NCBI GenBank assembly: GCA_002269645.1 | Contig: NIVC01001945.1 | Location: forward strand, 124,001 to 188,000 | Origin: Macrostomum lignano | Taxonomy: Eukaryota | Length of the DNA stretch: 64,000 nucleotides | Reading direction: 5' to 3' | Part shown: positions 1-64,000 of the stretch, piece by piece | Layout of the letters: every line of letters begins with the position of its first letter | How positions within the stretch are numbered: the first letter of the stretch is position 1 | Translations under genes and position numbers: made by a program | Notes under the pieces: generated by a model | Told to the model about the DNA's origin: nothing | Seen by the model: only the letters and a program-made list of their open reading frames with translations | Databases searched by the model: none

Positions 1-178
1 CAAGGCAGTAGGAGGGGGGGCAGCAGAGCGGGAGTCTCCAGGCCCGGTCGGAGACCTGGCCGAGTCTCGACAGCTCTGTGCAGAGGGTGCACGGGATAGG
101 AGGCACTTTCGAAAAAGTTCCCATGCCCTATCCCGCGACCAGAGCGTGGTTACATCACATTGATAAATTCTTTTAGAA

Positions 179-583
179 TTGAATAGTTGGCATGTGGAAC
201 TAATTCCACAAGAGGGCCAATGGGAGCCGCCCCATGGCACGAGCCTCGGAATGTGGACCGACGAGGTACCCGCAGGCAGCCGGATGACCGACTTTGTAAG
301 TGGAGGGCCCAAGCTCTACACTTACATTGTCGAGGATGCTGCTGGTGTCCGGAGTCAGGTCCTGAAATGCAAGGGCATCCGCCTGACTCCGGAGATTCGG
401 GAACGCAGCGACGAATTGCGCAGTGCCCTACTACACGGCGGCTCCCTGAAACTGCCGCAGTTTCAGTTCAGGCGCGACAAGGCGTCTTGCACCATACACA
501 CTGTTAGTATGGACAAGACGTTTCAGCGCGTCCTGACGAAACGCGTGTACGGGACCTTCAGCAGGCCTTATGGCTATAAATAA
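179..583 (+). pseudogene. C-terminal fragment of a protein-primed family B DNA polymerase (Polinton/Maverick/adintovirus-like pPolB), 5'-truncated
   Basis: The translation contains EPPHGTSLGMWTDEV, FVSGGPKLYTY and VLKCKGIRL, the typical C-terminal pPolB motifs. The upstream YxDTDS motif is absent, and AT-rich sequence follows the TAA at 583. Confidence 0.75.
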
Positions 584-2274
584 TGTAATCCAATTATAAC
601 TAACAATTCAATGTACATTTTGCAATATTAAAATCTATTTATTGTACATAATTTGCATTGTAATACTGCTGTATTTATCAGAATCTATTTGCTGTATATA
701 ATTCAATGTACATAAAACATTTTTGCATTGCGTGTGGCGAAATTGCCAATGTAAAAATCTATTGTACATATTTTGCATGTCAAACCTGTTTAAAATCATT
801 TATGAAGAGAAAAATATTGAAAAACAATGTAAAATTTTCTGTATATTCTATTTGCTGGTGATGCTGTACATGTCTCGATTCCTGTAATATGCTACTGATT
901 AAATGTAAATATATCTTCATTGTAAATACTTATACATGATGTGCGCTACACTGTTAGTTGACTCATTTGGTAGTAGATGAGATTAGTAATTCTCACCTCT
1001 GTGTACATGTAGTATTGTACATGTAATGTTGGTGCGCGCGCGCTGGGGATGACACTGTAGATTAATGTAAGTGTACATATAGAATTGGGGATAGACAATT
1101 TGAGATAGGGATTAATGTACATGGAATTAATGTACAATTTGAGATATATAGGGATTAATGTACATGGAATTAATGTACATATATGAGCACATGGATTATT
1201 ACGACTACATATTGCCATATCACGCTTAGGATAGCGTTTTTGTATACTACTTACTTCATTTTCAGATAGTAGTATAATTTGCGTTTTTTGCGTCAAATCT
1301 GCCTAAAAATCAACACTTATCTGCGCATTACGTAGTGCGGAGATATGAAGATATCTTTTTTTAATCACATAATCAAATGATTGCATTTGATCTGGGCAGT
1401 GTTATATTTTATATAGATGTGTAGTGAAAAGTTCATATTCATATTCATTGATATTTCATAACATGCTGTGCATGCCAAATTTAAAGATGGTTAATCATCA
1501 CTGCCCCAGATCAAGTGCGATCATTGATTTTTTTCCTATCTCAGCAGTGTATTTTTTCAGGAAATTTGCCTCCAAATAATACGATTTTTAAGTTTTACCT
1601 TTTGTTATACCATAGTGATGTCTGAGAGTAGTGTATGTAGCTCGCATTACAATTGAAAATTTTTCCTAGGCTTCCTTAGTTTCTGTGTTCCGCACCAACT
1701 AGTAGTCAGTAAGGGATCTGAGTACATGGCCCACGAGGGGCGAACTCACATTAGGTAAATGTGCCACCAGCCTTTTTACTACAGACAGAGAGGCTGTGTG
1801 CACCCTGGCGCACTTAAATCGACCTTGTGACACAACCGGCGAGAGGCATTACTGCATGCCCATTTTGGCAAACGGCAACTTAAACCGAGGGACTCTGTGA
1901 CATCCGCCAGCTTTTCGTTTTTCGAGGAGGCTCTTCCCCCTCCTTTTCGTTCTGGCCTGGCGTGGAAGCGGCTAGCTTCCTCGTCTTGGTCTGCTGGTGG
2001 GGGACGGATCCCCCCTGCTGCTTTTTTGCGGGGCAGGTGGCTGCTAAGTAGTTGGCTGCTGGCTAAGCGCCAACTACCCATCGACAGCCCTTAGTTGCAA
2101 CTGGTACCACACGGGTTCTCGAGGGCCGCTCTTGTGGGGGAGGGCTCGGGCGTCGGCTGTCAACTCGACCTGGCGCCTGTGTCCCAAGCCCGCAGCCGGC
2201 CTCCCGCCCCCTGATCTTGCAGAGTGTGGACCGGGGGCCTGCCGGAGCCTCGCCTGGGAGCAATCCTGGGATAA

Positions 2275-7187
<4,913 letters not shown>

Positions 7188-7247
7188 GGGCCTCGCGGCC
7201 TATTCGCGGCGCCTGCGCCCCCCGTCAGTAGTAAGTAAGTAAGTAGT

Positions 7248-7511
7248 GCCCATTTTGCAGACTCCCCTGAGCAGGCACACAAGCGCACAGGCACACACTC
7301 ACACAGGAGTGTACAGCAGTCCTAACTTTATTTATCGTTAGGCATGTACACTTCACTGCGCCTTGGGGGTTGGCCCTCAAGGGCGTTAATTGCACGAGCA
7401 GAGCCAAGTCGAGATTCCAATTGAGCCTCCAAAATTCATGGGGCTAAATAACCAGGAATCGAGTCTGGGCCGCTGGCATATCAGGCCACAGCCGCTGTGC
7501 CACCATTCTCA
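7248..7511 (-). mobile_element. Probable tRNA-derived SINE, apparently interrupted by the LINE
   Basis: The minus strand has an A-box-like TGGCACAGCGG (7502-7492) and a B-box-like GACTCGATTCC (7465-7455). Its 3' part CTGCAAAATGGG resembles the CORE-SINE motif CTGTAAAATGGG. Confidence 0.45.
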
Positions 7512-7981
7512 CTTTTGTATCTTTAAAAAGCTGTAGACATTCCTTTCTGTTTTTACAAAGCACAAAAAAGTACACAATGTTCGTAAGACCTTGTGCGCGA
7601 CTGAGTTTCAATATTTAAATGACACTGCTGCCAAATATAAAATGTAAATAAATGTTTAACAAACTTTTTTAGACTTGAAATTCTGAGTTGTTCGCTATGA
7701 ATAAAATTTACTGTACGAGAAACTACTTATTTAAGTGTTCAAGTAGTATTTTATGTGCATTAAGTTCTTTCAAATCTTTTTGAAATCTTGCTATCAGTAG
7801 AACGTACAGAACAATAAAAAAGATTTTTCTTTCAAGCATTTAAATTGATACATCTCGAGAAACATTATCATAATTTTCGCAGAAGCCCAGTACATTTCTG
7901 GTAGACATGTTTCGATTTTTATACTCGTAGTTAGATTTTCGTCTCTTGTTCACAAACTATTTCGAGAGCAGCGGTGGCAGC

Positions 7982-8353
7982 TCACTGGCCACCTCCGGCT
8001 GGACGGTGCAGTTCAACAGCGGCTCGCTGCGCCAGCACCACCAGTACTTCGTTCTCCCACACGTACCGGCCGGGTTCGGGCTGCTTGGTGTGCCGGCTGT
8101 AAGCGGCCATGAAGTCGGTCATCAGGCAGTCGCGCTCAGACTCGGCCAGCTGCCAGGTGAACGGCACCAGCCAGGTGAGATGGCCGCGGCACTCCGCCTC
8201 GCTCTCCGTGGTGTAGGTGAAAGCCATGCGCTGGCAGAGGCTGACGGAGAAGCCGGCGGATGTCAGGATGTCGGCGAAGGCGGCCGCAGGATCCGGGGCG
8301 CAGCGCCAGTCGGCGATGTTTGGATCCTGCCAGCGGGTGGAGTGCGCGAACTC
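7982..8353 (-). CDS. Last coding exon (exon 3) of a class I SAM-dependent methyltransferase, JHAMT-like
   Basis: Acceptor ttatccccgcag|GAG, phase 0. The translation EFAHSTRWQDPNIADWRCAPDPAAAFADILTSAGFSVSLC...LVPFTWQLAESERDCLMTDF...VLVVLAQR matches the JHAMT-like C-terminal pattern (DP...GF...PF...D...VV.A). Stop TGA at 7984-7982. Confidence 0.75.
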   Translation of the reverse strand, partial: EFAHSTRWQDPNIADWRCAPDPAAAFADILTSAGFSVSLCQRMAFTYTTESEAECRGHLTWLVPFTWQLAESERDCLMTDFMAAYSRHTKQPEPGRYVWENEVLVVLAQRAAVELHRPAGGGQ

Positions 8354-8399
8354 CTGCGGGGATAAATGGGGACAGGGCGAGTATTATGGCACACCTAGC

Positions 8400-8705
8400 T
8401 GAAAAACTGGGAGGCAGACAATGATGACCCCTGAGGGACTGGGAGACAGACAATGACCCCTGAGGGACTGGGAGACAGACAATGACACCTGAAGGACTGG
8501 GAGACAGACAATGACCCCTGAGGGACTGGGAGACAGACAAGGACACCTGGAGGACTGGGAGACAGACAAGGACACCTGGAGGAGTGGGAGACAGCAATGA
8601 CACCTGCAGGACTGGGAGACAGACAAGGACACCTGGAGGACTGGGAGACAGCAATGACACCTGCAGGACTGGGAGACAGACAAGGACATCTGAAGGACTG
8701 GGAGT
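8400..8705. repeat. Intronic minisatellite, unit about 29-32 bp (GGACTGGGAGACAGACAATGACACCTGAA-like), about 10 copies
   Basis: Tandem units visible directly in the sequence. Confidence 0.9.
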
Positions 8706-9569
8706 CAGACAGAAATTGGGGAGTTGTAAAACAGAGTCACGGGAAAATATGAAGAACTGAATAGGTCCGACAGGAAGGTGAATGGTCCGGGATTACCAAT
8801 AAATATAACGTAAAAGGTAAAATCCCTTCCATTAAAAACTAACGGAAGTCTGAAATTCAGCCAAAGTGCGTCGACTTCTTTGAACCGAATTCCGTAAATT
8901 GCGCTACACAGTCCACAGGAATTCAGTATTAAAGGGCGCAATTTACTGCATGTTTTAGCTAGAATAATTTGCAACGAGAAATTGGAGAAAATATATTACT
9001 CAATAGCTAGCTACTGTTAACCTAAATAAGAAGTATTCATTAAAAGTAGTTTAGTTTGCTGACACACCAAGGATAAATAATGAATTTAAAGAATTTAGAT
9101 TTCATTAATAGTTAAGATTCAACATTTGTTAATTAACTTTCTTCAGGTTTCTTAGAAGCGATAGCTGTAGGACTGGCTGACTCTACGAGAGAGTTGATTC
9201 TTAGAAAACCGAGAGAAACTAAGACTGGCACAAAAGCACATCACACGCGAGGAACAATGGCTTACCATGGGAAGACAGGTCCTTATAAGGCTAGACTAAA
9301 TATAATAAATAGAATCATTCCTGTCCTTCCTTAGCTTTGGGCCTTGCGAATCATCTATAAACAAGCCCGCAGTCTGAATTTGGAGCTTGTACACTTGAAG
9401 GTCAAGGTCAAAATGTACTTTTTTACGCATTTGCACACACGTGTAATGCAACATTTATAATGTACAAATGAACCATGTCAGACTAATGTAGTGTTAAACG
9501 TTACATTTAATTTTCATGAGCAAAAGAAGAAGTTAAAATTTTAAAGATACAACTCAAGACAAGACTCAC

Positions 9570-9896
9570 TTTGATAATAGGGCCCCATTTTTCTGTTGTT
9601 GCCAAATCCTTCATAGTGGCTTGAAAATTTGGCCCAGGTTTAATGCCAATCACATGAAACATAATAGTCTTGCTTGGCTTCATCAAACATTTTAGACTCT
9701 CTAAGCAGTTGGTCAGGTTCTTGATCCAATGCAATGTTAGAAAGCTAGTGATTATGTCATAGTCCATTGATGGCACATGTGCATGCCAATGAAGTTGATT
9801 GAGATCAACCAAGAGCAACTCAAGCTGTGGTTGGTCTGGTGTACTTTCCTTTGATTTCTGTTCATGCTCGGTTGCAAACTTTAGAAAGTTTGGGTT
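9570..9896 (-). CDS. Exon 2 of the JHAMT-like methyltransferase
   Basis: Acceptor cttttatag|AAC and donor AAA|GTGAGT, 327 nt, phase 0-0. Encodes NPNFLKFATEH...DYDIITSFLTLHWIKNLTNCLESLKCLMKP, the FD...S...LHW...L...LKP motifs of class I methyltransferases. Confidence 0.85.
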
Positions 9897-10551
9897 CTAT
9901 AAAAGGTCAAGGAAAGGACTGATTTGGTCTAAAATATGACAAAAATAAAGACTAATTAGGCTAATAAACATTATAGGCAAAGGCCATTACATTAGGCCTA
10001 ATTCTTTAAAAATAGGCCTAGCCTTTAAAAAACAAGTTTATATCTAGAAATTACAAATAGGATGTAGGCAGTAGGTCTAAATTTTAATCTAGGTCTATGT
10101 TTTGCTTACAAATTATCAAGGCATAGGGCCTATCTAATATTGTAATAATAATTGGTAACATATCTATTTAACACTTAATAAGAATTATGATTAATTGCTA
10201 ACTAAATAAACCTATACGGCTATAGGCCTATTTCTAAAAATAGGGCTAAAATAGGCCTATTTAAAATCTAGAAATAAATATTTTTAAATTAGACCTAGCA
10301 TAAAATTTATCTCTATATTAATAAAATATTAAGGCCTACTTATATAATTACTTATATTTACTTAGGGCCTAGCCTATATATACAACTATATAGGCTAACA
10401 GGACTGCAATAGACTTTTTGCTCTAGAATGCTTTTTGGATATATAGTACAGTTTAAACCTTGACTATAATAAAGCTTTAGACTTAGACAATTATAAAATA
10501 CTTAGACAAACCTTAGACTAGCTTAGAGATTTAATATATTATGACTATAGG

Positions 10552-11447
10552 CAGTGTTGGGCACTAGTCCATTAATAAGCATTAATCCGTTAATAAGTGT
10601 TAATAAGCATTAAGATTTTTTAGTAACATTAATGGACTGCCATTAAGATTTTTTTGAACTAATGGATTAACAAATTTGCATTAATAATTTTGTAAGTTAA
10701 CAACAAATTCATCATTAACATTAATGGCAATGGCAATGTCAATGACCAAAGATGCAAAGAAAGAACAAAAATATAAGTCTGAAAAGAAGTTATAACATTA
10801 TGACTGTATTTAAAATTTATCCAAATGCTTAAATAATCTTTTTGTTTATGACGATGATCATGCAAATATAATAACTTCTTACTAATAAAATAATGAATTA
10901 AAATTGTGAAGGTTATTAGTTGCATGTAAGCATTGATTGCTTTGATTCACTTCTTTTTGAATCTTTTGTAACTTTCTGCTGCGCCTGTTAATGCTACTGA
11001 AACAACCTTCCTATTTGTATTTTATTATAAACTAATTAGCTTTCAATTATTAACTAATTAGTTCAAGTTTCAAAAAAGTAAGTTACTTCTTTTACCATAT
11101 GCTTACTTTTAGTAGTATTATACATACAAGTTTTTAAAAATATTATTATTTATTGTAAAAATTATTTATTACTTTTTTAGCTTGTGAATTGTTTAGATGC
11201 CCTCTGTGTTTCACTAAAAAGATGGAAAAGCAAAGACTGTATATTACGAAGTCTGCTTTGGAAAAAAAGTGCAAGATTTCTGTGTTAACTTTAATAGATT
11301 AATGTTTATTAATGATTATCAGTTAACTTTCAGTTAACTTAACAAAAATAAGACATTAAGAGTTAATAAGTTAAGATTTTTTGTTTTAATGCTAATGCTT
11401 TTGCCATTAATGGAAGTTAAGATTTTCATTAATGGTGCCCAACATTA
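10552..11447. mobile_element. Decayed hAT-type MITE
   Basis: TIRs CAGTGTTGGGCAC and GTGCCCAACATTA (2 transitions from perfect). Near-TSD of 8 bp ACTATAGG / ACTATAAG. Confidence 0.7.
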
Positions 11448-11921
11448 ACTATAAGGTACTTTTATTAGCTTATACAAGTCTAAGAATGTCTTGCATTTTA
11501 CTTTTGCATTTTATCAATATTTTCCTACTATGCCAAGTTGCCTAGATTCTAGCTAGACTATCAGTTTATCTATAATTTAAAACAATTAAAGATAGGCATA
11601 CAAAGTAATAAGATCTATAAAGAAAAATCAAAATAGGCCTAAGGTTTTAAGATACTGACACTAATATTATAGACTGCCATTTTAATTTAGCCTTTAATTT
11701 GATTGATTATACCTAAGTGTAGACCCAGAAAAATTTTGAAAGGGAGAAAGCTATATTAAGCACTAGGCCTACAATCCAATATTGGAAAATAAATCTAATA
11801 TAGTTATAGGCCAAAAAGTATAGCCTACATTTTTGGCCACAACAAAGCAAGAAGCATGACCCCTTGCCCCCCTCTAGATCTGCCTTTGATTATACCAGCC
11901 ATATTCTAATAGCCAAATGTC

Positions 11922-12074
11922 CAACTAACATATCAGCTGCCACTATTGCATGTTATATCTCAAGGCTACATATGGCTATTCAGTCTAAGGACTGAAGGGT
12001 TGCCATATACCTTTAATTACCCTAGCTAATACTATCATTAGTAAAAATTTTATAGCTAAGTAAATTAAAGCAAT
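11922..12074. mobile_element. Heavily decayed copy of the SINE-like repeat at 63732-63900
   Basis: Alignable by eye to 63732-63881 (TCAGCTGC, TATTGCATG, AAGGCT, TTCAGTC, AAGGACTG, AATTACCC, AGCTAAT). Confidence 0.7.
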
Positions 12075-13079
12075 TTAAAGTTACGTGTTTTATTCAAGGT
12101 TATAATTTATTCTAGTAAGATAAAAAATCAAATGTTTAGGCCTACAATCTTGGGATCCTAAGATCTCGAAATCTAAGATTAGGCCCAAATCTTGGGATTC
12201 TAAATCCTAGGATTTTGATTATGCCTGAATCCTAGGATAGAATCACTAATTCCCAACTTTTAAGTCATAATTCTAATACTCTAACCACCAGGCTCTAACC
12301 TAGTGACTAAGCCTTAAATATAGATTAGATAATAAGATAAATTATTTTTTTTCTATAATAAAAGCATTTATAATGATAAAGTGCAGGTAAAGAGCAGAGT
12401 GAGCTGCTATCCCTTTGGATGACCACCCTCCTATCCCCTTAGGTAAAATCCTCTATAATAAGAAGTGACCATTGTCCCATCTTTGTATGAGGTGACCTAT
12501 TATAATTTTTTATATACAAGCTTATTTTATATGCAGTCTTTATAAGATTTTAGCATAATGCACTGCTCTAATTCTAAAAATTTTCTAGGGAAATGAGGTG
12601 ACTACCCAACTATCACACCTTCCTAATTGAAAGTAGGGAATACAAATCCAAAGTTTTGCCAATCCTAGGATTCATAGGATTAGGATATCCTAGACTTTGA
12701 AAATCCTGGGATTCTTGCGATTGGGATATCCCAGACTTTGTCAATCCTAGGATCTTGACAAATTGGGCCAAGATTCTAGGAGCCTATTATCAAAAAGGTT
12801 TCTAATATTTGTTTGTGAAATTTTGGTTTATAAAGCCATATAATATGATTTTAAAGGGCTTTCAATGATAAAAGTACAATAGAAAAAATATTTTGCAAAT
12901 AAGAAACTGATAGTGAGCTCTAAATTGGAGTATGACATATAGGCTAGCCTAATATATGCTTTTTTACATCCTGGTATTAGCTCAAGAAAATCACATTTGA
13001 TTGTGATATATCTAGGGAATGATAGTTTATATAACTATGGCCTAAGGTATTAATACTAAGAATAAGAGGGGGATTAGAC

Positions 13080-14003
13080 TAGGGATTCCAATCCCGGGAT
13101 CCCAGGATCCCGGGATTGGGGCCAAAAATCCGGGATTTGAATCCCGGGATTTTTTTGGGAATCGAATCCCGGGATTTTTAATCCCGGGATTGCAAAAGTC
13201 CGGGATCGGGATCCCGGGATTTCAAGGCCTTAATCCCGGGATTGGTCCGGGATTAGAACGACCTTTCAATGCCTAAATTAGATAATTTAAAGTCTAAACG
13301 TTTATTTGAATAATAAAACATTTATTTGTTTTTGCTGTTTCTCAATGAAACGTTAAACATTTGCAAAGCTCCTGTCCTAATTGAGCCAAAAATTGTTAAT
13401 GTGAACTGTAAATGATAGATAATTTTAACTTTTTTTCGTTTTCCACCACGAGACGAGACTGAGGGCCTTTTCATATTGCTTGTTCTAGTTCCAGAACCAG
13501 AACCAATTTGTGAAGTATAACTTTTTGTCTCCATAACTAGAGGGAGATACGTGCTATAAAGTTTTTATTATTGAATGACAATCGCCAAGAAGAAAGTGAA
13601 AAATCGTGCAAAGTGAGGCTGTTAAGGCAGTCAAATATTAACAGAGTTTAATAGTTATACTGCTGTTTTTCTTGGAATTCCGAACCGATTCTGGTTCTGG
13701 AATTGGTAATATGAAAAGGCCCTGTGACTCTGAGAGTCGCGAGACCATGACTACTGCACGCGGCACGCCGCACAGTCCGTGCTAGGGATTCCAATCCCGG
13801 GATCCCGGGATCCCGGGATTGGGGCCAAAAATCCGGGATTTGAATCCCGGGATTTTTTTGGGAATCGAATCCCGGGATTTTTAATCCCGGGATTGCAAAA
13901 GCACCGGGATTCCGGGATTTTGAATCCCGGGATTTCAACAGCATCGGGATTTCGGGACTATTCAATCCCGGGATTGTAAAATGTCGGGATTTTGGAATCC
14001 CTA
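13080..14003. mobile_element. Young hAT-type non-autonomous element (924 bp) rich in ATCCCGGGAT motifs, with an internal third TIR at 13783
   Basis: TIR TAGGGATTCCAA...TTGGAATCCCTA and a perfect 8-bp TSD GATTAGAC (13072-13079, 14004-14011). A second copy lies at 56894-57833. Confidence 0.93.
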
Positions 14004-14364
14004 GATTAGACCTCACTCTTCTAGGGGCACCTATCCTAGGTAGAGAATTGGTAGGCCTAGCTTTGGTTGTAGTCTAGAAGATTCAAAATCCTGGGATATT
14101 ATAGGCCTAATCCTAGGATTTCAAGATCTTTGGATTACATTCCCTAATTGGACATGCTACACTGCTATTGACTATTATATGATGGTCTATTATAATGAAA
14201 CTATGATTTGTATTTTGTAGCCTATGAATATTAGTAGGCCCTAGGCTTTTGTATTGCTTAAAGATAAGAACAACCTAGTGTAAGGTCTAATAAATTATGG
14301 CGCCAGGAATTTTTGCAATCAAATGAAAAATGCCACATTGCAATATTATATTATTACAACTTAC

Positions 14365-14604
14365 CCAATCAATAGCAGTAATCAAAGTGGCTCCAATCTT
14401 TTCTCCAAACCATTTGGTATTTTCGCAAGTTCCACAACCAAGATCAAGCATTTTATAATTGGGTTCAATAAAACTTGTTGAACTTTTTTCTTGTTGAAGT
14501 TTAGCATTTTGAAAATATTTATTTGTAGCATCATGGATAATTTCTTTGACTAATCAATGGTTTTTAGAATATGTTATAGCATCCAAAAAAGCTTTGCTAT
14601 CCAT
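14365..14604 (-). CDS. Exon 1 of the JHAMT-like methyltransferase (contains SAM motif I; in-frame TGA at codon 17)
   Basis: Translation MDSKAFLDAITYSKNH*LVKEIIHDA...YKMLDLGCGTCENTKWFGEKIGATLITAIDW|GTAAGT. It joins exon 2 in frame (TAIDW-NPNFLKFA). The three exons total 313 codons. Confidence 0.8.
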
Positions 14605-17600
14605 TTTAGATGTATATATCCTATTACAATACTTTATTGTATTGGCTAGCCTCGGCTTGTTAGTTTTTATAGCTACAAAGTGCAAATCAAAAAAATTAAT
14701 ATTGGTCTTATTTATTTGTCTAATAATATAGGTCACTAATGCTCAAATAGTAGGACTAGGCCTATCATTATCAAGTAGCTAAAATCTTCAAAAAACAAGA
14801 ATATAGCCTCTAGCTATAAGTTTTTTAGGCATAGTTCATATACCTAAGTCAGCAAAAGCTGATTTTAGTTAGTCTTCTAATAGCGCCTTAGGTCTAATAG
14901 CTTTTATAGTTTTAACCTTGGTCTAGCAATGATCTTATTGGCTAAGCCTCATTCAACCTATTTATTGCTTATAAACCAGATTATATTAACCAATGAAAAC
15001 AATATACTTCGTTTTATGTACCAACTATTAAAAGAAACTGTCGATACAGTAATATCTTATATTATAAATTATAGGCCTAATTTAATTTTAATAGACCAAG
15101 CTTGAATTAGGCTAATCGCCTAATGGCAATAGGCTTAAGGCTAAGTAGTAGCCTACAGCTATACCTGTATAGTGTATATATTGTTTGTAACCATGCATAT
15201 GCATAATAAAATTAGGCCTAGCTTACTATAATACGGAGCCATATATCTTTTCAAAAATCAGACTTTATACATTATAAGGCCAATATGCTATGCAGGCAGC
15301 ATAGGTAGGCCTCGAGAGTCGAGACAGAGAGTGGAGAGAGACCTAGATAAACGAAATAGTACAGATCTTTTATCTTTGCTTTGGTTGTTTAGGCCTATAT
15401 GATAGTGACAATAACCTAATGCTGGTAGCCTACTAGTAGTAGCTTACATTTTAGTTGCCTTAGTACTAATAGTATAAGTATTATCCAACAGTCTAATAAG
15501 ACCTTGCTGTTCAAAAGGCCAATATAACTAACCGACTTGACCGACTTTCTTTTTTACAAAACAAGAACCCATCTTGCGCGAGCGCGACTCCAGAATTCTC
15601 CCTAGGCCTAGGGTACATGACTTGACCGAATTTACTGATTTGGGGCCAACAAGACAGAGGGCAATAAAACTCTGACTCTGCGTCTCGTGCGCAAACCGTC
15701 GGACTGGGGAGGGGGGGGGGTTCGCAGGACAAAGTGGCGTGATTATTAGTTGGTCCGCCCGCGTGCACGAGAAATTTGTGTACAAGAGGAGGGGGGTAAA
15801 AAATAAGAATAAGTGTGCGTTTGCCCCAAAGTTCAGCCAGTACAATTTATATTTAGGTTTGCCTGTGTTGTACGAGTTGAGAGTAACATGCAATTGACAA
15901 CTTAATCTTTAAACTTTGGCTATAAAATTAATTTTAATTGAAAGCGTTTTAAAATCAGAATAAGTTGAATAAGTTAATCAGAATAAATCATAGACTTCGA
16001 CTATTATAGCTCACATTATAATAGTCAAATTTCAAATAACACAAATCTTATACAAAGTCAATTCATAACAGAATAATGAATTAAACGGGTAGAGAGAAGG
16101 AAGTTCACCGTCAAGCGTCAACGCGTCAATCATTATTCTCGGAAATTATTGATATCTGTCTCCTGTCCTATGGCCATTAAGAAACCGTATTGAATATTCT
16201 AAATGAATTGAATGGCTGACACTGACATTACTGACAAGTATCCATGATATGTGGCAAAAGTCCCGACTCCCTCTCCGAGTCTCCATCCACAACTCCACGT
16301 ATTGAGCCGGATGGTTCGTTCCACGACTACCACAATATTTGACTGCTACGCTAATCCAAACCCTCTCCAAAGCTTCGGGTATTGAAAAGTATTGTTGATA
16401 GTAAAAAATGCGAATGATTCATTAGAATGCCATGTCGATGTCACGTGTCAGTCACTGCCTCTGCTCTGCTTCCTTAGCTTTAAATAGCAAACAGCGCCCC
16501 CCCGTTGATCAAAAATTGATAAAATCCGAAGTTTTGACGCAAACGTAAATATTTTTTTCGCATTTCCGGTAGCTTATTATAGTAAACCAAAGATTGCCTG
16601 CCTCATTCTTGCTACTTTCGTACTTGCTGTTGTAGATACAGAAACAGAGTCAAGTCAAGACAATATAACTGTACTTTTACGTTGACTAATTTTTGAATTG
16701 CAATGTGAGCAGTGGCGCAACCAGAAATCTGGTGGGCGGGGGTAAATTCCTGGGAGTCAAGAGAGCCGGAAGGGATCGGACCTTTATTCCAGCCTTTTCC
16801 CCTCGGGATTCGCTAACTGAATAACAAAGCCCTGAATATAATGACGTAGCCTAGAATTAACCTCTATGAGCGTATTATCGATGTATAGGACACAAGGGTC
16901 ATGATAGAGATTAGAGAATTTCTAGCGCATACATGTAACTGCGGGCCAGAGGTTGGGAGAGACGGGAGAAAAGAGAAGAGAGCTGAAAACAGACAAACCT
17001 TGAGCAGGCAGATGGATTTTTTTTAAGTTTCAAAAGGACCCAAGGGAGTTTGCCGACTCCTAAAAGTATACAGCTTACATGTATGTATGTAGGGTAGAGG
17101 CCTCGGGCTTGATTAAAGTTTCACTCGCGATCTGGATCCGCCACCCTACCAACAGACTTATTCTGTTTGCGCCACTCTCGTTGATTATTTTAGCTTTAGG
17201 TAGGTTTAGATTGTTATTTTAGGATTAAGAATATCCTAATTTTTTTGCTGATATGGACTGCACATTGTTGCGTTCGATTAATAGCTTTTTTAATGTAGAT
17301 ACTATAGCTATGAACAGTATCTAATATGCATTTAGCACAATAGCATGTACTCCTAAATCCAAATTTGTGTGTCTACACAGTTTATTTATGATATGTACCG
17401 CGGTACATGCAAAATTATTGTAAGTTGAGGTAAGTCTTCGTTTTCCTACTACATGTAGGTATAAGGTTGATGTGGCTTAACGGTATAATATGTACATGTA
17501 AAGACTGTACGAGTCTTTAATTTATTATAGAAGCGAGATATTAATTTCACCCAAACCCCCAACCCCATACTTTGCAAACGTGCTGCAAGGGGCTTTATGG

Positions 17601-17934
17601 AGCCGTCCTTCGGTTCTCGAAGCGTGAACTCAGGGTCAGGGCCCGGCTCCGAGGTGACCGAAAAGACGCATGGTCACTTCGATTACCGCTGACTAAGCCT
17701 TCATCACCTAAGCCGAACTCATCATCAATCGATGAAGCGTGCCAACCCGAGAACATCTCACAGCTCGTCAGTTTCTCAGATCTTCATCCTGCGCCGGCAG
17801 CAGCGGCGACTTTAACTGGCAGGCTACAGGTGACGCCGGAAATTTCCGGGATCCCTATAGCCAAGTCTTTTCACTCCTTTGTGATCCCTAGCAACGAGCT
17901 ACATGTACATGTAGGCCTTTGAAATTGTCTATTG

Positions 17935-18230
17935 TCACCGCACCGGCCTGGTCCGTCCAAGCGACCTGTTGCGCCGTCGGCAACTCCAGCTGGCAGGCCA
18001 TATCATCCGCGCCGAGTCGTACTGCCCAGAGCCGGTGCCGGAGATGCTGCTGCTAACGCTGCAGGCACCCTACCGGCGGGGGCAGGCGCGCACTCGGCGT
18101 TTCGTCGACTGCCTGCTGGCTGACGCCGGCGCCCCAGATTCGGCCGGTGGCGTGGCGTTCATCCGCGACCTGGCCTTGAGGCGCGCCCTGTGACGCTAAC
18201 CTGCGTATTCTGTTGTTGCTGTTGTCTACT
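17935..18230 (+). mobile_element. 5'-truncated LINE 3' end (RTE-like RT C-terminus) with a TGT-rich tail
   Basis: Translation LLRRRQLQLAGHIIR...P...LLL...RRGQARTRRFVDCLLADAG...RDLALRRAL* matches the RTE-type C-terminus, followed by TGTTGTTGCTGTTGT. Confidence 0.7.
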
Positions 18231-18677
18231 GTATACCGGACTAAAACTTACCTTCAGGACGTTGCACGATTGCTGGCGCGCACTTCATCGATAAAAAATT
18301 ATGCTGCTATATTTTTATAAGCAAATTAAATTGCAGTTTTGATTGTGTACCATCAGCGCGTGTACTACGTACTATCATTTATTGCCTTAATGCTGCTTCT
18401 GTTTGCTACATGTATCTAGGGGTTCCATTGTGCTCTTCTGCCTCGCCCTTCATTGCGCCTGGGCATTTCATAATTTTTTACCTATCTTCTGGCTTAGGGT
18501 CAAAACTTCAGATTTCCAACTCTTATATGTACAAGAGCGCTTTATTATTGTCGCATAGCACCAAGAATTAGGGGTGCTCAGGATGGCCGTTTTCTCGGGG
18601 TTCGCGGTTTACGGCGAAACTCAAATCCCATTCCTAAGCTTAATCCCAGTGCGGTATATTACACGTACACCTGCATT

Positions 18678-19168
18678 CATGGGCGTCGCCATGGATTTTA
18701 TGGTGGGGGGGGGACAAAGCGAAGAATTCAACATGTACGTGTAATGACCAAATTTCTACATTTCCAATTATTTTGAGAATCGTGTTGTCAGCGCCACAGG
18801 CACTCATTTTGGCGCCGTAGACATTCATTTTAGCGCCGTATTCCACTCAATTTGGAGTCGTAGGCACTCAATTTGGAGTCGTAGGCACTCATTTTGGAGT
18901 CGTAGGCACTCATTTTGGAGTCGTAGGCACTCAATTTGGAGTCGTAGGCACTCATTTTGGCGCCATAGGCACTCATTTTGGCGCCGTAGGCACTCATTTT
19001 GGCGCCGTAGGCACTCATTTTGGCGCCCTCAAGAAAAATGTTTGATTACCACAACGAGTCACAAGGTGGGGGGGACAAAGCATTAGCAAGTCCTCCCCCC
19101 CCCAAAGCTTTTACTGGGGGGGGGGACATGTCCCACCCGTCCCCCCCCCCGTTGGCGCGACGCGCCTG
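18678..19168. mobile_element. hAT-like MITE containing a 21-bp minisatellite (GGCACTCATTTTGGCGCCGTA, about 11 copies, 18799-19027)
   Basis: Imperfect TIRs CATGGGCGTCGCCA and TGGCGCGACGCGCCTG. Near-TSD CCTGCATT / CATGCATT. Confidence 0.55.
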
Positions 19169-20184
19169 CATGCATTGTATATTTAACGCACGAGTATACT
19201 TACACTACCAATAGACAGAGCTTTTAATGACATTTTGGCAGCCTGTCAAATTTTGTAAAAAAACCACCACTGCATATGTAAGCTTGCAAAGTTATTTTTC
19301 TTCTGTCAGAACTGTTCATTTCTTTATCGCCCTGGAGCACACTCGAAAACTAGTTTGAGATCTGGGCCGCGTTCTATGTCTACTCTTCAACCCGCAAATG
19401 ACAAATAAGTTTGCCACTGCGAGTTCGCTGTGCTCGCTGTATGCAGAAATTTTTCGACTGCTTATCTTCGAAACTGCGGCACTGTCTTGCACCTTTTAAT
19501 TGTGTGTACACTTGCGCTATATTTAGATATATCTCTTCTTATGATGACGCATATATATATATAACAAACATTATTTATGGGTCAATAATTGCCCGCTTAA
19601 AACTTGAATTTTAGCGCTTGCCATGAGTTATGTTTATACATGTCTTTTTGACAAAAAATTTTATCTTAAGCCAAAAGTTTTTCTACCGATTGGCATTCAG
19701 ATATGCAAAATGCAAAATGCAATAAAAAATCATACTTTAAATGTTGTCATCCGTTAATTTGCATAAAATTATATTTATTGTGCTTGTAATTTATTCTGAA
19801 GCGCTTTAACAGCTTGCTTCTCAGCAGAAAAACAGATGAATTAATCTACTACTTTAATTATTTTGCTGGGTACTTTTGCTTGCGAGCCTGTTAAAAAACA
19901 CTCGAAATGATGAGACTCGAAATTAACTCAAGCAAGAGTTCAAACTGCACGTCTTTGCAGCTCATGCAGAACTTTTGAAACTCTCGTTCGTTAAATTATG
20001 CGCTAAGTTAATTGAAGCAAAATCGTGTGCTTTCTTGTTCTTTAGCTTCTACTCAAAGTAGTAGTATAAGCAGGGGCGGGACACTATAAGTATAGTTGCA
20101 TAAATAATATGGGCGTGACATTTCGTTCAATAATATAATTTTTTGTGTTACTTTTTCGAAATTTAAAGTGGTAAAATCATATGA

Positions 20185-20914
20185 GTGCTGGCCCCTGGTG
20201 CTGGCGCCCCTGGTGCTGGCGCCCCTGGTGCTGGCGCCCCTGGTGCTGGCGCCCCTGGTGCTGGCGCCCCTGGTGCTGGCGCCCCTGGTGCTGGCGCCCC
20301 TGGTGCTGGCGCCCCTGGTGCTGGCGCCCCTGGTGCTGGCGCCCCTGGTGCTGGCGCCCCTGGTGCTGGCGCCCCTGGTGCTGGCGCCCCTGGTGCTGGC
20401 GCCCCTGGTGCTGGCGCCCCTGGTGCTGGCGCCCCTGGTGCTGGCGCCCCTGGTGCTGGCGCCCCTGGTGCTGGCGCCCCTGGTGCTGGCGCCCCTGGTG
20501 CTGGCGCCCCTGGTGCTGGCGCCCCTGGTGCTGGCGCCCCTGGTGCTGGCGCCCCTGGTGCTGGCGCCCCTGGTGCTGGCGCCCCTGGTGCTGGCGCCCC
20601 TGGTGCTGGCGCCCCTGGTGCTGGCGCCCCTGGTGCTGGCGCCCCTGGTGCTGGCGCCCCTGGTGCTGGCGCCCCTGGTGCTGGCGCCCCTGGTGCTGGC
20701 GCCCCTGGTGCTGGCGCCCCTGGTGCTGGCGCCCCTGGTGCTGGCGCCCCTGGTGCTGGCGCCCCTGGTGCTAAATCCCCTGGTGCTGGCGCCCCTAGTG
20801 CTAAATCCCCTGGTGCTGGCGCCCCTAGTGCTAAATCCCCTGGTGCTGGCGCCCCTAGTGCTAAATCCCCTGGTGCTGGCGCCCCTAGTGCTAAATCCCC
20901 TGGTGCTGGCACCC
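20185..20914. repeat. 15-bp GC-rich minisatellite (GCTGGCGCCCCTGGT)n, about 48 copies
   Basis: Perfect tandem array. Variant units (GCTAAATCCCCTGGT, GCTGGCGCCCCTAGT) occur only at the right end. Confidence 0.98.
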
Positions 20915-21374
20915 AGTCAAATTCAGTGTACATGTAGATTACAATAAAGGCCCCTCCAAAACGGCTTTCCTCAGTTAGCATGTTTATGTTTTCTCTCCCT
21001 CTGTCTAGTTCAGTCTTGTTCTTATCTCCCTCTGCCCTCTGATTGGCTCTTAGATCTTGCCTGTCTCCTTAGTCACGCACTCCACCCCTCCTTTTGTTAT
21101 CTCTTTCCTTCACTGCCAACGGATTGGCTCTTCAATCTCTTCTTCATCAGTCGCGCACTCCACCGCTTCACTCCACTCCACTTCTTCTCTTATCTACACT
21201 CAACCCCGTTGCGGCCAAGGACCACTGTAGTCCTTGGTTCCGATTCAAGGATTCAAAGTTAATTGTCGCCTTGTTAAACCACCTGTGAGTTTTTTTAGTT
21301 GTTTTATTTTTGAAGGCGAGGGCGAAGTGATCTGTGGGACAGTGCCTCGGGGGCGGGGTGGCAGCTGCCCTCCC

Positions 21375-24300
21375 TGTAGCGAGCAACTCTGGCTGGTTGT
21401 TGCGAGTGTTAGTTAGCCACTCAAAAAGGTGAAGAAATAGAATGTGGCTGTGCCTGTATATTTATTGTCTGGTAGAACACAGATTTCCGGTTCGTTGAGT
21501 GCGCGTTGGGATGTGCTCGAGCAGAGGGAAGTGGATAGGCTGGGTGGGGGTCACGGAGTGCAAACTAGGTACCCGAACTGCCTGCCTGCGCATGCTACAT
21601 CCCTCGTCTGGTGGATTGGAACCCGGGGTGGGGTTGGGTACAACGTTGGGTTCATGTTACGTGCGATCGAGCAATCAGTATCAGTCATTAGAGTCAATGA
21701 TCAGTCCTTGCTGCTGTTCCGCCAGCTGTCAGATGTCCAGAGCCTTTCGCCGGTCGCCCTCTTCGTAGCGTTTCGGCGTCTCCTTGGCCTGTCGGGGGTG
21801 CGGCCTGTTGGCGAGAGGGACGTCCTGGTTGCCGGTTGGCTCGGACGGGCCGGTTGGTTCATCCGGCCGGCTGTCCTGTCCGCTGTCGCGTTCTCCGGGG
21901 TCACCCGGCCACTCGTCGGCTGCCTGGGAGACACGCTTGACGTGGCTGGCGTGCCTGGAGCACCTCTGGCCGGCCCGTTGGAGCTGCAGGGTGTTTCCGC
22001 GGACTTCTGTCACGGTCCATGGCGAGGCCTCGAAGAAGGGGTCGGTCTTGCTGCGGTTGGTGAGCCGGCGAAGTACGAGGTCGCCTACGGTGATCTGGTG
22101 GTCGGTGGCGCCCCTCTTGCTGTCGGCGAAGGCCTTCATCCGCTCCTTCGCCCTGGAGTCGTGGTCGCGGACGGTCTGTCGCCTGGCGTCAACCGGCCGG
22201 GAGTGGCGCAAGCTGGGGATCGTGTCGTTGAGCTGTCGACCGAATAGCAGGTCGGCTGGGGCCATGCCGGTTGCTGCGTGCGGTGTTCGCCGGTATGCAG
22301 CCAGGTAGTCGTCCAGTGCCGCCTGCCAGTCGCTGCCTTCCAGAATCGCCGCTCTGATTGCCTTATTGAGGCCTCGGTTGCATCGCTCTACGAGTCCGTT
22401 GGCTTGGGGATGCAGCGGCGTAGTCCGATGGTGGTGGACGCCCTGGCTGCGCAGGAAGGCGTTGAATTCTGCGGACGAGAATGGCGGGCCGTTGTCGGTG
22501 GTGATCTTGACTGGCTGGCCGAACGTGCTGAACCACTGGCGGAGGGTTCGGATGACCGGAGCTGCCGCTGTCGACCCCGACATCGTCTGTACCAGTGGGA
22601 AACGTGAAAAATAGTCGGTGCACACCAGCAGCATGTGGCCTCTGATCGGTCCCAGGAAGTCCAGGCCCAGCTCTAGCCACGGCCCCTGCGGCAGCTCAGT
22701 CGGCTGAAGTGGGGCTGCCTTCAATTCGGCTGTGTTCGTGCAGGCCTTGCAGCTGAGGCAGGAGTTTACGAAGTTCTCGACGGAGGCCCGCATTGAGGGC
22801 CACCAGACCTTTGTCTGGAGGCGTGCCAATGTTTTCTGGACACCCAGGTGGCCTTGGTGCGCCAGCTGCAGGCAGCGGTAGCGCAGAATGGCAGGAACGA
22901 CGATTTGGTGCCCTTTGAGCAGGAGTCCGTTGTATTGTGAGAGCTCGTGCCGCAGGCCGTACAGGCTGCGCGTGTCGTGGCTATCGAGTTGCCACCGACG
23001 GGACCGGAGCCCGGATACGGCGGCTTGGATCGCCTTGTCGCCTGCGGCGGCAACCTTGATCGTTTCGAGGCTGATGCTGTTCGGTGCTGCTGCCTGTGCT
23101 GTCATTGCGATGTAAGCCGTGTCGAGATCCTCACCCTGGTTGTTCGGCGATGTTGGACGTGGCTGGCGGCTCAGGACATCTGCCGGGTTATCTGCCCCCG
23201 GCTGGTAGATGACTTCGAAGTGGAGATCCTGCAGCCGAAGTGCCATGCGCTCGATCCGTGGCGGGGGCCGCGAGCCGGGGCTGAGCAGGCTGACCAGCGG
23301 CTTGTGGTCGGTGATGACCTTGAACTTTGGGCAGCCGCTAAGGTAGTGGTGAACTTGAGGCAGCCGAATTTGACGGCCAGCGCCTCTCTCTCTGTCTGCG
23401 AGTAGCGCTGCTCGGTGTCACTGAGGCTGCGGCTGGCGTAGGCGATTGGCCTGGTGAGGCCGCCAGGTTGCACCTGGGCGAGGATCGCCCCGAGGCCGGT
23501 CGGGCTGGCGTCGACGATCAGCCTGGTCTCGCAGTTCTTGTTGAAGAAGGCAAGCGTGGTGCTGTGAGCGATCGACTGCTTGATTGTCTGAAAGGCTGAG
23601 GCTTGCTGTGGACCCCACGACCATTTCACGTTCTTCTTGGTCAGCTCTCGAAGTGGCCTCGCTTTGTCGGCGAGGTTTGGGATGAAGCGGGCTACGAATG
23701 TGACGAGTCCGAGAAAGGACCGCACCTCCGTTGCATTTTCTGGTCGCTTGAAGTTGGCCACAGCTTCCAGCTTTTCCTCGGTCGGTTGGATTCCGACCGC
23801 CGAGAGGCGCATGGCCAGGAAGTCGGCCTGCTGGGTTGCAATGCGGCATTTGCGGGGGTTCAGAGTCACGTTGTGTTGACGCAGCCTGTCAAGGCAGTTG
23901 CGCAGCCTCTCGTTGTGCTCCTTTATGGTGCTGGCGAAGATAATGATATCGTCATGGACCCACCGCACGCCTCTCAAACCGCTCAGGATAGATGTCATGA
24001 CGCGCTGTAGGATTTCGGATGCTGAGGTAAATCCCATGCAAAGGCGCTTGAGGCGGAGCAGGCCCAGAGGCGTTGAGAAAGTGAGCAGCTGCCGGGACTC
24101 CTCGCTGACCTCGATCTGGTGGAAGGCCTTGGCAACGTCTAGTTCGGAGAAATAGGTGGAGCCGGCCATCTCGTCGGTGACTTCTTCGAATGTCGGTATT
24201 GGCTGCTTTTCTGGAATGACGTACTTATTGACGTCCCTCAGGTCCTGCGTGATGCGGATTTCGCCTGGCGAGGCCTTTGGAACGACCACCATGCGTGAAC

Positions 24301-25995
24301 TCCAAGCGCTGGGCCCCGTCACTCGCTCCAGGATGCCGGCTGCTAGCTGGCCCTTCAGCTCCTTTTCCACGGCGGTTCGAAGATGCACTGGAACTCGAGA
24401 CGGAGGGTGGCAGACTGGCACCGCTTCTTCCTTCAGCTGGATGCTGACTGAGACGCCCTTGATGCAGCCGATTCCTTGAAACCTGTCGCTGAACTCCTTC
24501 ATGATCGATGACAGTCGCAAGTCTTGCGGAAGGTGCAGGTCGTTAACCGTTGGTGTCAGTCCGGCGGTGAGAGCTGTCTCGGCCTGCGGTCCGACCCTCA
24601 GCATCCCCATCTGCGTGCTTGTCTCGCGGCCTAGGATGGTGATGCAGTCCTCTCTGATGACGATGAAGCGCACTCTCTCCGAGTTGCCGTTGATCTTCGT
24701 GTGCAGAGTGATCTGGCCAGCGGGTGTCAGGGGCCTCGCTGCTCCGAGAGGATAGACCCTCGTGTGCGTGGGCTGAAGCGCCCGCTCGGGTGCTCCCGTT
24801 AGATGAAGGGTCCGCTGGCTGAGCACGTTGCAGCTCGCACCGCTGTCGATCAGGACGGGTACGTTCGCGCCGTTGATGACCGCTTTGAAGGTGGCGCTTG
24901 TGCGGCTGGGATCGAGGTTGGAGAATACCGCCTCCGCCAGGTGCGCCACTGCTGGTTCCTCTGGCTCAGGCTCTGCCATGTTGATGCGTGCGCGGCCGCT
25001 TAGGCAGGCCTTCGCCAGGTGGTGCAGCTTGCCGCAGTTGCTGCAGCGCTTGCCTTGGGCCCGGTTGCAAGTGCGGTGGCCGGGCTCTCCGCACCGCAGG
25101 CATTTGTCGGCCGGGCTGGCTGGCGGGCGCCTGGTGGGGCGCTTGTCGCGAGCCGCATGCACTTCTTCAGCTGGTCCGGCTGCCGAGCGCTCCATGATTG
25201 CCGCTTGCTGGCTGGCTGCTTCGTTTGTTCTCGCCAGCTGGAGGGCCTCGGGGAGGCTGATGTTGGGCACGTTGAGCAGCCGCTTTCGGAGGGATTCACT
25301 GCGGCAGCAGGCGACGATCTGGTCGCGGATGAGGGACTGGCGCAGCTCTCCGAACTGGCAGGCCTCAGCCGCGTTGCACAGTCGGTTGTACCAGCTGTCG
25401 ATGCCTTCGCCGTCTAGCTGCGTGCACTGGCGGAATTGGTACCGGGTGAACACCACATTGTCGCGTCCTTGAAAGTGCTGAGTTAGCGCCGCTATGAGTG
25501 AGTCAAGCGTTTGCTGCTCCGGCTGGTCAGTGGCGGGACGCGTCTGTGAGATCTCTTTAAAGATGTCTGCAACCTCTTTTCCCACGGTATACAGGAGGAT
25601 TTCCTGCTTCTGGGCGTCGTCCGAGATTCCTGATGCTGCCAAGAATCGCTTTAGTGTGGTGGCCCACTCTGTCCAGCGCTTGCTGACGGTGTGGGGGTCC
25701 GCACTGATGCTGAATGCGGATGGCGGCTGTAGCTGTAGTAGCGCCATTGGGTTCTGGCTTGTGACGCCAATGTAGCGAGCAACTCTGGCTGGTTGTTGCG
25801 AGTGTTAGTTAGCCACTCAAAAAGGTGAAGAAATAGAATGTGGCTGTGCCTGTATATTTATTGTCTGGTAGAACACAGATTTCCGGTTCGTTGAGTGCGC
25901 GTTGGGATGTGCTCGAGCAGAGGGAAGTGGATAGGCTGGGTGGGGGTCACGGAGTGCAAACTAGGTACCCGAACTGCCTGCCTGCGCATGCTACA
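21375..25995 (-). mobile_element. Ty3/Gypsy LTR retrotransposon (Mag/K02A2.6-like), recent insertion
   Basis: Identical 225-bp LTRs TGTAG...CTACA (21375-21599, 25771-25995) and a 5-bp TSD CTCCC. PBS-like TGGCGTCAC next to the 5' LTR and purine tract AGACGAGGGA before the 3' LTR. Domain order PR-RT-RH-INT. Confidence 0.97.
21729..25747 (-). CDS. gag-pol polyprotein (2 CCHC knuckles, protease, RT, RNase H, integrase), broken by a 1-bp frameshift near 23351
   Basis: Motifs CLRCGEPGHRTC, CSNCGKLHHLAKAC, LIDSGAS, VHDD, IVDASPTG, YSQTEREALAV, HQGHLG...CLSC, LDFLG, TDNGPPF, NGLVER. The ORFs 23171-25747 and 21729-23246 join if one C is restored (KFHHYLSGCPKFKVITDHKPL). Confidence 0.93.
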
Positions 25996-27442
25996 CTCCC
26001 TGTCTTCACTCTTCTACGGTTCGACCTGAACTTTTGGTTGGGCATGTCTCCATCGCACTACTCAAAGTAATATATAGCTTTTTCTTTCTAAAGGCTTCAA
26101 AAATATCTTTAGAAGCCCTAAATCGTAAGATTCCCTGCAAAATGATTGTTTATGACCAGACAGGGGAGCTTTCGATTGTGCCCATACACATGTACTTTGT
26201 TGTTCGCCTTGAATATTTTCAATTTTCAATCTTGACAAGGCTCCGGCATATAATTACATGTAGGTCACAGTATTGAATTCAACATGAATAAATGAATAAG
26301 GAAAATCAAAAAAAAAAATTTCCACAGTCTTTATCATATCCAAAATCACTAGCCGCTGCAACTGCTACCTTTATTGGAAGAATGAAATCTTAAGACAACT
26401 AGCTTTGCTTACACCAAATACCAACACAGCTTTGAAATTTGTTAAAAACGACAGTTTTTAAACATCAGAAAGGGCTCATGAAACTGACATATATATAATA
26501 TCGTAGGTTGAATGAAGTTAAAATTAGGGAACTTCAAGCTGCAAATTGGCTGCACTAGCAGAATAAGTGTACAGATTGGCTCGTAAAAGCCAAAGGACCG
26601 ATAGGGGCGCAGGAAAATCCCACAATTTCAACCGAATAGGTCTGATTCACGCGTTATTCTCACGTTTCTGCAAGAATTCTACTATAGAAGAATATCATTT
26701 TAGCATGGCGTTTTATTATCTTTTTGAACGTGGCGATTCCTCATTTTTCCACGTCTGCAGATTGAGCGGAAGGCTTCGTCAGTGCAGATATTTTTACGGA
26801 ACTGACTGGGCACTAAAATGGTCAGCAAAATCGTCTGCTTTCCTAGCTAGCCCCCCCCCCCCCGGAAGCAGAAATGTGTTGCCTTCAATACCAGGACTCT
26901 GACCGAATGAATCCAGCAGAGCCACAATGGGCTGAACAAACTAAAAAAGGAATCCTTCAGTGTAAATGTTTTCTAATGCAAGCTAAACCAATAGATTACA
27001 GTAGGATTTCCAACGATTTTTTGTCGTTCATAAATCTCATCTGCTCAACCGTGTCTCTCTAATATCTCTCTCTCCCTCTCTCTTTCTCTCTCACTGTTTT
27101 TGCCAATAACTCAAGTCGTGAAAGCCCGAGAAAGGACTGGCTTACTCCATGTCAGGGAATGCGTTTGCATACCTCGTATCCTGTGTAGAAGCCAAACTAA
27201 ATCAGAGCAGGATCTCGCGCAGAAGCAACAAAAGCCAAATTGAAGTCAGACCTGTTGTTCGTATACCGATACTCATGATATTTATGAGTACTGGTATGAG
27301 TTATGATACCAATACTGTACGTTATCCTAAGTATATAAGTTGAAATTGAAATAAATGTTCAGAATTATTATTATGTCCTGATTAATATGCTGCAGCTGTC
27401 TTTATTACTTAATTACTCTTGTGAAGTCCATGACAAGATTGC

Positions 27443-29282
27443 TTACAGTTCTTCCTTGACGGCTGGCTCCTGAAATGATTTTCATTGCATAATTTGTACC
27501 ATGCAGTGTACATGTACCTATTTCATAATGGTTCAAATGAAAAAACTTTATTTATCTGTACCTTCTTTTTCTGAATCTTTCCGCCAGAGTCTAAAAACTT
27601 CTTGAACCCTTCCAGATTGCGTTCGCCTTCATATTCGATAATCTCGTCGGAACCAGCCGGAAACAGCATGATGGTGGGATAAGAATGCACATTGACGCCT
27701 TCAACCTCGTTTGCGGTGGAGTCCATCTTGGCGATGACAATATTGGCCTGTTTCTGGTATTCGGCACCCAGCTTGTCCCACACAGGTTCCAGCTTCTTGC
27801 AGTGGCCGCACCAGGGGGCGTAGAACTCTACTAGAACGGTCTTAGTTTTGTCGCGCGCAACCTGATTGAAATTCTTACCAACCAGAACCTTTACAGCCTT
27901 CTTGTCCCAATCTTCGGGCACCTCCTGCGACATGAAGTGCGGCTTTATGGTGCCATCGAGTACGCCCTGTACGAGTGCGTTTATATTGGCCTCAGTGATG
28001 TCGGTAAAGTTCGGCTTATACTTTAGCATGTCGTCCTTTAGATCGATAAGCCGAATTACTGGGCAGTCTTCCTTTTTTAGGCCGAAGAACTCAAGGACTC
28101 GCTCATTCTCATCGTAGCTGCTGTCGACAAAAACGTAGATTGCCTTACCTTTGAATTTTTTGGCAGATGTCTTCATTTCTTTAATTAATGCGTTAAAATC
28201 CGCTTCATTAGTCTTGTTAACGAATAGTAAAACAAAATTCTTTACGTCGCTGTTGAAAATCTCGCCTGCTGTTTCGTGGGTGAACTCGCTGATCAATGGC
28301 AGTCTATTGTTCCTGACGAATCGGTCGATCTCGTCTACGGTAAACGGCCCACGATGAACCACCTTAGCGTCATCAGGTTTTTTAAACAGAATGATTGAAT
28401 CAGACTCAAATTTGAAGTTTGCAAGGATGGCGGCATCACTTGCTTTTCCGCAAGGTATGGCGTCAACATCTATTCTTGAAACAGCGGCAGTTTCGTATGC
28501 TATAGCAGCATCAGATGAGGCATCTTTAAAAAAACCTATGATCGACATGTTTGCAGAGTCTATGAACTTCTGAGCATCACTGATAGAATCCAGCTGGGTT
28601 ACTGGTGGTCCCAGCTTTTTCTCAAGCCATGCAAGCATCTCGCCAGCAGTTCTTCCGCCATTATAGTCAATAGTAATATTTTCTTTGAAAAACTTTATAG
28701 TTGGATATCCTTGAACGCCATGCTTTACCACAAGGATAGGCTCCGTTGTCCCATCAACTTTAGCCAGCTTAATCGCAGAGTTTTTCTTTGCCAGTTCTTT
28801 TGCAACCTTGACGTATTCAGGTGCTAAAGCATTACAATGGCCACACCATGGAGCATCTGTAAAATGGTCAGGTGTAAAATAAAAAGCATAACTTTAAATA
28901 AAATATTTGTTGTAACTGCTTGTCACTGTAGATTCTCATCCATAGAGCCCTTAATTAAAAAACCCACGCATGATGTTTTTATTATACCAGTGAAATAACT
29001 TGTTAATGGTAAAATTATAGAGATATACATGTACATGTAACATGTAATTAATTATGATCAATTTAGTAAATTGGAGCAAACGCATGCAAATACGCACTTA
29101 TAAAATTACGGAATTCACTCACAAAATTCCACTAAGAGATACTTATTCGTGCCGATGGCAGCATCAAAATTCTTTTCGTTAAGAACAAGTACTCCATCCT
29201 CTTCCTTGATGGCATCTTCGGATTTGCTTACTAAAGCGACACTAACAAATATTGTGAAGCAAAAAATAATTTTTAGAATCAT
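27443..29282 (-). CDS. P4HB: Protein disulfide-isomerase (PDIA1/P4HB-type), 493 aa; exons 29282-29123, 28856-27562, 27469-27443
   Basis: Signal peptide MILKIIFCFTIFVSVALVS, two YAPWCGHC active sites, a-b-b'-a' layout. GT-AG introns keep the frame. The final 27-nt exon encodes EPAVKEEL* (ER-retention signal). Confidence 0.95.
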
Positions 29283-30099
29283 TCTCAGATTTATAGTAAT
29301 GGCTAAACGTCCTAACTTTTAGGTACTTAGCAGTATTATCGCTAATCGTAAAAGCAATAGTATTTTGTTCACTGGTTCACCAAAACTAATTAAATCAGTA
29401 AATTAATTAAATTGCAAAATTTATAATAAAATTTTATATTCTCGCCTCTAGCTAACTTCGCAGAGGTAAAAATTATTATAACTCCTATATTAGTAAATTT
29501 TAAGTCCTATCAAGGGTAATATTCATCTTTTAATAATCTAAATAAGGCGCGTCTTCTGTTTAAAGATTTATTTTTTGTTATTCTGTTCCCAAGGTACGAA
29601 ATGATTATTTTCCTCGAAAACAGTTGTCAGACCAAGGCAAAAAAAGTCATCACAAAGCTAAAACAAAGCAATAAGAAATAAAAAACAAACCTGGTCCTCC
29701 TTATGCTTGTTGCCTGTTCTTTTCTGTTCCCAGAAAAGTCCATTCCCAGAATATGTCCATTCCCATCTATAGCCTCTTGCAATTTGTGCATAGAATGCAT
29801 TGGCTGCATATATCTGCCAAACTGTACTTAATAACTATCTTAACTTACTGTCACTCTGATGCAGGTGAATTAAAGGCAGCGCATGCAGCCAGTAGGCTCT
29901 CCAGAGTCCTCCTTCTTGCCAGCCGGCCTTCCCCATCCTCCCCTGTAGCTGTACATGCCAAGAATAACCACCAGCCCCGCTCCTGCCCTTGCTTTCATTT
30001 CTTGCTTATGCTGTTGCCAAAATGGCTAGGCCTATTGCCAATTTAATTTGTTGCCAAAATGGTTGTCGCCAAAATGGTTTGTCACTGAAGTGGACTGTA

Positions 30100-31948
30100 T
30101 GTAGAGTGCCTGAAAAATAAATGAGGCTTGAAAGCGGCGGTTCAATTATTTATTATCGATAATCGAGATTACCGGAAAAACACTTGCTTATTAGCTGGGT
30201 TTGCCTGGTGTATATTTATAGCAAAATTAACGGTGTTCTGGAAATTTCTTTAGAATTATAACAAAGATACAACGTTATAATGTAAACTGTAGCTAATACG
30301 GATAAATGCGTTGAATAAGAATATGGCTAATAATTAAACTATAAGATATGTAAAGGTTCCGCGTAGAAATATTTTGTTATGGAAATTCGAAGAAAAATGC
30401 AGAAATTTCTTTTACTTAATTTGGAAATTTTACTCGTATAGAATGCGCGAAGGGGAAAGGAAACTTCTAGAAACTAGGTACATTGGAATAACATCGCTAC
30501 AACAGTTCCCCCGCCGGAGACGGAGTCACCTGGAGAAGTACAGGAAAAAGTGATATAAATTAGATGATGAATTGGGGGGCGTGGACATGTACGTTTGTAC
30601 ATGCAGATTTCAAACTGTTACAGCATAGGGGCGATGATGTACATATTCAATAATAAGTGAAACGTTATTTCTGGTGAAGTCAAGCTGCTTGATTAATTAG
30701 TCATTTCGCAAATCAGACCTTACTGCGATGCCCCCGGTTGGCCGAATAGCAATGTACATAGACGGAATGTGCCAGGATGCAGACAGACGACACCCGGAAC
30801 AAGATCGGTGCACCGTGAGTCGAGGCGGGCTGTCGCTCTGCTTCGGTAGGCATCTCGTAGCAGGTGAACACGCAACGCGCTTCTGGTAGGAGAACTTGGG
30901 ATGCTTGTGGCACGCTCAGCCACGCTCCAGGACGACGGATCGTCAGGCAGGACGACCTTTCGAATTGCAGGCAGACTCCCGAGACTAATATGAGGACGAC
31001 GGCGGGCAGTCGCTGAATATTGCTGGGCATGGCTGATGGAGCGCACAAGGCGAACCGATTGACAGGCTGGGTTGCCCCTCGGGATGTCGATCACCTCGTG
31101 GAAGGTGTCATATAAAGACGATCGCCGAAGGTTTCAGCCGCGCGTTCCTTGGTCAATAGCAGCTTGGTTGACTGATGATATTTCGGCTTATTTTGGCGTA
31201 GAATTTGGTGGGGCTCACGGAAGACTCTATCGAACGGCCTGGTAATAACCCGTGTAGGCATTTTCTGGCGGTCGTCGATTGAGATCCGTGCCAACTTCGG
31301 TACAGCGTTTGCAGAATTAGGTTTCGTATATGATGACTTCGGCAGAGACAGTAGTTGGACGACGGCCGCGTGCAGACGACGATGATGAAGCATGGCGTTG
31401 ATGGCGATGTCGATGATGGCGTTATGCTACTTACAGGCAGTATTTACAGCGGTATTTACACACACGTACGCGCTTCATCCATGCTTCGCCAGCGTAGCCC
31501 CCTTACTGGGGACTCAGATGAATGTTGGACGCCTCGCCGGACCAGTTGTAGAGTGCCTGAAAAATAAATGAGGCTTGAAAGCGGCGGTTCAATTATTTAT
31601 TATCGATAATCGAGATTACCGGAAAAACACTTGCTTATTAGCTGGGTTTGCCTGGTGTATATTTATAGCAAAATTAACGGTGTTCTGGAAATTTCTTTAG
31701 AATTATAACAAAGATACAACGTTATAATGTAAACTGTAGCTAATACGGATAAATGCGTTGAATAAGAATATGGCTAATAATTAAACTATAAGATATGTAA
31801 AGGTTCCGCGTAGAAATATTTTGTTATGGAAATTCGAAGAAAAATGCAGAAATTTCTTTTACTTAATTTGGAAATTTTACTCGTATAGAATGCGCGAAGG
31901 GGAAAGGAAACTTCTAGAAACTAGGTACATTGGAATAACATCGCTACA
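30100..31948 (-). mobile_element. Non-autonomous LTR element (TRIM/LARD-like), 1.85 kb
   Basis: Identical 402-bp LTRs TGTAG...CTACA (30100-30501, 31547-31948) and a 4-bp TSD TGTA. PBS-like TGGTCCGGCGAG inside the right LTR and G-rich PPT inside the left LTR. The 1045-bp interior has no recognisable retroelement domain. Confidence 0.9.
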
Positions 31949-32539
31949 TGTATACTATTATGTCACCTCTCTTGTTATATTTTGGTTTCCCTTTTGTTTA
32001 TATTATAGAATAGGGGTTGGCAACCTTTTCCCACTTAAGGACCAAATAAGGTTTTGGCCCTGATGAGGACCAAGCATTTTTTGCCACAATATAGAGCTAT
32101 CCCCTTTACCCCCTTTGTGGTCTTTACCTCTAGAATCTAATTTCTGATTGTATCACTAACAGGCTAGAATATTTGATATTGAAGAACTAAAACTAAAAAA
32201 TAAGTTTATTATAATTTGATGCATTATTAGAAAATCCAATTCTACTATATAGTCAGCCCTATCAATGTATATTTGTATCTCTGTTGTTGGCCTAGCTAGC
32301 TTTACCACCCCACCTTCACTACTAGTTAATGAAAACAAAGTCTTTTCGCCCCAGTGAGCTTTGGGGTTGGAATTTTATAATACCTAGTGTTGTATCGATT
32401 ATTTAAAGACTTTCAAGGCATTATTAACGCTGATGCTCCTAATATTTTGCGTCGTGTCATACATAAAGTTAGCCTAATAGATAAAGTAGGGCGAGAGTTG
32501 TAAAATGTCTCTAACGTCAAATGATTTATAGGAAGGGAA

Positions 32540-33319
32540 TTAGGGATGTCGATTCCCCAGGGAATTATCTTATCGGGGACCCCGGTGAAAAGAAAAAATA
32601 AGTAAAAATGGCGGATCACTTAGATTGTAAGTGGAATTTTTTAAACTTTGATTTAAGCTTTGTACTACATGTTCAAGGCGCAGGGGTAAAAATTTTAAAC
32701 AATGTTTTTTTAAACTGTATTTGACAATGTGGCATCACGAAATCGTGCGCGCACCTTTATCGGAAAAGTGCATTTGTTGGAATGCATGCTAAACAGCTAC
32801 GCTCGTGAGAGGATAATTAATGAATGAGACTGTTTTTATAATCGGAATTTTATTTCTTGCATATATATGTAAATCACCATTTTGTCCTTGTCTAATAGGG
32901 AGTATATGTATGACACCCCCCTATGCGTCAGTGCCTGACGCATGACGCAGCGCTGCGCCTGCATCAAGCCGTCAACGCAGACCAACACAGCAGTCACTAT
33001 TCAGTAAGGCTTCTTTTTCCTGACGGGTTTCTTTTCTACGTGCAATTTGCTTGATTGAATGACTTATTAGTGAAAAAACAATCAAACGTGTGTTGTGTTT
33101 CAAATACATGTAATGCATTGAAATAAGCAATTATGCAGTAAAAGAGCATAGACAGAGTTTCAATCAGCTTTCTGTGAATCAGTTTCTTATTTTAATGGCA
33201 AAAATTAAGTTACAAATGCATTTTTTCATATTTTTTCTCCCCAGGGTCCCCGGTTAAATTCCCCGGAGAGTATTCCCCGACAAGCTCCCCGGGGAGCACT
33301 CCCGGGGTCAACATCCCTA
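32540..33319. mobile_element. hAT-like MITE (about 780 bp)
   Basis: TIRs TAGGGATGTCGA and TCAACATCCCTA. 8-bp TSD GAAGGGAA at 32532-32539 and 33320-33327. Confidence 0.7.
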
Positions 33320-35581
33320 GAAGGGAAACTACGAGCATAAGTTCTGCAACACATATACAAGTAGCTAAGCATTAATAGACGCACTGCACCGATAAAATGT
33401 AATGGAATTGCTCGAATCACCGACACCAAGACCCATAAAACTGGAGAAACTGGCAGGATATAGTAGATACATGTAGGTCAGAATCAGAAGTGATCATGGG
33501 TGGGTGGGTCAAGTGATCATGGGTTCGACCTCGATTGTATTATTCCTTCTTAATCTTATGCAATTAATTGTAAATTAGGTATGAAGTAACAGTAATTATC
33601 CTTGACCATGCTAGAGTAAAGACAAGTCAAAGTCAAGTTAATAAAAATAGACACACAGTGTAACAATAACAATGGTTTTTAGAGCCATTTTTCTTGTCTG
33701 TGTTTGTCTTTGTACATACATGTACATTTGGGAAGACTTATCTGGACCCAATCCCTTCTTATTCTACATGTACGCTGTTTTGGGTATGGGGGTTAGAGTT
33801 GGGCCGTCTGACACCCCCTCCCCCCCCCCTACCATAGTGGACTGGAGAGAAAGAAGCACATGCTATCGCTATTGGCTAGCCTGTCGTTCTCTTTCTCTTT
33901 ACCTTCTGTCTTGTGTAGCGTACACTATCCAATGCACAAGGCCCAACTTTCCACTAAAGGAAGGTTCATATAGTCCGCCCATGGGCTTCCTCTTGCTTTC
34001 GCGTACACTCAAGGCCACTCACTCTCAACACCAGCCACTAGAGGCTTGTTTTAAATAATCGATCGATAATATTAAATGTACACTTGAAAGCTTGCTTTGG
34101 ATCCTAGCAGAAGGGGGAGAAAGTGGCCAAGGCCACCACACCCCACAAGGCAGGCAGGCCGGCCCGAGTGCGATAACGAATGACAAAAAAATAGAAAAGT
34201 ACAATTTACACATCAACTTTCAATACAATAAATACAATAATAGGTACGGTATTAATGACAGTGTATTTTCGCACAAAGTAGCTACGTTCAAACCACCAGC
34301 ACGTAAACAGCTAAAATTTCACTGTTTATGAAATTTTATAAAATTTAACACATCATTTTAGATATTGAAAACTTTTAAAGGAGGGTATTACTGTTGCATG
34401 TGACTATAAAATCGTGGTAGGTATAGCTGATGATGAAACTGGTGATTGGTATCTAGCTTTTTTGATAACTTAGCCGGTTAGACCCCGAAATAGCTATTGT
34501 AATTTGTAACGCTGGAGCCAAATACAAATACAATGGAGCAATTAGTTTCTCTCAAATCTGTCTCTGCCAGTGCCAGTTTAGTCCATAGTAAGTAACCAAA
34601 GTAAAATACCCATTAGTGGTCCCGTTTCTAATGTTTATAAATATTAAGCTTCAGTTTACTTTTGGCACAGTATGCAATTTTGAAAATTCACCCTAATAAC
34701 GGTTTGCACCAGCAGGAAAGCAACTATTTTGTTGTTGGAAATCGGATTAAGCAGTCAAAAGAGTGTATTTCTATGAAAAAAGGTACTTTTTTTCCATTTT
34801 TTCAAATATTTAAACAGGTTTCGCTCTTTCAATAAAAAAATCATCGCAGTACCTTAAAGTACAGTTAGTTTGGAATTAGATGACGGCGTTGAATTGTTTC
34901 TTCCATATTCCAAAAATTATAATGAGCACTTTTCCTCAAATCAGTTTGAGATCATGATTTTTAGTCTTTCGTCGATAACTTTCTGATTTCAAATGTTTAA
35001 GAATTGAAAACTTCCACACTTGTGTATCTTTGAATTGCGCATCAATTGGTGCATAGTATGTATGCTTAACTATTAGCAGTATAGAAAAAAATGCAAAAAA
35101 ACTGTAAAAGTACATTTTCAATTTTTGCATTTTTTGCAACCAAAGTGCCAACTTTTTGATACAATTGAAAAAAACAACCCAATAATGTTATGCATCTTAG
35201 TAAGGCGCACCTATAACCCTCGAACATTTTTAGCTCGAGTTTTAATGTGCATGAGGAAATGCACTTTTGTAAAGACATAATCTTAAGACAAACATTTCAA
35301 CTGAAGCCTGTTCCTTTTCTCCGCAGTGAATCCATACAAAACTATACTCGTTAAATAGATCAGATTCTTCTCTTTAAAATGACACCTCACTTGTGAAATT
35401 CGCACTTGTAGTTTTGAAGTTACAGCAGTTTTTGTGAGATTTTTCTTGTCATTTTTTCGATGCACACGTCTCATATTATTATATTCGTCACAAGCCAGAC
35501 CACCCAATGCGCTTCGCGCATTGGCTGGCTGTTTGTTCCTCATGCTCGGCACTTTGTGCCTCGCGCGTTCGCTCCGCTCAC

Positions 35582-35630
35582 CCCACAAACCCAAGGACAC
35601 GCGCTTCGCGCGTGTCCTTGGGTTTGTGGG
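35582..35630. repeat. Perfect 23-bp inverted repeat with a 3-nt loop
   Basis: CCCACAAACCCAAGGACACGCGC-TTC-GCGCGTGTCCTTGGGTTTGTGGG. Confidence 0.95.
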
Positions 35631-36252
35631 TTTCGCGGAGCTCACTGGGAACTAGTTCCCCTATTTCTATTCTATTCAAAGTTTGAACTGATATGCTATT
35701 TGTCTAGACTTTGTAAGAATCCACTAATATATTCAGTTTATATCTCATTACTCATTTATCATTAAAATTGATAATTGAGGGAAGGAATTCCCCATTTTCA
35801 GAAGACAAAAATATTGTAGGCCAAATAATGAAGTTAGGCCTATTGTAAAGGTGCAAGCTAGATTATAATAATAAAGACATTAAGTTTGTGGGCCATATAG
35901 AAAGTATTTGCAAGCCAGATCTAGCCCACAGACTAAAGTTGTTAATTCCTATTATAGAACCTCTCTTATCTATATTTTGTTGCCCTTCTCATCTATATTA
36001 TAGTCCCTCTTATCTATATTTTTGAGTCTCTCTTATCCATATTATAGTGGCCCCTTTTGTCTATATTATGGTGCCCTTCCTATCTATATTATGTTATCCC
36101 TTTTGTATACATCATGGCACCCCTACTCTTATAGCTAAAATCTACCTCCTTATTTTTATTATTCCTAATCCATTTCTATATTGTACATAGTATGTAATAT
36201 ATAAATTAATATTGCTTTGCATAGTCATCAATTGTCCCTGGTATATATTAGA

Positions 36253-36855
36253 CAAGCTGTTGAAACCCGCGGATTTTGAACCCGGGGAATTCCAATCCCC
36301 GGAACTACTTTTGCATGTATTCTGAAATCTAAGGCCATCTAACACAAACAAATTAATGTTAGTAGGATAGAGGTAGACATAAAATGGAGCACATTCGTGT
36401 AAAATTAGGGTTTGAGGCAAACGTTGATATTGTTTGCTGGGGTACTCCACAGAATGCCAGGCAATGTCTGTCTGACTCTAAAACATGTATTGGCAAACTC
36501 TGGCCTCTCCCTGACTCTCCCTATGTCCCTTGGATCCTTTAAAATTTCTATCGTCTCTCTGTTTCCTTTCTTCTCTCTCATCCCTCGTCTCTCGTCTCTC
36601 CTCTCTCTTCTCTCCTCTCTTCTCTCGTATCTTCCCTCATCTCTCTTATCTCATCTCTTCCCTATTCTTTTCTCTCTCCTCTCCTCTCTCCTTTCTACTT
36701 TTCGTTTTCTCTCTGCTCTCCTCTCTCCTCTCTACTCTCTCGTTTTCTCTCTCCTCTCCTCTCTCCTCTCTCCCATCTTTTTCGTATATTCCCTCATCTT
36801 TCTTCTCTTTCATATCTCTTATCTCATCTCTTCCCTCTTCTTTTCTCTCTCCTCT

Positions 36856-36950
<95 letters not shown>

Positions 36951-38776
36951 CTCTCTCCTCTCCCATCTCTCTTCTCCTCTCTACTCTCTCCCCTCTTCAT
37001 TCTCCTACTTCCTCTTCTCTCTCCCTGTCTCTCCTCTCTCCTCTAGTCTCTGTAATCTCTTCTCTCTTATCTCTTCTCTGTTCTCTCTACTCTCCCATCT
37101 CTCGTCTGTTCATCTGCTCTCTCATCTGTCATCTTTACTCTCTTATACGTTCTCTCACTTATCTCCTCTGTACTCTTCTCTTTCACCTCTTCTGACTCCT
37201 CTCTTTCCTTACTCCTTTATTCTTTTCTCTTCCCTCTTCTATACTCTCTCTCCTCTATTATCTTCTCTCGTCTCTCTGCACTCTCCTCTCACCTTTTTCA
37301 TCTCTCATCTTTACTCTCTCATCTCTCCTTTCATCTGTCTCATCTCTACAATCTCATCTCTTTCCTCTCTCCTCCTCTTCCCTTTACTCTCTCATCTCTC
37401 CTTTCTCCCCTCTTCTTTCACCACTCTCTTATCTCTATCTCTTCTCTTCTCACTCCTCTCTCCCCCTCTTATCCCCTCTCTTCTCTATCCTTTCTACTCT
37501 CTCCTCTCTAATCTCTCCTCTCCTCTTGACCCTCTGTCATCTTCTTTCTGCTCTCTCATCTCTACTCTCTTCTCAATCTTCTCTACTCTCCTCTCTCATC
37601 GATCCTCTGTCTCATCTCTCCCCTCTTCTCACCTTTACTCTTTCCTCTCCTTCCTTTCTCCCCTCCTCTCGCTTCTTCCTCCCTTCTTCTCTGCTCTCTC
37701 CTCACCACTTTTCCCTTTCACTCTCATCTGGCCCGCAGCCATGAGCTGGATTCTTTATCTGGCCTTTGAGATAAAAATCTGCCAATCCCTGCTTCGAAAG
37801 TACTATCATGGGACGTAGTACTATCATGGTTGTTATCATTTCTCATGCTTTAATCACGTCATCTTTCTGGCCAATTAGCAGCCCTGAGAGGAATTTGTGT
37901 ATCTCCATTCTCCAGCTCCACCACCACAGTCTGCAGCAGTCTAACAACCAAGGAAATGCGTATTTCTTAGGAGGCCATTTAAATTTTAAAGTTACCTTAT
38001 GCGAATCTTAATGTTAAAATTTTCATGGTGTAACTAATTTAGTAGGATTGCATTGTAATCAGTTATTCATTAATTTTTCGCTATTTTTATAAACCATCCC
38101 ACATCGCCTTGATTTGCCATCCTTGTTTAACTGCTGCAGACTTGTCTATTCAGAGGACAGTGGTTTGAAATTGAATCTCTCGCTAAACTCTCTCCTCTCC
38201 ACGCCTCTCCACTCGCGGGGTACAGAGAAGGCTATTAAAAAGTTATTCCAAAACACTGTACATTCGCTATGTACATTGAGCCCTATCGCCTGACCCTTCG
38301 TCTGGGGAATGAGTTGGATGAGCGGCAAACAACAGAAAAAGCAGACAAACTTCACATGCTTACAGTTTCTGTCCTGATTGAGATACAGAGTTGAGCCTTT
38401 ACATGTAGGCAGAGAATGAATCAATAAAGAATTGTGTCAAATTTGAAGTCAATCGCTTCACGTGGAGCAAAACTATGGCAGCCGAAAGTTAGGCATTTTA
38501 AAACCTATTCACACCCTTTGCCCAGATCGGGAAAGAGAGGCAGGCGGGCGGAGGTTGGGGTGGTTGCTACGCTGATAAAAAAACAGCCTAACTTTAAAAG
38601 TGCACAGCACCGCTCAGGATTAACTTTGAGACTCGAAATTTTACATGATTGTGCCAAAATAGTTGAAGATTATCTGTGTCAAATTTAAAGAGAATCGGTA
38701 GAAGTGGAGCGGCGCTATGGAGGATTTAATAAAAAAATCGCGCATTTTGAGCAGTTTTTTGTACTTTTAGGTAGGA
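36253..38776 (-). mobile_element. Non-autonomous Helitron, family A body (copy 1, head module missing here)
   Basis: Minus strand starts TCCTACCTAAAAG and ends CCGCGGGTTTCAACAGCTTG followed by host T. Homologous to 55282-58883 and 59064-61419. Contains a CT-rich tract (about 36530-37740). Confidence 0.75.
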
Positions 38777-39120
38777 CTAGCGCCCCCTTCGGGGTGGCCA
38801 ATAAGCAAGGGACGAATCCTTTAAAATGAAAAAAAATTCTTAGGGAGGGGGGCTAGAAATCGAATTCTCATTTTAATTCCAGGCTTATGTACCAATAAAA
38901 CATGCTTGTGCAGAATTTTATAACAGACATTGAAATTCAACAATACTTGCCTTCTTTCAGAGCTACTTCTACCAGTATGCTTCAGTACGCTACCAGTACC
39001 CTTGTAAGCCTTGACATGTCAGCAATCCCCCCCCACAAGCCTTAACATATCAACTCCCCCCTTGACGTCTCAGCGATGCTCCCATAAGCCTTGAAATCTT
39101 AAAAAATCTGTCTACTTTCT

Positions 39121-39150
39121 AACCCTAACCCTAACCCTAACCCTAACCCT
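39121..39150 (-). repeat. Interstitial telomere-type repeat (TTAGGG)5
   Basis: AACCCT x5 on the plus strand. Confidence 0.85.
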
Positions 39151-40099
39151 AAAGCATTGAAATTTCAGTAATTCTCTCTAAGAGTCATTATAGCACTACT
39201 ACAGCATTATAGCGATTCCCTGCAAGCCTCGACATCGTAGGGATTCCCAAATGAATCTCTTAACTTCGACATGAAGCTTCTTTTATTTTTTACATTACGC
39301 CTTTTCTATCAGCGATCCCTCCCGTGAGGAGCCAACAAATAATGTAATAACTTTTTTCCAATAAACTACATGTAGCTTCTGACATTAGCCTTGACATCTC
39401 ATTTATTCCCCCGTGAGCCTTGACATCTCAGCTATAGATAGATAGATAGATAGATTCCCCTCGTAAGCCTTGACATGTCAGCGATGCCCCCCATAAACCT
39501 TGATATCTGAAAAATCCCCTGTTAACCTTGAAACCCGCTAAAATCTAACCCTCAACCCAAACCTGACGTAAACCTAACTTTCACCCAACCTAAAGCCTTG
39601 AAATCACAGCAATTCTTCTTCCCTAAGCCTTGGCATTTAAATGATTCCTTCTTTAAGAATCACAGCACTATAACGATTCCCTCCAAGCTTTGACATCGTA
39701 GCAATTCCCAAATGAATCTTTTAACTTTGACATGACTTTTATTTTATGTATACATAGTGCTTCTTTTCTTTTTTACATGACTCTTCTTCTATCAGCGCCC
39801 CCCCCGTGGCGAGCCAACAAAGAATGCAATAAAAAAACTTAAGTAAAGTACATGAACTTGAAGTAGCTTCTGACTTTTGCTTTAACATCTCAGAAACCCC
39901 CCTGTAATCTCAGTTATTCTCTGTGAGCCTTGACGTCTCAGTAATTCTCCCCAACACAGCACTATAGCTTCATTTAATTTTTACATGACACTTGTTTCAT
40001 GTCTGACATGACGCTTCTTTTGATTTTTACATGACGATTCTTTTATTCTTCCATGATGCTTCTTAATTTTTTAAATGACACTTTCATTAGTTTTTATAT

Positions 40100-41030
40100 G
40101 AGGCTTCTATTATTTTTTCATGACGCTTCTATGTTAACATGACTCTTCTATGCTTGTTTACATGACGCTTTTATGATTGTTTACATGACGCTTCTATGAT
40201 TGTTTACATGACGCTTGTATGATTGTTTACATGACGCTTCTATGATTTTTTACATGACGCTTCTATGATTTTTACATGACGCTTCTATGATTTTTACATG
40301 ACACTTCTATGATTTTTTCATGACGCTTCTATGATTTTTACATGACGCTTCTATGATTGTTTACATGACGCTTCTATGATTTTTTATGACGCTTGTATGA
40401 CTGTTTACATGACGCTTCTATGATTTTTTATGACGCTTTTATGATTGTTTACATGACGCTTCTATGATTGTTTACATGACGCTTCTATGATTGTTTACAT
40501 GACGCTTCTATGATTTTTATGACGCTTTTATGATTGTTTACATGACGCTTGTATGATTGTTTACATGACGCTTCTATGATTGTTTACATGACGCTTGTAT
40601 GATTGTTTACATGACGCTTCTATGATTTTTTATGACGCTTTTATGATTTTAACATGACGCTTCTATGATTTTTTACATGACGCTTCTATGATTGTTTACA
40701 TGACGCTTGTATGATTGTTTACATGACGCTTGTATGATTTTAACATGACGCTTCTATGATTGTTTACATTACGCTTCTATGATTGCTTGCATGACGCTTC
40801 TATGATTTTTTATGACGCTTTTATGATTTTAACATGACGCTTCTATGATTTTTTTACATGACGCTTCTATGATTGTTTACATGACACTTGTATGATTGTT
40901 TACATGACGCTTTTATGATTTTAACATGACGCTTCTATGATTGTTTACATTACGCTTCTATGATTGCTTGCATGACGCTTCTATGATTTTTTACATAACG
41001 ATTCTATGATTTTTTACATTACGCTTCCAT
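40100..41030. repeat. Minisatellite of about 22-23 bp (ATGACGCTTCTATGATTGTTTAC)
   Basis: About 40 tandem variant copies visible. Confidence 0.95.
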
Positions 41031-41469
41031 AATTTTTTTTGTCTTGGCGTTAAAAAGCTTTAATTAAAAAAAACTCTACTCTCTAAAAATTCGAACCATC
41101 GTCCCTGCATTTAGCAGTTTAGTCTGTTTACCTCTAGGCTAGCTCTCATAAATTTTAGTCATTACCCCTAAATAGAAAATATTCCCAAGACAGCAAGCAT
41201 CCCCCAGTAGCAAGCATCCTTTAATACTCCTAGCAAGCATCTACCCAGATAGCAAGCATCTGCAGATAGCAAGCATCTGCAGATAGCAAGCATCTTGCAG
41301 ATAGCAAGCATACCCCAAATAATGTAGAAGCATCCTTCCAGATAGCAAGCATCCCCCAAATAATGTAGAAGCATCCTTCCAGATAGCAAGCATCCTGCAC
41401 ATAGCAAGAATCCCTAAATAGCAAGCATCCCTGGATAGAAATAATCCTATACATGTAGCCAAGCTTATC

Positions 41470-43940
41470 AAGCGCAGTAATCCTTGGCTATCGAGTGCAG
41501 TAATTCTTGGTTTGCCAAGTGCAGTAAGTAATCCTTGGTTTATTAATAGCAATAATCCATGGCTTATCGAGTGCAGTAAGTAATCCTTGGTTTATTAATA
41601 GCAATAATCCATGGCTTATCGAGTGCAGTAATCCTTGGTTTATTAATAGCAATAATCCATGGCTTATCGAGTGCAGTAATTCTTGGTTTGCCAAGTGCAG
41701 TAAGTAATCCTTGGTTTATTAATAGCAATAATCCATGGCTTATCGAGTGCAGTAATCCTTGGTTTATTAATAGCAATAATCCTTGGCTTATCGAGTGCAG
41801 TAATCCTTGGTTCGGGTTGCATTAATCCTTGGTTTATTAATAGCAATAGTCCTTGGCTTATCGAGTGCATTATTCCTTGGTTTATTAATAGCAATAGTCC
41901 TTGGCTTATCGAGGGCAGTAATCCTTGGTTTATTAATAGCAATAATCCTTGATAAATCAAGTGCAGTAATCCTTGGTTTATTAATAGCAATAATCCTTGA
42001 TAAATCAAGTGCAGTAATCCTTGGTTTATTAATAGCAATAGTCCTTGGCTTATCGAGTACAGTAATCCTTGGTTTGCCAAGTGCAGTAATCCTTGGTTTA
42101 TTAATAGCAATAATCCTTGGCTTATCGAGTGCAGTAATCCTTGGTTTATTAATAGCAATAATCCTTGGCTTATCGAGTGCAGTAATCCTTGGTTTGCCAA
42201 GTGCAGTAATCCTTGGTTTATTAATAGCAATAATCCTTGGCTTATCGAGTGCAATAATCCTTGGTTTATTATTAGCAATAATCCTTGGCTAATCGAGTGC
42301 AGTAATCCTTGGTTTGCCAAGTGCAGTAATCCTTGGTTTATTAATAGCAATAATCCTTGGCTTATCGAGTGCAGTAATCCTTGGTTTATTAATAGCAATA
42401 ATCCTTGGCTTATCGAGTGCAGTAATCCTTGGTTTATTAATAGCAATAATCCTTGATTAATAAAGTGCAGTAATCCTTGGTTTATTAATAGCAATAATCC
42501 TTGGCTTATCGAGTGCAGTAATCCTTGGTTTATTAATAGCAATAATCCTTGATTAATAAAGTGCATTAATCCTTGGTTTATTAATAGCAATAATCCTTGG
42601 CTTCTTGAGTGCAGTAATCCTTGGTTTATTAATAGCAATAATCCTTGGCTTATTGAGTGCAGTAATCCTTGGTTTGCCAGGAGCAATAGTCCTTGGTTTA
42701 TCGAGTGCAGTAATCCTTGGTTTATTAATAGCAATAATCCTTGATTAATCAAGTGCATTAATCCTTGGTTTATTAATAGCAATAATCCTTGGCTTATTGA
42801 GTGCAGTAATCCTTGGTTTATTAATAGCAATAATCCTTGATAAATCAAGTGCAGTAATCCTTGGTTTATTAATAGCAATAGTCCTTGGCTTATCGAGTGC
42901 AGTAATCCTTGGTTTGCCAAGTGCAGTAATCCTTGGTTTATTATTAGCAATAATCCTTGGCTTATCGAGTGCAGTAATCCTTGGTTTGCCAAGTGCAGTA
43001 ATCCTTGGTTTATTAATAGCAATAATCCTTGGCTTATCGAGTGCAGTAATCCTTGGTTTATTAATAGCAATAATCCTTGGCTTATCGAGTGCAGTAATCC
43101 TTGGTTTGCCAAGTGCAGTAATCCTCGGTTTATTAATAGCAATAATCCTTGGCTTATCGAGTGCAGTAATCCTTGGTTTATTAATAGCAATAATCCTTGG
43201 CTTATCGAGTGCAGTAATCGTTGGTTTATTAATAGCAATAATCCTTGGCTTATTGAGTGCAGTAATCCTTGGTTTGCCAGGAGCAATAGTCCTTGGTTTA
43301 TCGAGTGCAGTAATCCTTGGTTTATTAATAGCAATAATCCTTGATTAATCAAGTGCATTAATCCTTGTTTTATTAATAGCAATAATCCTTGTCTTCTTGA
43401 GTGCAGTAATCCTTGGTTTATTAATAGCAATAATCCTTGGCTTATCGAGTGCAGTAATCCTTGGTTTGCCAAGTACAGTAATCCTTGGTTTATTAATAGC
43501 AATAATCCTTGGCTTATCGAGTGCAGTAATCCTTGGTTTATTAATAGCAATAATCCTTGGCAATTATCGAGTGCAGTAATCGTTGGTTTGCCAAGAGCAA
43601 TAGTCCTTGGTTTATTAAGTGCAGTAATCCTTGGTTTATTAATAGCAATAATCCTTGGCTTATCGAGTGCAGTAATCCTTGGTTTGCCAAGTGCAGTAAT
43701 CCTTGGTTTATTAATAGCAATAATCCTTGGCTTATCGAGTGCAGTAATCCTTGGTTTATTAATAGCAATAATCCTTGATTAATAAAGTGCATTAATCCTT
43801 GGTTTATTAATAGCAATAATCCTTGATTAATCAAGTGCATTAATACTTGGTTTATTAATAGCAATAATCCTTGGCTTATTGAGTGCAGTAATCCTTGGTT
43901 TATTAATAGCAATAATCCTTGGCTTATGGAGTGCAGTAAT
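41470..43940. repeat. Composite minisatellite of 48-bp and 21-bp units (GTGCAGTAATCCTTGGTTTATTAATAGCAATAATCCTTGGCTTATCGA), about 2.5 kb
   Basis: Tandem units visible; they are the source of the spurious LLLLINQG ORFs. Confidence 0.95.
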
Positions 43941-44974
43941 CTAAGTGTTTTTATTTAGCTTTTAATAAAAAATTTTACACTACTACTTTTCAGACACTAA
44001 TCTACTAATCATACACTTAGATTCGAACCCAGGTTGCTGCATTAGCAGTCTGGTCTGTTCAGCTCTAGGCTAGCTCTCATCGAAGTTATCAGTGAATTTG
44101 TACCACTTAAATAGTTCAACACTCACACAAAGTCAGGTAGAGTAAAAAGTCACGAAGCAGTTATGAGTTATGACATAATCAATTTCTTAGGCAAGTCAGT
44201 ACCAGTCTCTATAAAAGTTAACAATATGGTTACGCAATATAAATTGAGTACTGTGCTATGCTTTCACACTCAACGCTGTGACGCAATTCAATTGAGTGTC
44301 TTGTGTATTGTGATGCAATCTATTTTAGAATCAGAATTCAACCAGTCAGTTTTTCTGCTAGCATTCTTACAATGCATTTCAATGCTTGACCTTTGCAAAA
44401 AAGCATGTTTTTCGAATATTTAATCCCTTTAACATTGAGCAATTTCTTAGCCAAGATGCATGTACCGTCACGGAAAAATTTCTGATCGAACAGTGCAAGT
44501 TCGAAGAAAATCGGTCCAGCCATTCAGGAGAAAATCGATTTCGTACAAGCAAGCAAGCAAGATTTTCATTTTTAGTATATGGACTAGCAATCTTCGCCCC
44601 CCCTTGGGGGGCATCTGTATAGAATCTCTGTTCTCTACAAGTAACAAAAAGACAGCCAAATAAAGCCTTGACAAAGACAACAGACAAACTGCTCAAATAA
44701 AGTGTAATGCAAAAAGAAATCATCCCAAGACAGCAAGCATCCCCCAGATAGCAAGCATCCCCAAGATTGCAAGCATCCCCCAGATAGCAAGCATCCCCCA
44801 GATAGCAAGCATCCCCCAGATAGCAAGCATCCCCCAGATAGCAAGCATCCCCAAATAGTAAGCATCCACCAGACAATAAGTAGCTAGTGCAACAATTTCC
44901 TTAGCTCTATAGTGGCTCCTTTAAAATTGGCATGACGCTTACTTTTACGTTTGAAATTGTGTATCTTTTATGTT

Positions 44975-45890
44975 TGACATGGTGGCTTTTTAGTGTTTGA
45001 CATGATGGCTCTTTAATGTTCGACATGGTGGCTCTTTAATGTTTGACATGGTGGCTCTTTAATGTTCGACATGGTGGCTCTTTAATTTTTGACATGGTGG
45101 CTCTTTAATGTTTGACATGGAGTCACATATATGTTGGACATGGTGGCTCTTTTATGTTTGACATGGTGGCTCTTTAATGTTTGACCTGGTGGCACCTCAA
45201 TGTAATGATGGCTCTTTAATGTTTTACATGGTGGCACTTTCATGTTCGACATGGTGGCTCTATAATCTTCGACATGGTGGCTCTTTAATGTTCGACATGG
45301 TGGCTCTTTAATGTTAGACATGGTGGCTCTTTAATGTTTGACCTGGTGGCACCTCAATGTAATGATGGCTCTTTAATGTTTTACATGGTGGCACTTTCAT
45401 GTTCGACATGGTGGCTCTATAATCTTCGACATGGTGGCTCTTTAATGTTCGACATGGTGGCTCTTTAATGTTAGACATGGTGGCTCTTTAATGTTTGACC
45501 TGGTGGCACCTCAATGTAATGATGGCTCTTTAATGTTTTACATGGTGGCACTTTCATGTTCGACATGGTGGCTCTATAATCTTCGACATGGTGGCTCTTT
45601 AATGCTCGACATGTTGGTCCTTTTATGCTTGACATGGTGGCTCTTTAATGTTTGACATGGTGGCTTTTTTATTTTTGACATGGTGGCTCTTTTTTAATGT
45701 TTGGCATGGTAGCTCTTTAATGTTCGACATGGTGGCTCTTTAATTTTTGACATGGTGGCTCTTTAATGTTCGACATGGTGGTCCTTTTATGCTTGACATT
45801 GTGGCTCTTTAATGTTCGACATGGTGGTCCTTTTATGCTTGACATTGTGGCTCTTTAATGTTAGACATGGTGGCTCTTTAATTTTTAACG
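44975..45890. repeat. 22-bp minisatellite (GACATGGTGGCTCTTTAATGTT) with a 157-bp higher-order repeat, plus an 18-bp GATAGCAAGCATCCCCCA array at 44720-44870
   Basis: The diagnostic variant TTGACCTGGTGGCACCTCAATG recurs at 45181, 45338 and 45495. Confidence 0.9.
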
Positions 45891-47022
45891 TTTGTTAAAC
45901 GTTTTTGACGTTTGTAACGCAAGAATTTTTTGTATTTTTTTGCTAATAAACTTGAAAAGTACAAAGTGAAACTTATGAACATGGCATTAAAAGTACAACC
46001 GATATGTCACGTATACATAGCGTGTGCAATGGCTGCATGTGACCAGATGAGTTCCTTTAATACTCTACGTTAGTCTATAGTCGCAGCCCTCGGATTCGCT
46101 CATTCCTGCCCTCAAATCCATAGTCAGAACAATCAGTTCGGCTCTATTTCCTTAGCCTTTGCGCTTTGCCACAGACTATTCATATTTGTTTCGCCAAAGA
46201 TTAAGAAATGAAGTAAGACAAAAGCTTCATTCAGGGCCTTCGCCTTAGTTAAAATTGACATCTTGTGAGTTTCGTATATTATTCAACTTTCAATATATGG
46301 AAGACGAAGGCCCCGTCGCAAGTTGATGCAAATCGTTTTTTATGAGCTTACAGTTCACAGTTGTTACAGGTGACTTGAGATATTTTTGATTTTTGAAAAA
46401 AAGACTGTCACTCGTAGTTTGCGTAAAAATCCATATACTAAAATTCACTCTAATGTTAAGTTTTTGCGAACCTTGGAAAACTAAAAACAAAATTGTTTCG
46501 TCTTTTGCATAAATTTGCGATATAAAATAAGTAAAGTTTTTACACGAATTATAATGAAATTTCAGGGGAAAAATAAAAGACAAAATTAACTGCTCATCAA
46601 AGATTGAATTCATTAAAAGCAGTGCAAAAGAAGGTTTGTTTCAAAAGTTACTTTCGGCTAATATGAAATTGCCTTAAAATACAAATTAACTGTAAAGTGC
46701 AAATTGACTGTAAAAATTTATACAATGAATAAAATAAGCCTAATTGAGCTTCAACATAAAGTTCATCAGCTATTAGCTCGTACTCACTGCCATGCAATAT
46801 CTACGCTTCGTTAGAAATGAGGTTGGGGCAATAAGTTTCCTGCGATTCTTTTAGGAATGAGAGCTATTGACAGCTATTGCTTTAGAGAATGAGAGCTATT
46901 ACTTAAGAGCCATGGGGAAATAATTATTCTATTTTTCCTTAAAAATAACTGAATATACTTTCTAGCCTTTTGCAATAATAAGGAAAATTATTGCTCACCC
47001 CTCATTTTTTACGATAAATAAA

Positions 47023-50000
47023 TTAGTCTTCAGTGAGAACTTCTGGAAACACAACGTTTCTGGTCCTTGTTCCCGGAATCCGGACGCGAACATTTGCCGC
47101 GTTCTTTGCTCGTGACAGCGCCGTGTACAGCTGGCCATGCGTGAAGCAACCGACTGACAGGTCAATGCCAACTGTGTCCAGAGACTGTCCCTGCGACTTG
47201 TGAATCGTCAGGCAGAAACTCGGCTTCACAGGGAACTGCAGCCGCTTAAAACTGACGGGGAGGTCCGCATTGCTAGGAATCAGCGGGATTCGCGGCAGAA
47301 GAATCTCGTCTCCCGTGAACTGGCCGGCGGCAATCTTGCATCTAAGCACGTTCTCGCCCATTGCGAGTATGATCAGCCGCGTACCATTGCACAATCGTGG
47401 CGGGTTGATGTTCCTGAGAAGAACTACTGGCATACCCACTTTTAGCCTCAGCAAGTGAATCGGAAAGTTCGGGGCATCCAGCTGGTTGAGCAACTCAGGC
47501 GGGAAGTGCGTAGCGGCATCCTCATCGGCCACACTGTCTATTGAGCGGTACTCCCGCAGGCTGCCGGGGAACATGCCCAGGCACGTCTCGTTGATGGCAT
47601 CCACTGAGTCATTGTACGGCGCCAGGATCGCTCGGCTTGCAAAGTAGCCGTCCCTCTCCACTGAGGCCTCAAACGATGGGTACACAAAATTTATCAGATC
47701 ATTGAGCGGCGCCTCCGCAGAAATGATGATCTCAGCAGGAAGAGACACTTTCTCCTCTGCATCCTGCTCAATTGTTCCGGATCCGATCTGGGGGAGTTAA
47801 AAGTCAAATATTTAAAACGCTAGACAGACTTTAAGCAAGGCATTCTTGAATAAGCCACAATTTTTTAAATGGAGCTCTCAACACGAAAGAAACCGAACAT
47901 CCTTAAATCTTCCAATAAATAAACTGATGAAAACAAACTTACCTGCTTGAGTAGCTCGGTGTATCTCAAATACGTTGCAGAATCGGAACTGCTCAGCAAT
48001 CGGATGTTTCTTGTAAGGCGATGCCGCCGGAAAAATTTCCACAGTGGGGATCTGCTGACACACGCCATGACGCTGTTGGCTCGAGTCCCATGCACCACAA
48101 CGGGCAGCAGCTGGCGAAAGTCCCCAGCGCAAACGAAAACCACTCCGCCGAATGGCACGTCCTGCTTCCGCACGTCTCGCAAGCACCGGTCGACGGCCTC
48201 CAAATCCTTCCGGTTTGTCATAGAAATCTCGTCCCAGACAATTAGACGCACTGTCCGAAATACAGCGGCCTGTTTGGACTGCGCTCCAACAGCGCACACG
48301 TCTTTGCTCGAACGGATCGCCCGAATTGGTATCTTGAACCTGGCATAGACAAATAGTTTCACCATGCTGAACATATTTACAGCACACGAAATATTTACAT
48401 GTACAACTGCTTTTTGAAATATTGACAATAAATTACTCACGTTGAATGCGCCGTCTGTCCACCTGGCAAAAGAGTCGCTGCGATTCCAGAAGCCGCAACG
48501 GCGAGGGCGACTTCACGCCGGCTGCGCACGAAGGCTAGCAGAACCTCCAGCAGGAAGGTCTTGCCAGTGCCAGCGGGCGCGTCCAGGAAGTGCAAGCCGC
48601 TGGTGCCGTCCACAAGATTCTGAGTCACGGACTCGTACACCGCTTTCTGCTCATCTGTCAGCATTGGTAAGCGCGCCTCAGTAATCAGTGCTTGCTCAAC
48701 CGTATCAAACTGCATTGGTCCATCTTGAGGTGTCACGGAGGCCGCAGGCAGGCCGTACTCTGGCAGGCTTCTCCCGCCCATGGAGATCAGCATGCTCTGA
48801 AGCTCACGCAGCGCCAGGTCAGTAATCTCCTCGGTGCTCAAGTCTCGGTGGTGAAACCGCAGGTCCTCGCTGAGATCCTCGGCAAAACTGCACCAGAGGT
48901 CGCTGCCATCCTCAGGCTCACCCCATATGAGAATTACGGCCAGAAGATGTCTCAGGGCTCTTGGCATTCTTGACTGAACGGCCTCAGCTAGACACCGCCG
49001 CCAGTGATCATCTCGCTGCAGCAGGCCAAGGGCCATGCAAGCAGCCTTGGCGCTCGGATGCACAACGCCGTCCACGGTCTGCAGCGCCTCGAAGCTAGTC
49101 GGTCCCCTAACATTCAAAAGGAGCATTCGAACATAAAATAAATCACCTGCTCTTGGACTCACCGTGTACATGCGTGCAACGTTTTTGTTCCGCACTACAC
49201 CCGGATGGCCATCGACTCGCACACCCTGCTTGGCCCGCCGCCACTCTCTTTCGCTGGAGTGCCACACGAAGTAGGACGGCACCTCCGTGTAGAGCAAGGA
49301 CCCAGCAAATTCGTCAATACGGCACAGCTTGAAAAATGCCGTCAACGTCGAATCCTTCGGCGTTCTCGCTTTTGCTCTTGCGGTCCCCTCGTTGAAATAC
49401 ACGAGCTGCTCTTCCGACTTGTGAACGCAGAGTCGGATGACCGCCGGAAACCTGTTGTGCACCTGATCAGAAAGTGAAAGGAAAATATACAGCCTTTAAG
49501 TTTCGATGGAAATTCAATTTATACTATGACGAGGTTTCACAGCTCTGGTTAAAATAAGCCAATAATAATTAGAATGCGAATTACTTCAAAGCCCAAGATG
49601 GTATTCACGGCTTCCATTGGACCAATGTAGCGCGCGGACAGGTACTCCTTAATCTCATCACGCCGCGGCTCATTTCGTGTCGTTTGCGTTGGCTGCTGGT
49701 TACCCACTGCCTGCTCTCTCGGTTCAGTAGAATTCCTATTGGCATCGACTTTGAACGTCGCCATGTCGCCACCCTTTAACAGGTACTTGATCACGTACTT
49801 GACCGACTTCACAGTGGCGCAAACTTCGACGTTCAAGTGGCACGCAAACTGGAGCAACAGGTCAGGGCTGTACGGAACGACCCACCTGTTTTAATGAAAA
49901 AATAATATCATTAACTTTCAGAAACAAAAGCTGCAATGCACAACTAAGCAATATATTAGCGTTTGAACTCCCCTGTTGTCCATGCGAATGCTCCGGCCTT

Positions 50001-53000
50001 TGAACAGTTTGTCCACTGTAAATCCGCCCATCTCAGGCGATAGTCTGCGGTACAGTGGGTAGCCAGTATCGCTGGTCAGCGTCACCTGCTGGAATTCTTT
50101 AGGAAAGCTCTTGCTGCATTCGCCATTCTCCATGCAAGGGCATGCTGGATTGTCCTTGCCGCAGGGGCCATGGATCATGTGCGTCTTCACCAGCTCATAC
50201 AGCACGGGCTGCTGCTCTGGGTCCGGAATCTCGGCAGACACGATGTTATCGTATCGGTCCGGAGTCACTCGCTGACCGCTCACGAGCCACAGCAAAAAGT
50301 GCACATGGGGAAGACCTGGAGCGTCAAAAAAGTAGAAAAAATCACAAATCTTTGTAAATTTAAATTTAATAAATATTAAAAGTTTGATTCTTGCAAGTCA
50401 GAATTTATACTCACCACGCTTCTGGTACTCCAGTGAGCAAACGTGAGCGGTCTCTTTCCCATAGCGCTTGGTCAACTGGGCCAGCAGAGCTTTCTTCTTC
50501 ATTTCAAAGACTCGGCTAACAATGTCGGGCCGGTCTTCTGCCCGCTGTCCAGGCAGCAGCTGGGCGCTGATCTCCGGCCATTTCGGATTGCACGTTGCGG
50601 TGACAAACAGGTCCGGCTTACCGAACTTGTGAACATAGGTCATAGCGTCCTGTAGCCTCTCCATCAGGTACCTTGGCCCGCCAACGAAGCTCGAAGACAG
50701 AAGCACATGCGCGGGCTTGCCTATGTCACTCGGATCTCTGTCGGTAGACCTGCCATCAGCCGCAAACAAAGCGTCCCGCAGACCGCTATACGTCTCGCTG
50801 CGCAGGTCCTGCTGATGGGTCCGCAAATACAGCAGCCTCTCTGCCTCAATCTTGGCACACATGTCCACCAAGTACTGCTGAAATAATCTTCGGCCATAGT
50901 GCAGCACACTGAACTGGCCCGCTCGCACCATGATTTCGCTCGCATAATACTTCATGGGCGTCAATTTCTTGCCATTACTCATCAGCAACTCCGGGTGCCA
51001 GCCATCTTCGCCATTCGGGAACAGCAGCACATACTCCAGCGGGTCGTATGAGCGGTGCGTCTCACTGATTCGCTGGGAACCGCCTCCACGCAGCTGAATC
51101 ACGACGTCCCGACTGGCCGGTGTGTTCTCATTGTCCTCAACGATCAGGATACCGACCTCGTTCGCCGTAGGCAAGTTGTAGCGCCTGATTTCAAACGGAT
51201 TTTGTGGGATACAAAGTCTGTACAAATTGGATAATTGGATACTTTATTACGCAAAATATGTTATTAAAGTGTCTTGCAGACATACCGAATGTGTTCCCCA
51301 GATGGTCGACGGTCAGGGTGAATCACGATTCGCGCATCTCCCAACTCCGGATCTTGGCTGATTCGATGAGCGACTGCCCTCAGGCTGCGGACATAGCCGT
51401 TGCACTCGTGAAGCAGCGTCTGCAGCAGCTCCAGTAGCTCCGGCTTCACCTTCTGGCTGAGACTCTGGCGGCTTTCAAGTTCGCGATCATTGAAATACAC
51501 TTGCCAGCCATGGGGCTCAGCTGAATCTTCTGCAAACAGCGACGCCGTGTTGTGATGCAACTGGCCGCTGATGATGAAGCTGGGACACCAGCCTGGCACC
51601 AACCGCAGTTTGGCACCCAGCGATGTCAGGTGCAGCGCCGAGTTGTAACTTCTAATGTTGGTCAGGAACTCGGCACTCAGTCTGTGCCGCCCCAGGTACA
51701 GATCCGCCAGCACTTGAGGCACGGTGCGGCTGGGTAGCTTTACCTTGCCTTTGGCGCAGCAGAAATTCCTCGTCTCAGAGCACCAAAGTAATGCACCGCA
51801 TTGGTCGCATGCTCTGTCCATTGGGCCACAGTTATGGGCTGGCGCTTCAGGCCTGATAATCCGTTCTGGCCTGTGATTGGAAGGATTAGGATTAGGAAGG
51901 ATTAATAGCAAATAGTTTTCCCGGTTAATCTTTCATTTTACAAAAAAAATATTAGAATAAAACAACTTGAGTTCGATGACAAATAAATTATGATGACCAG
52001 TCATACCAATGACCTACCTCTCTTGAGCAGGTCTTGCGCCAAAATGACCTGCACTCTGCTGAGTTAGTCTTGGCTCCTCTTCATCTACAATGGGCTCAGA
52101 AACTGGAATCGGATTAGCAAATCGCAATGACTCATAATGCTCATGACGCAAAAGAATTCGGACGATTGCAATCGGTGGCTGCAAAGGGGACATACAGTAC
52201 TGCAATACACTGCCATTTTCTTGATAAATTACCAGATCAACATTAAAACAACGGCTTAAAAGCGGAACAACTTCATCAGGCACATATGTGCCTTCAGAAA
52301 AAGATGAATCAACAATGAAATCAGCATTTTCTGGCAAAACAAAGCCTTGTTCAATCAATTCTGGCATAATCTGCACTACACGGCTCGTCAGCTCGTGTCT
52401 TAAAGATGCTGCATCGGTCTCAAGTGGAGTGCCCTGCAACTGGTCACAGATTGCATGAAAAAAACAGTTCCCATCACCAGGAATTCGAATTATGCGCAAC
52501 GCATCAAAAGGTACCACAGACGGTGTGGCCAACTCACTACTATCAAACCTGGAATAGAGGAAATAAAGATTTAGTATATTTGGATTATACACAACTTTAT
52601 TTGGCGGTTCTTAGAATAGTGAAGAATATTTTTATGCCATTCTACATTCTTACAAACCAGTCTAAAATGTAATTGCATTATAAACAAAGATTCTTCGAAA
52701 ACCATTTTCATCAGTAAAAAATGCTTAACCGATTCTCATAAATTAATATTGTTATATTAAATACCTATCTCATAGATTTAAGATTCTTCGAAGCCGACTC
52801 ACACATATAATATTCTTAGAAACAGGCTTCAAAACTTAATATTATTAGAAACCGAATTTATTTTAATTGTAGATTCTATCTAAAATACTTATCTCGTATG
52901 TATAATTCCTGGAAGCCTATCTAAAAAATATGAGAAAAATTGCGTTAAAAGACTTAGAAATGGGCTCTAGTTTTTCAGTATAAGCCTATGTACCAATTAA

Positions 53001-53688
53001 ACAACAACTACAATACAAAATACCCATAAAAGACTAAACATGAACACAACGGGCACATTGATTATTATCATTTAACGGTCACAGAATGTTAAGAATGATC
53101 ACAGAAATATATAATAGCTCAGATTAAGACGTCATCCTACCTGCTAACCGACACTCCTCGACGGCGAATTTGTTCGGCTTCGATTCGAGCTCTTCGTTCA
53201 TCTTCGGTTTCTGAAGCGCGTCGCTTCTCTGCACGAATTCTGTCTGCAGATCTACGCTCTTCACGCTGAGCGTCTGTTTCAGTTGCTCTTTGCTCAGCAT
53301 TCTCCTGTCGGAGTCTCGTCAGGCGCTCTTCTCGCTGAGCATCGGTTTCACTTGCTCTTCGCTCAGCCTCCTGCTGTCGGAGTCTCGTCAGGCGCTCTTC
53401 TCGCTGAGCATCGGTTTCACTTGCTCTTCGCTCAGCCTCCTGCTGTCGGAGTCTCGTCAGGCGCTCTTCTCGCTGAGCATCGGTTTCACTTGCTCTTCGC
53501 TCAGCCTCCTGCTGTCGGAGTCTCGTCAGGCGCTCTTCTCGCTGAGCATCGGTTTCACTTGCTCTTCGCTCAGCCTCCTGCTGTTGGAGTCTCATCAGGC
53601 GCTCTTCTCGCTGAACGGCACTCTCTTGCTGACGCTTCTTCTTGGCATCTCTGCTCTTCTTCAATGCGCTGGTGCCACGTCGAGCCAT
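47023..53688 (-). CDS. Helitron RepHel protein, 9 exons, about 1753 aa: STPR-like repeats, OTU protease, Zn finger, Helitron-like N/HUH Rep, PIF1-type SF1 helicase. Exons 53688-53141, 52548-52018, 51870-51286, 51184-50415, 50315-49973, 49885-49585, 49462-48441, 48339-47943, 47787-47023
   Basis: Motifs GDGNCFFHA...HYESL, CDQCGA...CCAKG, PDLFVTATCNPKWPEI, EYQKRGLPHVH, YVIKYLLKG, DAPAGTGKT, WDEISM, GDFRQLLPV, TIHKSQGQSL, HGQLYTALSR. All 8 introns preserve the frame; 7 are GT-AG and intron 5 begins GG. Confidence 0.92.
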
Positions 53689-55122
53689 ATTGGAATTCGA
53701 ATTGAAAAATAAGAATTTTGAGTGATAATGAAAAAATAGTATGGGGGTTGTGTGCGAGAAAAGAGTATGGTATGAAATCTATCATGTCACGCGTTTTAAA
53801 CTCATCAACCACACAACCCCAAAAAGCTGGACACCATTTGTACACTGTCGTCAGACTGTCAGTGTGTACAGCAAGCCTAAATTCTGTCTCCAACACCCGC
53901 CTGCTAATTGGTCAGGACTTTTTTATTATTCAATACTCCCTCTAAAACACCTTGGCCCAGTACTGTAATGAATTTTTAAGCCTAAGGCTAACTCTCCCAT
54001 GTTAAAGGATTGAGATAAATTTTCTGAAGGAGGCGCAAATCTCAGTAGCCAATGTACATCTCTGTGGCATTTAATAATAATTCTATTTATCGATGGATGG
54101 TATGCACTTTTTATGATACGACGGTCTTACTAAAACGTACTTTAGCCTATAGATTGGGGGTCTTGAATATCGCATATGAAAATGCAACTCAGGTTTCTTT
54201 AGCTTTAGCTTGCGATGTGAATCGATTAAATATACTCGTACGCTCGTATGTGTTTCACTCTCTCACTCTCCCTCTTTCCAGCTTTTAAAGTTAGTTTGTT
54301 AATTGTGCACGTGAACATTTTATAATATACATCTCTTCTCGCAGTGTACATTTATAATTCTCTAGAGTGGCGACAAAAAATACTAATTTACTGGCGCTGC
54401 CTAGTTTAATTCCAGTCAGAATGGCTCGCAGTAGAAAGTTCTGTTGACCCTTGCAGAAAGGCATGTGTGTTATCGAATATTCGTTTATATTCTATGCTTT
54501 ACATGAGCTACTTATGCTTGAAATGAAACATTTGGTTCTTGGTTCTGGAGTAAGCCTCGACATCTCAGCAATTCCCCGACTAAGCGTTTTACATGACGCT
54601 TCTTTTACTCGTATGTTTAACGCGATCGAGATGAGCACGAAGCAGAGATGAACACGAAGCAGTTATGAGAGTTATGACATAATCAATTTTTCAATCGTTC
54701 AGTATCAGTTCTAATTAAAGTTAACAATATGGTTACGCAGTCTAAATCAGGTCTCGTGCTATGTTTCCACAGAGTGTTTTCAACACTGTGACGCAATTCA
54801 AGTCGGAGTTACAATTCAGTTGTGATGCAATCTTTATCACAATCGGAATTCAGCCAGTATAGGTTTTTTCTCTAGCATTCTTACAACTCATACAATGCAT
54901 TCCAGGTCGAAAGAGCTGCTTGACCTTTGCAAAAAAGCATGTTTTTCGAATATTTAATCCCTTTAATATTGAGCAATTTCTTAGCCAAGATGCATGTACC
55001 GTCCCAGGAAAATTTCTGATCAAATGGTGCAAGTTTGAAGAAAATCGGTTGAGCCGTTTTTTCTGAAATCTATCGCATAGCTAGATAGATAGATACAGAC
55101 AACTCATTTTTAGTATATGGGA

Positions 55123-55281
55123 AGACTCAAATTTAGGAAATTAAAAGGTAGCCTAAGACATTCTCCGTAGTAAATTTAGGGTGGGTGTAAAGTTTGGTGT
55201 AATTTGGTTGAGCGGTTTGGGAGTCCATAGCGATCAAAATTGTCCACACACAGACAGAGTTTTGATTTTTATATGTAGAGA
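55123..55281 (-). mobile_element. Isolated Helitron 5' head module (family A head)
   Basis: TCTCTACATATAAAAATC...CTGTCTGTGTGTGGAC...GAGTCT; same module as 58884-59063 and 61420-61598. Confidence 0.75.
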
Positions 55282-58200
55282 CAAGCTGTTGAAACCCGCG
55301 GAATTTGAACCCGGGGAATTCCAATCCCCGGAACTATTTTTGCATGTATTCTGAAATCTGAGCCCATCTGAAACAAAAACTTGTTAATAGTTAGTTAGTA
55401 GGATAAAGGTAAACAAAAATGGAGTACATTCGCATACAATTAGGATGTGAGGCAAACATATTGTTGGCTAGGGGTGCTTTTACTTTAAATAGGCAAGTAA
55501 TGTCTGTCTGACTCTAAAACATGTATTGGCAAACTCTGGCCTCTGCCTCTGACTCTCCCTACGTCCCTTGGATCCTTTGAAACTTCTATCTTCTCTTCTG
55601 TTTCCTCTCTTCTCTCTCGTCCCTTGTCTCTTTTCTCCTCTCTTCTCTTTTTACTCTCTCCTCTCTCCCCTCTTCTCTCGTCTCTTCCCTCATTTCTCTT
55701 CTTTTTCATCTCTCTTATCTCATCTCTTTTCTTTTTCCTCTCCTCGCACTCTTCTCTTATATTTTCCTTCACCTCTCTTCTCTCGTCTTTATTTGCTCTC
55801 TGATCTCTCCTTTCTCTTCTCTCTCTTCTCTTTTATCTCTTTTCATTTCTCTCTGCTTCCCCCTCTCTCTCTGCTTCCCCCCTCTCTCTGCTTCCCCCCT
55901 CTCTCTCTGCTTCCCCCTCTCTCTCTGCTTCCCCCCTCTCTCTGCTTCCCCCCTCTCTCTCTCTGCTTCCCCCTCTCTCTGCTTCCCCCCTCTCTCTCTG
56001 CTTCCCCCCTCTCTCTCTGCTTCCCCCTCTCTCTGCTTCCCCCCTCTCTCTCTCTGCTTCCCCCTCTCTCTGCTTCCCCCTCTCTCTCTGCTTCCCCCTC
56101 TCTCTGCTTCCCCCCTCTCTCTCTCTGCTTCCCCCCTCTCTCTGCTTCCCCCCTCTCTCTCTGCTTCCCCCTCTCTCTCTGCTTCCCCCCTCTCTCTCTG
56201 CTTCCCCCCCTCTCTCTCTGCTTCCCCCTCTATCTTATCTCTCCTCTCCCATCTTTCTTCTCCTCTCTACTCTCTCCCCTCCATTCTCCTTTTTTCTCTC
56301 CTCTCGCCTCACTTACTTCTCTCTCCCTTTGTCTCTCCTCTCGTCTCTGTAATCTCTACGCTCCCATCTCTCGTCTGTTCATTTTCGTCTCTGCTCTCAG
56401 CTCATCCCCCCTCTTTCATCTGTCATCTTTACTGTCTTATATGTTCTCTCATTCTGTCCTCTCTGTACTCTTTTCTTTCACCTCTTTTGTCTCCTCACCT
56501 TCCTTTCTCCTTTCTCCTCTTCTCTTCCCTCTTCTATATACTCTCTCCCTCTCTTGTCTCGTCTCTTCTCTCTCCACTCTCCTCCTTTATCTCTCATCTC
56601 TCATTTCTCATCTCTCCTTTTTCCTCTTTACTAACTCCTCTCTGCTCTTCTCTCTGCTCTCCTCTCATCTGCAGCTCTCTGCTCTCTCCTCTCTACTCGC
56701 TCCTCTACTCACTCCTCTACTCTCTCTCTACTCGCTCCTCTACTCTCTCCTCTCTACTCGCTCCTCTCTATTCTCTCCTCTCATTGTCCTCGCTCCCTCA
56801 TCTCTCCTATTATCTTTTATCTTTTCTCTTATTCTCTCTCTCACCTCTCCTCTCTTTTCGAATCGTCTATTCCTTCTTCTCTCCACTCTCAACTAGGGAT
56901 TCCAAAATCCCGACATTTTACAATCCCGGGATTGAATAGTCCCGAAATCCCGATGCTGTTGAAATCCCGGGATTCAAAATCCCGGAATCCCGGTGCTTTT
57001 GCAATCCCGGGATTAAAAATCCCGGGATTCGATTCCCAAAAAAATCCCGGGATTCAAATCCCGGATTTTTGGCCCCAATCCCGGGATCCCGGGATCCCGG
57101 GATTGGAATCCCTAAATTGCTAGACGGACTGTGCGGCGTGCCGCGTGCAGTAGTCATGGTCTCGCGACTCTCAGAGTCTCAGGGCCTTTTCATATTACCA
57201 ATTCCAGAACCAGAATCGGTTCGGAATTCGAAGAAAAACAGCAGTATAACTATTAAACTCTGTTAATATTTGACTGCCTTAACAGCCTCACTTTGCACGA
57301 TTTTTCACTTTCTTCTTGGCGACTGTCATTCAATAATAAAAACTTTATAGCACGTATCTCCCTCTAGTTATGGAGACAAAAAGTTTATACTTCACAAATT
57401 GGTTCTTGTTCTGGAACCAGAGAAAGCAATATGAAAAGGCCCTCAGTCTCGTCTCGTGGTAGAAAACGAAAAAAAGTTAAAATTATCTATCATTTACAGT
57501 TCACATTAACAATTTTTAGCTCAATTAGGACAGGAGCTTTGCAAATGTTTAACGTTTCATTGAGAAACAGCAAAAACAAATAAATGTTTTATTATTCAAA
57601 TAAACGTTTAGACTTTAAATTATTTAATTTAGGCATTGAAAGGTCGTTCTAATCCCGGACCAATCCCGGGATTAAGGCCTTGAAATCCCGGGATCCCGAT
57701 CCCGGTCTTTTGCAATCCCGGGATTAAAAATCCCGGGATTCGATTCCCAAAAAAATCCCGGGATTCAAATCCCGGATTTTTGGCCCCAATCCCGGGATCC
57801 CGGGATCCCGGGATCCCGGGATTGGAATCCCTACTCTCAACTGCCCCTCAGCCATAAGCTGGATTCTTTTCTGGCCTTTGAGGTAAAAGTCTGCCCATTC
57901 CTGCTTGGAAAGCCAGTTTGTGGGACGTAGTACTCTCATGGCTGTTCTCATGCTTTGATCATGTCATCTTTCTTGCCAATTTGCAAGCCCTGAAAGAAAT
58001 TTGTGTATCTTCAGCTCCACTGCAGTCTGCATCAGTCTAACAACCAAGGAAATACGCATTTCTTAGGAGGACATTTAAATTTTAAAGTACCTTTAAGAGA
58101 AACCTAAAATTTCCATGATGTGACTAATTTAGTAGAGTTGTATTGCATTGCATCGCCTTTTCATAAATCTTTCGCTTTTACAAACCATGCTGGATTACCC

Positions 58201-59063
58201 TGATTTGCCATCCACTACGTTAAACTGCTGCAGAGTTTGCCTATACAGAGGACAGTGGTTAGAATTTCTCACTAAAATGTTATGGATGGCTAAACGTAGC
58301 CTCTCAACGGGGGGTGCAGAGAAGGCCATAAACAAAGCTATTCCAAAACACTGTACATTTTCTATGTACATTCAGTCCTATCGCCTGACCCTTCGTCTGG
58401 CTCTGGGGAATGAGTGAGTGAGTGGCACAAACAACAGAAAAAGCAGACAAACTTCACATGCTTACAGTTTCTTTTTCGGTTGAGTTACAGAGTTGAAACT
58501 TTACATTTAGATAGAGAATGAGTTAATAAAGAATTGTGTCAAGTTTGAAGTCAATCGCTTTACGTGGAGCAAACTTATGGCAGCTGAAAATTAGTCAATT
58601 TTGAAACCCTTTTACACATCTGGGCCCAGATCGGTATCGGAAAGAGAGGCAGGCGGGCGGAGGTTGGGGTGGTTGCTACGCTGAAAAAAACAGCCTAACT
58701 TTAAAAGTGCACAGCACTGCTCAGGATTAACTTTGAAACTCGAAATTTTACACGATTGTGCCAAAATAGTTGAAAATTGTCTGTGTCAAATTTGAAGAGA
58801 ATCGGTAGAAGTGGAGCGGCGCTATGGAGGATTTAGTGAAAAAATCGCGCATTTTGAGCAGTTTTTTGCACTTTTAGGTAGGAAGACTCAAATTTAGGAA
58901 ATTTTAAGGTAGCCTAAGACATTCTCCGTAGTAAGTTTAGGGTGGGTGTAAAGTTTGGTGTAATTTGGTTGAGCGGTTTGGGAGTCCATAGCGATCAAAA
59001 TTGTCCACACACAGACAGACACACACACAGACACACACACAGAGTTTTGATTTTTAGGTCGTA
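55282..59063 (-). mobile_element. Non-autonomous Helitron family A, copy 2 (head plus body; carries a hAT MITE insertion)
   Basis: Homologous to copies 1 and 3 and ends CAACAGCTTG. CT-rich tract with CTCTCTCTGCTTCCCC repeats at about 55850-56230. Confidence 0.75.
56894..57833. mobile_element. Second copy (opposite orientation) of the ATCCCGGGAT-rich hAT element
   Basis: TIR TAGGGATTCCAA and perfect 8-bp TSD CTCTCAAC (56886-56893, 57834-57841). Internal TIR ends at 57114. Confidence 0.93.
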
Positions 59064-59501
59064 CAAGCTGTTGAAACCCGCGGATTTTGAACCCGGGGAA
59101 TTCCAATACCCGGAACTACTTTTGCATGTATTCTGAAATCTAAGGCCATCTCTCTCGTCCCTCGTCTCTCCTCTCTCCTCTCTCCCCTCTTCTCTCGTAT
59201 CTTCCCTCATCTCTCTTCTCTTCATTCTCTCTTATCTCATCTCTTGTCTCTTCTTTTCTCTCTCCTCTCCTCTCTCCTCTTCTCTCTCCTCTCTCCTCTC
59301 ACCCCGTCTTCTCTCTGATCTTCATTCTCCTTTCTATTCTTTTCTCTCTTCTCTTAACTCTCTCCTCTACTCTCTACTCTCTCCTCTCTTCTCTCGTCTC
59401 TTCCCTCACCTCTTTTCTCTCTCGTTTTTGCTTTCTCATCTTTCCTTTCTCTTCTTTTATCTTTTCTCTCTTATCTCTTCTCATTTCTCTCTGCTCCCCC
59501 T

Positions 59502-59579
<78 letters not shown>

Positions 59580-59608
59580 ATCTCTTCTCATTTCTCTCTG
59601 CTCCCCCT

Positions 59609-59697
<89 letters not shown>

Positions 59698-61598
59698 TAT
59701 CTCCCCTCCTCTCTCTACTCTCTCCCCTCTCCATTCTCCTCTTTCCTCTCCTCTCTTCTCACTCACTTCTCTACCTTTGTCTCTCCTCTCTCCTCTCGTC
59801 TCTGTAACCTCTCCTCTGTTCTCTCTACTCTCCCATCTTTTATCTGTTCACTCTCGTCTCTGCTCTCTCATCCCCCTCTTTAATCTGGCATCTCTGTCTT
59901 ATATATTCTCTCACCTCTCTCCTCTGTACTCTTTTCTTTCCCCTCTTTTGACTCCTCACTTTCCTTTCTCCTTTCTTCTTTTTTCTTCTCTTCCCTTTTC
60001 TATACTCTGTCTCCCTCTCTTCTCTCACTCCACTCTCCTCTCTCCGTTATCTCTCATCTCTCATTTCTCATCTCTCCTTCCACTTCTCTCATCTCTAAAA
60101 CCTTAGAGATGTAGAGATGTATCTTTATCTCTTCTCTCTTCCCTTTACTCTCTCATCTCTTCTTTCACCTGTTTCCTCTCTGCTGTCTCCTCTCTCCTCT
60201 CATCTGCAGCTCTCTGCTCTCTCATCTCTCATCTCTCCTCTCGCTTTTCCTCTCTCCCCTCTTCTCCCCTCTCTCTCATCGTCCTCACCCCCTTATCTCT
60301 CCTATTATCTTTTATCTTTTCTTTTATCCGCTCTGTCGCCTCTCCTCTCTTCGAATCGTCTATTCGTTCTTCTTTCCACTTTCATCTGCCCCTCAGCTAT
60401 GAGCTGGATTCTTTATCTGGCCTTTGAGGTAAAAGTATGCCCATCCCTGCTTGGAAAGCCAGTTTGTGGGATGTAGTACTCTCATGGTTGTTCTCATGCT
60501 TTGATCACGTCATCTTTCTTGCCAATTTGCAGCCCTGAAAGGAATTTGTGTATCTTCAGCTCCACTGCAGTCTTCATCGGTCTAACAACCAAGGAAATAC
60601 GCATTTCTTAGGAGGCCATTTAAATTTTAAAGTACCTTTAAGAGAAAACCTAAATTTCCATGGTGTGTCTAATTTAGTAGGGTTGTATTGCATTGCATCG
60701 CTTTTTCATAAATCTTTCGCTTTTACAAACCATGCTGAATTACCTTGATTTGCCATTGCCATCCACTGTTAAACTGCTGCAGAGTTTGCCTATACAGAGG
60801 GCAGTGGTTAGAATTTCTCACTAAACTGTTATGGCTAAACGTAGCCTCTCCACTCTCGGGGTGCAGAGAAGGCTATAAATAAAGTTATTCTAAAACACTG
60901 TACATTTGCTATGTACATTCAGTCCTATCGCCGGACCCTTCGTCTTCATGGGGAATGAGTGAGTGAGTGGCACAAACAACAGAAAAAGCAGACAAACTTT
61001 ACATGCTTACAGTTTCTGTTCTGATTGAGTAAGAGAGTTGAAACTTTACATTTAGACAGAGAATGAATCAAAGAAGAATTGTGTTAAGTTAGAAGTCAAT
61101 CGCTTCACGTGGAGCAAACTTATGGCAGCCGAAAGTTAGTCATTTTAAAACCCATTTACACCCTTTGCCCAGATCGGGAAAGAGGCAGGCGGGCGGAGGT
61201 TGGGGTGGCTGTCTCGCTGAAAAAAACAGCCAAAATTTAAAAGTGCACAGCGCCGTTCAGGATTAACTTTGAGACTCGAAATTTTACACGATTGTGTCAA
61301 AATAGTTGAAAATTGATTGTGTCAAATTTGAAGAGGATCGGTAGAAGTGGAGCGGCGCTAAGGAGGCTTTAGTAAAAAAATCGCGCATTTTGAGCAGTTT
61401 TTTGCACTTTTAGGTAGGAAGACTCAAATTTAGGAAATTTAAAGGTAGCCTAAGACATTCTCCGTAGTGAGTTTAGGGTGGGTGTAAAATTTGGTGTCAT
61501 TTGGTTGAGCGGTTTGGGAGTCCATAGCGATCAAAATTGTCCACACACAGACAGACAGACAGACAGACAGACAGAGTTTTGATTTTTATAGTTAGAGA
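59064..61598 (-). mobile_element. Non-autonomous Helitron family A, copy 3
   Basis: Host A|TCTCTAACTATAAAAATC, a (CTGT)n microsatellite, and 3' CAACAGCTTG. Confidence 0.8.
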
Positions 61599-61657
61599 TG
61601 ATATATTATTAATTTTGGGCAATATTATATATATAATAATATATATAATGTGGCATA

Positions 61658-63101
61658 TGAGGCGGAAGGCCTTTTAGTTTCAATAGATGGAATGGCAGCA
61701 AAGATGTTGCACTGCATTGCGCGTATATTTATACAAGTGAGAACAGCGCGAGATTATTGAGGGGCCAAGGGAGGTGCGCACATGTGGCGTGGCATGATTG
61801 GCTACGCCAACCCCCCTGGCTTAGCGAGCCGGCTTGCGCGGTGCGCCACTACCCCACCTCAGCTAGACAGAGGTTGGCGGGGGGGGGTTTCCAGTGCGGC
61901 TGCACTGGTGCTGCCGGTCGCATAGTCTGGCCGCCACACAGCTCCCCCCAGCACTGAGCTAGGCCACGAACGTCGGGTAGTAGCCAAGGCAGAGAGAGTG
62001 CCGAGGAGCGGGCGCCGAAGGCGGCAGGGATGCGAGGTGGGCGCCGATGGCAGCAGGTCACCGAGTGGGCGCCGGGCGGGCGCCAAAGGCAGCAGGGCGC
62101 CAGGCGGGCGCCAAAGGCAGCAGGGCGCCAGGCGGGCGCCAAAGGCAGCAGCAGGGTGCCAAAGGCAGCAGGGCGCCGATGGCAGCAGCAGGGCACCAGG
62201 CGGGCGCCGATGGCAGCAGGGCGCCGAGCGGGCGCCAGGTGGGCGCCGAAGGCAGCAGGGCGCCAGGCGGGCGCCGAAAGCAGTAGGGCGCCAGACGGGC
62301 GCCAATGGCAGCAGGGCGCCAGGTGGGCGCCAAAGGCAGCAGAATGCCAGGCGGGCGCCAAAGGCAGTGGGGCGCCAGGAGGGCGCCGAAGGCAGCAGCA
62401 GGACGCCAGGCGGGCACGCGGCCAGACCACACCAGAGGCAATCGACAGTCAGTTGCCGCCATGAGCCGGATCGATGCTCCTGCACAGAGGCTGGGGACAT
62501 TAGGCTAGCAGCAGCGGTGCTAACCTAAAAGTAGCTGCAGCGTGTGGCGCTGGTTGGTCCAATGCGGGGGCTGAAAGGCGAGACCCCAGGAGCTACCGGG
62601 GGCGGGCTGACTGGGCCAATTCGTGCTGCTGGGCTGTGGTGCTGCTGTGCTACGGTGCTGCGGTGCTGCTGTGCTGCCGTGCTGCGGTGCTGCCATGCTG
62701 CGGTGCTGCTGTGCTGCTGTGCTGCTGTTGTAGTTGGCCAAGGCGGTTGGCTGCCAGGACTGCACAGGGCCGACCAGGTAGGCCCAGCGTTCCGCGCTGG
62801 GAGTCCGGGCTCACCAATGAGGCGGAAGGCCTTTTGGTTTCAATAGATGGAATGGCAGCAAAGATGTTGCACTGCATTGCGCGTATATTTATACAAGTGA
62901 GAACAGCGCGAGATTATTGAGGGGCCAAGGGAGGTGCGCACATGTGGCGTGGCGTGATTGGCTACGCCAACCCCCCTGGCTTAGCAAGCCGGCTAGCGTG
63001 GTGCGCCACCACCCCACCTTAGCTAGACAGAGGTTGGCGGGGGGGGGGGGTTTCCAGTGCAGCTGCACTGGTGCTGCCGGTCGCGTAGTCTGGCCGCCAC
63101 A
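61658..63101 (-). mobile_element. Second TRIM-like non-autonomous LTR element (1.44 kb) with internal GGCGCC-rich and GCTGCT-rich minisatellites
   Basis: LTRs TGAGGCGG...CCGCCACA at 61658-61938 and 62818-63101 (about 9 substitutions) and a 4-bp TSD CATA. PBS-like TGGTGAGCCCGG and PPT GGGGGGAG. Confidence 0.88.
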
Positions 63102-63731
63102 CATATATATTATGTATTATAAATAGTTATATTTTTAGTATATTTGATTGGATAGATGCATTGACATCTTTGATAAATTTAATATATTTTCAAATAATCT
63201 TTGCTATAACTTGTAGACTACTCTATTGAATTATAAAAAAATCTTTAGCATATAAATTTCTTATTGTGCTACATTGTTATATTGTGTTTATAAATATGTA
63301 AATTTTTAATAGAAAGTATTGATAAAGCATTGATTAATAAATATAATATATTTTTAACCAATAACCATTTGTTATTAGCAAAAATTAGATAGAGTTAAAA
63401 AATAAAAGCAAGAATAATATCTATAACAATCCAAAATGGTATGTTTACCTAAATTTAGAAATTTCAATGGCTAGAGAGCTGCTATATAAAGATGCTTAGT
63501 AGGCCAAAGTTCCAACCCTTGCAATATGGCTATATAAATGATTGTTTTTTCAACTCAAAAGGCACAATTAAAAAAAAGTGCATTAGCTATTGCAGTGGCT
63601 GTCACATTTTGTTGTGTTTTCCTATAAAGTAGCTTTTGATGGTTGTTACATTAGCTGTTTCTGTCTATTTAGGCAATTAATATTAATAATATAAATGATA
63701 ATTAATTATGCCTGCCCAGGACAGGTGTGTG

Positions 63732-63900
63732 CAACCGACAGCTCAGCTGCAGATATTGCATGGCACATCTGAAGGCTGCATACAGCTGTTCAGTCCAAGG
63801 ACTGGGGGGTCGCCACACACACCCTCAATTACCCCAGCTAATGCTGGCACCCATTTTACAGCTGGGGTGAACTGAAACAATGCAGAGTTAAGCATCTTGC
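63732..63900. mobile_element. CORE-SINE-like repeat fragment
   Basis: ACCCATTTTACAGCTGGGGTGAACTGAAAC...AGAGTTAAGCATCTTGC resembles the MIR/CORE pattern CCCATTTTACAGATGAGGAAACTGAG...GTTAAGTGACTTGC. Homologous to 11922-12074. Confidence 0.5.
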
Positions 63901-64000
63901 GCAATCTGAAGTCGTGAGTCCAATGCTCACGACCCCATTGTTTGCTTTAGGCAAGCAGAGCAAGTAAAGTTGTACATTGCAACAATGTTAATGCCCGAGT

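Follow-up and report, generated by a model that had tools for sequence, protein, structure and literature searches.

A train of Helitrons, 25,346 bp in length, all in the same orientation and with nucleotide-exact joints, occupies a single A^T site (a caret marks a joint throughout) on the minus strand of Macrostomum lignano contig NIVC01001945.1. The train lies at positions 36253–61598 of the window, by which we mean the whole 64,000-nucleotide stretch that was analysed (contig positions 124001–188000). When read 5' to 3' on the minus strand, eight modules are seen in the order X1-C1-X2-C2-X3-B1-B2-C3 (Table 1), and these correspond to five or six elements. Module C is a non-autonomous body that starts with TCCTACC and ends with a hairpin followed by CTTG, and X is a leader of 159–180 bp which possesses its own TC 5' end and lacks both a 3' hairpin and CTRR. 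The most economical reading, which in our judgement has about an even chance of being correct, is a tandem of X-C elements in which the third unit was split by B1 and B2, by way of RepHel nicking at resident 5' ends.

Table 1. Modules and associated features of the train (window coordinates)
Feature	Position	Strand	Characteristics
Host A	61599..61599	-	5' side of the train; equals A of the empty paralogous site in L010
X1	61420..61598	-	179-bp leader; 5' TCTCTAAC..TAAAAATC, (CTGT)n microsatellite, end ...GAGTCT; no GC hairpin or CTRR
C1	59064..61419	-	Non-autonomous Helitron body; 5' TCCTACCTAAAAG, (GA/TC)-rich low-complexity interior
X2	58884..59063	-	Leader with aberrant 5' end TACGACC
C2	55282..58883	-	Non-autonomous Helitron body, broken by a hAT-type element
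hAT-like insertion in C2	56894..57833	.	Non-autonomous, 940 bp; TIRs TAGGGATTCC.../...GGAATCCCTA, 8-bp TSD GTTGAGAG; strand unassigned
X3	55123..55281	-	159-bp leader; directly after CTTG of C2 and directly before B1
B1	44584..55122	-	Autonomous Helitron, 10,539 bp; 5' TCCCATATACTAAAAATG
RepHel gene of B1	47023..52592	-	Eight exons, seven modelled short GT-AG introns; 1,594-aa stop-free predicted product
B2	38777..44583	-	Non-autonomous relative of B1, 5,807 bp; 5' TCCATATACTAAAAATG
C3	36253..38776	-	C-type body with no adjoining X; TCCTACC right after CTAG of B2, end ...CAGCTTG
Host T	36252..36252	-	3' side of the train; equals T of the empty paralogous site in L010

Joints and target site of the train

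The initial annotation had described Helitrons from at least two families that abut exactly within one common A^T site, and this description, including the identity of the units as genuine Helitrons, was upheld. The inner joints that it listed were all found on the minus strand, namely CTTG^TCTCTAC at 55282/55281, CTAG^TCCATAT at 44584/44583, CTAG^TCCTACC at 38777/38776 and the non-canonical CTTG^TACGACC at 59064/59063. Three further exact joints were located at ...GAGTCT^TCC (X^C twice and X^B1 once), and at its outer edges the train reads host A61599^TCTCTAAC (61598) on the 5' side and CTTG^T36252 on the 3' side. A Helitron 5' terminus (TC[C/T]...TAAAA[A/G]T) stands directly downstream in 8 of the 8 inner and outer joints, as the proposed insertion at 5' termini demands, and the upstream partner is variable, being host A, CTTG, CTAG or the GAGTCT of X. 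The 5' ends begin with TC (TCTCTA in X1 and X3, TCCTACC in C1–C3 and TCC(C)ATATAC in B1 and B2), with the exception of X2 (TA), the start of which resembles the C-type TCCTACC with two mismatches. Since the window contains 4,763 AT dinucleotides, several independent insertions exactly on termini would not be a chance pattern. The similarity between B and C that is detectable by BLAST is confined to the first ~20 nt, and zero-spacer joints between a 3' end and the 5' TC of an unrelated family are present at C2^X3-B1 and at B2^C3.

A search for the empty allele had been suggested, and a vacant site is indeed present in a paralogous M. lignano locus (L010; NIVC01000001.1), the flanks of which are 88.7–89.9% identical to those of the window, with the outer flanks colinear. 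The empty site reads ...GCCCAAAATTAATAATATATTA^TTTAATATATATCATAGACAATTG, and the window flanks, once joined, read ...GCCCAAAATTAATAATATATCA^TCTAATATATACCAGGGACAATTG and align to it without a gap; hence one A^T holds the entire array, and the target was not duplicated, a result that applies to the train as a whole and not unit by unit. Owing to the TCT at both edges, the insertion boundary is fixed from this locus only to within 3 nt. A second contig (L011), 99.6% identical, carries the same B2^C3 and C3^host joints. The allele states seen were thus full (the window and, over the portion it spans, L011) and empty (L010), with no intermediate.

These contigs also bear on whether a long-read assembler had chained Helitron copies of different loci. 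The number of units in repeated X-C blocks is a typical assembler error; nevertheless, misjoins arise in shared homology and not at the exact termini of unrelated sequences, two of the joints recur in the independent contig L011, and both outer flanks are colinear with the paralogous locus. We therefore regard an artefact as extremely improbable.

The autonomous element B1 and its relative B2

B1 contains an ORF with STPR repeats, an OTU-Rep-PIF1 gene and satellites of 18 and 23 bp, and near its 3' end a 7-bp GC hairpin lies 12 nt before the terminal CTAG (z = -4.5). Removal of the seven modelled introns leaves a stop-free coding sequence of 4.8 kb; two of the seven are backed by motifs, as their removal restores QKRG-LPHVH and PIF1. 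Pfam comparison of the predicted product identified Helitron_like_N (1–191 of 191, E 4e-51) and PIF1 (1–221 of 223, E 3e-61), and the HUH motif (HVH) and the KYVIKY tyrosines were also present, so that both a Rep and a PIF1-like helicase are represented. The N-terminal OTU domain is a weak match (E 0.001) below the cut-off of Pfam. The closest proteins are M. lignano Helitron helicases with 74–89% identity. As modelled, the RepHel of B1 looks intact, and on account of the stop-free predicted coding sequence B1 looks young. This fits a late arrival of B1 within an older array, in which X-C units differ from one another by ~8% and the hAT-like insertion was already present in C2; a second copy of this insertion was found at window positions 13080–14003 (97.6% identical, TSD GATTAGAC).

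B2 shares with B1 a stretch of ~370–400 bp near the B2 5' end that is 80% identical. It further contains satellite arrays of 24/48 bp and 23 bp, and ends with an imperfect hairpin followed by the terminal CTAG.

X leaders and C bodies

The 3' ends of C1–C3 possess a 7-bp stem, CCGGGGA with TCCCCGG, 25 nt before CTTG, which is a variant and not CTRR; in C1 the hairpin is CCGGGTA..TCCCCGG (one stem mismatch), followed by ...CAGCTTG. The X modules have no subterminal GC hairpin, so that X cannot have arrived alone via a canonical 3' end. Two tandem 5' termini, that of X and that of C (or B1), are found 159–180 nt apart, X being without a 3' end of its own. The X modules are mutually 96–98% identical, closer than the C bodies, which may reflect gene conversion or a separate history.

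The third copy had been reported to lack a ~250-bp block. A block is absent there, and it is the module X of 159–180 bp; the third X, though, is present 16 kb upstream, before B1. Another block of ~260 bp, near the 3' end, is absent from C1 and not from C3. An alternative in which X forms the 3' portion of the C before it, giving a C+X unit by read-through, was also weighed and rejected. It proved no more economical, since X1 would still have to stand alone and C3 to lack an X, and it is also disfavoured by the start of X being a typical Helitron 5' end.

Divergence among the units

When X3 and C3 were concatenated, the resulting sequence was colinear with X1C1 and X2C2. Over X and the first ~570 bp of C, K2P distances were 0.078–0.088 for all three X-C pairs. 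Over the following 600 bp, C3 differed from C1 and C2 by a K2P of 0.24, with 0.076 between C1 and C2 and ~0.11 between the flanks and the empty paralog. Because 0.24 exceeds the ~0.11 of the flanks, at least C3 is an independent arrival and not a copy made in situ. The claim that one rolling-circle burst is insufficient was borne out by this value and by B1 and B2, which are unrelated to C beyond ~20 nt. Near-identical, equidistant copies of one donor, as rolling-circle replication would leave, were not what we found, and B1 and B2 are interposed between C units.

The same distances weigh on amplification after insertion, in which one X-C would have inserted and been multiplied in place by unequal crossing-over or segmental duplication, with the B elements added by chance and the exact X-C joints being mere repeat-unit boundaries. 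For X and the ~570 bp of C, which are equidistant at a K2P of ~0.08 and hence below the ~0.11 of the paralog, the timing would allow a triplication in situ once the paralogs had split. The 24% of C3 over 600 bp, however, exceeds what could have accumulated in place; moreover, unequal crossing-over cannot make a CTTG^TC joint from a single copy without a prior dimer, and the exact termini at B1, B2 and C3 are left unexplained. We consider this course of events quite improbable.

Further comparison revealed that the C-3'^X-5' joint is duplicated (55120–55369 versus 58881–59151, 86%). As the X-C composite is also present three times, some joints of the train were inherited and do not reflect independent targeting; the C-3'^X-5' joint could have been inherited from a dimer instead of being made twice.

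Origin of the train

We infer the order of events, the split of the third unit and nicking at left terminal sequences as the targeting step. A first layer would have consisted of three non-autonomous X-C elements in tandem, with the 5' termini TCTCTA of X and TCCTACC of C 160–180 nt apart, and in a second, later layer B1 and B2 would have split the third X-C exactly at its internal 5' terminus (...GAGTCT^TCCTACC). RepHel would nick the 5' boundary of the left terminal sequence of a resident Helitron, the cleavage that starts transposition, and the incoming copy would be joined at this nick. The 3' CTAG or CTTG of that copy would thereby lie flush against the resident TC, irrespective of which base is upstream (host A, the final T of X or the final G of another element). 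Repeated rounds would build a co-oriented train, in which any upstream 5' end together with any downstream 3' end would be a potential composite. A point against the split is that it places the insertion of the B elements at T^T and not at the canonical A^T. Strict accretion at the 5' side, at host A and in the order C3, B2, B1, solo X3, X2C2, X1C1, is possible as well, but then an X must have inserted alone and a C must lack its X.

The train fits integration at resident 5' termini, although a single locus does not establish a preference for them. More tentatively, and with some doubt on our part, RepHel may home to left terminal sequences such that any recognised resident left end is nicked, including the internal T^TCC, and a copy is integrated with the A^T rule irrelevant. 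Trains would then be a regular product and a chimera factory (X-C, X-B), and X (160–180 bp) would be a mobile piece between two 5'-end cleavage sites.

Another possibility is that blocks, be it X-C, a dimer XC-XC, the pair B1-B2 or the 25 kb in its entirety, formed elsewhere and were brought into the A^T by one or few transpositions. Such blocks would come from read-through of a 3' terminus into a neighbouring Helitron or from more than one round of rolling-circle replication, the ends used being the 5' end of X1 and the 3' end of C3. X-C is certainly a mobile composite, as its boundary GAGTCT^TCCTACC recurs in independent units; the C-3'^X-5' joint was duplicated together with its flanks; only full and empty states were seen; and the defective 5' end of X2 would favour read-through of an XC1-XC2 dimer. 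End-bypass and compound Helitrons are on record (PMC4224331, PMC3288121, PMC5148889), and tandem arrays are regarded as a signature of rolling-circle replication (PMC5876387). On the other hand, the origin of the heterotypic exact joints is merely shifted to another locus, the three C units cannot be a concatemer from one donor, given their mosaic divergence (0.24 for C3 versus 0.076 K2P), B1 is apparently much younger than the X-C units, and no second copy of any heterotypic joint turned up outside the train, either across ~43 kb of distinct M. lignano DNA (L008 and L010) or across the remainder of the window, a very small sample. Arrival as a composite is, in our view, somewhat unlikely.

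Searches for further copies

RepHel matches led to seven Logan contigs (L001–L007) with a relative that is 77–81% identical and ends short of both termini, and to one M. lignano contig (L008) holding only a fragment of another family. BLAST comparison of all termini with L008, L010 and the remainder of the window yielded no matches other than (CTGT)n microsatellites. A looser expression for the 5' end gave extra matches in the window (7929 on the minus and 1298 on the plus strand), the number of which fits chance; that at 7929 has no downstream Helitron 3' end. A metagenome scan with the 20-mer of the C 3' end returned one match in a GC-rich bacterial contig, which we attribute to chance as there was no similarity beyond the 20-mer. 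A protein-database search with a 517-aa concatenation of stop-free junction-spanning translations gave no match at E <= 1, non-coding M. lignano reading frames of this type being absent from the records; an exact look-up of the LTR-retrotransposon pol of the window returned its own contig alone, and scans of the entire window against Rfam and for tRNAs gave no matches.

Comparison with known systems

The mechanism put forward in the initial annotation is not a new idea (Du et al.). Both this kind of arrangement and the mechanism have been described before in maize, bats and fungi. Publications already cover heterotypic CTAG^TC joints, a model involving host A plus the resident 5' T, tandem arrays and elements with multiple 5' termini. 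In the maize r1 region, back-to-back heterotypic Helitrons are joined as CTAG^TC, and a PCR comparison of inbred lines proved that occupancy was stepwise (Du et al., 2008, BMC Genomics 9:51; PMC2267711). As in the train, two unrelated, co-oriented Helitrons meet there with CTAG directly before the next TC and no host A between them. The maize case comprises two elements, whereas ours comprises five or six elements and eight modules over 25 kb in a flatworm, with one partner an apparently intact autonomous element and one class of joint (T^TCC) at an internal 5' terminus; in contrast to the PCR evidence in maize, the train is known from full and empty states alone.

Pritham and Feschotte reportedly found, in 2007, homotypic tandem Helitron arrays in Myotis lucifugus, which they are said to have attributed to rolling-circle replication. 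Homotypic tandem arrays of plant centromeric Helitrons have been attributed to the same process, according to the citing passages in PMC2267711, PMC5876387 and PMC5148889. Such arrays share with the train precise joints of 3' end and 5' TC without host A and co-oriented units, and by analogy the X1C1-X2C2 pair could be a dimer of the rolling-circle type. The train differs in combining different families and in same-family units that are mosaic (K2P 0.08 to 0.24) and not near-identical copies of one donor.

In Fusarium (FoHeli) and Metarhizium, elements with multiple 5' termini, and insertions located at 5' ends or close to them, were reported in 2016. In the model proposed, an element inserts near a resident 5' end, and the segment between the leftmost 5' end and the first 3' end is then mobilised; three tandem copies in Metarhizium were explained by repeated 5'-end insertion or by rolling-circle products (PMC5148889). 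Maize Helitrons of the helA type also have multiple termini (PMC3288121). X-C and X-B1 resemble these elements in their two tandem 5' termini 160–180 nt apart, and the fungal model fits X-C. The published elements are fungal Helitron2-type or maize helA, whereas the X of the train is 96–98% conserved and precedes two families at an identical position. Lastly, circular intermediates of Helraiser contain a precise RTS-LTS (3'-end to 5'-end) joint (Grabundzija et al., 2016, 2018; PMC5876387). The CTAG^TC joint of the train is chemically the same as this circle-closing joint of RepHel, though in the circle both ends belong to one element and in the train the ends are chromosomal and belong to different elements.

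If resident 5' termini are indeed preferred, one mechanism would explain three puzzling traits of Helitrons, namely exact head-to-tail joints without host A, elements with several 5' ends, and easy formation of chimeras and sequence capture. With its empty paralogous site and apparently intact autonomous element, the locus is a clean natural example in a laboratory animal in which transgenesis is possible, and it extends the pairs or triplets of maize, bats and fungi to flatworms and to a longer chain.

Boundaries and empty site of the train

The Helitron train is a real feature of the contig and was located correctly by the initial annotation; each of its junctions could be read on the minus strand, and every unit is co-oriented, as had been proposed. 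The same annotation placed the whole array in a single A|T site and suggested a search for the empty allele. We found this site empty in L010 (NIVC01000001.1), a paralogous M. lignano locus which carries the g1 copy of the protein-disulfide-isomerase (PDI) gene and whose flanks, on either side of the train, match the window at 88.7–89.9% identity. The empty site, ...GCCCAAAATTAATAATATATTA|TTTAATATATATCATAGACAATTG, aligns without gaps to the window flanks joined across the train, ...GCCCAAAATTAATAATATATCA|TCTAATATATACCAGGGACAATTG; hence positions 61598 to 36253 (25,346 bp) form a single insertion block, which lies in one A|T and has not duplicated its target. From the L010 locus alone the boundary is placed to within 3 nt, because TCT is present at both edges; the canonical placement follows from the internal junction CTTG|TCTCTAC. 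The g3 copy of PDI is found in L011 (NIVC01003193.1), a contig that, in a 5.1-kb comparison, is 99.6% identical to the window. Its B2/C3 and C3/host junctions are identical to those of the window; thus, both joints are present in two independent contigs.

Modules and joints of the train and other features of the window
Feature	Position	Strand	Sequence or remarks
Host 5′ joint	61599/61598	-	...AATAATATATCA|TCTCTAACTATAAAAATC
X1	61598-61420	-	
C1	61419-59064	-	
C1/X2 joint	59064/59063	-	...CAACAGCTTG|TACGACCTAAAAATC
X2	59063-58884	-	
C2	58883-55282	-	
hAT-like element in C2	56894-57833		8-bp TSD GTTGAGAG
C2/X3 joint	55282/55281	-	...CAACAGCTTG|TCTCTACATATAAAAATC
X3	55281-55123	-	
B1	55122-44584	-	
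STPR-repeat ORF of B1	53137-53688	-	183 aa
RepHel gene of B1 (predicted)	47023-52592	-	
B1/B2 joint	44584/44583	-	...GGGGGGGCGAAGATTGCTAG|TCCATATACTAAAAATG
B2	44583-38777	-	
B2/C3 joint	38777/38776	-	...GAAGGGGGCGCTAG|TCCTACCTAAAAG
C3	38776-36253	-	
Host 3′ joint	36253/36252	-	...CAACAGCTTG|TCTAATATATACC
PDI exon	27523-28731	-	100% identity to BOX15_Mlig005000g2
LTR retrotransposon	21375-26005		235-bp LTRs 99.2% identical; 858-aa pol and 505-aa integrase ORFs; 5-bp TSD GGGAG
Second hAT-like copy	13080-14003		97.6% identity; 8-bp TSD GATTAGAC
LINE / non-LTR retrotransposon	3336-7187	+	1,283-aa ORF

Genomic setting

The window covers 124001-188000 of contig NIVC01001945.1 (assembly GCA_002269645.1) of the free-living flatworm M. 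lignano. The PDI gene is present in three copies in M. lignano, and L009, a locus fetched via the PDI protein, corresponds to window 39282..17443 at 100% identity. Other repeats also surround the train. Among these, the LTR retrotransposon has a clean empty site in the near-identical contig L011 (~13278-13294); the two contigs, whether haplotigs or recent duplicates, are polymorphic for this recent insertion. A 307-aa ORF1-like reading frame (2413-3336) is situated upstream of the LINE ORF, and the LINE 3′ flank (7284-7484) is a repeat with two further copies, at 83–87% identity, in L008, an M. lignano locus containing a fragment of another Helitron family. A 1,447-bp tandem duplication (30100-31948) is indicated by the 100% identity of two 402-bp segments, at 30100-30501 and 31547-31948; in L011 it is represented by a single unit only. 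At 58 bp from the 5′ end of the train lies a 1.45-kb element (61657-63103) flanked by 284–287-bp direct repeats (95.8% identical, with TG...CA ends) and containing GC-rich 28-bp tandem repeats in its interior. This element is missing from L010 and resembles a small, TRIM-like insertion of LTR type that is independent of the train.

Modular composition of the train

Self-comparison and end alignments resolved the train into eight modules (X1-C1-X2-C2-X3-B1-B2-C3) rather than four or five units. The recurrent family A is not a single body: it is bipartite, consisting of a short leader, X, and a non-autonomous Helitron body, C. The X leader (159–180 bp) displays a typical Helitron 5′ start, TCTCTA[AC/CA]TATAAAAATC, a (CTGT)n microsatellite and a 3′ end that is invariably ...CCTAAATTTGAGTCT; a GC hairpin and CTRR were looked for in X and neither is present. 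C lies directly 3′ of X and possesses its own 5′ end (TCCTACCTAAAAGTGC), a long (TC/GA)-rich interior, a 7-bp hairpin (CCGGGGA/TCCCCGG) and a terminal ...CAACAGCTTG. The TCC end of C is a real boundary, because C3 starts exactly at TCC after the CTAG of B2, and because B1, not C, follows X3 at the same point (GAGTCT|TCCCATATACTAAAAATG).

All 5′ ends of the train have in common a loose consensus, TC[C/T]..TA..TAAAA[A/G]T. As a regular expression, it found 7 of the 8 termini directly, those of C1 and C2 three bases upstream of the boundary, and missed that of C3, which has TAAAAGTA as its box; beyond the train, it recovered only copies of a hAT-element repeat and a few hits consistent with chance. 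The first seven bases of X2 (59057-59063, minus strand), TACGACC, differ from the X1 and X3 ends (TCTCTAA/TCTCTAC) and match the C-type TCCTACC at five of seven positions. The 5′ end of X2 looks like a mutated C-type rather than an X-type end, and may be a hybrid that arose at the shared TAAAA box by template switching or recombination. Among the C bodies, C1 is without a ~260-bp block directly upstream of the terminal 81 bp (59064-59330 region), which is kept in both C2 and C3 (alignment columns 2550-2850), and C2 is longer because a 940-bp hAT-like element has inserted into it. The latter belongs to a non-autonomous element of ~930 bp with TIRs TAGGGATTCC.../...GGAATCCCTA and internal, CCCGGGAT-rich subterminal repeats; the identity between its two copies in the window points to a young family.

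From its sequence, B1 (10.5 kb) is predicted to be an autonomous Helitron. Its minus-strand ORFs, from 52592 to 47023, match Helitron_like_N, PIF1, Pif1_2B and UvrD_C_2, and weakly OTU (E 0.001, below Pfam's cut-off). The breaks between ORFs fit seven modelled short GT-AG introns (~70–155 nt), one of which brings ...EYQKRG and LPHVHFLLW together and recreates the HUH motif, while another (GTGAGT...TGCCAG, 101 nt) makes ...AHST continuous with FKIPI, as they are in P0001, an uninterrupted relative; the remaining five are modelled only. With these seven introns, the RepHel gene yields a 1,594-aa stop-free product with KYVIKY tyrosines, full-length Helitron_like_N (1–191/191) and PIF1 1–221/223, and this model allows an intact OTU-Rep-PIF1 protein of ~1,600 aa to be read. 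The best relatives of the exon at 48437-49462 (minus strand) are from M. lignano, at 74–89% identity; no protein at or near 100% identity is on record, and the gene is unannotated in the NCBI record. A relative of the B1 RepHel (77–81% identity) occurs in Logan contigs from other sequencing runs (L001-L007), with ORF breaks mostly at the same places as in B1, the PIF1 intron excepted. Upstream of the RepHel gene, between the B1 5′ end and the OTU exon, is an ORF that consists of 69-bp tandem repeats (Pfam STPRs, E 1e-18) and may be either an accessory gene or a piece of a host gene that was captured. Satellites of 18 and 23 bp precede the B1 3′ end, where a strong 7-bp GC hairpin (z = -4.5) is located 12 nt before CTAG. 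B1 is probably an active autonomous element.

B2 (5.8 kb), a relative of B1, is non-autonomous and contains satellites. It has a B1-like 5′ end and, close to this end, 80% identity to B1 over ~370–400 bp. The 18-bp repeat is common to both; B2 further contains arrays of 24/48 bp (~51 copies of the 48-bp unit) and 23 bp (47 copies), and terminates in an imperfect hairpin and CTAG.

A separate observation concerns L010 13339-21830, where homology to the window ends at ...CCCATATT and a different insertion follows. Within this cut locus, it includes a Helitron_like_N gene at L010 18062-21437, which is 64% identical to the B1 protein in the Rep region and 33–51% identical in the other matched segments.

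Divergence of the units and proposed assembly of the train

Divergence was obtained from a three-way alignment of X1C1, X2C2 (with the hAT removed) and X3+C3, and K2P was found to vary along the X-C units. Over X and the first ~570 bp of C, K2P is 0.085 for C1 versus C2 and 0.078–0.088 for C3 versus either; over the next 600 bp, the values are 0.076 and 0.24; and over the last 81 bp, they are 0.051 for C1 versus C2, 0.012 for C3 versus C1 and 0.038 for C3 versus C2. The X modules alone differ at only 3–5 of ~125 positions. The initial annotation considered one rolling-circle burst insufficient, and this is borne out by the 24% divergence of C3 over 600 bp, against ~11% between the flanks of the occupied locus and the empty paralog. 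This segment cannot have originated in place after the train appeared, and a single rolling-circle burst is thereby excluded; C3, at least, is a separate arrival or a recombinant. X1C1 and X2C2, ~8% apart, could be an old dimer. The long stop-free exons of B1 indicate that it is much younger than the ~8% between X-C units.

We prefer, with moderate confidence, a split-unit model in which tandem X1C1, X2C2 and X3C3 would have been present first, and B2 and B1, singly or paired, would have separated X3 from C3 by inserting precisely at T|TCC, the internal 5′ terminus. One type of event would then explain an X without C, a C without X and the counts of three and three, as well as an apparently intact B1 inside an older array. 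Strict 5′ accretion at the host A, in the order C3, B2, B1, solo X3, X2C2 and X1C1, is possible and has every event at a canonical A|T that the host A forms with the first T of the resident. However, it requires an X-less C and the insertion of a solo X without a 3′ end, and all modules upstream of the young B1 must be still younger, among them X2, whose end is defective, and C2, which bears the hAT insertion. Under the preferred split of X3C3 and under accretion alike, each new joint forms where a resident Helitron end has its 5′ boundary. RepHel could plausibly nick the resident left terminal sequence, as it does at the start of transposition, and the incoming strand would be joined there. 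The original interpretation, insertion at resident Helitron 5′ termini, is a reasonable one that is unproven and already has published precedents.

The whole train, or blocks of it, may instead have formed elsewhere through end-bypass or multi-round replication and then have entered the site as composites. X-C is certainly a composite, the C-3′|X-5′ junction occurs twice, flanks included (55120-55369 versus 58881-59151, 86%), and full and empty alleles are the only states reached. No further X, B or C copies were found by a junction-ORF search, in related loci or in a metagenome scan.

Comparison with published Helitrons

Precise head-to-tail junctions without a host A are described for bat Helitrons and interpreted there as rolling-circle tandem repeats (Pritham and Feschotte, 2007, via PMC2267711), and tandem arrays have been cited in favour of rolling-circle transposition (PMC5876387). 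In maize, a CTAG|TC joint was reported between two unrelated Helitrons (Du et al., 2008; PMC2267711); PCR on inbreds revealed none, one or both of them, and the authors proposed insertion at the AT of the host A and the resident 5′ T, or at a non-canonical G|T. Multiple 5′ termini and an insertion 2 bp upstream of the 5′ end of another copy were described for Fusarium Helitrons, along with three tandem copies in Metarhizium and a model for chimeras that begin at the leftmost 5′ end and stop at the first 3′ end (Chellapan et al., 2016; PMC5148889). Descriptions also exist of maize Helitrons with multiple termini that originate from nested copies (PMC3288121), and of compound bat Helitrons that use the ends of two copies (PMC4224331). 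Given these precedents, both this kind of structure and the proposed mechanism are already published; our literature search found no paper linking Macrostomum and Helitron trains. The train differs from the published arrays in (i) its flatworm host, (ii) the length and heterogeneity of the chain, (iii) a conserved X leader that precedes two families at the identical base, and (iv) an internal 5′ terminus that apparently served as target. The train is chiefly of value as a clean case open to testing, offering both an empty site and a predicted, probably active autonomous element, B1.
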